64,000 bases of DNA from Sphyrna mokarran (Eukaryota), in assembly GCA_024679065.1 (NCBI GenBank), contig JAGIQG010000009.1, positions 81,096,001 through 81,160,000 of the forward strand, given 5' to 3'. Positions 1 through 64,000 of this stretch are shown piece after piece (within the stretch, counting starts at the first letter, position 1; each line of letters begins with the position of its first letter). Made by a program: the position numbers and the translations under genes. A model generated the notes under the pieces. The model saw only the letters and a list, made by a program, of their open reading frames with translations. It was not told the origin of the DNA and did not search any database.

Positions 1-52
1 ACTCGTGGATTTCAACCTCTCCAATATTCAGAGAATCACCTCAGTGTGAAAG

Positions 53-262
53 GGCTGGCACGGTGGCACAGTGGTTAACGCTGCTGCCTCACAACGCCAG
101 AGACCCAGGGTCAATTCCAGCATCGGGTCACTGTCTGTGTGGAGTTTGCATGTTCTCCCCATGTTTGTGTGAGTTTCCTCTGGGTGCTCTGGTTTCCTCC
201 CATAGTCCAATGATGTGCAGTTAGGCTGATTGGCCATGCTAAATTTCTCCTTAGTGTCAGAG
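53..262 (+). mobile_element. tRNA-derived V-SINE (HE1-like); other copies ~5490-5815(-), 15083-15375, 28591-28912, 42288-42570, 43700-43850(-), 54424-54640, 57500-57820(-)
   Basis: GGTGGCACAGTGGTTA..GGGTCAATTCC A/B boxes plus the TGTGGAGTTTGCATGTTCTCCCC..GGTTTCCTCCC core. Confidence 0.85.
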
Positions 263-389
263 TGACTAACAAGGTCAAAACAAAGAACAAAGAACAAAAC
301 AGCACAGGAAACAGGCCCTTCGACCCAACGAGCCTGCGCCGCCACATCGATGTTCCCACTTCTCCCTTGATCCCTGTCATCCCTGTTTC

Positions 390-2494
390 TGTTGGACCAA
401 TTCTGTCCCATAGAATGGCAGATGGGATGGAGAGGCTAAATTCATTTTCTTTGAGGACTTTGTGAAATGTTGACAAAATGTACTCACAAATTGACATAGA
501 AAGTCGAGCAGTAATCCACACAGTGAAAAATTTCACCAATATGTCTATAGGCGGCATTTCACCATCGTGTCAGACCATAAGCCATTGTTGGGATTTTTCC
601 AGGACATTAAGCCAGTGCCACCTATTGCCTCTGCCAGGGTGCAGAGATGGGCACTGCTGCTGGCACTAAACAGCTAAACCTTCCAGTATAGGCCCAGGAA
701 CACAGATCTCAAATGCAGATGCATTGAGCTGCCTGCCGCTACCACAGACCATACCGTCACCGCCTGTTCCACAGGAGATAGTATTGACTCTGCATTATTT
801 GGACACCCTGCCTGTCTCAGCAGCCCACATTCAGATGTGGATAGATAGGGAGCTGAAGTTAGCAAAGGACAAGAAAATGGTACTGACCGGGTGGCACTTT
901 GACAAGGCAGAGCAAATGAAGTTGTATTTACATTGCAGGGACCAGATACCCTGTGAAGAGGGGGTGCTATTGTGGGAGAGGTCTGTGTCAGCATGCAACC
1001 CCCTGGGCATGGCCATTGCTCCAAGAGTTACATGATGCCCATCCTGGTCAGAGCAGAATGAAAGTGTTGGCCAGAAGTTATGGTATTGACAGAGACATTG
1101 AACAAATGGTTGGGCAGTGTGAGAGTTGTCCGACTCAGCAAGTGTTACCTCCATCAGTGAACATGCTCCCTTGGTCACGGCTTCATGTCGGTTTTGGACA
1201 GATGTTCCTGGTGTTAGTCGAAGCCCATTCCAAGTGACTGGACAATCAGCTCATGAGACCCATCACATCCTCCATTTACCATCGATAAACTGAGGGAGAT
1301 CTTTGTGATCCATGGTCTTCCTGAAGTGTTGCTATCAGACAACGGAGCAGCATTCACGCTGATGAATTTCAGACTTTGATCAAGTCTAATGACATTGGTC
1401 ATGTCAGGCCAGCCCCCGACCATCCTGCCTCGAATGGGTTGGTGGAGCGAGCCATACTGATGTTGAAGGCTCCATGTGAAGCAAGTTCATGGATTGCTGA
1501 CATTGCGATTGGCCAGTTATTTGCTGTCCTACAACACTACACCTCACACCATCACTGGGGTCATGTCGGGGTCACACCCGCAGAGTTGTTAATGGATCGG
1601 TGCCTGTATACCTGCTGAGATTTATTGTTCCCAAATTTGTCGGGGAGGGTGGAGGCTCAGCGAGCCTCTCAGAAAGGGTATCGTGACTCTCAGAAAGGGG
1701 ACAGATTGTTTAATGATGGCAATCTCATGTTGAGTGGGAATTTGGATGGTGGACCCAGTTGTGGAGAAGACAGGACCAGTCTCATATTTGGGGGAGACAC
1801 AGGGCTGTGGAGTTAAGGAACATATTGGTTACCTACGCAAGAGACTAGAGCAAGCTCCAGGAGATGAGCAATTGGGCCTCGTAACCAGTTTGTGTGTACC
1901 AGCCTCTGAACAAGACAATTCCATGTCCGTTGTGTGGCCAAGGCAGTGTCTGGCTTGGGTGGGTGAGGCAGAGAAAAGGAGCTGCCCAGGGCCTAGCTCC
2001 AGAGATGGTTAGCCCATCCACCCCATCAGTAGATCCTGTATCGATGGCTGCTGAAGTGCCCCTGATAGAGTTGCAGCGTTCCGCAAGGTTCCAGAAATCT
2101 CTGGACCAGCTGACATTATCAACTGTCTTTCCCTGGTGTCCCTCCTGTAATATTGTTGTTTCTCTGCCTGGGTGTTAACTGTTGTACTTTTTGTTTGATC
2201 ACAGGGAGTCCAAGATGTTCCGGGGAAGGAGTGTGTGAACCTGGCCCCTTTAAGGGGCAATCCTTCACAGGCCACATGACCAGACCGGAGCCAAAGGACT
2301 GTGAGGATGTGAACCTGGGCCAATCGGGAGTGAGGGTGATCATTCCTGGGACTGGAGGCTTCAGTTGGAGTCAGGATGTTGTTGGTAATAGATCTGTCTG
2401 CTTGTGTTGTTAAATCCTTCATTGGAAATACTTCTTCTCATCAATAAAGCCTTTAGTGAGTTATTTCCAAATCCAGTCTCCTCCACTTATTACA
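390..2494 (+). mobile_element. Decayed Gypsy-type LTR retrotransposon (RNase H, integrase, probable 3' LTR ~2232-2494)
   Basis: Frameshifted motifs YSQIDIESRAVIHTVKNF (RNase H), HDAHPG..CESC (integrase zinc finger), GLPEVLLSDNG and HPASNGLVERA (integrase core); purine tract GGGGAAGGAG then TG...CA containing AATAAA. Confidence 0.8.
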
Positions 2495-3133
2495 ATCAGC
2501 ATCTCTACCACTTTGGATAGCAACAGTCTCTGATAACATCAAATACACACACTAACTATTCAACTCGAACAGTTTCACCAGCTGCTGTCACCCTCCCTGC
2601 TTCCCTCCATTTATTCTGCATTCTCACCATCTCCCCTCGATTTCTCACTGAATCCTCCAGTTTCCTGGTCTTTCCTCTGTCCAGGTTCACCTGCCCCCTT
2701 CCCCTTGGGATTGTTCCATTGCTTTGTTCCAGAAACTTTCTGGTTGTGGTCAGGCTTCTCTCCACTGCAACCCGAGACATTCGGTCTGGGCTAGTGTCGA
2801 TGTTTAACATTCTGTCCCACCTTGGACTGAATACATAACCAGTGAGGGTCCGACCCACACGATGAGAGTTTGTCACCGTAAAGGAGTCAGGGATCCCGAA
2901 TGCTGCCATATAACCTGTGTGGGATAATTATTCACTGGATTTAGCTGAGAGTTACAGAATATTGGATGTTGTTTTGGATCAAAGGGAAATCTCAATGTTC
3001 AGGAAACAGAGGTGATTGAGAAGAAAGGGGGAGCTTCATGTAATAGTGAGTGTGTCTAGCCCTGAGTTCATGCATTTAGTTAAATGCATTGTCGTGTATT
3101 GTAGAGTTTGTGTGTTTTGTTTTCTTTTTACAT

Positions 3134-4014
3134 GTTGTAGATAGTCTGGAGGGATGTCTGAAGTTGCAGCGAGACATAGATAGGATGCAAGACTGGGCGG
3201 AGAAGTGGCAGATGGACTTCAACGCGGATAAATATGTGGTGGTCTATTTTGGCAGGACCAATGGAATGAAGCAGTATAATATCAAGGGTTGGAGTCTTGG
3301 CAGTGTTGAGGAGTAGAAGGGTCTTGGGGTCCGGGTCCATAGGTCTGTTAAATCTGCCCCACAAGTGGAGGATGTGGTCAAGAAGGCATATGGTGTACTG
3401 GCCTTCATTAATAGAGGAATTGACTTTAGGAGTCAGGACATAATACTGCAACTTTATAAGACCCTTGTTAGACCCCACTTGGAGTATTGTGTGCAGTTCT
3501 GGTCCCCTCATTACAGGAAGGATGTGGAAGTTATTGAGAGGGTGTAGAGGAGATTTACAAGTATGTTGCCTGGATTGGGGGACATGCCTTATGAAGATAG
3601 GTTGAGAGAGCTAGGTCTCTTTTCCCTGGAGAGACGAAGGTTGAGAGACGACCTGATAGAGGTTTATAAGATGTTGAGAGGAATAGATAGAGTGAATTCT
3701 TGGAGGGTATTTCCCAGGGCTGAAATGGTCGCTACGAGAGGACACAGGTTTAAGGTGCGAGGGGTAAGTACAGGAGTGATGTTAGAGGTAAGTTTTTCAC
3801 TCGGGGTGGTGAGTGAATGGATTCGGTTGCCATCAGGGGTGGTAGAGGCGAACTTGCTGGGGTCTTTTAAGAGACTTCTGAATGTGTACATGGAATTTAG
3901 TGGGATTGGGAGTTATAGATAATTCTGTGGCCTGGTAAGTATAAATATGATCGGCACAAGTTATGGGCCGAAGGGCCTGTTTGTGCTGTAGTGATCTATG
4001 TTCTATGTTCTATG
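3134..4014 (+). mobile_element. 5'-truncated CR1 LINE
   Basis: LYKTLVRPHLEYCVQFWSP and LFSLERRRLR motifs; (TTCTATG)n tail; in-frame stops. Confidence 0.9.
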
Positions 4015-4063
4015 AATGAATATTCTGTATTAATTATTCACACAAAGATTCGACTATTTTGGA

Positions 4064-4783
4064 TTCTTAATAGTGTTGACGAACGGAGGGATCTTGGTGT
4101 ATTTGTGCATAGATCCCTGAAAGTAGGCAGTCAAGTCAATAAGGTTGTTAAGAAGGCATACGGAGTCTTAGCTTTTATTGGCAGGGGGATTGAATTTAGG
4201 AGCCGCAACGTCATGTTGCAACTGTACAAAACTCTAGTGCGGCCGCACTTGGAGTATTGTGTGCAGTTCTGGTCCCCACATTATAAGAAAGATGTGGAGG
4301 CATTGGAGAGGGTACAGAGGAGGTTTACCAGGATGTTGCCTGGTATGGAGGGCAGGTCCTATGAAGAGAGGTTGAAGGATTTGATGTTGTTTTCGTTAGA
4401 AAGGAGGCGGCTAAGAGGGGACCTTATTGAAGCATATAAGATGATTAGAGGTTTAGATAGGGTGGACAGTGATAGCCTTTTTCCTAGGATGGAGAAAGCT
4501 AGCACGAGGGGACACAGCTTTAAATTAAGGGGTGATAGTTATAGGATGGATATCAGAGGTAGGTTCTTTACCCAGAGGGTGGTTAGGGAGTGGAATGCCC
4601 TGCCTGCGGCAGTTGTAGATGTGCCACGTTTGGTGGCGTTTAAGAGGTTAGTTGATAAGTTTATGGAAGAGAAGGGAATGGTTTAGCTTGGAGGGTCATT
4701 GCTTTTTTCATAATTGGTCGGCGCAACATTGAAGGCTGAAGGGCCTGTTCTGCGCTGTAATGTTCTATGTTCTATGTTCTATG
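4064..4783 (+). mobile_element. Young 5'-truncated CR1 LINE
   Basis: Open RT C-terminal frame to 4686; (TGTTCTA)n tail. Confidence 0.92.
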
Positions 4784-6104
4784 AATGAATATTCTGTATT
4801 AATTGTTCACACAAAGACTGGACTATTTCTCCCTGGTTCACACACTTTTCTCACAGGATACTAAAGTGAAAATCTACACCACTGAGAACCAGTGTTCCAT
4901 GTTCCCAATCTGAGCTTTGAGATGCTCTCACATTTAACATCAATGTGGGTCTTAACACCTCAAACAACATTCTATTCTCTCAAAAGTAACTCTGGAGACT
5001 GTTGCTGGTGATTTTAAAATGATTCCAGATCCAAATAGTTTTATTGTTGAGCTGCCTTCTTTAACTCTGCTACAAATTGCATCCATTAAACTTTTGGATT
5101 TATATTTTGGGAAGAGACAAACACATTTTAAACTCTTCTTTCAGCACAGAAGCTTTCAGCATTTGGATTTCTGTCAATTGTTCTCAAACCTTCCACAATA
5201 AACGTTTCCTGTTGAGAACAATTTCAGGACCCAAACCTGAGCCTTTAAACTTTGTAAGAATTATAATTGCCACGATCAAAATTACAACTCCCTCTTCCCG
5301 ATGTGTGTAGCTTTGTATCCAGATCAAAAGTCCCACATGTTTATTAACACATTTTCTTTATCTTCAATAAAATCTTTGTATCTCAAAGGTCTCTTGCTGA
5401 AAGGTCAGGTTCTTATTGATCTGTGTGTCCATATCAGATCTCCTGTCCCCAAGTAGAAAATAACAGTGGTCCTGAATGTGTTAAATCATTTTCCACAGAA
5501 TCCCTAATGTGCAGAAGGAGTCCATTTGGCCCATCGAATCTACACCATCAACAATCCCATCCCACGTCCTATTTTTGCGACCCCACACATTAACCTCACT
5601 AATCTCTCTAACCTCCACATCCGGGACACTAAGGGGCAATTTAGCATGGCCAATGAACCTAACCCACACATCTTTGACTGTGGAAGGAATCCGGAGCACC
5701 CAAAGAAAATCCATGCAGACACGGGGAGAATGTGCAAATTCCACAGTGATCCAAACCGGGAATCAAGCCCAGGTCCTGGGAGCTGTTAGACAGCAGTGTT
5801 AACCACTGAACCACCTGGTTCTATACCATGACCATTGTGTGGGAATAAAAATCTTCTTAAAGTTGCTGGCAATGTTGTTCCATTTGTGATTCTCTGGAAA
5901 TAAAAACACAAGTTGCATTCTGCTCAAGGGGGGAATGGATTCAGCAATCTGAAAGTTTAAGCTGTTGTTGTAAAGGGTTCACTCTGGGCCCGATTTTACC
6001 AATCAGAGCTTAAGAGCCGGATGGGCGGAATACAGATCTGAGCCCGGAATTGTCAGTGCAGCGAGCCCATCCGCTTTTTATATATATATTTTGAAATATT
6101 TTCC

Positions 6105-6725
6105 CAAAGAGTGTCAGATTGGAAGATTGAAACGTAACCAACAGAGGAAGTGAAAGAAGCAGCCGAATATTTGTTACTGAGACGGGAACAATTATCTGAA
6201 CATCATTAAACTTTCAGACTCAAAAGAAAAAAAAACACTAGCAGTGGAGGGGGTGGGAGGAATCTTGGAGACTGACACCGACAGGAACAATCTAAACAGC
6301 TGAAACTCCCATTTCCTCAGTCCCTGTCCGTCACTGCTCAGGAACTCCCCGAGGGGAACCCTCTTGCTCTGACACTCTCTCACTCTCTCTCTCGATCCCT
6401 CTCACTGCTTCTGTCTTTCTCTCCTCTCTCTCACTCTCCCTCCTGGTTGAAAGCTTAAATAACTTACAGCAAATTATTTCATTTCCATCTTTCTAATTAT
6501 TTGAAAAATTCACTGAGTGACATTTTGAGTCCCCAATCTAAATTTTTACCTCTCACTCACTATACCTGACACCAGGAAATGGTCAATACTGTTTTACTGT
6601 ACCAGTTCGAGCAGCTGGATGTTTGTTACTGAGACGGGAGGAAATGGTGAACCGTGTTCACTACCTCCAATCTCCCAGCACAGAAGGCACAGTGGGATAC
6701 AGTCAGGAGGGAGTTATCCTGGGAA
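6105..6725 (+). promoter_or_regulatory. Candidate 3' enhancer module (EICE + E-boxes); homologues at ~32845-33455 and ~60198-60798
   Basis: AGAGGAAGTGAAAG with core at 6146-6155, 32886-32895 and 60239-60248; CAGCTG E-boxes nearby. Function is inferred. Confidence 0.5.
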
Positions 6726-7400
6726 TCCTCAACAACATTCCAGACTCCATGTAGTCTCTTGGTACCATGACAAACACAGACAAGGAAACCTCCTCTGGTT
6801 ACCACATACTGTCCCCCCTTCAGCTGATATGTCAGTTCTCCTCCATGTTGAACACCACTTGGAGGAAGCACTGAGGGTGGGAAGGACACAGAATGTACTC
6901 TGGGTGGGGAATTCAATGTCCATCACCAAGAGTGACTCCTTGAGGTTCACCAGGATGTTGCCTGGTATGGAGGGTCTTAGCTATGAGGAGAGATTGGGTA
7001 AACTGGGGTTGTTCTCCCTGGAAAGACGGAGAATGAGGGGAGATCTAATCGAGGTGTACAAAATTATGAAGGATATAGATAAGGTGAACAGTGGAAAGCT
7101 TTTTCCAAGGTCGGAGGTGACGATCACAATGGGTCACAGGCTGAAGGTGAGAGAGACGAGGTATAACTCAAATATCAGAGGGACGTGTTTTACACAGAGG
7201 GTGGGGGTGGCCTGGAATTCACTAACAAGTAGGGTGGTGGAGGTGGACACGCTGGGATTATTTATGACTTACCTGGATCGTCACATGAGCAGACTGGGAA
7301 TGGAAGGATACAAACAAACAGTCCAGTTGGACCAATGAGAGCACAGGCCTGGAGGGCCAAAGGGCCTGTTTCCTTTACAGTGTTGTTTTTTTGTTCTTTG
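6690..7400 (+). mobile_element. LINE endonuclease fragment fused to a CR1 3' fragment (homologues ~33415-34130, ~60760-61475)
   Basis: HVEHHLEEALRV..NVLWVG (AP-endonuclease-like), then RFTRMLPGMEGLSYEERL. Confidence 0.75.
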
Positions 7401-7624
7401 TATTTGAAACTATGGGAGTAGTGAAACCATGTGAGAGGGGAAGGTCAAGGGGGAGGCGGGGAATGTGGGATGGAGAACTGTGATTGTGATGGTTTAATCC
7501 CAGCAACTTTCAGGTTCTTTTCTGTTTTCAATCTTGTCATTCAAGAGATTCCAGATCTAACTCATCATTTTCAAATGATTGATCATTGGATTTGAATCCA
7601 ATCTTCTGCTGATGTATCATTGAT

Positions 7625-7940
7625 GATGATGTGGAGATGTCGGCGTTGGACTGGGGTAAACACAGTAAGAAGTCTCACACCGCCCGGTTAAAGTCCAACA
7701 GGTTTATTTAGTAGCACAAACCACTTGCTTTCGGAGCACTGACCCTTCATCAGGTGAGAGGGAATTCTGTTCACAAAGAGGACCTTTAAAGACAAAATTG
7801 TGATTTCAGCTTATATCTTAATATGCCCTGTTTGTGAACAGAATTCCCACTCACCTGATGAAGGGTCAGCGCTCCGAAAGCGAGTGGTTTGTGCTACTAA
7901 ATAAACCTGTTGGACTTTAACCTGGTGTCAGACGGCTTAC
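7625..7940. mobile_element. Penelope-derived palindromic mini-element
   Basis: ~125-bp inverted arms; left end matches the reverse complement of the PLE 3' end (CCCCAGTCCAACGCCG.CATCTC.ACATC); TGT(A/G)TCATTGAT duplicated at 7613-7624 and 7941-7952. Confidence 0.8.
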
Positions 7941-8162
7941 TGTGTCATTGATTGACAGTCCAAGCAACCAATCAGGACAATCATTTGGTGAAATGCAGCC
8001 AATCAGCTGATGGGGAGGTGGGACATTTCCAAAGCACTCACCAGACATATACTGAATATTCTTCATGTTTATTACCTTTTACACATTGACAGTGACAGAA
8101 AAAAGACTTGAATAAACAGTCCAGCCAGAGGAAGCTGGAGAAATTCACAGGGAGAATGGAGG

Positions 8163-8168
8163 TTTATT
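8163..8168 (-). terminator. Polyadenylation signal of kappa C1 (second candidate at 8068-8073)
   Basis: AATAAA on the minus strand ~380 nt after the stop; conserved in all three units. Confidence 0.7.
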
Positions 8169-8547
8169 AAAACACTTGTGGAGATTTTCTCATGAACATG
8201 AGAATGCTGTCCCTTTAAACAGTGACTAAATCTTCAATTGTAACTGCAGGGTGAGCAGGAAGGAGGTCTGGTTTACTAAAGCAGATACTTCAGAGGGTCA
8301 CATTATTCTTGTACAGCTGACAGTCTTTAGGACTCCCAATAAATGAACAGCACGGGGTTAATACAGAGTAAAGCTCCCTCTACAATATCCCAACAATGTT
8401 CTTTAACCCCTGACCCTCAGAAGTGTCCGAGACCCAGTCCCAGGAAGGAAGAGAATTGTAATTCAATGCTGACAGTGACCTTTATCCTCCCAGCTCACCC
8501 CTGTTCTATTCCAAGTTGTGTCTCCTCTGTGGACTGTCTCTAACACT

Positions 8548-8876
8548 CTAGGCACATTCTGAACTCCTGACACTCTTGCTGAGGGGAGAGGAGAGGCTCA
8601 CGTGGGTGAGGGCACAGGAGAAGCGAGCGTTGGACTCCCAGTCAGAGCCAGAGAGGGTCAGCAGGCTGCTGACGCTGTAGGTGTTGTCCGAAGCTCGCAG
8701 GTAGTTGCTGGTCTGAATCCCGTTGGAAATGGCTGCACCGTCCTTCTTCCACTTCACCTCCACCTCATCGGGATAGAAGTGATTGGCAAGGCACACCAGG
8801 GTGGCAGTGCCCTTGGTCTTGACCTCCTCCGGGGAGGGGGGCAGCAGGGTCAGCGTGGGTTGTGAATTCTCACGGG
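8548..8876 (-). CDS. IGKC: Ig kappa-type light chain constant exon, cluster 1
   Basis: Pyrimidine tract + AG acceptor at 8877-8878. Translates (T)RENSQPTLTLLPPSPEEVKTKGTATLVCLANHFYPDEVEVKWKKDG...YSVSSLLTLSGSDWESNARFSCALTHVSLSSPLSKSVRSSECA-TAG: a C1-set Ig domain with penultimate Cys, closely resembling shark NS4/kappa C as I recall it. Confidence 0.96.
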
Positions 8877-10185
8877 CTGAAAGAGAAGAGAAGGAATTTT
8901 AATCACTGTCATTTTCAGCCTTTCAACATCCCGAATATTAACTGGGATCAAATCAGTGTCAATGTTTGAATGTTGCAGAATTCTGAAAATCCATTCGAGG
9001 GGAACGTTTTTAACCAGTACGGAACAATCCCAACAAGAGAAGGGTCAATTTTAGCAGTTTTAGAGAATGAAACTCAGCATGTGGAAGGTGTATCAGTGAG
9101 AGAGCATTTGGGTAATAATGATCATAATAGATTTAGAGTAGCTCCGGAAAAGGGGAAAGATCGATCAAGAGTAAACGTTTTAAATGGGAAAAGGCCAATT
9201 TCACTAAACTGGAATTTGCCAAAATGGAAAGGAAACAGTGACTTGAAGGTAAATCAGTGTCAGAGCAGTGGGAGGATATTCGAGCTGGAGATAGAGTTCA
9301 GGACATATATGTTCATCAAGCAATAGTGTGGGACATTGCAAAGAGAATAACTAAGGATTAAATAGGGCTGATTAGAGAGCAAAAAGGTAACTTGTGTGTG
9401 GAGGGAGAAGACAAGGAGATGTTCTTAATGAATAATTTACTTTGGATATCACAAATGAGAGGGTCAAAGCTGACATTGTAGTTCAGGCAGAGATGGATTG
9501 TGAAAAATTAATTGGATAATGATAGTGTGGGAGGAGATATTAATGTGATTATCATCTTTTGAAGTGGAGAAATTCCCAGTGCTGGGTGAAATGTATCCGA
9601 GGATGCGAAGTGAAGCAAGGAAAGAAGTAGCAGAGACTGGCCATTATTTTCAATCCCCTCTGGCTGTAGATGTTGGTGTGGGTGGATTGGAGGACAGATA
9701 ACGGGCATTTAAAATTAAAAGCTGTTGCAATCCAAGGGAAAGTGGCACATTCAATATCAAATTAGTTCAGTATCTGAGAGTAAAGGTTTAATCTGAAACT
9801 GGTAAAATCGTTTTGCAATGTTACTAAAACATTTGTAAAGCAAATTCAGCACTGAAATGGTTAATTTTGAGAGTATTTAAAGACACAGTGTTCCTTTAAG
9901 AGACTGTTAACCAATCAGGAAGCTGGAACTATTGCTCAGTCTGTCTGGGGGAAACAGGTTGACCATCAACAAACCTCAGATCACACACAGATCAGGAGAA
10001 CTTTATCCCAGAACATTGGAGCAGACTTGGATCAACACACTTCACACAGGATTCCCATTGGCTGGTGTAGAAACTTCTAGATTTCATTTCAAACCTTACT
10101 GTCCAGCACTGGGCTGAGGTCAAGGGTGAGGCTAGAATTAGTCTCAGTGTCCAGGGGTCAGACAGGGTCACTGCTCTGAATGAAA

Positions 10186-12697
10186 TTATGTGTGGAATAG
10201 AGGGTGATTTAGCTAATTGGATTAGGAATTGGCTGGCAGATAGAAGACAGAGGGTGGTGGTTGATGGGAGATATTCATCGTGGAGTTCGGTGACGAGTGG
10301 TGTGCCTCAGGGGTCTGTTTTGGGGCCCCTGCTGTTTGTAATTTTTATAAATGATCTGGATGAGGGTATTGAGGGATGGATCAGTAAATTTGCAGATGAT
10401 ACTAAAGTTGGTGGAGTGGTAGATAGTGAAGAGGGGTGTTTTAGTTTACAGAGTGACTTGGACAAGTTGCAGAGCTGGGCCGAGAGGTGGCAAATGGAGT
10501 TTAATGTGGAAAAGTGTGAGGTAATGCACTTTGGCAGGAACAATAAATGTGTAGAGTATAGGGCTAATGGTAGGGCTCTTAATAGTGTTGAGGAACAGAA
10601 GGATCTTGGTATATGTGTCAATAGATCCCTGAAAGTAGGCAGTCAAGTGGATAAAGTTGTTAAGAAGGCATATGGAGTCTTAGCTTTTATTGGTAGGGGG
10701 ATTGAATTTAGGAGCCGCAGCATCATGTTGCAACTGTACAAAACTCTAGTGCGGCCGCACTTGGAGTATTGTGTGCAGTTCTGGTCCCCACATTATAAGA
10801 AAGATGTGGAGGCATTGGAGAGGGTACAGAGGAGGTTTACCAGGATGTTGCCTGGTATGGAGGGCAGGTCCTATGAAGAGAGGTTGAAGGATTTGAGGTT
10901 GTTTTCGTTAGAAAGGAGGCGGCTAAGAGGGGATCTTATTGAAGCATATAAGATGATTAGAGGTTTAGATAGGGTGGACAGTGATAGCCTTTTTCCTAGG
11001 ATGGAGAAAGCTAGCACGAGGGGACACAGCTTTAAATTAAGGGGTGATAGTTATAGAACATAGAACATAGAACATTACAGCACAGAACAGGCCCTTCGGC
11101 CTTCGATGTTGTGCCGACCAAAATAAAAAGCAATGCCCCTCCAAACTAAACCATTCCCTTCTCTTCCATATACTTATCAACTAACCTCTTAAACGCCACC
11201 AAACTTGGCGCATCTACAACAGCTGCAGGCAGGGCATTCCACTCCCTAATCACTCTTTGAGTAAAGAACCTACCTCTGATATCCGTCCTATAACTCATAC
11301 CCCTTAATTTAAAGCTGTGTCCCCTCGTGCTAGCTTTCTCCATCCTAGGAAAAAGGCTATCACTGTCCACCCTATCCAAACCTCTAATTATCTTATATGC
11401 TTCAATAAGATCCCCCCTTAGCCGCCTCCTTTCTAACGAAAACAACCTCAAATCCTTCAACCTCTCTTCATAGGACCTGCCCTCCATACCAGGCAACATC
11501 CTAGTAAACCTCCTCTGTACCCTCTCCAATGCCTCCACATCTTTCTTATAATGTGGCGACCAGAACTGCACACAATACTCCAAGTGCGGCCGCACTAGAG
11601 TTTTGTACAGCTGCAACATGATGCTGCGGCTCCTAAATTCAATCCCCCTACCAATAAAAGCTAAGACTCCATAAGCCTTCTTAACAACTTTATCCACTTG
11701 ACTGCCTACTTTCAGGGATCTATTGACACATACACCAAGATCCTTCTGTTCCTCAACACTATTAAGAGCCCTACCATTAGCCCTATACTCTACACATTTA
11801 TTGTTCCTGCCAAAGTGCATTACCTCACACTTTTCCACATTAAACTCCATTTGCCACCTCTCGGCCCAGCTCTGCAACTTGTCCAAGTCACTCTGTAAAC
11901 TAAAACACCCCTCTTCACTATCTACCACTCCACCAACTTTAGTATCATCTGCAAATTTACTGATCCATCCCTCAATACCCTCATCCAGATCATTTATAAA
12001 AATTACAAACAGCAGGGGCCCCAAAACAGACCCCTGAGGCACACCACTCGTCACCGAACTCCACGATGAATATCTCCCATCAACCACCACCCTCTGTCTT
12101 CTATCTGCCAGCCAATTCCTAATCCAATTAGCTAAATCACCCTCTATTCCACACATCTGCATTTTCTGTAGAAGTCTTCCATGGGCCACCTTATCAAACG
12201 CCTTACTAAAGTCCATATATACTACATCAACCGCCTTACCCCCATCCACCTCTCTGGTCACTTTCTCAAAAAACTCAATGAGGTTAGTAAGGCATGACCT
12301 ACCCTTCACGAAACCATGCTGACTATCCCCAATCAATTCATTTCTCTCTAAATAACTATAAATCCTATCCCTAATAATTCTCTCCAATACCTTGCCCACC
12401 ACAGAAGTAAAGGACGGATAGGACGGATATCAGAGGTATTATAGGACGTCCTATTATAGGACGGATATCAGAGGTAGGTTCTTTACTCAAAGAGTGATTA
12501 GGGAGTGGAATGCCCTGCCTGCAGCTGTTGTAGATGCGCCAAGTTTGGTGGCGTTTAAGAGGTTAATTGATAAGTATATGGAAGAGAAGGGAATGGTTTA
12601 GTTTGGAGGGGCATTGCTTTTTATTTTGGTCGGCACAACATCGAAGGCCGAAGGGCCTGTTCTGTGCTGTAATGCTCTATGTTCTATTGTTCTATGT
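10186..12697. mobile_element. CR1 copy (+; 10186-11056 and 12454-12697) interrupted by a near-identical antisense CR1 (11057-12410)
   Basis: RT ORFs 10188-11063 (+) and 11146-12402 (-) with [10 protein letters not shown] and FADD; TTATAG duplicated; absent from cluster 2. Confidence 0.92.
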
Positions 12698-13209
12698 TAA
12701 CTCTGAAGGGTGTGAGTATGTGGATAATGAGAGAGAGTCAGGATCAGGAATCTTGAATCTCAAAGACAGACTTACATTTCTAAAGCACCTGTCACCACCT
12801 CAGAATGTCCCAATGTGTTTTACAGCTCATTGCGCACAGCAAGATCCCGGGGAGCAGAGTGAGATAAGCAGATTTGTAGCGATATTGATTGAGGGATGAA
12901 TATTGACCAGTTCACCGGGGTGAACTCCCCTGCTCTTCTTCCAATAGTACCATGGGATCTTTTACACCCCCTGAGAGGGCAGATATCAGATTGTCTCATC
13001 TGAAAGATGGGAGGCCTGTAGTTTAGAGGGGGGGTATGACAGGTGCTGGCCCTTTCCCCAAGAAGATTTTGGAAGTGGATGGGGAAAGTGGGAGGTGAAC
13101 TAGAGAAACATCTTTGTTGCTACTGAAACTCTTGCTATCTGCTCAGTCACAACTAATAAACAAACAGACACATCAGACAAACATCAGTCTGTTTCTGTGG
13201 ATTCTCTGC

Positions 13210-14600
13210 TGCTTTCAGTTCATTGAAGAGTGCAGGAGGACATGCCAGGAGCAACAACAGACATACTGAAAAATGAGGTGTTAACCTGATGAAGCTACAA
13301 CACAGAGACTGTGTGCCAAACAGCAGAAGCAGCAAGTGATAGACAGAGTTAAACCATCCCACAACCAATGGATCAGATCTAAGCTCTGCAGTCTTGCCAC
13401 ATCCAGCCGTGAATGGTGGTGGACAATTAAACAACTTACTGGAGGAGGAGGCACCACAAATATTCCCATTGTCAATGATGGAGGAACCCAGCACATCAGT
13501 ACAAAAGATAAGGCTGAAGCATTTGCAGGAATCTTCAGCCAGAAGTTCTTAGCGGATGATCCATCTTGACCTCCCCCGGTGGTCCTAAAGACTGTGCTCC
13601 AGAACTTCCCGTGTCCCTAACCAAGCTGTTCCAGTACATCTACAAAACTGGCATTAACACAACATTGTGATAAATTACCCAGTTATGAACTGTGCACAAA
13701 AAACAGAAAAAATCCAATCTACACAATAACCACCCCATCAGTCTACTCTCGATCATCAGCAATGTGATCTGAACATATCCAGAGCGATACCAAGCAGCAC
13801 TTACTCAGCAATAATCTGCTCACTGACATTCAGTTTGTGTTCCACCAGGGTCACTCAGCTCCTGATCTCATTACAGTCTTGGTTCAAACATGGACAAAAG
13901 AGCTGAACTCCAGAGGTGAGGTGAGAGAGACTGTCCTTAACATCAAGGTAGCATTTCAGCAAGTGCGGCATCAAGGAGCCCTCACAAAAGCCAATGGGAA
14001 TCAGGGGAAAACTCTCCACTGGTTGGAGTTGTACCCAGCACAAAGGAAGATGGTTGTTGTTTGGGGTTTAACTCTACAATCTATATTAATGAGCTGGATG
14101 AAGAGAATGAGAGGAATGTCACTAAACTTGCTGATGATAAAATGAAAAACAGAAATGCATGTTGTGAGGTGGATACAGAGTCTGAAAAGGGATAGAGATA
14201 GGTTCAGTGAGTGGGGAAACATCGACAAATGGAGAATAATGTGGGAAAATGTGAGGTTGTCCACTTTGGCAGGAGAATAGAGCAGAATACTAGTAAACTG
14301 GAGAAATTCTATCGAGTGATCCGTGTGTCTTTGCATCCAGGAACAGGAAAAAATTCAGAAAGCAAGTGGAATGTTTCTCTTCATTCCAATGAGGATGAGT
14401 ATAAAAGGAGGGATGTTTTGTGACAGCACATTGGGAAAATCACACTGAGAATATTGAGGACACTTAGGGTCTCCTTACTTAAGGAAAGATATAGTAGAAT
14501 TGGAAAGAGTTCAGAGATGGTTCACTGGGCTGATTCCACTGAGTAAGGGATTGTCTTATGAGGAAAGCTTGAGCAGGTTGGGCTGATACTCATTGAAGTA
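13210..14600 (+). mobile_element. Old decayed LINE RT fragments in the J-C intron (homologue ~37430-37550 and ~40545-41800)
   Basis: HSAPDLITVLVQTWTKELN and KCEVVHFGR remnants. Confidence 0.7.
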
Positions 14601-15707
14601 GAACTTATTCCATCACCTCAGCACCATCTTCACCAGGGCAATTGGGATGGGTGATAAATACTGGTCTATATAGAATCACAGGAAATAGGAACAGGAATAG
14701 GCCATTTGGCCCTTTGAGACTGTTCCACTATTCATCATGATCATGGCTGATCATCCAATCAGTAGCCAGATCCTGCCTTCTCCAACAAATCCTTTCATCC
14801 TATTCATGCCAAGAGATAAATCTAACTCCATCTTGAAAACGTACAATATTTTGGCCTCAGCTGCTTTCTGTGATAGTGAATTCCACAGGTTTATCCCTCT
14901 CTGGGTGAAGGAATTTCTCCTCACCTCAGTCCTAAAAGGGTTTCCCCATATTCTCAGATTATGATGCCTCAAACTGGATGCTTCTAGCATTGGGAACATG
15001 CTTCCTATATCTATCCTGACTAGTCCTGTTGGAATTTTATTGGTTTTTATGTGATCTCCTCTCATTCTTCTTGTCTGCAGTGGGGGCAGCACCGTGACAC
15101 AGTGGTTGGCACTGCTGCCTCACAGCGCCAGGGACCCAGGTTCAATTACCAGCTTGGGTTACTATCTGCGTGGAGTTTGCACATTCTCCCCATGTCTGTG
15201 TGGGTTTCCTCCAGGTGCTCTGGTTTCTTCTCACAGTCCAAAAGGTGTGAAGGTGTGGTGAATTGGCCAAGCTAAATTCTCCCTCAGTATACCTGAAGGG
15301 GTGCCAGAAAGTGGCCACGTGGGGATTTTCACAGTGACTTCATTGCAGTGTGAATGTAAGTCTACTTGTAACTAATAAATAAACTTCTCAAAAAGCATAA
15401 TCTTAACTAACGCAATCTCTCCTTCTACATCAATTCTACTAACGTGGAATTTGTTCTGGTAATGTTGTCCTGCACTCTTTCTGTCACAAAAAACATCCTT
15501 TCTCAGATGAGGGGATAAAACCGTACACATTATTCCCAGTGTGGTCTCGCCAAGGCCCTGTATCACTGCAGAAAGACAGAATTACAAGGGACAGGGATAA
15601 GATTGTTTTGAAGAAACTTTTCTCCTTAATCACAGAGGCAGCAGATTTTGAGGGATGTGAGGGAAATCTTTTCACCCAGAGAGTGGAACAAAGAACTAAA
15701 AACAAAA

Positions 15708-16030
15708 CATAGAACGTAGAACACTACAGCACAAACAGGCCCTTCGGCACACAAGTTGTGCCGATCATATCTGTACTTACCAGGCCATAGACCTATCTGT
15801 AACTCCCTATCCCATGAAATCCCATGTACTCATCCAGAAGTCTCTTAAAAGACCCCTGCGAGTTCGCCTCTACCACCACTGACGGTAACCGATTCCATTC
15901 ACTCACCACCTTCTGAGTGAAAAACTTTCCTCTAACATCTCTTCTGTACTTGCCCCCCAGCACTTTAAACCTGTGTCCTCTCGTAGCAACTATTTCAGCT
16001 CTAGGAAATAGCCTTCGAGAATCCACTCTC
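15708..16030 (-). mobile_element. CR1 3' end
   Basis: FFTQKVVSEWNRLP motif and CTATGTT-type tail. Confidence 0.8.
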
Positions 16031-18185
16031 CAGACAGGATGGGAAACTGGCCCTTCAGCCCAACGAGCCTGCGCCACCACCCCGATGTTCCCACCTCTAC
16101 CCGTGATCCCTGTCTCTGTTTATAGATCTAAAGGTGCTGGGAATCTGGAACTCACTGCCTGAAAGGATGGTGGAAATGGGAACCTTCACAATATTTAAGA
16201 ACCATTTAGATAAGCACTCGAAATTCCAAAGGAAACAAGGCCACGGACCAAATGCTGGAAAATGGGATTAGAATCGATAGATGCTTAATGGCCGGCACAG
16301 ACATGGACAATAGAATCTCTAAAGTCCAAGCGGAGACCATTCGGCCCATCGAGTCTGCATCAACTCTTAGCCCATAAACCCCATGTATTTACCTCACTAT
16401 TCCCCCTAACCTGTTAGAATTTTATAAGTCTCCACGAGTTGTTTCCTCATTCCTCTCAACTCCAGTGAATAAAAGTCTTAATCAACTCAATCTCTCCTCA
16501 TACATCTGTCCCATTATAACAGGAATCTGTCTGGGATACCTTCTCTACACTTCCTCTACAGCAAAAATATCCTTCCTGAGATAGGGAGACCAAAACTGTG
16601 CACAATATTCCCAGTGCTGCCTCACCAAAGCCCTGTATAACTGCAGCAGGTCAGAATTATGAAGACATAGAGCAGATACGAAGGAACTTTTCCCCTTTTA
16701 GCAGTAGATTCAGAAACCAGGGAGCATAGATTTAATTTCAGAAGCAGAAGATTTTGAGGGATTGGAGGAAAAACATTTTCACTCAGAGAGTGTTGGGAAT
16801 CTGGAACTCACTACCTGAAAGGGTGCTAGAGGCAGGAACCCTCACAATATTTAAGAAGTATTTAGGTCAGCATTTGAAATTCCAAAGCATACAAGGCTAC
16901 GGATCAAGTGTTTGAAAATGCGATTAGAATAGTTAAGAGTTTGATGGCCAGCAGATACAGGATAGACTTTAGGGCTTCTTTCTGTGCTGTAAATTTCTAC
17001 AGCACTCTGACTGAGCCAAGATGGCTGAGAATATAAAGTCACCAACTTCTGGAAAATTCCGATGTGCATAGAACATAGAACATTACAGCGCAGTACAGGC
17101 CCTTCGGCCCTCGATGTTGCACCAACCAGTGAAACCAATCTAATGACCCTCTAACCTAAACTATTTCTATAAGATCCATATGCCTATCCACTGACCATTT
17201 GAATGCTTTTAAAATTGGTGAGTCCAAACTGCTGCAGGCAGAGCATTCCACGCCCTCACTACCCTCTGAGTAATTGCAAAAGTCTGCAGCTTAGATCTAC
17301 CCTATCTCTGAATCTCATAATTCTGTCGATGGACTGAATATCCTCCTCCTGCACTGTAGGGATTCAATGGCTAATAAAAAACTACACAGACTGTGTAAGA
17401 TTTCCACCGTGAAGGGATCCATTTTAAATGAACCCTGTTGTGACCAATCGAGGGCAGGATTCCAGCTGATTATTCCTCACCCAGAGGAAAACAAAATTGG
17501 GATCCTGTTCAGGAAGTTAACGAATGAGGGATCCTGTCTGAGGACTGGTCACAACATGTACACAGCAAGATCCCACACACAGCAATGAGAACAATCAGCA
17601 TTTTCAGTGATATTGGATGTGGAATAAATTTTGGATTGAACTCACCCCAAAGAGAAAGTAATAGAGTCTCCCCAAAAGCCTGGAACACTGAAGCCACTGG
17701 ATTGTGAGCCCTGCTGTGGCTGTTTGTCATCAGAACTTCAGCAAGAGATAAGCAGGGAGTGGAGAGAGCAGAGTGAAAGCTGGGGCAGGTGGCACCTCGG
17801 TGTCTCACTGTGCTGCTGCTGTGATCAGTTATATCAGAGAGTGAGACAGAGAGTTCAACTTCAAACTCTGCCTGTGTGTGTCACACTGAGACCGACAGGA
17901 GTCTAGAGAGTGATTTCACTCCATGCTGCAGAAATGTGAACACAGTCTGCAAACGTCCAGATCTCCTCCACACGGTGGGTAAAAGCTGCTCACTGAAATT
18001 TTGCTGCTTAAGGGGGGAATGGAAGGAAAGAAATACAGCTGGATTCCCTGTTCTACACAATGTTCTTCAATCAACCATTTCATTGACTGTAACTTCCTCA
18101 CTAACACCTTCAACTATTCAGTATTTGTGTTTGAGAAAGTTTCAGCATTGAAAGGGTTAATAACGGAGGATTGGGCTTTACTTAC

Positions 18186-18220
18186 TCAGTCTGAGTTTGG
18201 TTCCTTTACCGAACGTAAGG
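18186..18220 (-). CDS. IGKJ: Ig kappa J segment, cluster 1 (LTFGKGTKLRL)
   Basis: FGxGT motif; GTAAGT donor at 18180-18185; phase-1 join to C gives ACC (Thr); flanked by a 23-RSS. Confidence 0.96.
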
Positions 18221-18259
18221 CACACTGACAGCTTCCAGTGCAGGAGCTGTACAAAAACC
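18221..18259 (+). promoter_or_regulatory. 23-bp spacer recombination signal sequence of J1
   Basis: CACACTG (18221-18227) + 23 bp + ACAAAAACC (18251-18259). Confidence 0.95.
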
Positions 18260-18540
18260 TCTGTCTCTGACTCACTCACTCACTCTTCTTTCTCTCTCAC
18301 TCCGTCTCTCTCACACTTTCGCGCTCACTCTTTCCCTCTCTGTTTCCCTGAATGTCTCTGTATTTTATTCTGAGTGTTGAGAATTCTAATGTGAGATGAT
18401 AAATATTTCAGCTGCTCTTCATGTGTGAACATGGAGAGTAAGAGGAAAACTCGAGGCCTTCAGCGAGCGATGGACACCACAGGGACTGGAGTGTGTAGTG
18501 GACAGTGCAAATAATTTGCCCAGCTTCCTTTCTTGTGTTT

Positions 18541-18900
18541 ATTAAATATTATATAAAACTGTGGGATGTGTCAGTATAGGAGGTGATGCTGTGTGTCCAT
18601 TATTATATATTATATAAAACTGTGGGATGTATCAGTACAGGAGGTGGGACTGTGTGTCCATTATTATATATTATATAAAACTGTGGGATGTGTCAGTACA
18701 GGAGGTGGGACTGTGTGTCCATTATTATATATTATATAAAACTGTGGGATGTGTCAGTACAGGAGGTGAGACTGTGTGTCCATTATTATATATTATATAA
18801 AACTGTGGGATGTGTCAGTACAGGAGGTGGTGCTGTGTGTCCATTATTATATATTATATAAAACTGTGGGATGTGTCAGTACAGGAGGTGGGACTGTGTG
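18541..18900. repeat. 61-bp minisatellite, ~6 copies, between V1 and J1
   Basis: Unit TGTGTGTCCATTATTATATATTATATAAAACTGTGGGATGTGTCAGTACAGGAGGTGGGAC; single copy in cluster 2 (~45689-45755). Confidence 0.95.
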
Positions 18901-18906
18901 TGTTGG

Positions 18907-18934
18907 GGTTTTTGTAAGGCTCTGTATCACTGTG
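18907..18934 (-). promoter_or_regulatory. 12-bp spacer RSS of V1
   Basis: Minus strand CACAGTG-ATACAGAGCCTT-ACAAAAACC, consensus heptamer and nonamer. V-12/J-23 is the kappa configuration. Confidence 0.97.
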
Positions 18935-19232
18935 AAGGTGGAGCTGTAAGCTTGCTGACAGTAATAATCAGCGACATCCTCATTCTGAACATTGCTGATT
19001 GTCAGGGTGAATCTTGTCCCAGATCCACTGCCGCTGAATCGGTCGGATACTCCTGATGCAGTACTTGATGCATCATAGATCAGCAGAGCCGGTTTCTGTC
19101 CTTCTCGCTGTTGGTACCAACCCACATAGCTGCTAACAGATTCACTGGCCGTACAGGTGATGGTGGCGGTCTGGCCCAGGCTCACTGACAGCACCGGGGG
19201 AGTCTGGGTCATGATGATCTCTCCATTGATAC
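18935..19232 (-). CDS. IGKV: Ig kappa V exon, cluster 1 (unrearranged)
   Basis: AG acceptor 19233-19234; [99 protein letters not shown]; conserved Cys, WYQQ and DYYC. Confidence 0.97.
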
Positions 19233-19418
19233 CTGAGGGGTAATAGAGAAACAGAGTGAAGTCAGAACTGTCACAGAAAGAGGCTGTACAATGAGATATT
19301 GTTGGAGACACTGACTGTTCCTCTCCTTTCAACATTTTCCCTTCAATCACAAGTCAGGAGAATTGGATTGAAATGGAGAGCAGGAAAATATTGAAGGTGG
19401 AAGGAGAGAGATTAGTAC

Positions 19419-19467
19419 CTGCGATGCAGAATGCCAGAGGCCAGAGCAGCTGGATGGCTGAAATCAT
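19419..19467 (-). CDS. IGKV: Leader (signal peptide) exon of V1
   Basis: acaccATG; MISAIQLLWPLAFCIA-G; 49 nt, phase 1; GT donor at 19417-19418; 186-bp intron to V. Confidence 0.93.
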
Positions 19468-19527
19468 GGTGTGTGCTCGTGTCCCTGTGCCTGGTTACTG
19501 ATAAACTCTCCCTTCATTGGGCTCTGC

Positions 19528-19625
19528 TTTATAAAGCTGCAGCCTGTGAGAGTCTCACTGCCTGTTCCTCAGTTTGTAAATGGTCCGACCCAGAGAAACC
19601 ACGTCAGCATCTTTCACTTCCTCTT
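19528..19625 (-). promoter_or_regulatory. V1 promoter: TATAAA, PU box, degenerate octamer, CRE half-site, EICE
   Basis: Minus strand: GGAAGTGAAA (19612-19621), TGACGT (19601-19606), ATTTACAA (~19574-19581), GAGGAA, TATAAA (19528-19533). Conserved in V2. Confidence 0.7.
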
Positions 19626-20075
19626 CTTCTCTCTCTATCCCTCAGTCTCTGTCCCTCAGTCTCTGTCCCTCAGTCTCTGTTTTTCACTCTCTCATTATCT
19701 GTCCCTCACTCACTGTCTCTCTCTCTCTCTCTCAATATTTGTCCCTCAGTCTCTCACTATCTCTCCCTCACTCGGTATCTCTCTCTCTCTCTCAATACCT
19801 GTCCCTCAGTCTCTCTTTCTCACTCTCAGTCTTACTCTCTCGATATCTGTCCCTCACTCTCTGTGTCCCTCATTCTTTTGATATCACTCCCTCAATGCTG
19901 TCTCTTTTACTCTCTAAGTAACTCTCCATTAGTCTATGTTTCTGTCCATCCCACTCTCAGTATCTCCCTTTCCTGTCTTCCCTGTCTCACTCTCTTTGTT
20001 TACCCTCTCGTTCACTCTTTCTTTCTCCTCATTCTCCCTCCCTCTATTCCTCTCAGTTTCTCCCTCTCTTTATCT
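19622..20075. repeat. CT-rich low-complexity tract upstream of the V promoter (also ~46480-46845)
   Basis: Degenerate (CT)n and GTCCCTCAGTCTCT repeats. Confidence 0.85.
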
Positions 20076-21060
20076 CATAGAGTCATAGAGGTTTACAGAA
20101 TGGAAACAGGCCCTTCAGCCCAACTTGTCCATGCTGCCCTTTTTTTTAAACCCCGAACTCCAATTGCTGCATTTGGCCCATATCTGTCTATACCCATCTT
20201 ACCCATGTAACTGCCTAAATGCTTTTTAAAAGATAAAATTATACCCGCGTCTATTACTACCTGTGGCAGCTTGTTCCAGACACTCACCATCCTCTGTGTG
20301 AATAATTGCCCATTTGGACACTTTTGTATCTCTCTCCTCTCACCTTTAACCTATGGCCTCTCGTTTTAGAATCCCCTACCTTTGAGAAAAGATATAAATT
20401 ATCGAGTTGATCCATGCTCTTCATTATTTTATTGACGTCCATAAGTTCACCTGTCAGCCTTCTACGCTCAGGCAAAAAAGTCCCAGTCGATCCAGCCTCT
20501 CCTGATAACCCAAAACATCAAGTCCCGTAGCATCCTAGTCTTTTCTGCACTCTTTCTAGTTTAATAATATCCTTTCTATAAAAGGGTGACCAGAATTGTA
20601 TTCCAAGATTGGCCTTACCAATGTCTTGTACAACTTCAACATAACGTTCTGACTGCTGTGTTCAATGTTCTGACCAATGAAACCAAGCATGCCGAATGCC
20701 TTCTTCACCACTCTGTCCACCTATGATTCCACTTTCAAGGAGCTATGAACATGTACTCCTAGATTTCTTTGTTCTGTAACTCTCCCCAGTGCCCTATTAG
20801 TAACGGAGTAAGTCCTGCCCTGGTTCAATCTACCAAAATACATCACCTCGCATTTATCGAAATTAAACTCCAGTTTTCATTCGTCAGCCCACTGGTCCAA
20901 TTCTGTTTGGAATTGGAGATACTTTCTTCACTGTCCACTACGCCACCAATCTTGGTATCATCTGCAAACTTATTAACCATACCTCCTATATTCTTATCCA
21001 AATCATTAATATAAATGACAAATAACAGTGGACCCAGCATCAATCCCCATGGCACTTCGC
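20076..21060 (-). mobile_element. Decayed CR1 fragment (related pieces ~22116-22530 and ~46846-47300)
   Basis: [21 protein letters not shown] and WNKLP motifs. Confidence 0.8.
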
Positions 21061-23837
21061 TCATTCTCTTTGTTCCTCTGTATTCTCATCTCACTCTGCC
21101 CTAGAAGTGGCACCATCCTCCTGGGATCCACTCTGTCAGTCCCCTCACAATCTGATATAGTTCAATAAGATCATCTTTCATTCTTCTAAACTCCAATGGA
21201 TTCAGGCCCAACTTTTCCAACTTTTCTTCCAATGGTAACCCCTCAACTCAGAAATGTGTCGATTGAATCTTCTCTGAACTTCTAACACAATGATATCCTT
21301 TTCCAAGTAAAGACACCAAAATTGTACTCAGAATTCCAGATGTGGTCTCACTGCTGCAGTAAAACTTCCCTATTTTTATATTCCATTCTCCTTGTAATAA
21401 ACACCAACATTCCATTTGTTTTCCTAATCACTTGCTGTAGCTGCAGACTAACTTGTTGTGATTCATTGTCCCAGGACAGCCAGATCCCTCTGTAGCATTG
21501 AGTTGTGCAATCTCTCTCCATTTCAATAGTTTACTGCTTTTCTATTCTTCCCATCAAAATGGACACCTTCACATTTACACAGGTTGAAATCCACATGTTT
21601 AGCCATTCATTTCTCCTGCCTCTATCCTTTATAGATTCTCTACCTCATCTTGATAACTTACTTTTCCCACCTATCTCAGTGTCATTGGAACATTAGTTCA
21701 AGTCATTCCCTTCATCCAAGTCATTGATTTGGATTGTGAATAGTTGTGGTCCCAGTACTGATTAATCCAGAATTCCACTAATCACAGCTTCCCAACCCCA
21801 AATCAATCATTTATCTTCTCTCTCTCATTTTTGTGAGCAAACCAATCCTCTATCCATGCTAATCTGTTACCTACACACCATCATATCTTGTGTAGTAACA
21901 TTTGATGTGATAATTTATCAAATACCTTTTCGAATCCCCTGTCACAGCTACAAGTTCCCCTTTATCCATTTTGTGACCTCCGCAAAAGTGGACAATGACA
22001 TTTGTATAACAGAAAGAAACTGCTCCACATTGACCATGATGTCCATGTCCCACTGGAGCCTCCAGTAGGGACCAGTAAACATGGGCCTCCTTCCCACTGG
22101 AGCCTCCAATAGGGATCATAGAGCTTTACAGCATGGAAAGAGGTCCCTTGGCCCAACCTATCCATGTTGGTTTTTTTTAAAACTGCTAAAGTAATTCCAT
22201 TGCCCACTTTTGGTCTATATCCCTCTATACCCATCTTACCCATGTAGCTGTCTAAATCCTTTTTAAAAGATAAAATTGTACCTGCCTCTACTACTACTTC
22301 TGGCAGCTTGTTCATTCACCACCTCTGTATGAAAAATTTGCCCTTTTTTATTTCTCCCCTCTCACCTTAAACCTATGTCCTCTAGTTTTAGACTCCCCTA
22401 CCTTTGGGAAATGATATTGACTGTCTACCTTGCATATGCCCCTCATTATTTTATAGAGCTCGATAAGGTCACCCCCTCAGCCTCCTGTGCTCCGGAGAAA
22501 AAGGTCCCATACTATTTAGCTCTCCTTATAATCATAATATAATCTTCTGCCTCTGCTGTCATCCCCATCGCTGCTTCCTTCATCCCACCATTGACAGCAG
22601 AGTCTTCAAATGCTCAGGCCCTGCTCTCTGCACTCCTACCCTTAATCCCTCCCCTCTCCAAGTCTTTTCCTCCATCAGTTCACCAAGCCTCTGATCTCTC
22701 TTCCTAATGTGCCCCGTGCCCTTCCCCCATTCCTCTTACTGCTGCTCTTGGAAAAATCTTTGAATGATTCATACAGTAAGGTGCTATATAAATTCAGGTT
22801 TTATGTGGATTTTGATTGGGAACAGAATTGCACACGGTATTGAAGGCTTCTGCAGTCAAATATCCTGCGGGCAGAATCCAGGTTTCAACACAGAATGAGA
22901 CATTATATAAAGTAGGTATTATTAAAATTGTATTCATTGACGGGATGTGGGTATCATTGGCTATACCAGCATTTATTACCCATCCCTAATTGTCCTTGAG
23001 AAGGTGGTGATAAGCTGTCTTCTTGAACTGTTGCAGTCTATGAGATGTAATACACCCATAGTGCTGCCAGGGAGGCAGTTCCAGGATTTTGACCCAGCAA
23101 CAGTGAAGGAATGGAGATGTACTTCCAAGTCAGACTGGGGTGCGGCTTCAAGAGAAACCTCTTAGTGCTGTTGATCCCAGGGATCTGCTGCTTTTGTCTT
23201 TCCAAATGGCAGTGCTCATGTGTTTGGAAGATGCTGCCTCTGAAACCTTGGTGAATTTATACAGGATACCTTATAGATGGTACATACTCTGTCATTGCCT
23301 GACAGTGATGGAGGAATTTAACATTTGTGAATGTGGCGTTAATCAAGAGCGGCTACTTTGTCCCGGGTGGCATTCAGCTTTTTGAGTGTTGCTGGGGACT
23401 CTATGTATCCAGACAAGTGGAGAGTATTCAATCACACTCTGGACTTGCGCCTTGTAGATAGTGGACAGAATTTGGGGAGTCAGGATGTGAGTTACTCACT
23501 GTAGTATTCCTAACCATTGGTCTACACTTGTATTTATAGGCTGGTCCAGTTCAGTTTCTGGTCAATCACTGTCAATAGGATTTTACTGTGGGGGATTCAG
23601 CGATGGTAATGACATTGAATGTCAAGGGGTGATGTTAAAATTCTCTCTTGTTGGGGATGGTGATTCCGTGGTACTGATGTGGCATGAATGTTACTGCTTC
23701 AATATCTGAGGAGTTGTGAATGGTGCTGAGCATTGTGCAATCATCAGTGAACATCCCCACTTCTGAAGGTCATTACTGAAGCAGCTGAAGATGGTTGTGT
23801 CTCAGACACGACCCTGAGGATCTCCTGCAGTGATGTC

Positions 23838-24013
23838 CCAGGATAACTCCCTCCTGACTGTATCCCACTGTGCCTTCTGTGCTGGGAGATTGGAGGTAGT
23901 GAACACGGTTCACCATTTTCTCCCGTCTCAGTAACAAACATCCAGCTGCTCTGAGCTCCTTCTTTCACTTCCTCTGTCGGTTACGTTTCAATCTTCCGAT
24001 CTGACAGTCTTTG
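23838..24013 (-). promoter_or_regulatory. Inverted duplicate of the EICE module upstream of V (second copy ~48733-48908)
   Basis: Reverse complement matches 6105-6160 joined to 6609-6724; EICE at 23963-23972 and 48858-48867. Confidence 0.55.
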
Positions 24014-27000
24014 CAGTTATTTTTGACACTGGGGATTTGTGCTGTGGTCTGAATCTCTAACAATAACTGTCCAATCAGTGAAAAGAACAACAGCTCAGAG
24101 CAGTCAGGACTGAGGAGCCAGGCTCACTGGGAAACACATTGGGAAGATCAAAGCCATGGTCTTCAGCTCCCGATACAAACTCCATCCCTTCCCCTGAGCA
24201 CTGTCTGCTGCTCAACCACACTCTCTACAACATTGGAATCAGATTTGACCCTGATCTGCTCCGCCACCCTCCTCCCCCTGCCCCTCCCCTGCCACAAATC
24301 CTCCACATCGTAAGTCTGCTCACTCTTTCCTTGGTTCAAAGTTTGTTTTTTTTCACACTCTCCATCTGGCATTGCCTTTAGACCCCATCACAAACTCTGT
24401 TCCCTCAACACTAATTCCATTTCCCCCCTTGGAGCGTCTGACACCGAACCACACACAATAATACCATGGGAAAGAAACAGATTTTATATTCCATATTGAC
24501 TTTCCCATTACTGTCATAGCTCTGATCGTCTGTGCTACAAAGATCATCTTTGCTGTTTAACAACAGACCTGTTGTATGGTGATTCTCCTCAAGGACACCA
24601 TGGCTAAATTCCATTCCCTGTCTTCCTGACCAGTTCTTTTTTTCAGTTTAATTTCCACTCTGCAACCATAATCTACCATTAAATTAGAGGCGAATATTGT
24701 TGCTGAAATATTGTCCTTACAACAGCTTAAAGGTCTGTGCACCATGACTTCTAATAGGAGGAGCATTCTTTTAAATGTAGATATCTGATAAAAATCTCTA
24801 ATTCCTTCTCTTTATAGACCTTCTCTCCTGGTTGTTGGAATGGGCACAATTAACTGTTAACATTGCTGACCATCTTGGACAACACCATGTATAGAAGAGT
24901 CCTTTAGATCGGCCTTTCTTATTCCTGCCACTCAGTTCCCACCATCATCCCACCTGGGTATCGAATCACTAAATGTAATAACTTGTCTGATTACTTAAAA
25001 AGCCCCATATTCAGATTGTTAATGGCATAGAAAGAGGTAACATTGCAATAACAGTTGATAATTACAAAGAAAATGAGTACAACTGTGGGCAATTGATTTC
25101 ACTGTCAGTAAATATGAGGTGACCTTGGACAGGATAGAACTGAGCACGATCTAAATGGTGGAACGCTAGAAACAGTGGCAGACAACTCACCAAAGTTTCT
25201 TCGACAGCACCTTCCAAACCCCTGACCTCTGCCACTAAGAAAGGCAAGGAGAAAAACAAAAACTCCTCAAGAGATTTGGAGTCTCAATCTCATAACTTGT
25301 TGACTTTAAGTCATTTCCATAAATTATTATTATTTAAAGTTTTTGAATTGCTTTTCAGTAAGATTCCTTGACAAAATCAAAACTCATCTTAAAAGGAGAT
25401 AGGAAGAGAATATAGGAAATAATCTATCCGACTCTGATTATTTAATTAATTAAGATAATTATTCATTTTATCTTTAATTTGGAGAAACAGTGGAAAATAA
25501 AACCCAGTAAGAATTGATTAACAATTTAGTTGTTGAAATTGTACACAATTATTCCAATACCTTCATGGCAAACCTCCCAATTTACAGCCTCAGTAAACTT
25601 GACTCAGTCAAAACTTTATGACTGTATTTCAACCCTCAGCTAATTCTCTTCACCCATTATCCTCCCTTCTTGCTGACTTCCATTGCCCAGAAAGACCCTG
25701 TTCGAAAGTTTTCCCTTTTGGATCTCCAACTTGGATCAGTGCTGTGAGAGTTTGCACATTCTCCCTGTACTTGCAGGTTTTGTCTGGGTCTCCAGTTTCC
25801 TCCCAAGTCTCAAAAACATGCTTTTAGGTTGATTGGTGTGAACAAATTGTCCCTAAATTAGACCTCCCTTAATCTCTAATTTTCTAAATTTGCATGCCTT
25901 TATTGTGGAGTCCAAGAGGCGTAGACAAAAGTTATAGGTAGAAGAAGGATTGGAATGAGGCACTCACTGAGTGTTAAAATGGGTGGTGCAGGCTTCTAGG
26001 GCCAAAGAGCCTGTTTCCTGTGCTGTGTTGTTCTTTGTTCTTTGTTCACACAGTCCACAGCCATGGTGGACTGTAAAAAAAATCCAGCGCCTAAGGGTCT
26101 GTCACTAAAAATAAGTTAAAAGACATCCAACAATATTCAGCACTTATGATCTTTGACTTACTTCTTAAAAAAAGAGCAGACATCACTGCAAATAGTTTCA
26201 TGTTTAGTATCTATGTCCACAGCCATGGTGTCCTATTTGACCCTGAGATGATTTTCCCACCACTTCATCCACTCCATCACTAAGAACACCTATTTCCACC
26301 TCGGTAACATCTCTCGAGTCCCCCCTGCCTCACATCATCTTCCACTGAAAATCTCATCCGTGTCTTTGTTCCCTCTGAACGTTACTATTCCAATGCTGTC
26401 CTGGTCGACCTCACACCTACCACCCTCTGTAATCATTAGCTCATTCAGAACTCTGCTGCTTGGATCTGAACTCGCACCAAATCCCGTTCACCCGTCACCC
26501 CCTGTTTTCACTGACCTACACTGACCCCCGGTCCAGCGATGCCCTGATTTTAACAATCCTATCCTGCCTCTCAAATCCCTCCTCTCCTGCACCCTCCCTA
26601 TCTCTGTAACCTCCTCCAAGCTGTCTAATTTAGTGTGCTCAGTAATCTTGGATATGTGACTCTCTATTCCTTCGTCCAAGTCATTGACAAATATAGTGAA
26701 AAACTGAGGCTTCAGCACAGATCCCTGGAGACATCACTATTCACAGCTTGCTGACTGGAAAATACACACAGTATCCCTACTCTCTGTCTCCTATCTCCGA
26801 ACCAATTCCTTATCAATGGCAAAGGCTTTCCTCAAATTCCAAACACTTCCATTTTTATTCACAGCCTCTCATGTGGCACCTTCCCAAATGTCTTTTAGAA
26901 ATGCATGGAAATAATATCCAGAGATATTCCCTTATCGAGCACATTAGTGACTGATTAACAAATGTAAGCAGCTTAGTTGAACATGTCTGAATCTTTTAAA

Positions 27001-29084
27001 ATTTGTGTTGACTCTTTCTGATCAGTTCATGTTTCTCACTCGTTTTGTCTCTTATAAAACATTCCAGTCATTTTCCAAAAACACACATTAAACTGAATGA
27101 CTCTAGTAAAATAGCTAGTACAGATATGAGGGGTTGAATGGTGTCCTCCTGTGCTGTAGATCTATCTGACTCCTTGACTGAAACATCTGGATTGGAACAG
27201 GAGATGGTTTGGAGGTTAAAGAATGAGTTGAAGGTAGACAGAGTGTTATGAGTGGGTCATGTCCATTGTACACTTTGTTCATTATTGTCTCGAAAAGATG
27301 GGGTCAAATTTCCTGAAAAACTAAGTGCCCATTGCGGCTGGAAAACAGGACATTTTCCCACCATTTTCTGGGCATATTTACTCAGTTGAAACGCCGGCAC
27401 TCGGTGTTTCAAAAAATCTGCCAGGGATTTACACCAGTGGATGGGGTTAATCCCACCCGCGAGGCCTGGATCAACACTCCCTCATCCCTGCCTTGCGATA
27501 TCTTCCCCAATCTAATTCCCCACTCCCCTAATCACAGGCCTTGACACCACCCCACCCCATCTCACTTTCCCGAATCAACTGGCCTCCCAAACTCCCCCCT
27601 GAATCACCGGCCCCGACTCCCCACCCTCTTTGCCCAGTTGCCAGCCCCTGATGCCTTCCATAACTCTCCCTCCAATCACTGATACTGACTTCCACCCCTA
27701 CTCCCCTTCCCCAACCGAATGCCTTCCCAATGGCTCCCACCCCCTCATCCCCACAATTGTCGGTCCCCTCCCCGATCGCCGGCTTCCCATTGGCTTCCCC
27801 AATTAGAAGGTTCCTGCTGAGCTCAGCAACAATTCTGCAACCCCCCCACCCCCACCCACCACCCTGAGCTTTTAAACAAACATCAGCGATGGAATTGTGG
27901 AGAGACACAGAAAGAAACTTTAGTAAAAGCCAAACTAGCTTTACCGTCATCGTCATTGCTTGTGCACTTTGACCCAAAGCAAACCATTCGGAATCATTTG
28001 TGGCCTCGCCGTACTTTGTGGGGGATGAACACACAGTAGATGGACAGTTGGGAGTGAGGTTCAGTCAGATATAGAAGGAAAAGTCGGTGAATCCAGCAGG
28101 CAGAGAAGACTTGGGCTTGATAAGGCACATGGGAGGATTGGAAGGCTAAACAGCATCTATTTTAATACAAGGAGCCTGTCTGGTCAGGCAGATGAACTTA
28201 GAGAGTTGATCAGCACGGGGAAATATGAGATTGTTGCAATCACTGAGACATGGTTGAAAAAAGGACAGGACTGGAATCTCGACATTCCAGGATATAGAAG
28301 TTCCAGGCATGACTGGAGCAGATATAGGAGAGGATGTAAGAGATTAAAGAGACTGCAATAATGAGGAACAATGTCTTGGAATGCTCTCTTCAAATGAGGG
28401 CATATGGGTGGAGCTGAGGAATATAAAGAGTGATCCCTACACTGGGATTATATTACAGGCGTCTCAACACTCAGAAGGAAATAGAAGAGCAGATATGTAG
28501 GCAAGTCAGAGACGTGTGAGAGGAATAGGTCTATAGTATTCCGGGATTTTAACCTCACCAATATTAACTGGAATCACCTTTGAGTGAAAAGGGTGGCACG
28601 GTGGTACAGTGTCTAGCACTGCTGCTTCACAGCACCAGGGACCCAGGGTCAATTCTGGCATTGGGTGATTGTATGGAGTTTGCATGTTCTCCCCATGTTT
28701 CAGTGGGTTTCCTCCTGATGCTCTGCTTTCCTCCTACAGTTCAACATGTGCAGGTTAGATTGATTGGCCATGCTAAATTACTCCTGATTATCAGAGGGAC
28801 TAACAGGGTAAGTATATGGGGTCATAGAGATAAGGCCTGGGTGGAATTGTTGTTGGGGTAGGATTGATGGACTGAATGGTCTAGTTCTGCACGTACGGAT
28901 TTTATGATTCTATTATTAGGCAGGATGGAATTTGTAAAGTGATTCTAGGAGAGCTTTTTTACATGGATAATCTGATTCAGGACGAGCCAGGGCTTGATCT
29001 AATCCTCAGGAATGGGAAGCCGGGCAAGTTGTTGAAGTGTCAGTGGGTGAACATTTTGGGGATGGGGATGGTGGACAGAGCAAT

Positions 29085-29870
29085 GAAACCTGGAATTTAA
29101 TCCTGATAAGTGTGAGATGATGCATTTGGGAGATTTAATAAGGATAGGATTTACACAATGAACGGTTGGTACTGAGGGAGTATTGAGGAGAAAAGGGATC
29201 TTGGTATAAAGTCCATGGATCTCTGAAGGTGGCAGCACAGGGAGATAGTGTGGTGAAGAAGGCAATCGGAATGCTTGCCTTCATTACCTGGGGGGATTTC
29301 GAATATGGGAGGGAGAAGGATTTGGTGCAACTTTATAAAACATTGGTTAGGCCGTGGGTGAAATGTGCGCAGTTTTGGCCACCACACTATCGGAAGGATG
29401 TGATTGCACTGGTGAGGGTGCAGAGGAGAATCACCAGGATGTTGTCTGGGATGGAAACTTTCAGCTGTGAGGAGAGACTGGATAGACTGGGATTGTTTTC
29501 CCTGGAGCAGAGGGAGGATCTTATAGAGGTTTACAAAATTATGAGATGTATAGATAGGATAGGTTGTAAGAGACTTTTCCCCATGGCACAGATGTCTAAG
29601 AGGAGAGGGCATAGGTTTAAGGTGAGGAGGAAGTGGTTTAGAGGGGATCTGAGAAAGAATTTTTCACTGAGAAAGTGGTGAAAATGTAGAACGCTGTGCC
29701 TGAGAGAGTGGTAGAGGCAGGAACTGTCGCTACATTTAAGAAGCATCTGGACAGCACTTCAATCGCCATGGACCAAGTACTGGGAAAAGCAATCAGTATA
29801 GATTGGTATTGGGTAGTCAGCATACACAAGTTGGGCCGAAGGGCCTGTTTCTGTACTGTGTAACTCTCTG
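29085..29870 (+). mobile_element. Decayed CR1 3' fragment
   Basis: LYKTLVRP..QFWPPHYRKD; CR1-type 3' UTR. Confidence 0.8.
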
Positions 29871-29884
29871 ACGCTATATGGAGT

Positions 29885-31099
29885 TGGAGCAATTCTATCC
29901 CATAGAATGGCTGTTGGGACAGAAAGTCCTAATTCATTTGCTTTCAGGACTTTGTTAGATGTTGAGAAAATCTCCTCACAAATTGACATAGAAAGCCTAG
30001 CAGTTATCCACACAATGAAAAATTTCACCAATATGTCTCTCGTTTCTTTCTCTATGAATGATATGTTTTGTCTGTATAGCACGCAAGAAACAATGTTTTT
30101 CACTGTAAGTTAATACATGTGACAATAATAAATCAAATCAAATCACCAGCGAACATGCTCCCTTGGGAATGTTGGGCTGTCTGTGGTAACAGCTTCATGT
30201 CGGTTTTCTGGAAAATTTTTGGGACAGATGTTCCTGCTGTTAGTTGATGCCCATTCTGAGTGACTGGACAATCAGCTCATGAGACCCATCACAGTCTCCA
30301 TTTACCATCGATAAACTGAGACAGATCTTTGTGATCCATGGTCTTCCTGAAGTGTTGCTATCAGACAACGGAGCAGCATTCACACTGATGAATCTCATAC
30401 TTTGGTCAAGTCTAATGACATTTGTCATGTCAGACCAGCCCCCGACCATCCTGCCTCGAATGGGTTGGTGGAGTGAGCCATGCTGATGTTCATGGCTCCA
30501 CGTGAAACAGGTTCATGGACCGCTGCCATTGCGATTGGCCAGTTATTTGCTGTCCTACAACACTACACCTCACACCATCACTGGGGTCATGTCGGAGTCA
30601 CACCCGCAGAGTTGTTAATGGGTCGATACCTGATTTATTGTTCCCAAATTTGTCGGGAAGGATGGAGGCTCAGCGAGCCTCTCAGAAAGGGTATCGTGAC
30701 TCTCTGAAAGGGGACAGAATGTTTAATGATGGCAACCTCATGTTGTGAGAGTAATATTGTTGTTTCTCTACCTGTGTGTTAACTGTTGTACTTTTTGTTT
30801 GATCACAGGGAGTCCAAGATGTTCCAGGGGAAGGAGTGTGTGAGCCTGGCCCCTTTAAGGGGCAATCCTTCACAGGCCACATGACCAGACCGGAGCCAAT
30901 GGACTGTGAGGATGTGAACCTGGGCCAATCGGGAGTGAGGGTGATCATTCCTGGGACTGGAGGCTTCAGTTGGAGGCAGGATGTTGTTGGTAATCGACCT
31001 GTCTGCTTGTGTTGTTAAACCCTTCATTAGAAATACTTCTTCTCATCAATAAAGCCTTTCGTGAGTTATTTCCAAATCCAGTCTCCAGCACTTATTACA
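29885..31099 (+). mobile_element. Internally deleted copy of the same Gypsy relic
   Basis: Matches 400-545, 1150-1735 and 2148-2494. Confidence 0.75.
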
Positions 31100-34000
31100 A
31101 TCAGCATCTCTACCACTTTGGATAGCAACAGTCTCTGATAACATCAAATACACACACTAACTATTCAACTCCAACAGTTTCACCAGCTGCTGTCACCCTC
31201 CCTACTTCCCTCCATTTATTCTGCATTCTCACCATCTCCCCTCCATTTCTCACTGAATCCTCCACTTTCCTGCTCTTTCCTGTGTCCAGGTTCACCTGCC
31301 CCCTTCCCCTTGGGATTGTTCCATTGCTTTGTTCCAGAAACTTTCTGGTTGTGGTCAGGCTTCTCTCCACTGCAACCTGAGACATTCGGTCTGGGCTCGT
31401 GTCGATGTTTAACATTCTGTCCCACCTTGGACTGAATACATAACCAGTGAGGGTCCGACCCACACGATGAGAGTTTGTCACTGTAAAGGAGTCAGGGATC
31501 CCGAATGCTGCCATATAACCTGTGTGTGATAATTATTCATTGGATTTAGCTCAGAGTTACATAATATTGGATGTTGTTTTGGAACAAAGGGAAATCTCAA
31601 TGTTCAGGAAACAGAAGTGATTGAGAAGAAAGGGGGAGCTTCATGTAATAGTGTGTGTGTCTAGCCCTGAGTTCATGCATATAGATAAATGCATTGTCGT
31701 GTATTATAGAGTTTGTGTGTTTTGTTTTGTTTTTACATGAATGAATATTCTGTATTAATTGTTCACACAAAGACTGGACTATTTCTCCCTGGTTCACACA
31801 CTTTTCTCACAGGATACTAAAGTGAAAATCTACAGCACTAAGAACCAGTGTTCCATGTTCCCATTCTGAGCTTTGAGATCCTTTCACATTTAACATCAGT
31901 GTGGGTCTTAACACCTCAAACAACATTCTATTCTCTCAAAAGTAACTCTGGAAATTGTTGCTGATGATTTTAAAATGATTCCAGATCCGAATAGTTTTGT
32001 TGTTGAGCTGCCTTCTTTAATCCCTGCTACAAATTGCATCCATTAAACTTTTGGATTTATATTTTAGGAAGAGACATTTGGATTTGTGTCAATAGTTGTC
32101 AAATCTTCTACAATAAATACGGATCTGATCCCGGAATTATCTGTACAGTGAGTCCATCCGCTTCTTCCCGGCTTCAATCCGATCCGTGCTGTGGGCGGGG
32201 CTTAGCACTGCCGGAAGGATCCGAGCTCTGAACTGCACATGCGCAGTTTGAAAAAAACCTGAAACAGCGCGTCCGGGATCGAAAAATAGCAGAGGGGGCG
32301 GGGGGGGGATGGACTTGGGAGAATCTTGCAAACTGAAAATAATGTAGCATCTTCTTTGTGCTGCCTAATTATCTCTGGGAAAGGTAATTAAAGTACAGTG
32401 TCCTAGTGAGCAATTAGTGAGCTGTTTGTCCCTGTAACCATGAGCCAGGTGCTCAAATGTTTAGTCATGTGGTGAACTTGGAAGAATTGTCCCCGTGGGG
32501 GAACTTGGTTGGAAATAAGATTCAAGGAGATTATTAAATCTGGGAAATCAACCACAGTGAAAAGAAGTTTGTATTGGCGACTCTTCTCTCACATTCCATG
32601 GCAGATGTGTCCCTCCTTATGAATGTGATTTGCACGGACAACGTTGGGTGCAGCTAATCTGCCTCTGGAGCAGCCTTGGATCCTTTCGTTCTTCTTTTCA
32701 TCTGAACATTGCACAGAATTAGAGGAATTCCCTTTGGAAAATAATGTCAAAATTATAATGGCAGGAACTAAAAACCCAACAGTCAAAAATTTGGGAAAAT
32801 ATTTCAAAATATGGATGGGGGATAGATATTTTGAAATATTTCCCCAAAGACTGTCAGATTGGAAGATTGAAACGTAACCAACAGAGGAAGTGAAAGAAGC
32901 AGCCGAATATTTGTTACTGAGATGGGAACAATTATCTGAACAACATTAAACTTTCAGACTCAAAACAAATAAAAACACAAGCAGTGGAGGGGGTGGGAGG
33001 AATCTTGGAGACTGACACCGACAGGAACAATCTAAACAGCTGAAACTCCCATTTCCTCAGTCCCTGCCCGTCACTGCTCAGGAACTCCCCGAGGGGAACC
33101 CTCTCGCTCTGTCTCTCTCTCTCTCACTCTCTCTCTGCTTCTGTCTTTCTCTCCTCTCTCTCACTCTCCCTCCTGGATGAAAGCTTTAAGAATTGCAGCA
33201 AATTAATTCATTTCCATCTTTCTAATTATTTGAAAAATTCACTGAGTGACAGTTTGAGTCCCCAATCTAAATTTTTCCCTCTCACTCACGACACCTGAGA
33301 CCAGGAAACGGTCAATACCGTTTTACTGTACCAGTTCGATTTGCTGGATGTTTGTTACTGAGACGAGAGAAAATGATGAACCGTGTTCACTACCTCCAAT
33401 CTCCCAGCACAGAAGGCACAGTGGGATACAGTCAGGAGGGAGTTATCCTGGGAATCCTCAGCAACATTCCAGACTCCATGTAGTCTCTCGGTATCATGTC
33501 AAACACAGACAAGGAAACCTCCTCTGGTTACCACATTCCGCCCCCCCACCCCTCAGCTGATGAACCAGTTCTCCTCCATGTTGAACACCACTTGGAGGAA
33601 GCACTGAGGGTGGGAAGGACACAGAATGTACTCTGGGTGGGGAATTCAATGTCCATCACCAAGAGTGACTCCTTGAGGTTCACCAGGATATTGCCTGGTA
33701 TGGAGGATCTTAGCTATGAAGAGAGATTGGGTAAAGTGGGGTTGTTCTCCCTGGAAAGATGGAGAATGAGAGGAGATCTAATAGAGATGTACAAAATTAT
33801 GAAGGGTATAGGTAAGGTGAACAGTGGGAAGCTTTTTCCAAAGTCAGAGGTGACGATCTGGATGGGTCACAGGCTGAAGGAGAGAGAAACGAGGTATAAC
33901 TCAGATATCAGAAGGACGTTTTTAACACAGAGGGTGGTGGGGCCTGGAATGCACTAACAAATAGAGCGGTGGAAGCGGACACGCTGGGATTGTTTAAGAC

Positions 34001-34355
34001 TTACCTGGATAGTCACATGAGCAGACTAGAAATGGAGGGAGACAAACAACCGGACTAGTTGGACCAATGAGAGCACAGGCCTGGAGGGCTGAAGGGCCTG
34101 TTTCCTATGCAATGTTTTTTTTTGTTCTTTGTATTTGAAACTATGGGAGTAGTGAAACTGTGTGAGAGGGGAAGGTCAAGGGGGAGGCGGGGAATGTGAG
34201 ATGGAGAATTGTGATTGTGATGGTTTAATCCCAGTAACTTTCAGTTTCTTTTCTGTTTTCAATCTTGTCACTGAAGAGATTCCAGATCAAACTGATCATT
34301 TTCAAATGGTTGATCATTGGATTTGAATCCAATCTTCTGCTGATGTGTCGTTGAT

Positions 34356-34671
34356 GATGATGTGGAGATGTCGGTGTTGGACTGGGGTAAACACAGTAAG
34401 AAGTCTCACACCACCAGGTTAAAGTCCAACAGGTTTATTTAGCAGCACAAACCACTCGCTTTCGGAGCACTGACCCTTCATCAGGTGAGTGGGAATTCTG
34501 TTCACAAACAGGGCATTTAAAGACAAAATTGAGAATTGAGCTTCTATCTTTATATGCCCTGTTTGTGAACAGAACTCCCTCTCACCTGATGAAGGGTCAG
34601 CACTCCGAAAGCGAGTGGTTTGTGCTACTAAATAAACCTGTTGGACTTTAACCTGGTGTCAGACTGCTTAC
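34356..34671. mobile_element. Penelope-derived palindrome, unit 2
   Basis: Homologous to 7625-7940. Confidence 0.8.
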
Positions 34672-34893
34672 TGTGTCATTGATTGACAGTCCAAGCAACC
34701 AATCAGGACAATCACTTGGTGAAATGCAGCCAATCAGCTGATGGGGAGGTGGGACATTTCCAAAGCACTCACCAGACATATACTGAATATTCTTCATGTT
34801 TATTACCTTTTACACATTGACAGTGACAGAAAAAAAACTTGAATAAAAAGCCCAGACAGAGGAAGCTGGAGTAATTCACAGGGAGAATGGAGG

Positions 34894-34899
34894 TTTATT
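34894..34899 (-). terminator. Polyadenylation signal of kappa C2
   Basis: AATAAA at the homologous position. Confidence 0.7.
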
Positions 34900-35278
34900 A
34901 AAACACTTGTGGAGATTTTCTCAATAACATGAGAATCTTGTCCCTTTAAACAGTGACTAAATCTTCAATTGTAACTGCAGGGTGAGCAGGAAGGAGGTCT
35001 GGTTTACTGAAGCAGATACTTCAGAGGGTCACATTATTTTTGTACAGCTGACAGTCTTCAGCACTCCCAATAAAGGAACAGCACGGGGTTAATAGAGAGT
35101 AAAGCTCCCTCTACAATATCCCAACAATGTTCTTTAACTCCTGACCCTCAGAAGTGTTTCAGACCCAGTCCCAGGAAGGAAAAGAATTGTAATTCAATGC
35201 TGACAGTGACCTTTACCCTCCCAGCTCACCCCTGTTCTATTCCAAGTTGTGTCTCCTCTGTGGACTGTCTCTAACACT

Positions 35279-35607
35279 CTAGGCACATTCTGAACTCCTG
35301 ACACTCTTGCTGAGGGGAGAGGAGAGGCTCACGTGGGTGAGGGCACAGGAGAAGCGAGCGTTGGACTCCCAGTCGGAGCCAGAGAGGGTCAGCAGGCTGC
35401 TGACGCTGTAGGTGTTGTCCGAAGCTCGCAGGTAGTTGCTGGTCTGAATCCCGTTGGAAATGGCTGCACCGTCCTTCTTCCACTTCACCTCCACCTCATC
35501 GGGATAGAAGTGATCGGCAAGGCACACCAGGGTGGCAGTGCCCTTGGTCTTGACCTCCTCCGGGGAGGGGGGCAGCAGGGTCAGCGTGGGTTGTGAATTC
35601 TCACGGG
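35279..35607 (-). CDS. IGKC: Ig kappa constant exon, cluster 2
   Basis: 329 nt like C1; AG acceptor 35608-35609; protein differs from C1 at LADH vs LANH. Confidence 0.96.
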
Positions 35608-37556
35608 CTGGAAGAGAAGAGAAGGAATTTTAATCACTGCCATTTTCAGCCTTTCATCATCCCGAATATTAACTGGGATCAAATCAGTGTCAATGTTTTG
35701 ATGTTGCAGAATTCTGAAAATCCATTCGAGGGGAACGTTTTTAACCAGTCCGGAACAATCCCAACAAGGGAAGGGTCAATTTTAGCAGTTTTAGAGAATG
35801 AAACTCAGCATGTGGAAGGTGTATCAGTGAGAGAGCATTTGGGTAATAATGATCATAATAGATTTAGAGTAGCTCCGGAAAAGGGGAAAGATCGATCAAG
35901 AGTAAACGTTTTAAATGGGAAAAGGCCAATTTCACTAAACTGGAATTTGCCAAAATGGACAGGAAACAGTGACTTGAAGGTAAATCAGTGTCAGAGCAGT
36001 GGGAGGATATTCGAGCTGGAGATAGAGTTCAGGACATATATGTTCATCAAGCAATAGTGTGGGACATTGCAAAGAGAATAACTAAGGATTAAATAGGGCT
36101 GATTAGAGAGCAAAAAGGTAACTTGTGTGTGGAAAGAGAAGACGTATAGCTGGTTCTTAATGAATAATTTACATCAAATATCATAAGTGGGAGAGACAAA
36201 GTTGACATTGTAGGTTCAGGAGAGGAGGGATTGTGAAATAATTAATGGGATAATGATCGTTAGCGAGGAGATAGTAATGTATTTATCACCATTTAAAATG
36301 AAGAAATTCCCAGGGCCGGGTGAAATGTATCCCAGGATGCGAAGGGAATCAAGGGAAGAAATAGCAGAGACTCTGACCATTATTTTCCAATTCCCTCTGG
36401 GTATAGGTGTTAGTGTAGGTGGACTGGAGGATGGATAATGCTTTTTAAAATCAAAAGCTGATGGCACATTCGATTTTAAATTAGTTCAGTGTCTGAGGGA
36501 AAAGATTTGATTTGAAGCCGGTTGAATCATTTTGCATTGTTACTGAAACTGTAAAGAAGATGACTACAAATTCAGCACTGAAATGGTTAATTTTGAGAGT
36601 ATTTAAAGACACAGTGTCCCTTTAAGAGACTGTTAACCAATCAGGAAGCTGGAACTATTGCTCAGTCTGTCTGGGGGAAACAGGTTGAGCATCAACAAAC
36701 CTCAGATCACACACAGATCAGGAGAACTTTATCCCAGAACATTGGAGCAGACTTGGATCAACACACTTCACACAGGATTCCCATTGGCTGGTGTAGAACC
36801 TTCTAGATTTCATTTCAAACCTTACCGCCCAACACTGGGCTGAGGTCAAGGGTGAGGCTCGAATTAGTCTCAGTGTCCAGGGGTCAGACAGGGTCAGTGC
36901 TCCTAATGACCCCATGAACTCTGGAGGGTGGTTTTATGTTATCAATGGGAGAGAGTCAGGATTCGGAATCTCCAACCTCACAGACAGAATTACATTTCTA
37001 TAGCACCTGTCACCACCTCAGAATGTCCCAATGTGTTTTACAGCTCACTGTGCACAGCAAGATCCCGGAGAGCAGAGTGAGAAAGAACAGATAAGCAGAT
37101 TTGTAGTGATATTGATTGAGGGATGAATATTGACCAGTTCCCGTGGTGTACTCCCCTGCTCTTCTTTCGATGGGATCTTTCACACCCCCTGAGAGGGCAG
37201 ATATCAGATTGTCTCATCTGAAAGATGGGAGACCTGTAGTTTCAGGGGGGATATGACAGGTACTGGCTCTTTCCCCATGAAGATTTTGGAAGTGGATGGA
37301 GAAAGTGGGAGGTGAATGAGAGAAACATCTTTGTTGCTGCTGAAACTCTTGCTATCTGCTCAGTCACAACTAATAAACACACAGACACATCAAACATCAG
37401 TCTGTTTCTGTGGATTCTCTGCTGCTTTCAGATCAATGAAGAGTGCAGGAGGACATGCCAGGAGTAACAACAGAAATACTGAAAAATGAGGTGTTAACCT
37501 GGCGAAGCTACAACACAGAGACTGTTTGCCAAACTGCAGAAGCAGCAAGTGATAGA

Positions 37557-40538
37557 ACATAGAACATAGAACATTACAGCGCAGTACAGGCCCTTCGGCC
37601 CTCGATGTTGCACCGGCCAGTGGACCCTCTAACCTAAACTATCCCAATATCATCCATATGCCTATCCACTGACCATTTGAATGCCCCCAAAGTAGGCGAA
37701 TCCACAACTGCTACAGGCAGGGCATTCCATGCCCTCACCACCCTCTGTGTAAAGAACCTGCCTCTGACATCCGTCCTATAACTACCACCTCTTAATTTAA
37801 AGTTATGTCCCCTTGTGTTGGTCATCACCATCCGAGGAAAAAGGCTGTCACTATCCACCCTATCCAATCCCTTGATCATCTTATACGCCTCAATTAGGTC
37901 ACCGCGTAACCTTCTTCTCTCTAATGAAAATAACCTCAGGTCCCTCAGCCTTTCCTCATAAGGCCTTCCCACCATACCAGGCAACATCATGGTAAACCTC
38001 CTCTGCACCCTTTCCAATGCTTCCACATCTTTCTTATAATGCGGCGACCAGAACTGTACGCAATACTCCAAGTGCGGCCGCACCAGAGTTTTGTACAGTT
38101 GTAACATAACCTCACGGCTCCTAAATTCAATCCCTCTACAAATAAAAGCTAACACACCGTACACCTTCTTAACAACTTTATCAACCTGGGTGCCAACTTT
38201 CAAAGAGCTATGTACTTGTACCCCAAGATCCCTCTGCTTGACAACGCTATTAAGGGTCCTTCCATTAGCCCTATATTTCAGATGCCTGTTATTCCTACCA
38301 AAGTGAATCACCTCACACTTATCCGTATTGAATTCCATTTGCCACCTCACGGCCCAGCTCTGCAACTATCTATGTCCCTCTGCAAACTGTAACATCCATC
38401 CTCGCTGTCTACAACTCCCCCCACTTTGGTATTGTCAGCAAATTTACTAATCCAACCCTCTATACCCTCATCTAGGTCATTTATAAAAATGACAAACAGC
38501 AGTGGCCCCAAAACAGATCCTTGAGGTACACCACTTGTAACTGCACTCCAGGTTGAATATTCCCATCAACCACCACCCTCTGTCTTCTATCAGCTAGCCA
38601 ATTCCTAATCCAAACTGCTAAATCACCTTCAATCCCATGCATCTGCACTTTCTGCAGTAGCCTACCATGGGGAAACTTATCAAACGCTTTGCTAAAATCC
38701 ATATACACTACATCAACTGCCTTACCCTTATCTACCTCTTTGGTCACCTCCTCAAAAAACTCAATAAGGTTTGTGAGACACGACCTACCCTTCACAAAAC
38801 CGTGCTGACTATCCCTAATCAATTTATTTCTCTCCAGATGCTTATAAATCCTATCCCTTATAATTCTTTTCAAGACTTTGCCCACAACAGAAGTCAGGCT
38901 CACCGGTCTATAATTTCCAGGATGGTCCCTACTCCCCTTTTTGAACAAAGGGACAACATTTACCATCCTCCAGTCTTCCGGCACTCTACCTGTAGCTAAC
39001 GACGACATGAAGATCAAAGTCAAAGGCTCTGCAATCTCCTCTCTAGCCTCCCAGAGAATCCTAGGGTAAATCCCATCTGGCCCAGGGGACTTATCAATTT
39101 TCATACCCTCAAGATTCGCTAACACCTCCTCCTTATGAACCTCAATCCTGCCCAGTCTACAACCTGGTATCGCAGTATTCTCCCCGACAACATTGTCTTT
39201 CTCCTGCGTGAATACTGACGAAAAATACTCACTCAGTGTCTCTCCTATCTCCTCAGGCTCCACACACAACTTCCCACTGCTATCTCTGACTGGCCCTAAT
39301 CTTGCCCTAACCAATCTTTTATTATTTATATACCTGTAAAAAGCTTTAGGATTCTCCTTAATCCTATCCGCCAAAGTCTTCTCGTGTCCTCTTCTAGCTC
39401 TTCTCAACTCCCTCTTTAGCTCCTTCCTGGCTGATTTATAGCTCTCTATTGCCCTAACTGAGCCTTCACGTCTCATCATTATATAAGCCTCCTTCTTCCT
39501 CTTCACCAGAGATTCAACTTCCCTAGTACACCATGGTTCCCTCACTCGACCACTTCCTCCCTGCCTGGCAGGTACATATTCATTAAGGACATGCAGAAGC
39601 TGTTCCTTAAATATGCTCCACATTTCAGATGTCCCCAGCCCCTGCAATTTCCTGCTCCACCCTATGCATCCTAAATCTCTCCTAATAGCCTCATAATTAC
39701 CTTTCCCCCAGCTATAACTACTGTTATTCGGTACGTGCCCATCCCTTTCCATCACTAAGGTAAACGTAACCGAATTGTGGTCACTATCACCAAAGTGCAC
39801 ACCCACCTCCAAGTCTAACACCTGGTCTGGTTCATTACCCAGTACCAAATCCAATATAGCCTCGCCTCTTGTTGGCCTATCTACATACTGAGTCATGAAA
39901 CCTTCCTGCACACATTGAACAAAAACTGACCCCTCTAACGTACTTGAACTATAGCTTTTCCAATCGATATTAGAAAAGTTAAAGTCCCCCATTACAACTA
40001 CCCTGTTACTTTCACACCTATCCAGGATCAACTTTGCAATCCCTTCCTCTACTTCTCTGGAACTTTTTGGAGGCCTATAAAAAACTCCCAACAGTGTGAC
40101 CTCTCCTTTCTTGTTTCTAATCTCAGCCCACACTACCTCAGCAGACAAGTCCACATCAAACGTCTTTTCTGCCACCGTAATGCTGTCCTTAACTAACAAT
40201 GCCACTCCTCCCCCTCTTCTACCACCACCTCTGCTCTGACTGAAACATCTGAACCCCGGAACCTGCAACAACCATTCCTGCCCCTGCTCTATCCACGTCT
40301 CTGAAATGGCCACAACATCGAAGTCCCAAGCACCAATCCAGGCTGCAAGTTCATCCACCTTATTACGTATACTCCTTGCATTAAAGTATACACATTTCAA
40401 ACCACCCTCCCGTTTGCCACTATACTGCTGCGACCTAGAAACCTTATCCGTGACCTCCCTATTCACATCCTCCTGTATACTGGCACAACAATTTAGGTTC
40501 CCATCCCCCCCACTGAATCAGTTTAAACTTCCCCGAAT
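37557..40538 (-). mobile_element. Near full-length CR1 ORF2 (AP endonuclease + RT) in the cluster 2 intron, one frameshift near 38560
   Basis: CVYFNARSI, SETW, GDFN, SDH (APE); YMDFSKAFD, PQG, FAD (RT). AGTG(A/G)TAGA duplicated at 37548-37556 and 40539-40547; empty site at ~13335. Confidence 0.95.
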
Positions 40539-43500
40539 AGTGGTAGACAGAGTTAAACCACCCCACAATCAATGGATCTGATCTAAGTTCTGCAGTCCTG
40601 CCACATCCAGCCGTGAATGGTGGCAGACAATTAAACAACTCACTGGAGGAGGAGGTTCACAAATATTCCCATCCTCAATGATGGAGGAACCCAGCACATC
40701 AGGAGAAAAGATAAGTCTGAAGCATTTGCAGGAATCTTCAGCCAGAAGTTCTTAGTGGATGATCCATCTCGACCTTCCCCGGTGGTCCTAAAGACTGTAC
40801 TCCAGAACTTCCCGTGTCCCTAACCAAGCTGTTCCTGTACATCTACAACACTGACATTAACACAACATTGTGATAAATTACCCAGTTATGAACTGTGCAC
40901 AAAAAACAGGACAAATCCAATCTACACAATAACCACCCCATCAGTCTACTCTCGATCATCAGCAATGTGATCTGAACATATCCAGAGCGATACCAAGCAG
41001 CACTTACTCAGCAATAATCTGCTCACTGACACTCAGTTTGTGTTCTACCAGGGTCACTCAGCTCCTGATCTCATTACAGTCTTGGTTCAAACATGGACAA
41101 AAGAGCTGAACTCCAGAGGTGAGGTGAGAGAGACTGTCCTTAACATCAAGGCAGCATTTCAGCAAGTGTGGCATCAAGGAGCCCTCACAAAACTGGAGCC
41201 AATGGGAATCAGGGGAAAACTCTCCACTGGTTGGAGTTGTACCCGGCACAAAGGAAGATGGTTGTTGTTTGGGGTTTAACTCTACAATCTATATTAATGA
41301 GCTGGATGAACGGAATGAGAGGAATGTCACTAAACTTGCTGATGATAATATGAAAAACAGAAATGCATGTTGTGAGGAGGATACAGAGTCTGAAAAGGGA
41401 TAGAGATAGGTTCAGTGAGTGGGGAAACATCAACAGATGGAGAATAATGTGGGAAAATGAGATTGTCCACTTTGGCAGGAGAATAGAGCAGAATACTAGT
41501 AAACTGGAGAAATTCTATCGAGTGATCTGGGTGTTTTGCATCCAGGAACAGAAAAATATTAGGAAGACAAATGGAATGTTGCTCTTCATTCCAATGAGAA
41601 TGAGTATAAAAGGAGGGATGTTTTACTACAGCACATTGGGAAAATCACAGTGAGAATATTGTGGATACTTAGGGTCTCCTTACTTAAGGAAAGATATAGT
41701 AGAATTGGAAAGAGTTCAGAGATGGTTCACTGGGTTGATTCCACCGAGTAAGGGATTGTCTTATGAGGAAAGTTTGAGCAGGTTGGGCCGATACTCATTG
41801 GAGTAGAACTTATTCCATCACCTCAGCACCATCTTCACCAGGGCAATTAGGGATGGGTGATAAATACTGGTCTGCAGAGAATCACAGGAAATAGGAACAG
41901 GAATAGGTCATTTGGCCCTTTGAGACTGTTCCACTATTCATCATGGTCATGGCTGATCATCCAATCAGTAGTCAGTTCCTGCCCTCCCTAACAAATCCTT
42001 CCATCCTATTCACCCCAAGAGATAAATCTAACTCCTTCTTGGAAATGTACAATATTTTGTCCTCACCTGCTTTCTGTGACAGTGAATTCCACAGGTTTAC
42101 CCCTCACTGGGTGAAGGAATTTCTCTTGACCTCAGTCCTAAAAGGTTTACCCCATATTCTCAGACGATGATGCCTCAAACTGGACGCTACCAGCATTTGG
42201 AACATACTTCCTGTATTTATCCCGACTGGTCCTATTGGAATTTTATAGGTTTATATGTGAACCTCTTCATTCTTCTGGACTGCAGTGGGGGCAGGTGCAG
42301 TGACACAGTGGTTGGCACTGCTGCCTCACAGTGCCAGGGAGCCAGGTTCAATTTCCAACTTGGCTCACTGTCTGTGTGGAGTTTGCACATTCTCCCCATG
42401 TCTGTGTGGATTTCCTCCCACAGTCCAAAGTTGTGCAGGTTAGATGAATTGGCCAAGTTAAATTCTCCCTCAGAATACTTGAAGAGGCGTGGGAATGTGG
42501 CCACGTGGGAATTTTCACAGTGACTTCATTGCAGTGTGAATGTATGTCGACTTGTGGCGAATAAATAAACTTAAAATAAAATCTTAACCAGTGCAATCTC
42601 TCCTCCTACATCAAATCCACTATCGCATAAATCATTCCAGTAAACATTTGCTGCAATTCTTCTATCGCAAAAACACCTTCCTCAGAAAAGGAGATAAAAC
42701 TGTACACATTATTCCCAGTGTCATCTCACCAAGGTCCTGTCTAACTGCAGAAAGACAGAATTACAAGGGACAGGGATAGGGTAGATATGAGGAAACGTTT
42801 TCCCCTTAATCACAGAGGCAGCAGATTCTGAGGGAATTGAGGGAAATCTTTTCACCCAGAGGGTGCTGGCAATCTGGAACTCACTGCCTGAAAGGATGGT
42901 GGAGGTGGGAACCTTCACAACATTTAAGAAACATTTAGATGAGCACTTGAAATTCCAAAACAAACAAAGCAACGGACCAAATGCTGGAAAATGGGATTCG
43001 AATCGATAGATGCTTAATGGGCGGCACAGACATGGACAGTAGAATCTCTAAAGTGCAGATGGAGACCATTCGGCCCATCGAGTCTGCATCAACTCTTACC
43101 CCATAAACCCCATGTATTTACCTCACTATTCCCCCTAACCTATTCGAATTTTATAATTCTCCATGAGATATTTCCTCATTCCTCTGAACTCCAGTGAATA
43201 TAAGTCTTAACCACTCAATCTCTCCTTGTACATCAATCCCATTATAACAGGAATCAGTCTGGGATACCTTCTCTGCACTTCCTCTAGAGCAAAAATATCC
43301 TTCCTGAGATAGGGAGACAAAACTGTGCACAATATTCCCAGTGCTGCCTCACCAAAGCTCTGTATAACTGCAGCAGGTCAGAATTATGAAGACATAGAGC
43401 AGATATGAAGGAACTTTTCCCCTGTTAGCAGTAGATTCAAAAACCAGGGAGCATAGATTTAATTTCAGAAGCAGAAGATTTTGAGGGATTGGAGGAAAAA

Positions 43501-45415
43501 CCTTTTCACTCAGAGAGTGTTGGGAATCTGGAACTCACTGCCTGAAAGGGTGGTGGAGGCAGGAACCCTCACAACATTTCAAAGAACAAAGAACAAGAAA
43601 CAAAACAGCACGGGAAACAGGCTCTTCGGCCCAATGAGCCCACGCAGCCACCCCGATGTTCCCACATCTACCGTGATCCCTGTCTATGTTTATAGATCTA
43701 TGGATTAAAAGCCAAATTTGAGACAATTTAGGGAGAATTTGTTTTGCTAATTAGCCTAAGAGCACATCTTTGGGATGTGGGAGGAAACCGGAGCACCCAG
43801 AGAAAACCCATGCAAGCACGGGGAGAATGCGCAAACTCCCACAGACACAGTCCAAATCCACGTATCTGCACAGCACAGTGATAGTCACTGAGCTGTCGTG
43901 TTGCCCATCAAATGGTCCAGGTCAAGCGTACACTAACGACGTGAAGCACTGGGATACTCTTGAAAAAAATCCAAGAGCAGCCCTCTCACAACCCATCGCG
44001 TGTATGCCCCTCGTTCGACAACAAGGTGGATCAAAGCATCTGTAGGATAAAAACCCATGTTCTGCCAAGTGAGAAATAATTCCATTCTTGACAATGGCCA
44101 AGAATGTAACATTACCATTTTCTGGAAAATTCTGATGTGCATTGAACACAGAACATTACAGCGCAGTACAGACCCTTGATATTGTGCTGACCAGTGTAAC
44201 CAATGTAATGACTCTCTAACCTTAACTATTCCAATATTACTCATCTGCCTATCCAATGACCATTTGAATGCCCTTAAAGTTGGCGAATCCACAACTGCTA
44301 CAGGCAGAGCATTCCACGTCCTTATTGCCCTCTGAGTAATTGCAAAAATCTGCAGGTTTGATGGATTGGCCATTCTAAATTGCCCCTAGTGTGTTCTTTA
44401 GGTGGGTTAGCAATGGTAAATGTGCAGGGTTACAGGGAGCCTGGATAAGAAGCTCTTTTGGAGAATCGGGTGAAAAGATTTGCCTCACGTCTCTCAAAAT
44501 CTGCTGCCTCTGTGATCAAAGGGAAAAGTTTCCTCATATCTACCCTATCTCTGTCTCTCATAATTCTGTGGATGGACGGAATATCCTCCTCCTGCGCTGT
44601 AGGGATTCAATGGCAAATGAAAAAGTACACGGACTGTGTAAGGTTTTCATGGCTGAAAGGACCCATTTTAAATGATCCCTGTTCTGACCAGTTGAGGATA
44701 GCTGATTATTCCTTACCCTGAGAAAACAAAATTGGGATCCAGTTCAGGAAGTTAACAAATGAGGCACCCTGTCTGAGGACTGGTCACAACATGTACACAG
44801 CAAGATCCCACACACAGCAATGAGAACAATCAGCATTTTCAGTGATGTTGAATCTGGGATAAATGTCGGATTGAACTCATCCCAAAGAGAAAGTAACAAA
44901 AGCTTGGAACACTGAAGCCACTGGATTGTGAGCCCTGCTGTGGCTGTTTGTCATCAGAACTTCAGCAAGAGATAAGCAGGGAGTGGAGAGAGCAGAGTGA
45001 AAGCTGGGGCAGGTGGCACCTCGGTGTCTCACTGTGCTGCTGCTGTGATCAGTTATATCAGAGAGTGAGACAGAGAGCTCAACTTCACATCAAACTCTGC
45101 CTGTGTGTGTCACACTGAGACCGACAGGAGTCTAGAGAGTGATTTCACTCCATGCTGCAGGAATGTGAACACAGTCTGCAAACGTCCAGATCTCCTGCAC
45201 ACGGTGGGTAAAAGCTGCTTACTGAAATCTTGCTGTTTAAAGGGGGGAATGGAAGGAAAGAAATACAGCTGGACTCCCTGTTCTACACAATGTTCTTCAA
45301 TCAACCATTTCATTGACTGCAACTTCCTCACTAACACCTTCAACTATTCAGTATTTGTGTTTGAGAAAGTTTCAGCATTGAAAGGGTTAATAACGGAGGA
45401 TTGGGCTTTACTTAC

Positions 45416-45450
45416 TCAGTCTGAGTTTGGTTCCTTTACCGAACGTAAGA
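45416..45450 (-). CDS. IGKJ: Ig kappa J segment, cluster 2
   Basis: LTFGKGTKLRL plus GTAAGT donor; first base T versus C in J1. Confidence 0.96.
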
Positions 45451-45489
45451 CACACTGACAGCTTCCAGTGCAGGAGCTGTACAAAAACC
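45451..45489 (+). promoter_or_regulatory. 23-RSS of J2
   Basis: CACACTG + 23 bp + ACAAAAACC, identical to the J1 RSS. Confidence 0.95.
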
Positions 45490-45759
45490 TCTGTCTCTGA
45501 CTCACTCACTCACTCATCTCTTTCTTTCTCTCTCTTTCTCTCTCTCTGTTTCACTCAGTATCCCTGTGTTTTATTTTGAATGTTGAGAATTCTAATGTGA
45601 GATGATAAATCTTTCAGCTGCTCTTCATATGTGAACATGGAGAGTAAGGGAGAAACACGAGGCCTTCAGTGAGCATTGGACACCACAATGTGTCCATTAT
45701 TATATATTATATAAAACTGTGGGATGTGTCAGTACAGGAGATGGGACTGTGTGTGTTGG

Positions 45760-45787
45760 GGTTTTTGTAAGGCTCTGTATCACTGTG
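45760..45787 (-). promoter_or_regulatory. 12-RSS of V2
   Basis: CACAGTG-ATACAGAGCCTT-ACAAAAACC on the minus strand. Confidence 0.97.
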
Positions 45788-46087
45788 TAAGGGGCCAGCT
45801 GTTATATTGCTGACAGTAATAATCAGCGACATCCTCATTCTGAACATTGCCGATTGTCAGGGTGAAACTTGTCCCAGATCCACTGCCGCTGAATCGGTCG
45901 GATACTCCTGATGCAGTATTTGATGCACCATAGATCAGCCGAGTCGGTTTCTGTCCTTCTCGCTGTTGATACCAACTCACATAGCTGCTAACAGACTGAC
46001 TGGCCGTACAGGTGATGGTGGCGGTCTGGCCCAGGCTCACTGACAGCACCGGGGGAGTCTGGGTCATGATGATCTCTCCATTGATAC
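45788..46087 (-). CDS. IGKV: Ig kappa V exon, cluster 2 (unrearranged)
   Basis: [96 protein letters not shown]; open frame, AG acceptor at 46088-46089. Confidence 0.97.
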
Positions 46088-46273
46088 CTGAGGGGTAATA
46101 GAGAAACAGAGTGAAGTCAGAACTGTCACAGAAAGAGGCTGTACAATGAGATATTGTTGGAGACACTGACTGTTCCTCTCCTTTCAACATTTTCCCTTCA
46201 ATCACAAGTCAGGAGAATTGGATTGAAATAGAGAGCAGGAAAATATTCAAGGTGGAAGGAGAGAGATTAGTAC

Positions 46274-46322
46274 CTGCGATGCAGAATGCCAGAGGCCAGA
46301 GCAGCTGGATGGCTGAAATCAT
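46274..46322 (-). CDS. IGKV: Leader exon of V2
   Basis: Identical to the V1 leader; GT donor at 46272-46273. Confidence 0.93.
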
Positions 46323-46382
46323 GGTGTGTGCTCGTGTCCCTGTGCCTGGATACTGATAAACTCTCCCTTCACTGGGCTCTGC

Positions 46383-46480
46383 TTTATAAAGCTGCAGCCT
46401 GTGAGAGTCTCACTGCCTGTTCCTCAGTTTGTAAATGGTCTGACCCAGAGAAACCACGTCAGCATCTTTCACTTCCTTTT
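46383..46480 (-). promoter_or_regulatory. V2 promoter
   Basis: Same motif order as V1; AAAAGGAAGTGAAAG with EICE core at 46467-46476. Confidence 0.7.
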
Positions 46481-49424
46481 CTTCTCTCTCTGTCCCTCAG
46501 AATCTGTCCCTCAGACTCTGTCCCTCACTCTTTTGATCTCTCTCTCTGTCGCCGTTTGTCTCTCTTTCTCTATCTCTCTCTCTCTCTATATTTGTCTTTC
46601 TCTCTCTCATTCTCAGTCTTTCTCGATATTTGTCCCTCAGTCTCTGTCTCCCTCACTCTATCACTCCCTCAATTGCTGTCTCTTTCAATCTCTGATTAAC
46701 TCTTCATTTGTCTCTCTTTCTGTCCACCACACTCTTGCTGTCTCATTTTTTTGTCCTTCCTGTCTCACACTCGTTGTTTACCCTCTCAATGAGTCTTTCT
46801 TTCTCTCTTCTCATTCTCCCTCTCAGTTCCTCCCTCACTTTATCTCATAAAGTTATCGAGTCCTAGAGGTTTACAGGGAAGAAACAGGCCCTTCAGCCCA
46901 ACATGTCCATGCTGCACTTTTTTTAAACCCGTAACCATAATTGCCCACGTTTGGCCCATATCCCTCTATACCCATCTTACCCATGGAACTGTCTAAATGC
47001 TTTTTAAAAGACAAAATTGTACCTGTCTCTATTACTATCTCTGGCAGATTGTTCCAGATACTCACCACCCTCAGTGTGAAAAAATTGCCTTTTGTGCAGT
47101 TTTGTATCTCTCCCCTGTCTTCTTAAACTTATGTCCTCTAGTTTTAGACTCTGCTACTTTTGGGAAAAGATATTGATTATCTGGCTGATCTATGCCCCTC
47201 ATTATTTTATAGACCTCTGTAAGATCACCCCTCAGCCTTCTATGCTCCAGAAAAAAAATTCCAGCCTCTCCTTATAACCTAAACCATCAAGTCCTGGTAC
47301 TATGATCAAGCCCTGATCTCACTAACCTGTTACCTCTGACCTCACTGTCCTCCAATTTCCTCCATGGCCTCACTCCTCCCTACCCCTGTGTTCTTGCTCC
47401 AGATTCACATTTCTCCCTCACCTTCCATCTGTTGACTCTGCTCCTTGGCCCATCGCTGCTTCTGTCATCCCATCTTTGACAGCAGAGTCTTCAGATACCC
47501 TGGTCCTGCTTTCTGTCTTCCCACCCTTAATCTCTCTTCCTCTCCAAATCTTTCTCCCCATCAAATTCTTTCACCCCAGCCTTCGATCTCTTTTCCTAAA
47601 CTAACCCCAGCTTCTCCTCCATTCCTCTTATGCTGCTCTGTGAAACATAATGGGCTATGTTGTACACTATATAAATTCAGGTTCTGTGTAGATTTTGGTT
47701 TGGGACAGAATTAAACACAGTGGTGAAGGCTCTTGCAGTCAAATATCCTGCTGACAGGATCCAGACTTCAACACACAGAATGGGACATTGTGTAAAGTAG
47801 GAATTATTAAAAATGTATTCATTGATGGGATGTGGGTGTCACTGGCTGTCCCAACATTTATTGCCCATCCCTAATTGTCCTTGCGAAGATGGTGATGAAT
47901 TGCCTTCTTGAACTGCTGCAGCCCATGAGGTGTACACACACCCACAGTGCTGTTAGGGAGGGATTTCCAGGATTCTGACCCAGCGACAGTGCATGAACAG
48001 AGATGTATTTCCATTTCAGAATGGCATGTGGCTTGAAGGGGAATCTCCTGGTGATGTTGATCCCAGGGATCTGCTACACTTGTCTTTTCAGGTGATAGTG
48101 GTCGTGAGTTTCGAAGGTGCTGCCTCAGGAACTTTGTTGAGTTCATGCAAGGCATCTTATAGATGGCACACACTGCTGCCACTGTTCGACAGTGATGGAG
48201 GGATTTAATGTTTGTGAATGGGGTGCCAATCGAGTGGGGCTGCTTTGTTCTGGATGACGTTGAGGTTTTTGAGTGTTGCTGGAGCTCTACTCATCCAGAC
48301 AAGTGGAGAGTATTCCATCACACTCCAGACTTGTGCCTTGTAGATGGTGGAGAGGCTTTGGAGAGTCAGGATGTGAGTTACTCACTACAGGATTCCTATC
48401 CACTGACCTTCTCTTGTAGCCACAGTATTTATAGCCTGGTCCAGTTCAGTTTCTGGCCAATCATAACCAACAGGATTTTACAGTGGGGGATTCAGCGATG
48501 GTAATGACATTGAATGTCAAGGGGAGATGTTAAAATTCTCTCTTGTTGGGGATGGTGATTCCGTGGTACTGATGTGGCATGAATGTTACTGCTTCAATAT
48601 CTGAGGAGTTGTGAATGGTGCTGAGCATTGTGCAATCATCAGTGAACATCCCCACTTCTGAAGGTCATTACTGAAGCAGCTGAAGATGGTTGTGTCTCAG
48701 ACACGACCCTGAGGAACTCCTGCAGTGATGTCCCAGGATAACTCCCTCCTGACTGTATCCCACTGTGCCTTCTGTGCTGGGAGATTGAAGGTAGTGAACA
48801 CGGTTCACCATTTTCTCCCGTCTCAGTAACAAACATCCAGCTGCTCTGAGCTCCTTCTTTCACTTCCTCTGTTGGTTACGTTTCAATCTTCCGATCTGAC
48901 AGTCTTTGCAGTTATTTTTGACACTGGGGATTTGTGCTGTGGTCTGAATCTCTAACAATAACTGTCCAATCAGTGAAAAGAACAACAGCTCAGAGCAGTC
49001 AGGACTGAGGAGCCAGGCTCACTGGGAAACACATTGGGAAGATCAAAGCCGTGGTCTTCAGCTCCCGATACAAACTCCATCCCTCCCGCTGAGCACTGTC
49101 TGCTGCTCAACCACACACTCTACAACATTGGCCTCAACTTTGACCCTGATCTGACCCACCACCCTCCTCCCCTCTGCCCTTTCCCTGCGACAAATCCTCC
49201 ACATCACAAAGTTTACTCTGCTGGCTCTTTCCTCGATCCAAACTGGATGTTTTCACACTCTCCACATTGAATTCCATCTGCCATTGTCTTCAGACCCCAT
49301 CACAAACTCTGTTCCCTCAACACTGATTCCATCCCTTCCCCTTTGGAGTGTCTGACACTGAACCACACAGTCCACAGCCATGGTGTCCTATTTGACCGTG
49401 AGATGACTTTCCCACCACATCACC

Positions 49425-51491
49425 ACATCTGAAATGTGGAGCATATTTAAGGAACAGCTTCTGCATGTCCGTAATGAATATGTACCTGCCAGGCTGGGAG
49501 GAAGTGGTCGAGTGAGGGAACCATGGTGTACTAGGGAAGTTGAATCTCTGGTGAAGAGGAAGAAGGAGGCTTATATAATGATGAGACGTGAAGGCTCAGT
49601 TAGGGCAATAGAGAGCTATAAATCAGCCAGGAAGGAGCTAAAGAGGGAGTTGAGAAGAGCTAGAAGAGGACACGAGAAGACTTTGGCGGATAGGATTAAG
49701 GAGAATCCTAAAGCTTTTTACAGGTATATAAATAATAAAAGATTGGTTAGGGCAAGATTAGGGCCAGTCAAAGATAGCAGTGGGAAGTTGTGCGTGGAGC
49801 CTGAGGAGATAGGAGAGACACTGAATGAGTATTTTTCGTCAGTATTCACGCAGGAGAAAGACAATGTTGTCGGGGAGAATACTGCAATACCAGGTTGTAG
49901 ACTGGGTATGATTGAGGTTCATAAGGAGGAGGTGTTAGCGAATCTTGAGAGTATGAAAATTGATAAGTCCCCTGGGCCAGATGGGATTTACCCTAGGATT
50001 CTCTGGGAGGCTAGAGAGGAGATTGCAGAGCCTTTGGCTTTGATCTTCATGTCGACATTGGCTACAGGTATAGTGCCGGAAGACTGGAGGATGGCAAATG
50101 TTGTCCCTTTGTTCAAAAAGGAGAGTAGGGACCATCCTGGAAATTATAGACCGGCGAGCCTGACTTCTGTTGTGGGCAAGGTCTTGGAAAGAATTATAAG
50201 GGATAGGATTTATCATCATCCAGAGAGGAATAAATTGATTAGGAAGAGTCAGCACAGTTTTGTGAAGGGTAGGTCGTGCCTCACAAACCTTATTGAGTTT
50301 TTTGAGGAGGTGACCAAAGAGGTAGATAAGGATAAGGCAGTTGATGTCGTGTATATGGATTTTAGCAAAGCGTTTGATAAGGTTCCCCATGGTAGGCTAT
50401 TGCAGAAAATGCAGATGCGTGGGATTGAAGGTGATTTAGCAGTTTGGATTAGGAATTGGCTAGCTGATAGAAGACAGAGGGTGGTGCTTGATGGGAAATA
50501 TTCAACCTGGAGTGCAGTTACAAGTGGTGTACCTCAAGGATCTGTTTTTGGGCCACTGCTGTTTGTCATTTTTATAAATGACCTAGATGAGGGTGTAGAG
50601 GGTTGGATTAGTAAATTTGCTGACGATACCAAAGTGGGGGGAGTTGTAGACAGCGAGGATGGATGTTACAGTTTGCAGAGGGACATAGATAGGTTGCAGA
50701 GCTGGGCCATGAGGTGGCAAATGGAATTCAATACGGATAAGTGTGAGGTGATTCACTTGGTAGGAATAACAGGCATATGAAATATAGGGTTAATGGAAGG
50801 ACCCTTAATAGTGTTGTCGAGCAGAGGGATCTTGGGGTACAAGTACATAGCTCTTTGAAAGTTGTCACCCAGGTTGATAAAGTTGTTAAGAAGGCGTACG
50901 GTGTGTTAGCTTTTATTGGTAGAGGGATTGAATTTAGGAGCCGTGAGGTTATGTTACAACTGTACAAAACTCTGGTGCGGCCGCACTTGGAGTATTGCGT
51001 ACAGTTCTGGTCGCCGCATTATAAGAAAGATGTGGAAGCATTGGAAAGGGTGCAGAGGAGGTTTACCAGGATGTTGCCTGGTATGGTGGGAAGGCCTTAT
51101 GAGGAAAGGCTGAGGGACCTGAGGTTATTTTCATTAGAGAGAAGAAGGTTATGCGGTGACCTAATTGAGGCGTATAAGATGATCAAGGGATTGGATAGGG
51201 TGGATAGTGAGAGCCTTTTTCCTCGGATGGTGATGTCCAACACGAGGGGACATAACTTTTTTAAGAGGTGTTAGTTATAGGACGGATGTCAGAGGCAGGT
51301 TCTTTACACAGAGGGTGGTGACAGTGTGGAATGCCCTGCCTGCAGCAGTTGTGGACTCGCCTACTTTGGGGGCATTCAAATGTTTGGTGGATAGGCATAT
51401 GCATGATATTGGAATAGTTTAGGTTAGAGGGTCCACTGGCCGGTGCAATATCGAGGGCCGAAGGGCCTGTACTGCACTGTAATGTTCTATG
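49425..51491 (+). mobile_element. 5'-truncated CR1, same subfamily as 37557-40538
   Basis: ORFs 49434-50780 and 50777-51274; empty site at ~26265. Confidence 0.93.
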
Positions 51492-53552
51492 ATCATCCAC
51501 TCCATCACTAAGAACACCTATTTCCACCCGGGAAACATCTCCCGAGTCCTCCCTACCTCACATCATCTTCTGCTGAAAATCTCATCCGTATCTTTGTTAC
51601 CCTCTGAACATTACTATTCCAATGCTTTCCTGGTCGACATCACACCTACCACCCTCTTTAATCACCAGCTCACCCAGAACTCACACCAAATCCCGTTCAC
51701 CCGTCACCCCCTGTTCTCACTGACCTACACTGACCCCTGGTCCAGCAATGCCCTGATTTTAACATTCTCATTCTGCCTCTCAAATCCCTCCCTATCCTGC
51801 ACCCTCCCTATCTCTGTAACCTCCTCCAAGCTGCCTCATTTAGTGTGCTCAGTAATCTTGGATATGTGACTCTCTATTCCTTCGTCCAAGTCATTGACAA
51901 ATATAGTGAAAAACTGAGGCTTCAGCACAGTTCCCTGGGGACATCACTATTCACAGCTTGCTGATTGGAAAATACACACACATTATCCCTACTCTCTGTC
52001 TCCTATCTCCGAACCACTTCCTTATTCATGGCAAAAGCGTTCTTCAAATTCCACATGCTTCCATTTTTATTCACAGACTCTCATGTGGAACCTTCCCAAA
52101 TATTTTCTGGAAATACAAAGAAATAGCATCCAGAACAATTATAACCAGCTTAGTTGAACATGTCTGAATCTTTTAAAATTCATGTTGACTCTTTCTGACC
52201 AGTTCCTGTTTCTCACTCGTTCTGTCTCTAATAAAACATTTCAGTCAGTTTTCCCACAACACACATTAAACTGAGCTGTTAGCTGTGAATGACTCTAGTA
52301 AAACAGCTAGTACAGACATGAGGGACTGAATGGTCTCTTCCTGTGTTGTAGATCTATCTGACTCCTTGACTGAAACATCTGGATTGGAACAGGAGATGGG
52401 CTGGAGGTGAAACAATGAGTTGAAGTTAGACAGAGTGTTATTAGTAGGTCATGTCCAATGTATAGTTTGTCCATTACTTCCTCGAAAAGATGTAGTCAAA
52501 TTTTCTGAAAAACTAAGCGCCCATTGCGGCTGGAAAACAGGACATTTTCCCACCATTTTCTGGGCATATTTACTCAGTTGAATTTCCAGCACTGGGCGTT
52601 TAACAAAATCTGCCAGGGATTTACACCAGTGGATGGGGTTAATCCCATCCGTGAGGCCAGGATTAACACTCCCTCATCCCTGCCTTGCGATATCTTCCCC
52701 AATCTAATTCCCCATCCCCTGATCACAGGCCCTGACACCCCCAACCCCGATCTCACTTTCCCGAATCGACTGGCCTCCCAACCTCCCCCCTAGTCACCGG
52801 CCTGACTCCCCACGCCTAACACCATCCCTCTTTGCCCAGTTGCCAGCCCCCTTCAACAACCCTACATCCAATCACCGATACCAACCCCCACCCCTACACC
52901 CCTTCCCCATCCAAATGCCTCCCCAATGGCTCCCACCTCCTCATCCCCCAGTTGTCGGCCCCCTCCCTGATCGCCGGGTTCCCAATGGCTTCCTCAATTA
53001 GAAGGTTCCTGCTGAACTCAGCAACAATTCTGCATTGCCCCCCCACCCCCCCACCACCCTGAGCTTTTAAACAAACATCAGCGATGGAATTGTGGAGAGA
53101 CACAGAAAGAAACTTTAGTAAAAGTCAAACCAGCTTTCCCGTCATCGTCATTGCTTGTGCACTTTGATCCGAGCAAACCGTTCGGAATCATTTGTAGCTT
53201 CGCCGTACCTTGTGGGGGATGAACACACAGTAGATGGACAGTTGGGAGTGAGGTTCAGTCAGATATAGAAGGAAAAGTCGGTGAGTCCAGCAGGCAGAGA
53301 AGACTTGGGCTTGATAAGGCACATGGGAGGATTGGAAGGTTAAACAGCATCCATTTTAATACAAGGAGCCTGTCTGATCAGGCAGATGAACTTAGAGATT
53401 TGGGGAAATATGAGATTGTTATAATCACTGAGATGTGGTTGAAAGAAAGGCAGGACTGGAATCTCGACATTGCAGAGTATAGAGGTTCCAGGCATGATGG
53501 TGGTGGAGATGTAAGAGAAGATGTAAGAGATTAAAGAGACCATCACTGCAAT

Positions 53553-54190
53553 AATAGAACATAGAGCATAGAACACGACAGCACAAAGAGGCCCATCGGC
53601 CCGCATATTGTGCTGATCATATCTATACCTACCAGGCCATAGAACTATCTGTAACTCCCAATCCCATTAACTCCCATGTACTCACCCAGAAGTCTCTTAA
53701 AAGAGCCCAGTGAGTTCGTCTCTACCACCGCTGACGGCAGCCGATTCCATTCACTCACCACCCTCTGAGTGAAAAACTTATCTCTAACATCTTCTCTGTA
53801 CTTGCCCCCCAGCACCTTAAACCTGTATTCTCTCATAGTGACCATTTCAGCCCTGGGCAATAGCCTCTGAGAATCCACTCTATCTATTCCTCTCAACATC
53901 TTATAAACCTCTATCAGGTTGCCTCTCAACCTTCGTCTTTCCAGGGAGAAGAGACCTAGCTCTCTCAACCTATCTTCATAAGGCATGCCCCCAATCCAGG
54001 CAACATCCTTGTAAATCTCCTCTGCACTCTCTCAATAGCTTCCACATCCTTCTTATAGTGAGCCAACCAGAACTGCACATAATATTCCAAACGGGGTCTG
54101 ACAAGTGTCTTATAAAGTTGCAGCATTACTTCCCGACTCCTAATCTCAATTCCTCTATTAATAAAGGCCAGTACACCATATGTCTTCTTG
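53553..54190 (-). mobile_element. CR1 3' fragment
   Basis: ORFs 53645-53986 and 53965-54225 with CR1 RT C-terminal motifs. Confidence 0.85.
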
Positions 54191-54764
54191 GATAATGAGG
54201 CAGGATATGTTGGAACGCTCTTCAAATATGGCCATATGGGTGGAGCTGAGAAATATAAAGAGCAATCATTGTATGGGATTATAGCACAGCCCTCCCAACA
54301 CTCAGAGGGAGATAGAGGAGCAGATATGTAGGCAAATCACAGAGAGAGGTGTGAGAGGAATAGGGCTATAGTAGTCGGGGATTTCAACCTCTCCAATATT
54401 CATAGAATCACCTCAGTGTGAAAGGGCTGACACAGTGGCACAGTGTTTAACGCTGCAGCCTCACAACGCCAGGGACCCAGGGTCAATTCCAGCATCGGGT
54501 CATTGTCTGTGTGGAGTTTGCACGTTCTCCGCATGTTTGTGTGAGTTTCCTCTGGGTGCTCTGGTTTCCTCCCACAGTCCAATGATGTGCAGGTAGGCTG
54601 ATTGGCCATGCTAAATTTCTCCTTAGTGTCAGAGTGACTAACAAGTTCAATACAAAGAACAAAGAACAAAACAGCACAGGAAACAGGCCCTTCGACCCAA
54701 CGAGCCCACGCCGCCACCTCAATGTTCACACTTCTCTCCGTGATCCCTGTCATCCCTGTTTCTG

Positions 54765-55365
54765 TTGGACCAATTCTGTCCCATAGAATGGCAGATGGGA
54801 TGGAGAGGCCAAATTCATTTTCTTTGAGGACTTTGTTAAATGTTGACAAAATGTTCTCACAAATTGACATAGAAAGCCCAGCAGTTATCCACACAGTGAA
54901 AAATTTCACCAATATGTCTATAAGCGGCATTTCACCATCGCGTCAGACCATAAGCCATTGTTGGGACTTTTCCAGGGCATTAAGCCAGTGCCACCTATTG
55001 CCTCTGCCAGGGAGCAGAGATGGGCATTGCTGCTGGCACTAAACACTAAACATTCTGGCATAGGCCGGGAACACAGATCTGAAATGCAGATGCATTGAGC
55101 CGCCTGTCGCTGCCACAGACCATACTGTCACGGTCTGTTCCACAGGAGATAGTATTGGCTCTGCATTATTTGGACACCCTGCCTGTCTCAGCAGCCCACA
55201 TTCAGATGTGGATAGATAGGGAGCTGGTGTCAGCAAAGGGCAAGAAAATGGTACTGACCGGGCGGCACTTTGACAAGGCAGAGCAAATGAAGTTGTATTT
55301 ACATTGCAGGGATCAGATACCCTGTGAAGAGGGGGTGCTATTGTGGGGGAGGTCTGTGTCAGCAT
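54765..55365 (+). mobile_element. Truncated third copy of the Gypsy relic
   Basis: Matches ~390-995. Confidence 0.75.
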
Positions 55366-55468
55366 ACATAGAACATAGAATATAGAACACTACAGCACAG
55401 AACAGGCCCTTCGGCCTTCGATGTTGCGCCGACCAATATAAAAAGCAATGCCTCTCCAAACTAAACCA
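55366..55468 (-). mobile_element. ~100-bp CR1 3' UTR insertion
   Basis: (CATAGAA)n tail; matches 11057-11152. Confidence 0.8.
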
Positions 55469-55937
55469 CTTTCCTGCTCTTTCCTGTGACCAGGTTCACC
55501 TGCCCCTTCCCCTTGCGATTGTTCCATTGCTTTGTTCCAGAAACTTTCTGGTTGTGGTCAGGGTTCTCTCCACTGCAACCCGAGACATTCGGTCTGGGCT
55601 AGTGTTGATGTTCAACATTCTGTCCCACCTTGGACTGAATACATAACCAGTGAGGGTCCGACCCACACGATGAGAGTTTGTCACCGTAAAGGAGTCAGGG
55701 ATCCCGAATGCTGCCACATAACCTGTGTGTGATAATTATTCACTGGATTTAGCTGAGAGTTACAGAATATTGGATGTTGTTTTGGAACAAAGGGAAATCT
55801 CAATGTTCAGGAAACAGAGGTGATTGAGAAGAAAGGGGTAGCTTCATGTAATGGTGTGTCTAGCCCTGAGTTCATGCATATAGTTAAATGCATTGTCGTG
55901 TATTATCGAGTTTGTGTGTTTTGTTTTCTTTCTACAT

Positions 55938-56785
55938 GTTGTAGATAGTCTGGAGGGATGTCTGAAGTTGCAGTGAGACATAGATAGGATGCAAGACTGG
56001 GCGGAGAAGTGGCAGATGGACTTCAACGTGGACAAATGTGTGGTGGTCCATAATATCAAGGGGAGGAATCTTGGCAGTATTGAGGAGCAGAAGGATCTTG
56101 GGGTCCGGGTCCATCGGTTTGTTAAACTGCCCCGCAAGTGGAGGATGTGGTCAAGAAAGCATACGGTGTACTGGCCTTCATTAATAGAGGGATTGAATTT
56201 AGGAGTCAGGAGGTAATACTGCGACTTTATAAGACCCTTGTTAGACCCCACTTGGAGTATTGTGTGCAGTTCTGGTCACCTCACTATAGGAAGGATGTGG
56301 AAGTTATTGGGAGGGTGCAGAGGATATTTACAAGGATGTTGCCTGGATTGGGGGACATGCCTTATGAAGATAGGTTGAGAGAGCTTGGTCTCTTCTCCCT
56401 GGAGAGACGAAAGTTGAGAGGAGACCTGATAGAGGTTTATAAGATGTTGAAAGGAATAGATAGAATGGATTCTTGGAGGCTATTTCCCAGGGATGAAATG
56501 GTTGCTTTGAGAGGACACAGGTTTAATGTGCTGGGTGGCAAGTACAGAGGAGATGTTAGAGTTAAGTTTTTCACTCAGAGGGTGATGAGTGAATGGAATC
56601 GGTTGGCGTCAGTGGTGGTAGACGCGAACTCGCTGGGGTCTTTTAAGAGACTTCTGGATGCGTACATGGGATTTAATGGGATTGGGAGTTATAGATAATT
56701 CTATGGCCTGGTAAGTATCAATATGATCGGCACAACTTATGGGCCGAAGGGCCTGTTTGTGCTGTAGTGTTCTATGTTCCATATT
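55938..56785 (+). mobile_element. CR1 insertion at the same site as 3134-4014
   Basis: Same insertion point and 5' truncation. Confidence 0.88.
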
Positions 56786-58198
56786 CGAGGAATGAATATT
56801 CTGTATTAATTATTCACACAAAGACTGGACTATTTTTCCCTGGTTCACACACTTTTCTCACAGGATACTAAAGTGAAAATCTACACCACTAAGAACCAGT
56901 GTTCCATGTTCCCATTCTGAGCTTTGAGATCCTTTCACATTTAACATCAGTGTGGGTCTTAACACCTCAAACAACATTCTATTCTCTCAAAAGTAACTCT
57001 GGAGATTGTTGCTGGTGATTTTAAAATGATTCCAGATCCGTATAATTTTATTGTTGAGCTGCCTTCTTTAACCTGCTACAAATTGCATCCATTAAACTTT
57101 TGGATTTATATTTTGGGAAGAGACAAACACATTTTAAACTCTTCTTTCAGCACAGAAACTTTCAGCATTTGGATTTGTGTCAATTGTTGTCAAAGCTTTG
57201 AAAAGAAACATTTCCTGTTGAGAACATTATCAGGACCCAAACATGAACCTTTAACTTTGTAAGAATTATAATTTCCACAATCAAAATTGAAACTCCCTCT
57301 TCCTGGTGTGTGTGGCTTTGCATCCAAATTGAAAGTCCCACATGTTTATTAAGACATATTCTTTATCTTAGATAACATCTTTGTATCTCAAAGGTCACTT
57401 GCTGAAAGGTCAGATTCTTATTGAACAGTGTGTCCATATCAGATCTCCTGTCCCCAAGTAGAAAATAACAGAGGTCCTGAAGGGGTTAAATCATTTTCCA
57501 CAGAATCCCTATCGTGCAGAAGGAGTCCATTTGGCCCATCGAATCTATACCATCAACAATCCCATCCCATGTCCTATCCCTACGACCCCACACATTTACC
57601 TCACTAATCTCTCGAACGTCCACATCCTGGGACACTAAGGGGCAATTTAGCATGGCCAATCAACCTAACCCACAGATCTTTGATTGTGGAAGAAATCCGG
57701 AGCACCCAAAGAAAATCCACGCAGACATGGGGAGAATGTGCAAATTCCACAGTGATCCAAACAGGGAATCAAGCCCGGCTCCTTGGAGCTGTTAGACAGC
57801 AGTGTTAACCACTGTGCCACTTGGTTCTAAACCATGGCCATGGTGTGGGAATAAAAATCTTAATGTTGCTGGCAATGTTGTTCCATTTGTGATTCTCTGG
57901 AAATAAAAACACAAAGCCCATTCTGCTCGAGGGGGGGAATGAATTCAGCAATCTGAAAGTTTAAGCTGTTGTTACAAAGAGTTCACTCTAGGCCCGATCT
58001 TACCAATTGGAGCCGAAGGGCCGGATCCAGGAATAACACCGATCCGAGCCCGGAATTGTCACTGCAGCGAGCCCATATGCTTCTTATATATATTTTGAAA
58101 TAATGTAGCATCTTCTTTGTGCTGCCTAATTATCTGTGGGAAAGATAATTAAACTACAGTGTGCTAGTGAGCAACTAGTGAGTTGTCTGTCCCCGTAA

Positions 58199-59784
58199 GC
58201 ATCAATTTTAAATCCAACCAATTTATTTGATAGTAAATTCGCGAGCTTTCGATGCTATGCACCTTCCTCAGGCAAATGCAGTGTTCTGATCTGCAGAGGC
58301 ACTCATATCCACACAGACAGTCAGAGATTGCTGATTAGAATGCGAATCCTTACATCTAACCTGCTATTCAAGTGTTAAAGTGGCTAACATGGTGAACAAT
58401 CATTGAAACAACTGTATGATGATATCAATAAGTTCCATCCCACCATCAGACTCACCATGGACTATTCTCCAGAATCAGTTGCATTCTTGGACACACACAT
58501 CTCCATCAAGGACGGTCACCTCAGCACCTCACTGTACAGCAAGCCGACAGACAACCTCACAATGCTCCACTTCTCCAGCTTCCACCCTAGACACGTTAAA
58601 GAAGCCATTCCCTATGGACAAGCCCTCTGTATACACAGAATTGCTCAGATGAGGAGGATCATGACAGACACCTCCAGACGCTGAAGGATGCCCTTGTGAG
58701 AACAGGATATGGCGCTCGACTCATCGATCGACAGTTCCAACGTGCCATAGCGATAAACTGCACTGACCTCCTCAGAAGACGAACACGGGACAAGGTGGAC
58801 AGAGTACCCTTTGTTGTCCAGTACTTCCCCGGAGCGGAGAAGCTACGACATCTTCTCCGGAGTCTTCAACATGTCATTGATGACGATCAACATCTCGCTA
58901 GGGCCATCCCCACCCCGCCACTTCTTGCTTTCAGACAACCGCACAACCTCAAACAGATCATTGTTCGCAGCAAACTACCCAACCTTCAGGAGAACAGTGA
59001 CCACAATACCACACAACCCTGCCACAGCAACCTCTGCAAGACATGCCAGATCATAGACATGGACGACATCATCAAACGTGAGGATACCATTCAACAGGTA
59101 CACGGTACATACTCTTGCAACTCGGCCAACGTTGTCTACCTAATACGTTGCAAGAAAGGATGTCCGAAGCATGGTACATTGGGGAGACCATGCAGACACT
59201 ACGACAGCGGATGAATGAGCATCGCTCAACAATCACCAGGCAAAACAGTTCCCTTCCTGTGGACGAACACTTCAGCAGTCATGGGCATTCGGCCTCCGAC
59301 CTGCGGGTAAATGTTCTTCAAGGGGGCCTTCGTGACACATGACAGCTCAGAGTCGCTGAGCAGAGACTGATAGCCAAGTTCCACACACATGAGAACGGTC
59401 TTAACAGGGATCTTGGCTTCATGTCACACTATCTGTAACCCCTGTAACTTGCCTGGGTTAGCAAAAAACCTCACTTACTGTGCTGTCTGGAGATAATACA
59501 CAATTGTCTAACCAATGCTCAGGATTTTTTCACACACATTGTTAGCCACTTTAACACTTGAATAGCAGGTTAGATGTAAGGATTCGCATTCTAATCAGCA
59601 ATCTCTGACTGTCTGTGTGGATATGAGTGCCTCTGCAGATCAGAACACTGCATTTGCCTGAGGAAGGTGCATAGCATCGAAAGCTCGCGAATTTACTATC
59701 AAATAAATTGGTTGGATTTAAAATTGGTGTTGTAAAACCTTACTGAGTTTACCCCAGTCCAACGCCGGCATCTCTACATCAACA
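58199..59784 (+). mobile_element. Penelope-like retroelement (RT C-terminus + GIY-YIG endonuclease), 5'-truncated, with inverted pLTR copy
   Basis: INKFHPTIRLT..AFLD..LYSKPTD (PLE RT); CHSNLCKTC; NVVYLIRC..WYIGET (GIY-YIG); ~58203-58389 is the reverse complement of ~59540-59726; empty site at ~32432. Confidence 0.9.
59652..59704 (+). ncRNA. Hammerhead-ribozyme-like motif in the PLE pLTR
   Basis: CTGAGGA (59658-59664), A, stem GGTGC-ATA-GCATC, GAAA (59679-59682), palindromic TCGCGA, CTA; possible stem I ATTTG/CAAAT. Confidence 0.5.
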
Positions 59785-61698
59785 CTGTAACCATGAGCCA
59801 GGTGCTCAAATGTTCAGTCATGTGGTGAACTTGGAAGAATTGTCCCCGTGGTGGAACTTGGTTGGATATAAGATTCAAGGAGATTATTAAATCTGGGAAA
59901 TGAACCATAGTGAAAAGAAGTTTGTATTGGCAACTCTTCTCTCACATTCCATGGCAGATGTGTCCCTCCTTATGAATGTGATTTGCACGGACAATGTTGG
60001 GGGCAGCTAATCTGCCTCTGGAGCAGCCTTGGATCCTTTCGTTCTTCTTTTCATCTGAACATTGCACAGAATTAGAGGAATTCCCTTTGGAAAATAATGT
60101 CAAAATTATAATGGCAGGAACTAAAAACCCAACAGTCAAAAATTTGGGAAAATATTTAAAATATGGATGGGAGGGTATATATTTTGAAATATTTTCCCAA
60201 AGACTGTCAGATTGGAAGATTGAAACGTAACCAACAGAGGAAGTGAAAGAAGCAGCCGAATATTTGTTACTGAGACGGGAACAATTATCTGAACATCATT
60301 AAACTTTCAGACTCAAAAGAAAAAAAAACACTAGCAGTGGAGGGGGTGGGAGGAATCTTGGAGACTGACACCGACAGGAACAATCTAAACAGCTGAAACT
60401 CCCATTTCCTCAGTCCCTGCCCGTCACTGCTCAGGAACTCCCCGAGGGGAACCCTCTCGCTCTGTCTCTCTCTCTCTGTGCTTCTGTCTTCCTCTCCTCT
60501 CTCTCACTCTCTCTCCTGGATGAAAGCTTTAATAACTTGCAGCAAATTAATTCATTTCCATCTTTCTAATTATTTGAAAAATTCACTGAGTGACATTTTG
60601 AGTCGCCAATCTAAATTTTTCCCTCTCACTCACTCCACCTGACACCAGGAAATGGTCAATACTGTTTTACTGTACCAGTTCGAGCAGCTGGATGTTTGTT
60701 ACTGAGACGGGAGGAAATGGTGAACCGTGTTCACTACCTCCAATCTCCCAGCACAGAAGGCACAGAGGGATACAGTCAGGAGGGAGTTATCCTGGGAATC
60801 CTCAACAACATTCCAGACTCCATGTAGTCTCTCGGTACCATGTCAAACACAGACAAGGAAACCTCCTCTGGTTACCACATACCGTCCCCCCCTCAGCTGA
60901 TGAATCAGTTCTCCTCCGTGTTGAACACCACTTGGAGGAAGCACTGAGGGTGGGAAGGACACAGAATGTACTCTGGGTGGGGAATTCAATGTCCATCATT
61001 AAGAGTTACTCCTTGTGGTTCACCAGGATGTTGCTGAGTATGGAGGGTCTTAGCTGTGAGGAGAGATTGGGTAAACTGGGGTTGTTCTCCCTGGAAAGAT
61101 GGAGAATGAGGGGAGATCTAATCAAGGTGTACAATATTATGAAGGATATAGATAAGGTGAACAGTGGAAAACTTTTTCCAAGGTCGGAGGTGACGATCGC
61201 GATGGGTCACAGGCTGAAGGTGAGAGGAAGGGGGAATAACTCAGATATCAGAGGTACATTTTTTACACAGGCGGTGGTGGGGGCCTGGAATGCACTAACA
61301 AATAGGGCGGTGGAGGCGGACACGCTGGGATTGTTTATGACTTACCTGGATCGTCACATGAGCAGACTGGGAATGGAGGGATACAAACAAATGGTCTAGT
61401 TGGACCAATGAGAGCACAGGCCTGGAGGGCCAAAGGACCTGTTTCCTATACAGTGATTTTTTTTTTGTTCTTTGTATTTGAAATGATGGGAGTAGTGAGA
61501 CCGTGTGAGAGGGGAAGGTCAAGGGGAAGGTGGTGAATATGGGATGGAGAATTGTAATTGTGATGGTTTAATCCCAGCAACTTTCAGTTTCTTTTCTGTT
61601 TTCAATCTTGTCATTCAAGAGATTCCAGATCAAACTGATCATTTTCAAATGATTGATCATTGGATTTGAATCCAATCTTCTGCTGATGTGTCATTGAT

Positions 61699-62014
61699 GA
61701 TGATGTGGAGATGTCGGCGTTGGACTGGGGTAAACACAGTAAGAAGTCTCGCACCACCCGGTTAAAGTCCAACAGGTTTATTTAGTAGCACAAACCACTC
61801 GCTTTCGGAGCACTGACCCTTCATCAGGTGAGTGGGAATTCTGCTCACAAAGAAGGCATTTAAACACAAAATTGTAAATTATGTTCATATCTTTATATAT
61901 CCTGTTTGTGAACAGAATTCCCACTCACCTGATGAAGGGTCAGTGCTCCGAAAGCGAGTGGTTTGTGCTACTAAATAAACCTGTTGGACTTTAACCTGGT
62001 GTCAGACTGCTTAC
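61699..62014. mobile_element. Penelope-derived palindrome, unit 3
   Basis: Homologous to 7625-7940. Confidence 0.8.
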
Positions 62015-62236
62015 TTTGTCATTGATTGACAGTCCAAGCAACCAATCAGGACAATCACTTGGTGAAATGCAGCCAATCAGCTGATGGGGAGGTGGGACAT
62101 TTCCAAAGCACTCACCAGACATATACTGAATATTCTTAATGTTTATTACCTTTTACACATTGACATTGACAGAAAAAAGACTTGAATAAACAGCCCAGCC
62201 AGAGGAAGCTGGAGAAATTCACAGGGAAAATGGAGG

Positions 62237-62242
62237 TTTATT
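62237..62242 (-). terminator. Polyadenylation signal of kappa C3
   Basis: AATAAA at the homologous position. Confidence 0.7.
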
Positions 62243-62621
62243 AAAACACTTGTGGAGATTTTCTCAATAGCATGAGATTCCTGTCCTTTTAAACAGTAAC
62301 TAAAGCTTCAATTGTAACTGCAGGGTGAGCAGGAAGGAGGTCTGGTTCACTGAAGCAGATACTTCAGAGGGTCACATTATATTTGTACAGCTGACGGTCT
62401 TCAGCACTCCCAATAAAGGAGCAGCACGGGGTTAATAGAGAGTAAAGCTCCCTCTACAATATCCCAACAATGTTCTTTAACCCCTGACCCTCAGAAGTGT
62501 TTCAGACCCAGTCACAGGAAGGAAAAGAATTGTAATTCAATGCTGACAGTGATCTTTACCCTTCCAGCTCACCTCTGTTCTATTACAAGTTGTGTCTCCT
62601 CTGTGGACTGTTTCTAACAAT

Positions 62622-62950
62622 CTAGGCACATTCTGAACTCCTGACACTCTTGCTGAGGGGAGAGGAGAGGCTCACGTGGGTGAGGGCACAAGAGAAGCGA
62701 GCGTTGGACTCCCAGTCGGAGCCAGAGAGGGTCAGCAGGCTGCTGACGCTGTAGGTGTTGTCTGAAGCTCGCAGGTAGTTGCTGGTCTGAATCCCGTTGG
62801 AAATGGCTGCACCGTCCTTCTTCCACTTCACCTCCACCTCATCGGGATAGAAGTGATCGGCAAGGCACACCAGGGTGGCAGTGCCCTTGGTCTTGACCTC
62901 CTCCGGGGAGGGGGGCAGCAGGGTCAGCGTGGGTTGTGAATTCTCACGGG
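62622..62950 (-). CDS. IGKC: Ig kappa constant exon, cluster 3 (V/J outside window)
   Basis: 329 nt, intact; same protein as C2; AG acceptor at 62951-62952. Confidence 0.95.
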
Positions 62951-64000
62951 CTGGAACAGAAGAGAAGGAATTTTAATCACTGCCATTTTCAGCCTTTCAA
63001 CATCCCGAATATTAACTGGGATCAAATCAGTGTCAATGATTTGATGTTGCAGAATTCTGAAAATCCATTCGAGGGGAATGTTTTTAACCAGTCCAGAACA
63101 ATCCCAACAAGAGAAGGGTCAGTTTTAGCAGTTTTACAGAATGAAACTCAGCATGTGGAAGGTGTATCAGTGAGAGAGCATTTGGGTAATAATGATCATA
63201 ATAGATTTAGAGTAGCTCCGGAAAGGGGGAAAGATCGATCAAGAGTAAACTTTTTAAATGGGAAAAGGCCAATTTCTCTAAACTGGAATTTGCCAAAATG
63301 GAAAGGAAACAGTGACTTGAAGGTAAATCAGTGTCAGAGCAGTGGGAGGATATTCGAGCTGGAGATAGAGTCCAGGACATATATGTTCATCAAGCAATAG
63401 TGTGGGACATTGCAAAGAGAATAACTAAGGATTAAATAGGGCTGATTAGAGAGCAAAAAGGTAACTTGTGTGTGGAAGGACAAAGTTTACATTGTGGTTC
63501 AGGAGAGGAGGGATTGTGAAAGAATTAATGGGATAATGATAGTGAGCGAGGAGATATTAATGTGTTTATCACCATTTAAAATGGAGAAATTCCCAGGGCC
63601 GGGTGAAATATATCCCAGGATGTGAAGGGAAGAACAGGAAGAAATAACAGAGACTCTGACCATTATTTTCCAATCCTCTCTGTGTACAGGTGTGGTATGG
63701 GTGGACTGGAGGATGGAGCACACTTTTTCAAACTAAAAGCTGATGGATTCCGAGGGAAAGTGGCACATTCGAATTCAAATTACTTCCGTGTCTGAGGGTA
63801 AAGGTTTTGATTTGAAGCTGGTTAAATCATTTTGCAATCTTACCGAAACTGTAAACAAGATTAGTACAAATTCAGCACTGAAATGGTTAATACTGAGAGT
63901 ATTTAAAGACACGGTGTCCCTTTAAGAGACTGTTAACCAATCAGGAAGCTGGAACTATTGCTCAGTCTGTCTGGGGGAAACAGGTTGAGCATCAACAAAC

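Follow-up and report, generated by a model that had tools for sequence, protein, structure and literature searches.

Ets-IRF-type words in tandem kappa light-chain clusters of a shark: a V-promoter site, a candidate 3' enhancer and a young upstream copy

Kappa clusters and the word they share

The window, a 64-kb stretch of Sphyrna mokarran DNA, holds tandem shark kappa V-J-C clusters on its minus strand, with V-12RSS, 23RSS-J and C together in one cluster (Table 1). A protein search gave 31 matches, most of them named kappa light chain-like and the top one at 91% to Scyliorhinus torazame; the locus is one of shark kappa (NS4/type III) light-chain clusters. The two best matches of another search, which bear bacterial names, are shark-type light-chain sequences, probably contaminants, and were used solely to confirm the J-C splice phase; PDB searches were of no help on isotype or repeat identity.

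Table 1. Features of the kappa clusters and of the EICE-type word in the window
Feature	Position	Strand	Remarks
C-kappa exon, cluster 1	8548..8876	-	
J1	18186..18220	-	23-spacer RSS before (18221-18259)
V1 exon	18935..19232	-	12-spacer RSS next (18907-18934)
V1 leader exon	19419..19467	-	
V1 proximal promoter	19468..19635	-	elements numbered from leader ATG
C-kappa exon, cluster 2	35279..35607	-	placed by offset from C1
J2	45416..45450	-	23-spacer RSS from 45451
V2 exon	45788..46087	-	12-spacer RSS next, from 45787
V2 leader exon	46274..46322	-	
V2 proximal promoter	46323..46490	-	4 differences from V1 in 168 bp
C-kappa exon, cluster 3	62622..62950	-	V and J of cluster 3 outside window
EICE-type word (GGAA-GT-GAAA, then G), 3' of C1	6146..6155	+	motif scan; 2.4 kb 3' of C1
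Word 3' of C2 (paralogue)	32886..32895	+	motif scan
Word 3' of C3 (paralogue)	60239..60248	+	motif scan
Word in V1 promoter	19612..19621	-	motif scan; 154 bp upstream of ATG
Word in V2 promoter	46467..46476	-	motif scan
Word in upstream duplicate U1	23963..23972	-	motif scan
Word in upstream duplicate U2	48858..48867	-	motif scan
Candidate 3' enhancer block	6083..6365	+	paralogues start at 32823 and 60176
116-bp piece	6609..6724	+	second copy of 30-bp direct repeat and start of LINE-endonuclease-like fragment
U1 island, 601 bp	23590..24190	-	53-bp core 23961-24013; 116-bp piece 23836-23951
U2 island, U1 paralogue	48485..49085	-	limits approximate

An exact motif scan finds GGAAGTGAAA seven times in the window, precisely at the positions given in the initial annotation. 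Every site joins the half-sites GGAA and GAAA across a two-base gap and is the G/G variant GGAA-GT-GAAA-G; AAGTGAAAG also occurs seven times in the window, exclusively at these sites. The extended form AGAGGAAGTGAAAGA is present at six of the seven, the first G being replaced by A at 46467. The word has a purine 5' flank, which is favourable for an EICE. The three words 3' of C are on the plus strand, and the promoter and upstream words are on the minus strand with the kappa genes. The placements that had been claimed also hold: the 3' word lies 2393 bp beyond the stop codon of C, in both units the promoter word starts 154 bp before the leader ATG, and the upstream words lie 4.5 and 2.5 kb away from that ATG.

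The scan against a shuffled background that had been suggested gave a mean of 0.28 copies of the 10-mer, with a maximum of 2, in 100 dinucleotide shuffles of the window, an excess of the observed seven that arises mostly because the clusters are duplicated. The seven sites collapse to two origins, the V promoter and the 3'-of-C block that has been copied upstream of V. The common duplicated origin proposed earlier for the 3' and upstream sites is borne out by a 53-bp core with 0-3 differences among five copies, plus a 116-bp piece; when the V promoter and the 3' block were compared, the match was confined to the 15-18 bp word. The expectation for the exact word per 27 kb is 0.06 at order 0, close to the 0.05 of the initial annotation, which Markov orders 1-4 raise to 0.13-0.20 (order 5, 0.06), and the probability of at least two independent exact matches per 27-kb unit is 0.002-0.017 under Markov backgrounds. 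In local shuffles the exact word has P 0.0008 at the promoter and 0.003 in the 3' block; given 200 bp, its chance is about 0.001, and that of the general consensus about 0.015. That consensus, GGAAnnGAAA, has 11 matches in the window versus 4.0 expected and 4 and 3 independent matches per unit versus 1.7-2.4 (orders 1-5; P about 0.09-0.43), and is not clearly enriched once copies are collapsed.

The V promoter and its counterpart in the bamboo shark

In the V1 promoter the word at -154 is followed by TGACGT at -139, ATTTACAA at the octamer position (-114), CTGAGGAAC at -105 and, closer in, a PstI site at -75 and TTTATAAA at -68, so that a TGACGT half-site, an octamer position and a TATA box accompany it. 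A GA-rich tract adjoins the promoter word. Mammalian V-kappa promoters have a PU.1 site (kappa-Y) upstream of the octamer, and in the shark, too, a purine-rich Ets site precedes the octamer position and the TATA box; the shark promoter differs in that the octamer position of the window promoters, ATTTACAA, has two mismatches and in that the Ets site comes with an IRF half. The nurse shark NS4 (kappa) promoter, described by Lee et al. in 2000, likewise has its octamer ahead of a PstI site, followed by a split leader whose intron is 186 bp versus 187 bp here; the text and legends of that paper, as distinct from its promoter sequence figure, name no Ets or IRF site in the part available (PMC2193156).

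The cross-species test consists of two Chiloscyllium punctatum gene models, predicted proteins from one species, that read through the kappa promoter. Among 127,946 window positions, the best fit to their peptides KRKCEVLTW and KRKCAVLTW is the two promoter sites, which require 3 and 4 changes over 27 nt; the next block follows at a distance of 27 versus 26 nt, and the 38 codons downstream need 6-8 changes in 114 nt. Because a bamboo-shark Cys codon stands at the window TGA, GGAAGTG is compatible with these models and GAAA at EICE spacing is excluded. KRKC needs no change across the Ets half, where codon degeneracy permits other bases in this one species. P0037 has room for a shifted EICE 5 nt upstream provided that AGA encodes its Arg, and an antisense EICE at LSLP is possible in both models. 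Models P0030 and P0039 stop short of the word; among the 31 matching proteins P0030 is the one that extends into the proximal promoter, without covering the word. A further read-through search returned four matches; two were known before, and the other two, repetitive and unrelated proteins, were discarded. The bamboo-shark models permit a near-octamer at a position more decayed in the window: their IYI permits ATTTACAT, the reverse complement of the variant octamer ATGtAAAT of the catfish IgH enhancer, which catfish Oct1 binds, whereas the window promoters carry one more change there (PMC1800861).

As far as protein-level read-through goes, then, the IRF half is impossible at the homologous promoter position in both informative models. 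The initial annotation had counted lack of conservation across species against its proposal, and such a lack is what the composite element displays at the promoter; its suggestion that the control logic dates to the jawed-vertebrate ancestor is not supported. One may nevertheless argue for an ancestral Ets-IRF composite code at the promoter and enhancers of every kappa cluster, the IRF half having been lost secondarily from the bamboo-shark promoter. In each unit two independent perfect matches, at the mammalian promoter and 3' enhancer positions, the Irf4/Irf8 sites of mouse 3'E-kappa (in the part of PMC3928034 available) and the presence of the factors in cartilaginous fish (from partial sources) would fit such a code, and the direction of change is undecidable from one other species. 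The bamboo-shark exclusion speaks against it, as does the youth of the upstream copy. For the shark 3' block the likeness to other species is one of word and position, and because a 10-bp word can arise anew, word similarity is not homology. We regard an ancestral code as improbable. As only half of the promoter word would be kept in the bamboo shark, we treat the word as a candidate switch open to testing rather than, so far, as a code of ancient common descent.

The block 3' of C and its upstream copy

Besides the 53-bp core (6105-6157), the 3' block contains an E-box (6297), a second GAGGAA core (6318, minus strand) and an EBF-like CCCCGAGGGG (6347-6356) that overlaps a kappaB-like site, labels that follow consensus patterns; the E-box, Ets and EBF-like words are retained in all three copies. 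With a motif set of our own choosing, 4 of 1274 windows of 300 bp have five motif classes, all overlapping the unit-1 block, a peak that relies on a second EICE (6477) missing in units 2 and 3. The block lies 3' of the constant exon and joins an EICE to words for other B-cell factors, as expected by position of the 3'E-kappa type. It resembles mammalian 3'E-kappa and the Igl lambda-B in this placement and in pairing EICE with E-box words, a likeness of position and motifs; it differs from 3'E-kappa in that each V-J-C cluster has its own candidate block, 2.4 kb away from C, and in that the block is partly copied upstream of V. In the parts of the sources available, mouse 3'E-kappa carries E2a and Irf4/Irf8 sites (PMC3928034), and the lambda-B site of the Igl enhancer is an EICE (bioRxiv 10.64898/2026.06.15.732353).

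Across the three copies, 10 of 283 sites vary in the block versus 234 of 3304, and the reverse-transcriptase fragment and introns are equally conserved. Divergence between units is 3.5% for the block versus 2.5% for the reverse-transcriptase fragment of the J-C intron, which scores Atlas 0.93 to RVT_1 clusters, and 1.1% for the leader intron; among non-coding 100-bp windows, 25% reach the between-unit conservation of the one around 6150. Conservation between clusters carries no information here, since a retroelement fragment and an intron show it to the same degree. Paralogue footprinting was rejected as functional evidence, its low-divergence islands also spanning the reverse-transcriptase fragment, the leader intron and, within the upstream island, the half that is LINE-like.

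Next to the 3' block are LINE-like fragments and a 23-bp AT-rich hairpin. The fragment at 6665-6925, which we take to be LINE endonuclease-like, has no Pfam match and sub-threshold Atlas matches, and an Rfam search gave no match. In the upstream copies the 116-bp piece is fused to the 53-bp core, and each piece is within 1-3 nt of its 3' counterparts in units 1 and 3. Being 97-99% identical to the 3' block, the upstream copy is young. U1 and U2 differ at 6 of 601 bp (1%), in flanks 12-18% diverged; this pattern suggests that the island is a gene-conversion tract between clusters.

Could chance and duplication account for all of this? The composite words would then be neutral, save possibly for an Ets core in the promoter, and the 3' word would be a chance occurrence or an unrecognised low-copy repeat multiplied by duplication or conversion. 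The general consensus, without clear enrichment after copies are collapsed, is consistent with this, as are the 332 different 10-mers, many of them repeat-derived, that have at least two apparently independent copies in both units (the sole such 15-mer is unrelated and links the upstream copy with the leader exon in antisense), the 7815 of 15976 aligned non-coding 10-mers that are invariant between units, and the LINE-like fragments, hairpin and GA-rich tract beside the words. The local-shuffle probabilities argue otherwise, as do the favourable purine 5' flank of the word and its identity with the exact core of the top PU.1+IRF8 motif (PMC3214047, in the part available), and the 53-bp core has no other repeat match and no unrelated copy within the 64-kb window, versus 5-10 copies there of a CR1-like family. 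We consider chance plus duplication rather unlikely.

Candidate factors and the control of kappa clusters

The initial annotation is supported in reading the word as one of PU.1+IRF type: at sites co-bound by IRF8 and PU.1 in mouse B cells, the top motif has GGAAGTGAAA as its core, in the available part of PMC3214047. The shark sites keep the exact GGAAnnGAAA spacing and differ from that motif in the next base, G instead of C, which would add BLIMP1 competence. In the accessible text of bioRxiv 10.64898/2026.06.15.732353, EMSA with human proteins has PU.1:IRF4 binding the S/N or N/S class, which includes the G/G variant, G-containing variants bind BLIMP1 and PU.1:IRF4 alike, and displacement of PU.1:IRF4 by BLIMP1 is cited for G/G EICEs; the shark G/G word would thus fall in the PU.1:IRF4-compatible class. 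Partial sources place PU.1-family genes in skate (a review), Prdm1 and Irf4 expression in nurse shark plasma cells, and shark Irf4 in plasmablasts and plasma cells, with Irf4 and Irf8 in myeloid clusters.

These properties raise the question of whether the words are mainly BLIMP1 (PRDM1) sites in plasma cells, or serve a PU.1:IRF-to-BLIMP1 hand-over, rather than being pre-B-cell Ets-IRF elements. All seven are GGAA-GT-GAAA-G with AAGTGAAAG confined to them, which together with the EMSA of G variants and the plasma-cell expression of Prdm1 and Irf4 favours BLIMP1; the bamboo-shark promoter, by retaining the Ets half and losing the GTGAAAG part, points the other way, and a mainly BLIMP1 role seems to us highly improbable. 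BLIMP1 reportedly acts at the mouse Igk 3' enhancers, as Minnich is said to have described in 2016. Such a role is compatible with the explanation that follows, the two not being exclusive.

The explanation toward which we lean combines a promoter Ets site common to sharks, with a lineage-variable IRF/BLIMP1 half, a candidate 3' enhancer, and a recent, conversion-spread duplicate. The V-promoter word would be a PU.1/Spi-family Ets site within a conserved proximal promoter (Ets, TGACGT, octamer position, second Ets core, TATA), most likely bound by PU.1/Spi in B cells, aiding V transcription. Its GAAA half appears lineage-variable, present here and absent in the two readable bamboo-shark promoters, and co-binding by IRF4/8 or BLIMP1 may occur here and would not be an ancestral requirement. 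The 3' word, in its 280-bp block with E-box, Ets and EBF/kappaB-like words, would belong to a per-cluster enhancer like mammalian 3'E-kappa, and the upstream word would be a young inverted partial copy of that block, spread by conversion, for which function is not required. Of the claim that each cluster carries its own Ets-IRF set, the kappa locus and an EICE word in a real promoter stand; conservation of the composite element is not supported, the IRF half being excluded at the bamboo-shark promoter. The upstream copy, moreover, is young, and the paralogue conservation is not motif-specific.

A bolder proposal, unlikely as a whole, is that each cluster has a 3' enhancer built on a PU.1/Spi-IRF4/8-BLIMP1 hand-over site, a counterpart of 3'E-kappa, that the promoter traded a decaying octamer for an Ets-IRF site in this lineage, and that a fresh copy of the enhancer core upstream of V swept the clusters by gene conversion, all three jointly. 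If true, it would be the first such counterpart of 3'E-kappa pointed to in cartilaginous fish, within the literature searched. That search, with subscription papers mostly outside its reach, found no description of a shark light-chain (kappa) enhancer, and the accessible parts of PMC9936319, PMC5192425 and PMC8269369 hold nothing on shark regulatory DNA.

For the way in which sharks activate and exclude their many separate Ig clusters, one proposal is that lineage-specific factors are limiting at promoter-enhancer complexes (PMC2435157, in the part available). What we have is a motif-level lead, and its strongest claim did not survive the one cross-species test. The 280-bp candidate block and the mapped promoter are direct targets for functional assays; should the 3' block prove to be conserved and active, kappa would have been under Ets-IRF control as far back as cartilaginous fish.

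Occurrence and origins of the composite word

The initial annotation had described a recurrent Ets-IRF word, GGAAGTGAAA, and an exact scan of the window recovers all seven copies, against a shuffle mean of 0.28. The longer AGAGGAAGTGAAAGA stands at six of the seven (46467 is one base off), and the general consensus GGAAnnGAAA has 11 matches in the window, with 4.0 expected. The three 3' sites are paralogues from cluster duplication. The two origins per unit that had been proposed hold, because a 53-bp core (0-3 differences) recurs at the 3' and upstream sites together with a 116-bp piece, which in the 3' region sits 450 bp further along, while the similarity of the promoter site to the others is confined to 15-18 bp.

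Independent matches to the general consensus number 4 and 3 per unit, against 1.7-2.4 expected (Markov orders 1-5), no clear enrichment. The exact word is expected 0.06-0.20 times per 27 kb (orders 0-5), so that P for at least two occurrences is 0.002-0.017; P is about 0.001 in any given 200 bp, and 0.0008 (promoter) and 0.003 (3' block) in local shuffles, all to be read as values for a motif picked after inspecting the sequence. The enrichment of the exact word is real but modest. Chance plus duplication, a reading that would accommodate the 332 10-mers that each unit holds in two or more seemingly independent copies (many of them repeat-derived strings that passed the repeat filter), seems to us rather unlikely as the source of the word. 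The sole 15-mer with at least two such copies in both units, found in the upstream copy and again antisense to the leader exon, is unrelated to the word and is taken as chance.

The light-chain clusters lie on the minus strand in tandem at ~27 kb spacing, two full V-J-C units and a third C within the window, with 12-spacer recombination signals at V and 23-spacer signals at J; V matches the V-set domain and C the C1-set. Retroelement debris makes up a large share of the spacer DNA between genes; we take the 58600-59211 frame, for which Pfam gave zero matches, to resemble a Penelope-type element and the 670-1615 frame an LTR-retrotransposon remnant. The 61-bp unit past V1 occurs six times in unit 1 and about once in unit 2, and V-J spacer length is therefore unequal between clusters. 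The C protein search gave 31 matches among 378 longer candidates, the majority named shark kappa light chain-like and the best from Scyliorhinus torazame (91% identity); the kappa/NS4/type III naming follows the available text of PMC4279169. Shark-type kappa sequences deposited as Aeromonas and Salmonella (P0003, P0004; contigs <1 kb) are probably contaminants.

Coordinates of the composite word and neighbouring features
Feature	Position (strand)	Detail
Word, 3' sites	6146, 32886, 60239 (+)	~2.4 kb 3' of C
Word, promoter sites	19612, 46467 (-)	
Word, upstream sites	23963, 48858 (-)	
V promoter elements	relative to ATG	word -154; TGACGT -139; ATTTACAA -114; CTGAGGAAC -105; PstI -75; TTTATAAA -68
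Octamer position	19574-19581, 46429-46436 (-)	ATTTACAA, two mismatches to consensus
Exact octamer	25888	sole copy in window
15-mer	23939-23953 (-)	just downstream of upstream word; antisense of leader exon 19442-19456 (+); both units
Tandem repeat	18539-18901	61-bp unit, directly past V1 RSS
Inverted CR1-like fragments	10188-12408	872 bp, 98.6% identity
Open frame	11149-12429	427 codons, among CR1-like fragments
Endonuclease/RT frame	38484-40517	678 codons
Open frames	58600-59211 (+), 670-1615 (+)	
Low-divergence islands	13583-14183, 17650-18290, 19232-19418, 8877-9280	1-2.5% diverged, adjoining 15-22% DNA
Direct repeat	6158-6187, 6610-6639	30 bp, 90% identical
Stretch upstream of V1	22060-22116 (-)	2.6 kb upstream
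Inverted repeat	32790-32848	23 bp, AT-rich, 96% complementary, 13-nt loop; abuts start of 53-bp core
Similar arm	60143-60164	
Unit 1/unit 3 junction	6082-6098 vs 58102-60176	~2 kb of unit 3 missing from unit 1; ~60 bp from 3' word, at short common AT-rich stretch

Divergence among clusters and the upstream copy

Units 1 and 2 differ by 8.8% on average over 17,367 aligned columns, in a mosaic pattern. Differences are few in the motif regions (3' block 10/283, promoter 4/168, upstream core 1/93) and equally low in the leader intron (2/187), the C-proximal intron (8/404) and a reverse-transcriptase fragment of the J-C intron (15/601); that the word is kept in every cluster therefore says little. 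Invariant 10-mers make up 7,815 of the 15,976 aligned in non-coding DNA, and among 591 non-coding 100-bp windows 25%, 46% and 12% match the conservation of the 3', promoter and upstream sites. The sharp low-divergence islands occupy intron and retroelement DNA, and suggest that gene conversion has acted patchily between the kappa clusters.

A 601-bp island, nearly half LINE-like, with 6 differences between units and flanks 12-18% diverged, holds the upstream copy. On the simplest reading this copy is 3'-block DNA that was recently duplicated in inverted orientation and would have been spread by gene conversion; it cannot be of ancient age. The 30-bp direct repeat brackets a 420-bp stretch missing from this copy. 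The stretch upstream of V1 is a 74% match to residues 4-22 of P0027, a kappa gene model from Heterodontus francisci; no second copy was found within the window, and it may be a repeat or an anciently conserved upstream element.

The promoter site in a second shark

Predicted proteins that read through the promoter allow a protein-level comparison with one species and two models. Searching with one such model's N-terminal extension gave four Chiloscyllium punctatum proteins among 10 candidates, and two of the four reach the word site. Of 127,946 positions in the window, the two promoter sites give the best fit to the peptides of these two proteins, KRKCEVLTW and KRKCAVLTW; the next block lies 27 nt away in the bamboo-shark models versus 26 nt in the window, and the 38 codons that extend as far as the leader need 6-8 changes in 114 nt. 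The Ets half is compatible with both peptides without any change. Where the window has TGA the bamboo shark has a Cys codon and then one for Glu or Ala, which at this position rules out GAAA two bases past GGAA in both models, and conservation of the promoter composite element across species is not borne out by these predicted sequences. A shifted EICE in P0037, one of the bamboo-shark models, and an antisense EICE in both are formally possible, and a two-species comparison accommodates either gain or loss of the IRF half. No further species with promoter read-through came out of a wider search that covered 1.84 billion representatives.

In the NS4 genes of nurse shark an octamer comes first, then a PstI site, then the leader (PMC2193156, available text). 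No exact octamer lies near either V in the window, the sole copy being distant from both; octamer decay in this lineage is possible. The bamboo-shark IYI peptide rules out the window's ATTTACAA and permits ATTTACAT, an octamer variant bound by catfish Oct1 (PMC1800861). Shark IgH genes are also described as lacking the octamer, with limiting trans-factors proposed (PMC2435157).

In mouse B cells GGAAGTGAAAC is the top motif at IRF8+PU.1 sites (PMC3214047). All seven sites in the window have G as final base, and with human proteins final-G-type variants bind both PU.1:IRF4 and BLIMP1 in EMSA (bioRxiv 10.64898/2026.06.15.732353). Skate has three PU.1-family genes (PMC13670022); in nurse shark Irf4 is up in plasmablasts and plasma cells and Prdm1 in plasma cells, with Irf8 mentioned for myeloid clusters (PMC10529500, available text). 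A mainly BLIMP1 role, with which the final G is consistent, appears highly improbable to us.

The 3' block and a model for the kappa clusters

Within 280 bp of the 3' block the word is accompanied by an E-box, another GAGGAA core and an EBF-like palindrome that overlaps a kappaB-like site (labels by general consensus pattern), all kept in three of three copies; no other repeat resembling the 53-bp core occurs within the window. E2a and Irf4/Irf8 sites are reported in mouse 3'E-kappa (PMC3928034), a likeness that would suit an Ets-IRF code inherited from the jawed-vertebrate ancestor. That part of the initial interpretation, which is otherwise partly supported, is unsupported and, with the IRF half impossible at the homologous promoter position in both bamboo-shark models, looks quite improbable; the underlying observation of the word stands.

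EICEs and light-chain 3' enhancers are already known kinds of element; in the accessible literature that was searched, we found neither an enhancer nor an Ets site described for shark light-chain genes. We infer binding and activity at these sites throughout. With moderate confidence, we propose that the V promoter may carry an Ets site common to sharks with a variable IRF/BLIMP1 half, that the upstream site would be a young duplicate, and that the 3' block is a candidate enhancer, one for each kappa cluster.

Follow-up and report, generated by a model that had tools for sequence, protein, structure and literature searches.

A kappa light-chain array of about 26 self-contained V-J-C cassettes in both orientations in Sphyrna mokarran

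Introduction

The closest described system is the NS4/type III kappa light chain of the nurse shark, for which the published accounts describe a single V, a single J and a single C in each cluster (PMC2193156; PMC5192425), a 12-RSS on V and a 23-RSS on J, a 186-bp leader intron, a V-J spacer hundreds of bases long, and a total of about 60 kappa clusters, a few of which are joined in the germline. The nurse shark IgM miniloci are likewise self-contained, their segments being separated by a few hundred bases (PMC2435157). According to three reviews, shark Ig rearrangement takes place within clusters only or almost only (PMC5192425, PMC4279169, PMC12227049), and a further account names long distances and uniform polarity as reasons for such within-cluster joining (PMC3014032).

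Here we describe a window of 64,000 nt from Sphyrna mokarran (contig JAGIQG010000009.1, positions 81,096,001 to 81,160,000) together with the locus to which it belongs. The window covers a portion of a kappa light-chain array of the shark type, with about 26 self-contained cassettes lying in both orientations. Judged from its sequence, the locus appears to fit the cartilaginous-fish NS4/type III kappa in cluster layout, RSS types and NS4 marks, and the array is an ordinary member of this known family. It differs from the nurse shark systems in that none of its 26 clusters is germline-joined, and in that its clusters recur every 28.6 kb, whereas the nurse shark IgM miniloci, for which within-cluster joining has been measured, are at least 120 kb apart.

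Results

Structure of the window

The window contains two complete, unrearranged L-V-12RSS/23RSS-J-C kappa units of the NS4 type and a third C exon, and all of its kappa segments lie on the minus strand. In the first unit, the C1 exon (8548..8876, minus strand), an Asn variant of the kappa constant exon, ends in the stop codon TAG and has two AATAAA motifs in its 3' UTR, and the J1 segment (18186..18220, minus strand), which encodes LTFGKGTKLRL and carries the donor GTAAGT, adjoins a 23-RSS (CACACTG-23-ACAAAAACC; 18221..18259, plus strand). The V1 exon (18935..19232, minus strand), with an open frame, is flanked by a consensus 12-RSS (18907..18934, minus strand) and separated by a 186-bp intron from the L1 leader exon (19419..19467, minus strand); six copies of a 61-bp minisatellite lie in the V1-J1 spacer (18539..18901). 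The second unit comprises the C2 exon (35279..35607, minus strand), an Asp variant, the J2 segment (45416..45450, minus strand), whose splice to C at 45416 was seen in run X2, a 23-RSS (45451..45489, plus strand) of the same sequence as that of J1, a 12-RSS (45760..45787, minus strand) of the same sequence as that of V1, the V2 exon (45788..46087, minus strand), also with an open frame, and the L2 leader exon (46274..46322, minus strand), whose splice across a 186-bp intron was seen in run X5; the V2 and J2 heptamers are 337 bp apart. An isolated heptamer CACAGTG is located on the minus strand in each J-C intron, at 17806..17812, where it adjoins a CAGGTG E-box, and at 45030..45036. The C3 exon (62622..62950, minus strand) belongs to the next cluster, whose V and J lie just beyond the window.

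The L+V, J and C reading frames of the window are open, with canonical splice sites throughout. The 12-RSSs of V1 and V2 are identical, each with a consensus heptamer and nonamer, as are the 23-RSSs of J1 and J2, with the heptamer CACACTG and a consensus nonamer, and no further RSS match occurs in the window at one mismatch or fewer. J1 and J2, told apart solely by the first base, specify one and the same peptide; between C1 and C2 there are two base differences and one residue difference (Asn versus Asp). The intact, unrearranged units with identical RSSs reported in the initial annotation were thus borne out, and the common orientation that it assigned to them holds in the window but not in the locus, where 8 of the 27 J-C units lie on the plus strand.

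As to the isotype, the leader intron has the 186-bp length given for the NS4 light chain in PMC2193156, and J, compared by eye, agrees with the published JL5 primer in 17 of 18 positions. A PDB search showed a generic Ig constant domain only and did not discriminate among isotypes.

Organization of the whole locus

Along the 0.78 Mb of the locus, 26 clusters with V, J and C and a single orphan J-C (K13) follow one another at a median pitch of 28.6 kb. A C is present for all 27 J and an own V for 26, one J-C being without V; in one cluster there are two additional copies of C. Polarity is uniform within clusters, none of the 26 V being inverted against its J-C. The plus-strand units are seven clusters past a gap-free boundary, at which K20 (-) and K21 (+) diverge, and one unit between gaps. 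Every V (26/26) bears a 12-RSS and every J (27/27) a 23-RSS; nonamers with one mismatch occur in two V and two J, the V 12-RSS being consensus in 24 of 26, and the genome holds 24 exact copies of the 12-RSS of this kappa family, each flanking a V. Own V and J are separated by 337-2,093 bp (median 920; 26/26 clusters), the spacer length varying through the 61-bp minisatellite, and the nearest non-own V-J pair is 16 kb apart (26.5-27.6 kb for the non-own pairs of the window).

The V sequences are distinct in 24 of 26 cases. Among the 27 J there are 12 distinct alleles untrimmed and 8 after 6-nt trimming, with one group of 13. The Asn codon occurs in 7 of the 27 C exons, V-C linkage is shuffled among the germline copies, and C+UTR tags separate the 27 clusters into 25 groups. 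In K13, the J, its 23-RSS and the C frame are intact and open and V is absent, and in K21 an intact J-C adjoins a V with a stop codon. C13 is marked by a private base at 53 and a tail that ends in LEC, and C21 by a private base at 171 (Asn to Asp). A RAG origin of the K13 orphan J was rejected, since the break falls within the minisatellite, some 2.5 kb away from the RSS and not at a heptamer; V was lost at a folded-back minisatellite.

Geometry and yield of inter-cluster joins

Joins between clusters are allowed by the 12/23 rule, and their occurrence is a prediction; a nominal count over the locus, suspected duplicate clusters included, gives 188 V-J pairs that could join by deletion and 296 by inversion. 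For the window, the geometry proposed in the initial annotation proved right: from the coordinates, a V2-J1 join is predicted to delete 27,567 bp (18221..45787; about 27.6 kb had been claimed), and a V1-J2 join to release a circle of 26,516 bp (18935..45450; about 26.5 kb). The latter stretch is free of RSSs (one mismatch or fewer) and, once closed, would contain an entire unit in circularly permuted order (promoter, L1, V1, J2, intron, C2 and polyA). The coding joint would lie on the circle and the signal joint would remain on the chromosome. Since the circle equals a whole unit minus the V-J spacer, a promoter or enhancer carried by each unit would be found on it if located elsewhere than in the spacer. 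The RSSs of the V1-J2 pair stand back-to-back, at 79 times the distance from J2 to its own V.

The uses that had been suggested for such joins found less support. Combinatorial diversity would hardly be gained, because V2-J1-C1 and V2-J2-C2 differ by one residue, with J1 and J2 peptides the same, and are thus nearly the same protein. Editing by a V2-J1 join would require that both segments be unrearranged and would normally remove no rearranged gene; a leapfrog join across about 56 kb, as estimated from the coordinates, would be needed instead. The Asn/Asp codon, put forward as a marker of C1 versus C2, was ruled out by its lack of cluster specificity, as evident from the exon counts given above. 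As it is common to several clusters and V-C linkage is shuffled in the germline, a V1-C2 cDNA alone would be no proof of a RAG join or of a circle; a hybrid cluster in the germline or a join between alleles could give rise to it as well.

Searches for traces of joining

No joined VJ was found among the 26 germline V of the locus, and no signal joint in the 824 kb of germline sequence scanned. Public sequencing contigs amounted to 24 rows, all short-read and none recorded as RNA (best share, 0.52); those of four runs aligned to the V2-J2 stretch, with no phasing of V with J allele or C. They contained somatic V-J joints of this kappa family, three in run X1 and one in run X5, and the alignments do not give the letters adjacent to these joints, so that the J allele is unreadable there. 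Of the two high-depth joints in X1, one has a K26-type V end and the other a V-end type common to V2 and three other V, and both are equally compatible with the own-cluster J and with another J.

A search between the clusters for a 14-base CTCF consensus, allowing at most one mismatch, gave 0 matches, compared with 8-15 in five shuffles; as the locus is one unit repeated, about one match is expected and the zero count has low power. When every cluster was taken to be open in a toy contact model, the share of non-own joins ranged from 2% to 49% depending on the parameters, and hence inter-cluster joining is not excluded by distance alone. In the literature searched, most of it freely accessible, we found neither a map that gives the spacing or polarity of kappa clusters in sharks nor a circle with a complete gene.

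Discussion

The reading that we consider likely is that about 26 unrearranged kappa cassettes stand in tandem and that RAG, in almost every B cell, joins V to the J of the same cassette. A cassette would become accessible, its two facing RSSs would pair through short-range contact, and the excision of both would leave a rearranged cassette without RSSs; inter-cluster joins, whether by deletion, inversion or coding-joint circle, would likely be rare by-products. This reading is favored by the distance to the own J (0.3-2.1 kb, against at least 16 kb to the nearest other J), by the lack of any germline fossil of inter-cluster joins among the 26 V and in the 824 kb, by the position of all 24 exact 12-RSS copies next to a V, and by the scant gain that such joins would bring, given the same J1 and J2 peptide and a single C1/C2 residue. 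Of 97 partial rearrangements in nurse shark IgH, 96 were inside the minilocus (PMC2435157), and in mouse lambda, with its V-J-C-V-J-C order of one polarity, recombination between units is little or none (PMC6186787; PMC3014032). In addition, linear RAG scanning works on convergent RSSs (PMC11153149), by which the back-to-back V1-J2 pair is disfavored.

Other observations weigh against own-cluster joining. The within-cluster data cited were obtained on IgH clusters at least 120 kb apart, not on kappa clusters at 28 kb, and they include one apparent inter-locus clone (PMC2435157). Mouse kappa RSSs are strong enough for diffusional joining irrespective of orientation (PMC11153149), and the consensus 12-RSSs in 24 of 26 V may be compared with them. 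Zebrafish IgL clusters join across clusters by inversion (PMC3014032), and consensus CTCF sites were absent between the present clusters, at the low power noted.

The array might act partly as one locus, with chromosomal inter-cluster joins at a few percent, by deletion to a downstream J or by inversion across the polarity switch, and leapfrog joins that delete a rearranged autoreactive cassette. We regard this as unlikely. The median pitch of 28.6 kb, the near-identical strong RSSs across clusters, the nominally available deletional and inversional pairs (188 and 296, suspected duplicates included), the gap-free divergent K20/K21 boundary and the zebrafish precedent (PMC3014032) speak for it, as do K13, with J, 23-RSS and C intact but no V, and K21, with an intact J-C behind a stop-bearing V. 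However, both of these could be mere recent pseudogenes, and the V of K13 was lost at a folded-back minisatellite rather than at an RSS; moreover, no inter-cluster joint was seen in the germline or in the unphased somatic contigs, two clusters would have to be open in one cell, and the mouse lambda and shark IgH precedents favor joining within units. A semi-translocon in which RAG makes cross-cluster joins at a rate of at least 1%, by deletion and by inversion across the polarity switch, using K13 and K21 and deleting autoreactive cassettes by leapfrog, is also improbable, if slightly less so, and its boldest form, in which backward joins release circles that lack RSSs and hold an entire, transcribed kappa gene, is very improbable indeed.

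There is similarly little chance that V-to-upstream-J joins excise complete-gene circles of 20-27 kb that supply the light chain in new, non-dividing B cells. The geometry is exact, with the whole unit except the V-J spacer on the circle; mouse circles with VJ coding joints (PMC2118803) and, separately from these, circles with C-kappa (PMC2118853) are reported, and excision circles can replicate in leukemia (PMC13158842). Nevertheless, the RSSs concerned are divergent and 79-fold farther apart than those of J2 and its own V, and TCR-beta D2-to-J1, of the same geometry, is considered to give no direct chromosomal product (PMC11971796). Nor was a chromosomal signal joint or a circle junction seen, in data that would not have revealed one in somatic cells. 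Normal circles have long been held to be diluted at mitosis (PMC13158842), so a clone dependent on one would lose its light chain; the V1-J2 circle, even with its complete gene, would likely be lost at cell division and is therefore probably a dead end. Least probable of all is that the tight repeat is an assembly artefact, with haplotypes or reads set in tandem. Other parts of the locus do contain a block of 34,554 bp that is duplicated between gaps at 100% (K17-K18C = K19-K20C), and about 7.6 kb next to gaps is common to K11 and K12, at 97-100% and for the most part 100%. The window, in contrast, belongs to a stretch without gaps (the first is at 81,353,435), its units differ in repeat insertions and V CDRs, and 24 of the 26 V of the locus are distinct; with no N and only about 90-95% identity between units over kilobase-long blocks, it is not a false duplication.

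Own-cluster joining and its alternatives can be separated directly, since K13 and K21 as natural reporters, together with the C+UTR tags, make the inter-cluster question testable by one long-read experiment. If cross-cluster joins are real, they would provide a shark route to light-chain editing and a layout halfway from cluster to translocon; should they be lacking at 28.6-kb spacing, RAG would be confined to one cassette by something besides distance.

Compared with known systems, the predicted V1-J2 circle resembles KREC and TREC signal circles in being RAG-excised circular DNA (PMC13158842), but they carry a signal joint, whereas it would carry a coding joint and a whole gene with no RSS. 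Mouse Ig lambda is alike in its tandem V-J-C units of the same polarity, with forward (deletion) and backward (circle) geometry, yet has two units against 26 here and is reported to join them little or not at all. The IgL genes of zebrafish and cod are closely linked V-J-C clusters with V-J pairs of opposite polarity (PMC3014032, PMC11223323); in teleosts, V usually points against the J-C of its cluster, whereas here it is entire clusters that are inverted, each V facing the J that belongs to it, and the cod clusters, 1.5-6.5 kb apart, are closer than those described here (PMC11223323). With a pitch of 28.6 kb and both polarities in the array, both published reasons for within-cluster joining in sharks are weakened for kappa.

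Kappa units in the window and across the locus

On its minus strand, the window contains two complete units, K02 (V1, J1, C1) and K03 (V2, J2, C2), and a third C exon (that of K04), with open frames and canonical splice sites. An RSS scan allowing at most one mismatch returned four signals in total, namely 23-RSSs at 18221 and 45451 and 12-RSSs at 18934 and 45787, the two of each kind being identical to each other, which confirmed the L-V-12RSS/23RSS-J-C layout described in the initial annotation. The two joins it had proposed were also right in geometry and size: V2-J1 joining would delete 27,567 bp (18221-45787), and V1-J2 joining would excise a 26,516-bp circle (18935-45450). Since the window is free of N and its units are only ~90-95% identical, the repeat is genuine, and an assembly artefact is extremely improbable. 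An inverted repeat with ~870-bp arms (98.7% identity) lies within the J1-C1 intron at 10188-12156.

DNA searches with V1 and C1 yielded at least 26 V and at least 29 C matches, all within 81.077-81.856 Mb of the same contig (G000:C1548), on which the window occupies 81,096,001-81,160,000. The annotated span of 824 kb holds 27 J-C units (K01-K27), of which all except K13 have their own V, 337-2,093 bp from the J (median 920 bp); 25 of the 26 V frames are open, and V21 has a stop. The units had been described as same-oriented, which held inside the window but not across the locus, where 19 lie on the minus and 8 on the plus strand with a median J-to-J spacing of 28.6 kb (range 16.6-56.4 kb). Neither germline-joined V segments nor signal joints were found in the annotated 824 kb. 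A 61-bp minisatellite, present in 1 to ~25 copies immediately behind the 12-RSS in all V-J spacers (18539-18901 in the window), mostly determines the own V-J distance and might tune the use of each cluster.

The locus has four N gaps. Between gaps, K17 to the C of K18 and K19 to the C of K20 form a 34,554-bp duplicate at 100% identity (G000:C1548:81531910-81623401), which probably represents either a pair of haplotypes or a false duplication, and the inverted K11, also between gaps, matches K12 at ~100% from promoter to mid-intron; the true haploid cluster count is thus probably 23-26. The divergent boundary between K20 (minus) and the seven plus-strand clusters K21-K27 is gap-free. K22 (G000:C1548:81703166-81705252) carries three C copies in 2.1 kb (intact, degenerate at 86%, and intact), which may reflect a read error. 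The FGxG motif of J is replaced by FAKG in 15 and by FSKG in 3 of the 27 units, and the J heptamer is CACACTG, not CACAGTG, in all of them. Dense 22/23-spacer RSS arrays in both orientations at G000:C994:3.3-6.2 Mb and G000:C949:12.5-12.8 Mb probably represent IgH and T-cell receptor loci.

A lone CACAGTG heptamer in V-RSS orientation, next to a CAGGTG E-box and faced by the 23-RSS of the next cluster, lies ~375-380 bases into the J-C intron (17806-17812 and 45030-45036). No nonamer accompanies it, and it is intact in all 27 clusters (rough chance 1 in 20 at 3% divergence, estimated post hoc). In mammals, a heptamer in the kappa intron pairs with the kappa-deleting element, and the shark heptamer is reminiscent of that one.

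Somatic joining in sequencing runs

Among 24 public runs listed, none labelled RNA, four were aligned to 45380-46420. Run X1 contained three V-J joints, each skipping 342-356 bases, and X5 a similar joint together with a leader splice of 186 bases; in X2, the end of a J continues into the C exon start. These observations showed that the kappa family is somatically joined and spliced; the contigs are short, joint-adjacent letters are unlisted and probably only near-reference J alleles were recovered, so they do not tell which J or C a given V used. X1 likely comes from this species or one very close to it, since it carries the V26-private variants (5/5 markers in a single contig). Most depth of its K26-type V comes from one V-J junction, as from a single expanded clone.

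Own-cluster and inter-cluster joining

Within a cluster, the V and J RSSs face each other at less than ~2 kb, and a single join removes both. V2 is 39 times as far from J1 as V1 is, and V1 is 79 times as far from J2 as V2 is. In a toy contact model with all clusters open, the share of non-own joins lay between 2% and 49% and that of circles between 1% and 20% across six parameter sets; distance thus favours own-cluster joining without by itself enforcing it. In mouse, convergent RSSs are taken by linear RAG scanning, and strong kappa RSSs also join orientation-independently via short-range diffusion (PMC11153149, PMC13190342). By analogy, V2-J1 would be the most favoured stray join, followed by inversion, with the back-to-back V1-J2 least; TCR-beta D2-J1, which shares this geometry, is held not to join directly (PMC11971796).

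The proposed joins are allowed by geometry and otherwise hypothetical. We consider it probable that joining stays within clusters, with stray joins rare and the circle a dead end. Appreciable chromosomal joining between clusters is unlikely in this locus. Inversions between clusters have been found in zebrafish IgL (PMC3014032), and cod IgL clusters lie 1.5-6.5 kb apart (PMC11223323). In nurse shark IgH, with clusters at least 120 kb apart, 96 of 97 partial rearrangements were inside the minilocus and one apparent inter-locus clone was reported among 58 thymic VDD-J (PMC2435157), and mouse lambda shows little or no inter-unit joining (PMC6186787, PMC3014032). As for the circle, it would comprise an entire unit, circularly permuted and lacking RSSs, and mouse circles carrying VJ coding joints (PMC2118803) or C-kappa (PMC2118853) are known. 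Excision circles have long been considered to be diluted at mitosis, with replication possible in leukaemia (PMC13158842); for a B cell dependent on a circle of this kind, expansion would likely entail loss of the light chain, and a functional episomal kappa gene is very improbable.

Two benefits claimed for the joins do not follow from them. Combinatorial diversity would gain almost nothing, since J1 and J2 differ solely at base 1, C1 and C2 differ at bases 93 and 233 with a single residue changed, and the whole locus encodes six J peptides. Nor would V2-J1 joining serve editing: it requires unrearranged V2 and J1, so that normally no expressed gene is removed, and deleting a rearranged K03 would require a leapfrog join, for example V(K04)-J1, at ~56 kb by the coordinates.

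Cluster markers and natural reporters

The Asn/Asp codon proposed to tell C1 from C2 is not cluster-specific, as Asn occurs in 7 of the 27 C exons and no base within the first 300 of the exon is private to C1 or to C2. When C was taken together with 480 bases of UTR, 25 groups were resolved among the 27 clusters, K06 and K12 being one base apart. Among 25 clusters (K13 and K19 excluded), pairwise distances of cassette parts were mostly uncorrelated (permutation p < 0.05 in 4 of 21 segment pairs; V vs C, rho 0.30). K12 (G000:C1548:81378376-81393736) is a mosaic: between promoter and mid-intron it matches K11 at ~100%, and a 4.7-kb stretch around its C is 100% identical to K06. K18 and K20 have one common C with different V-J. 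Both patterns are gap-adjacent and could reflect haplotypes or joins made in assembly. On either explanation, V-C linkage varies in the germline, so V-C pairing would be interpretable only against the tested animal's own haplotypes.

In K13 (G000:C1548:81409836-81417443; loci L029-L030), J and 23-RSS are intact and the C frame is open, and no V or leader was found in the locus annotation; the nearest V upstream is 17.8 kb away. The C of K13 has a private base and a 2-base loss near the end giving a 3-residue altered tail, LEC instead of A. Upstream of K13, the 61-bp minisatellite is folded back as an inverted repeat. K21 (G000:C1548:81663627-81677079) opens the plus-strand block. A TGA stop interrupts FR2 of its V, whose RSS is intact; J and C are intact as well, and C carries a private Asn-to-Asp change. 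Productive use of either would require a V of another cluster, and the two would thus be natural reporters of inter-cluster joining. The value of the locus is that the old assumption of within-cluster joining becomes testable.

Comparison with known systems

Distance and uniform polarity have been offered as reasons for a possible absence of inter-cluster joining in sharks (PMC3014032), the polarity argument being repeated in PMC5192425; the present locus weakens both for kappa. Literature searches, which took in PMC12227049 and PMC7677710, yielded no mapped spacing or polarity for shark kappa clusters, an absence that weighs little given thin subscription coverage. The leader intron of 186 bp is the same as in nurse shark NS4, the J matches the published JL5 primer at 17 of 18 bases when compared by eye (PMC2193156), and the 12/23 layout is that of NS4, i.e., kappa (PMC2193156, PMC5192425, PMC4279169). 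Judged by these sequence features, the locus would be a further case of a known family, the shark kappa (NS4) clusters.
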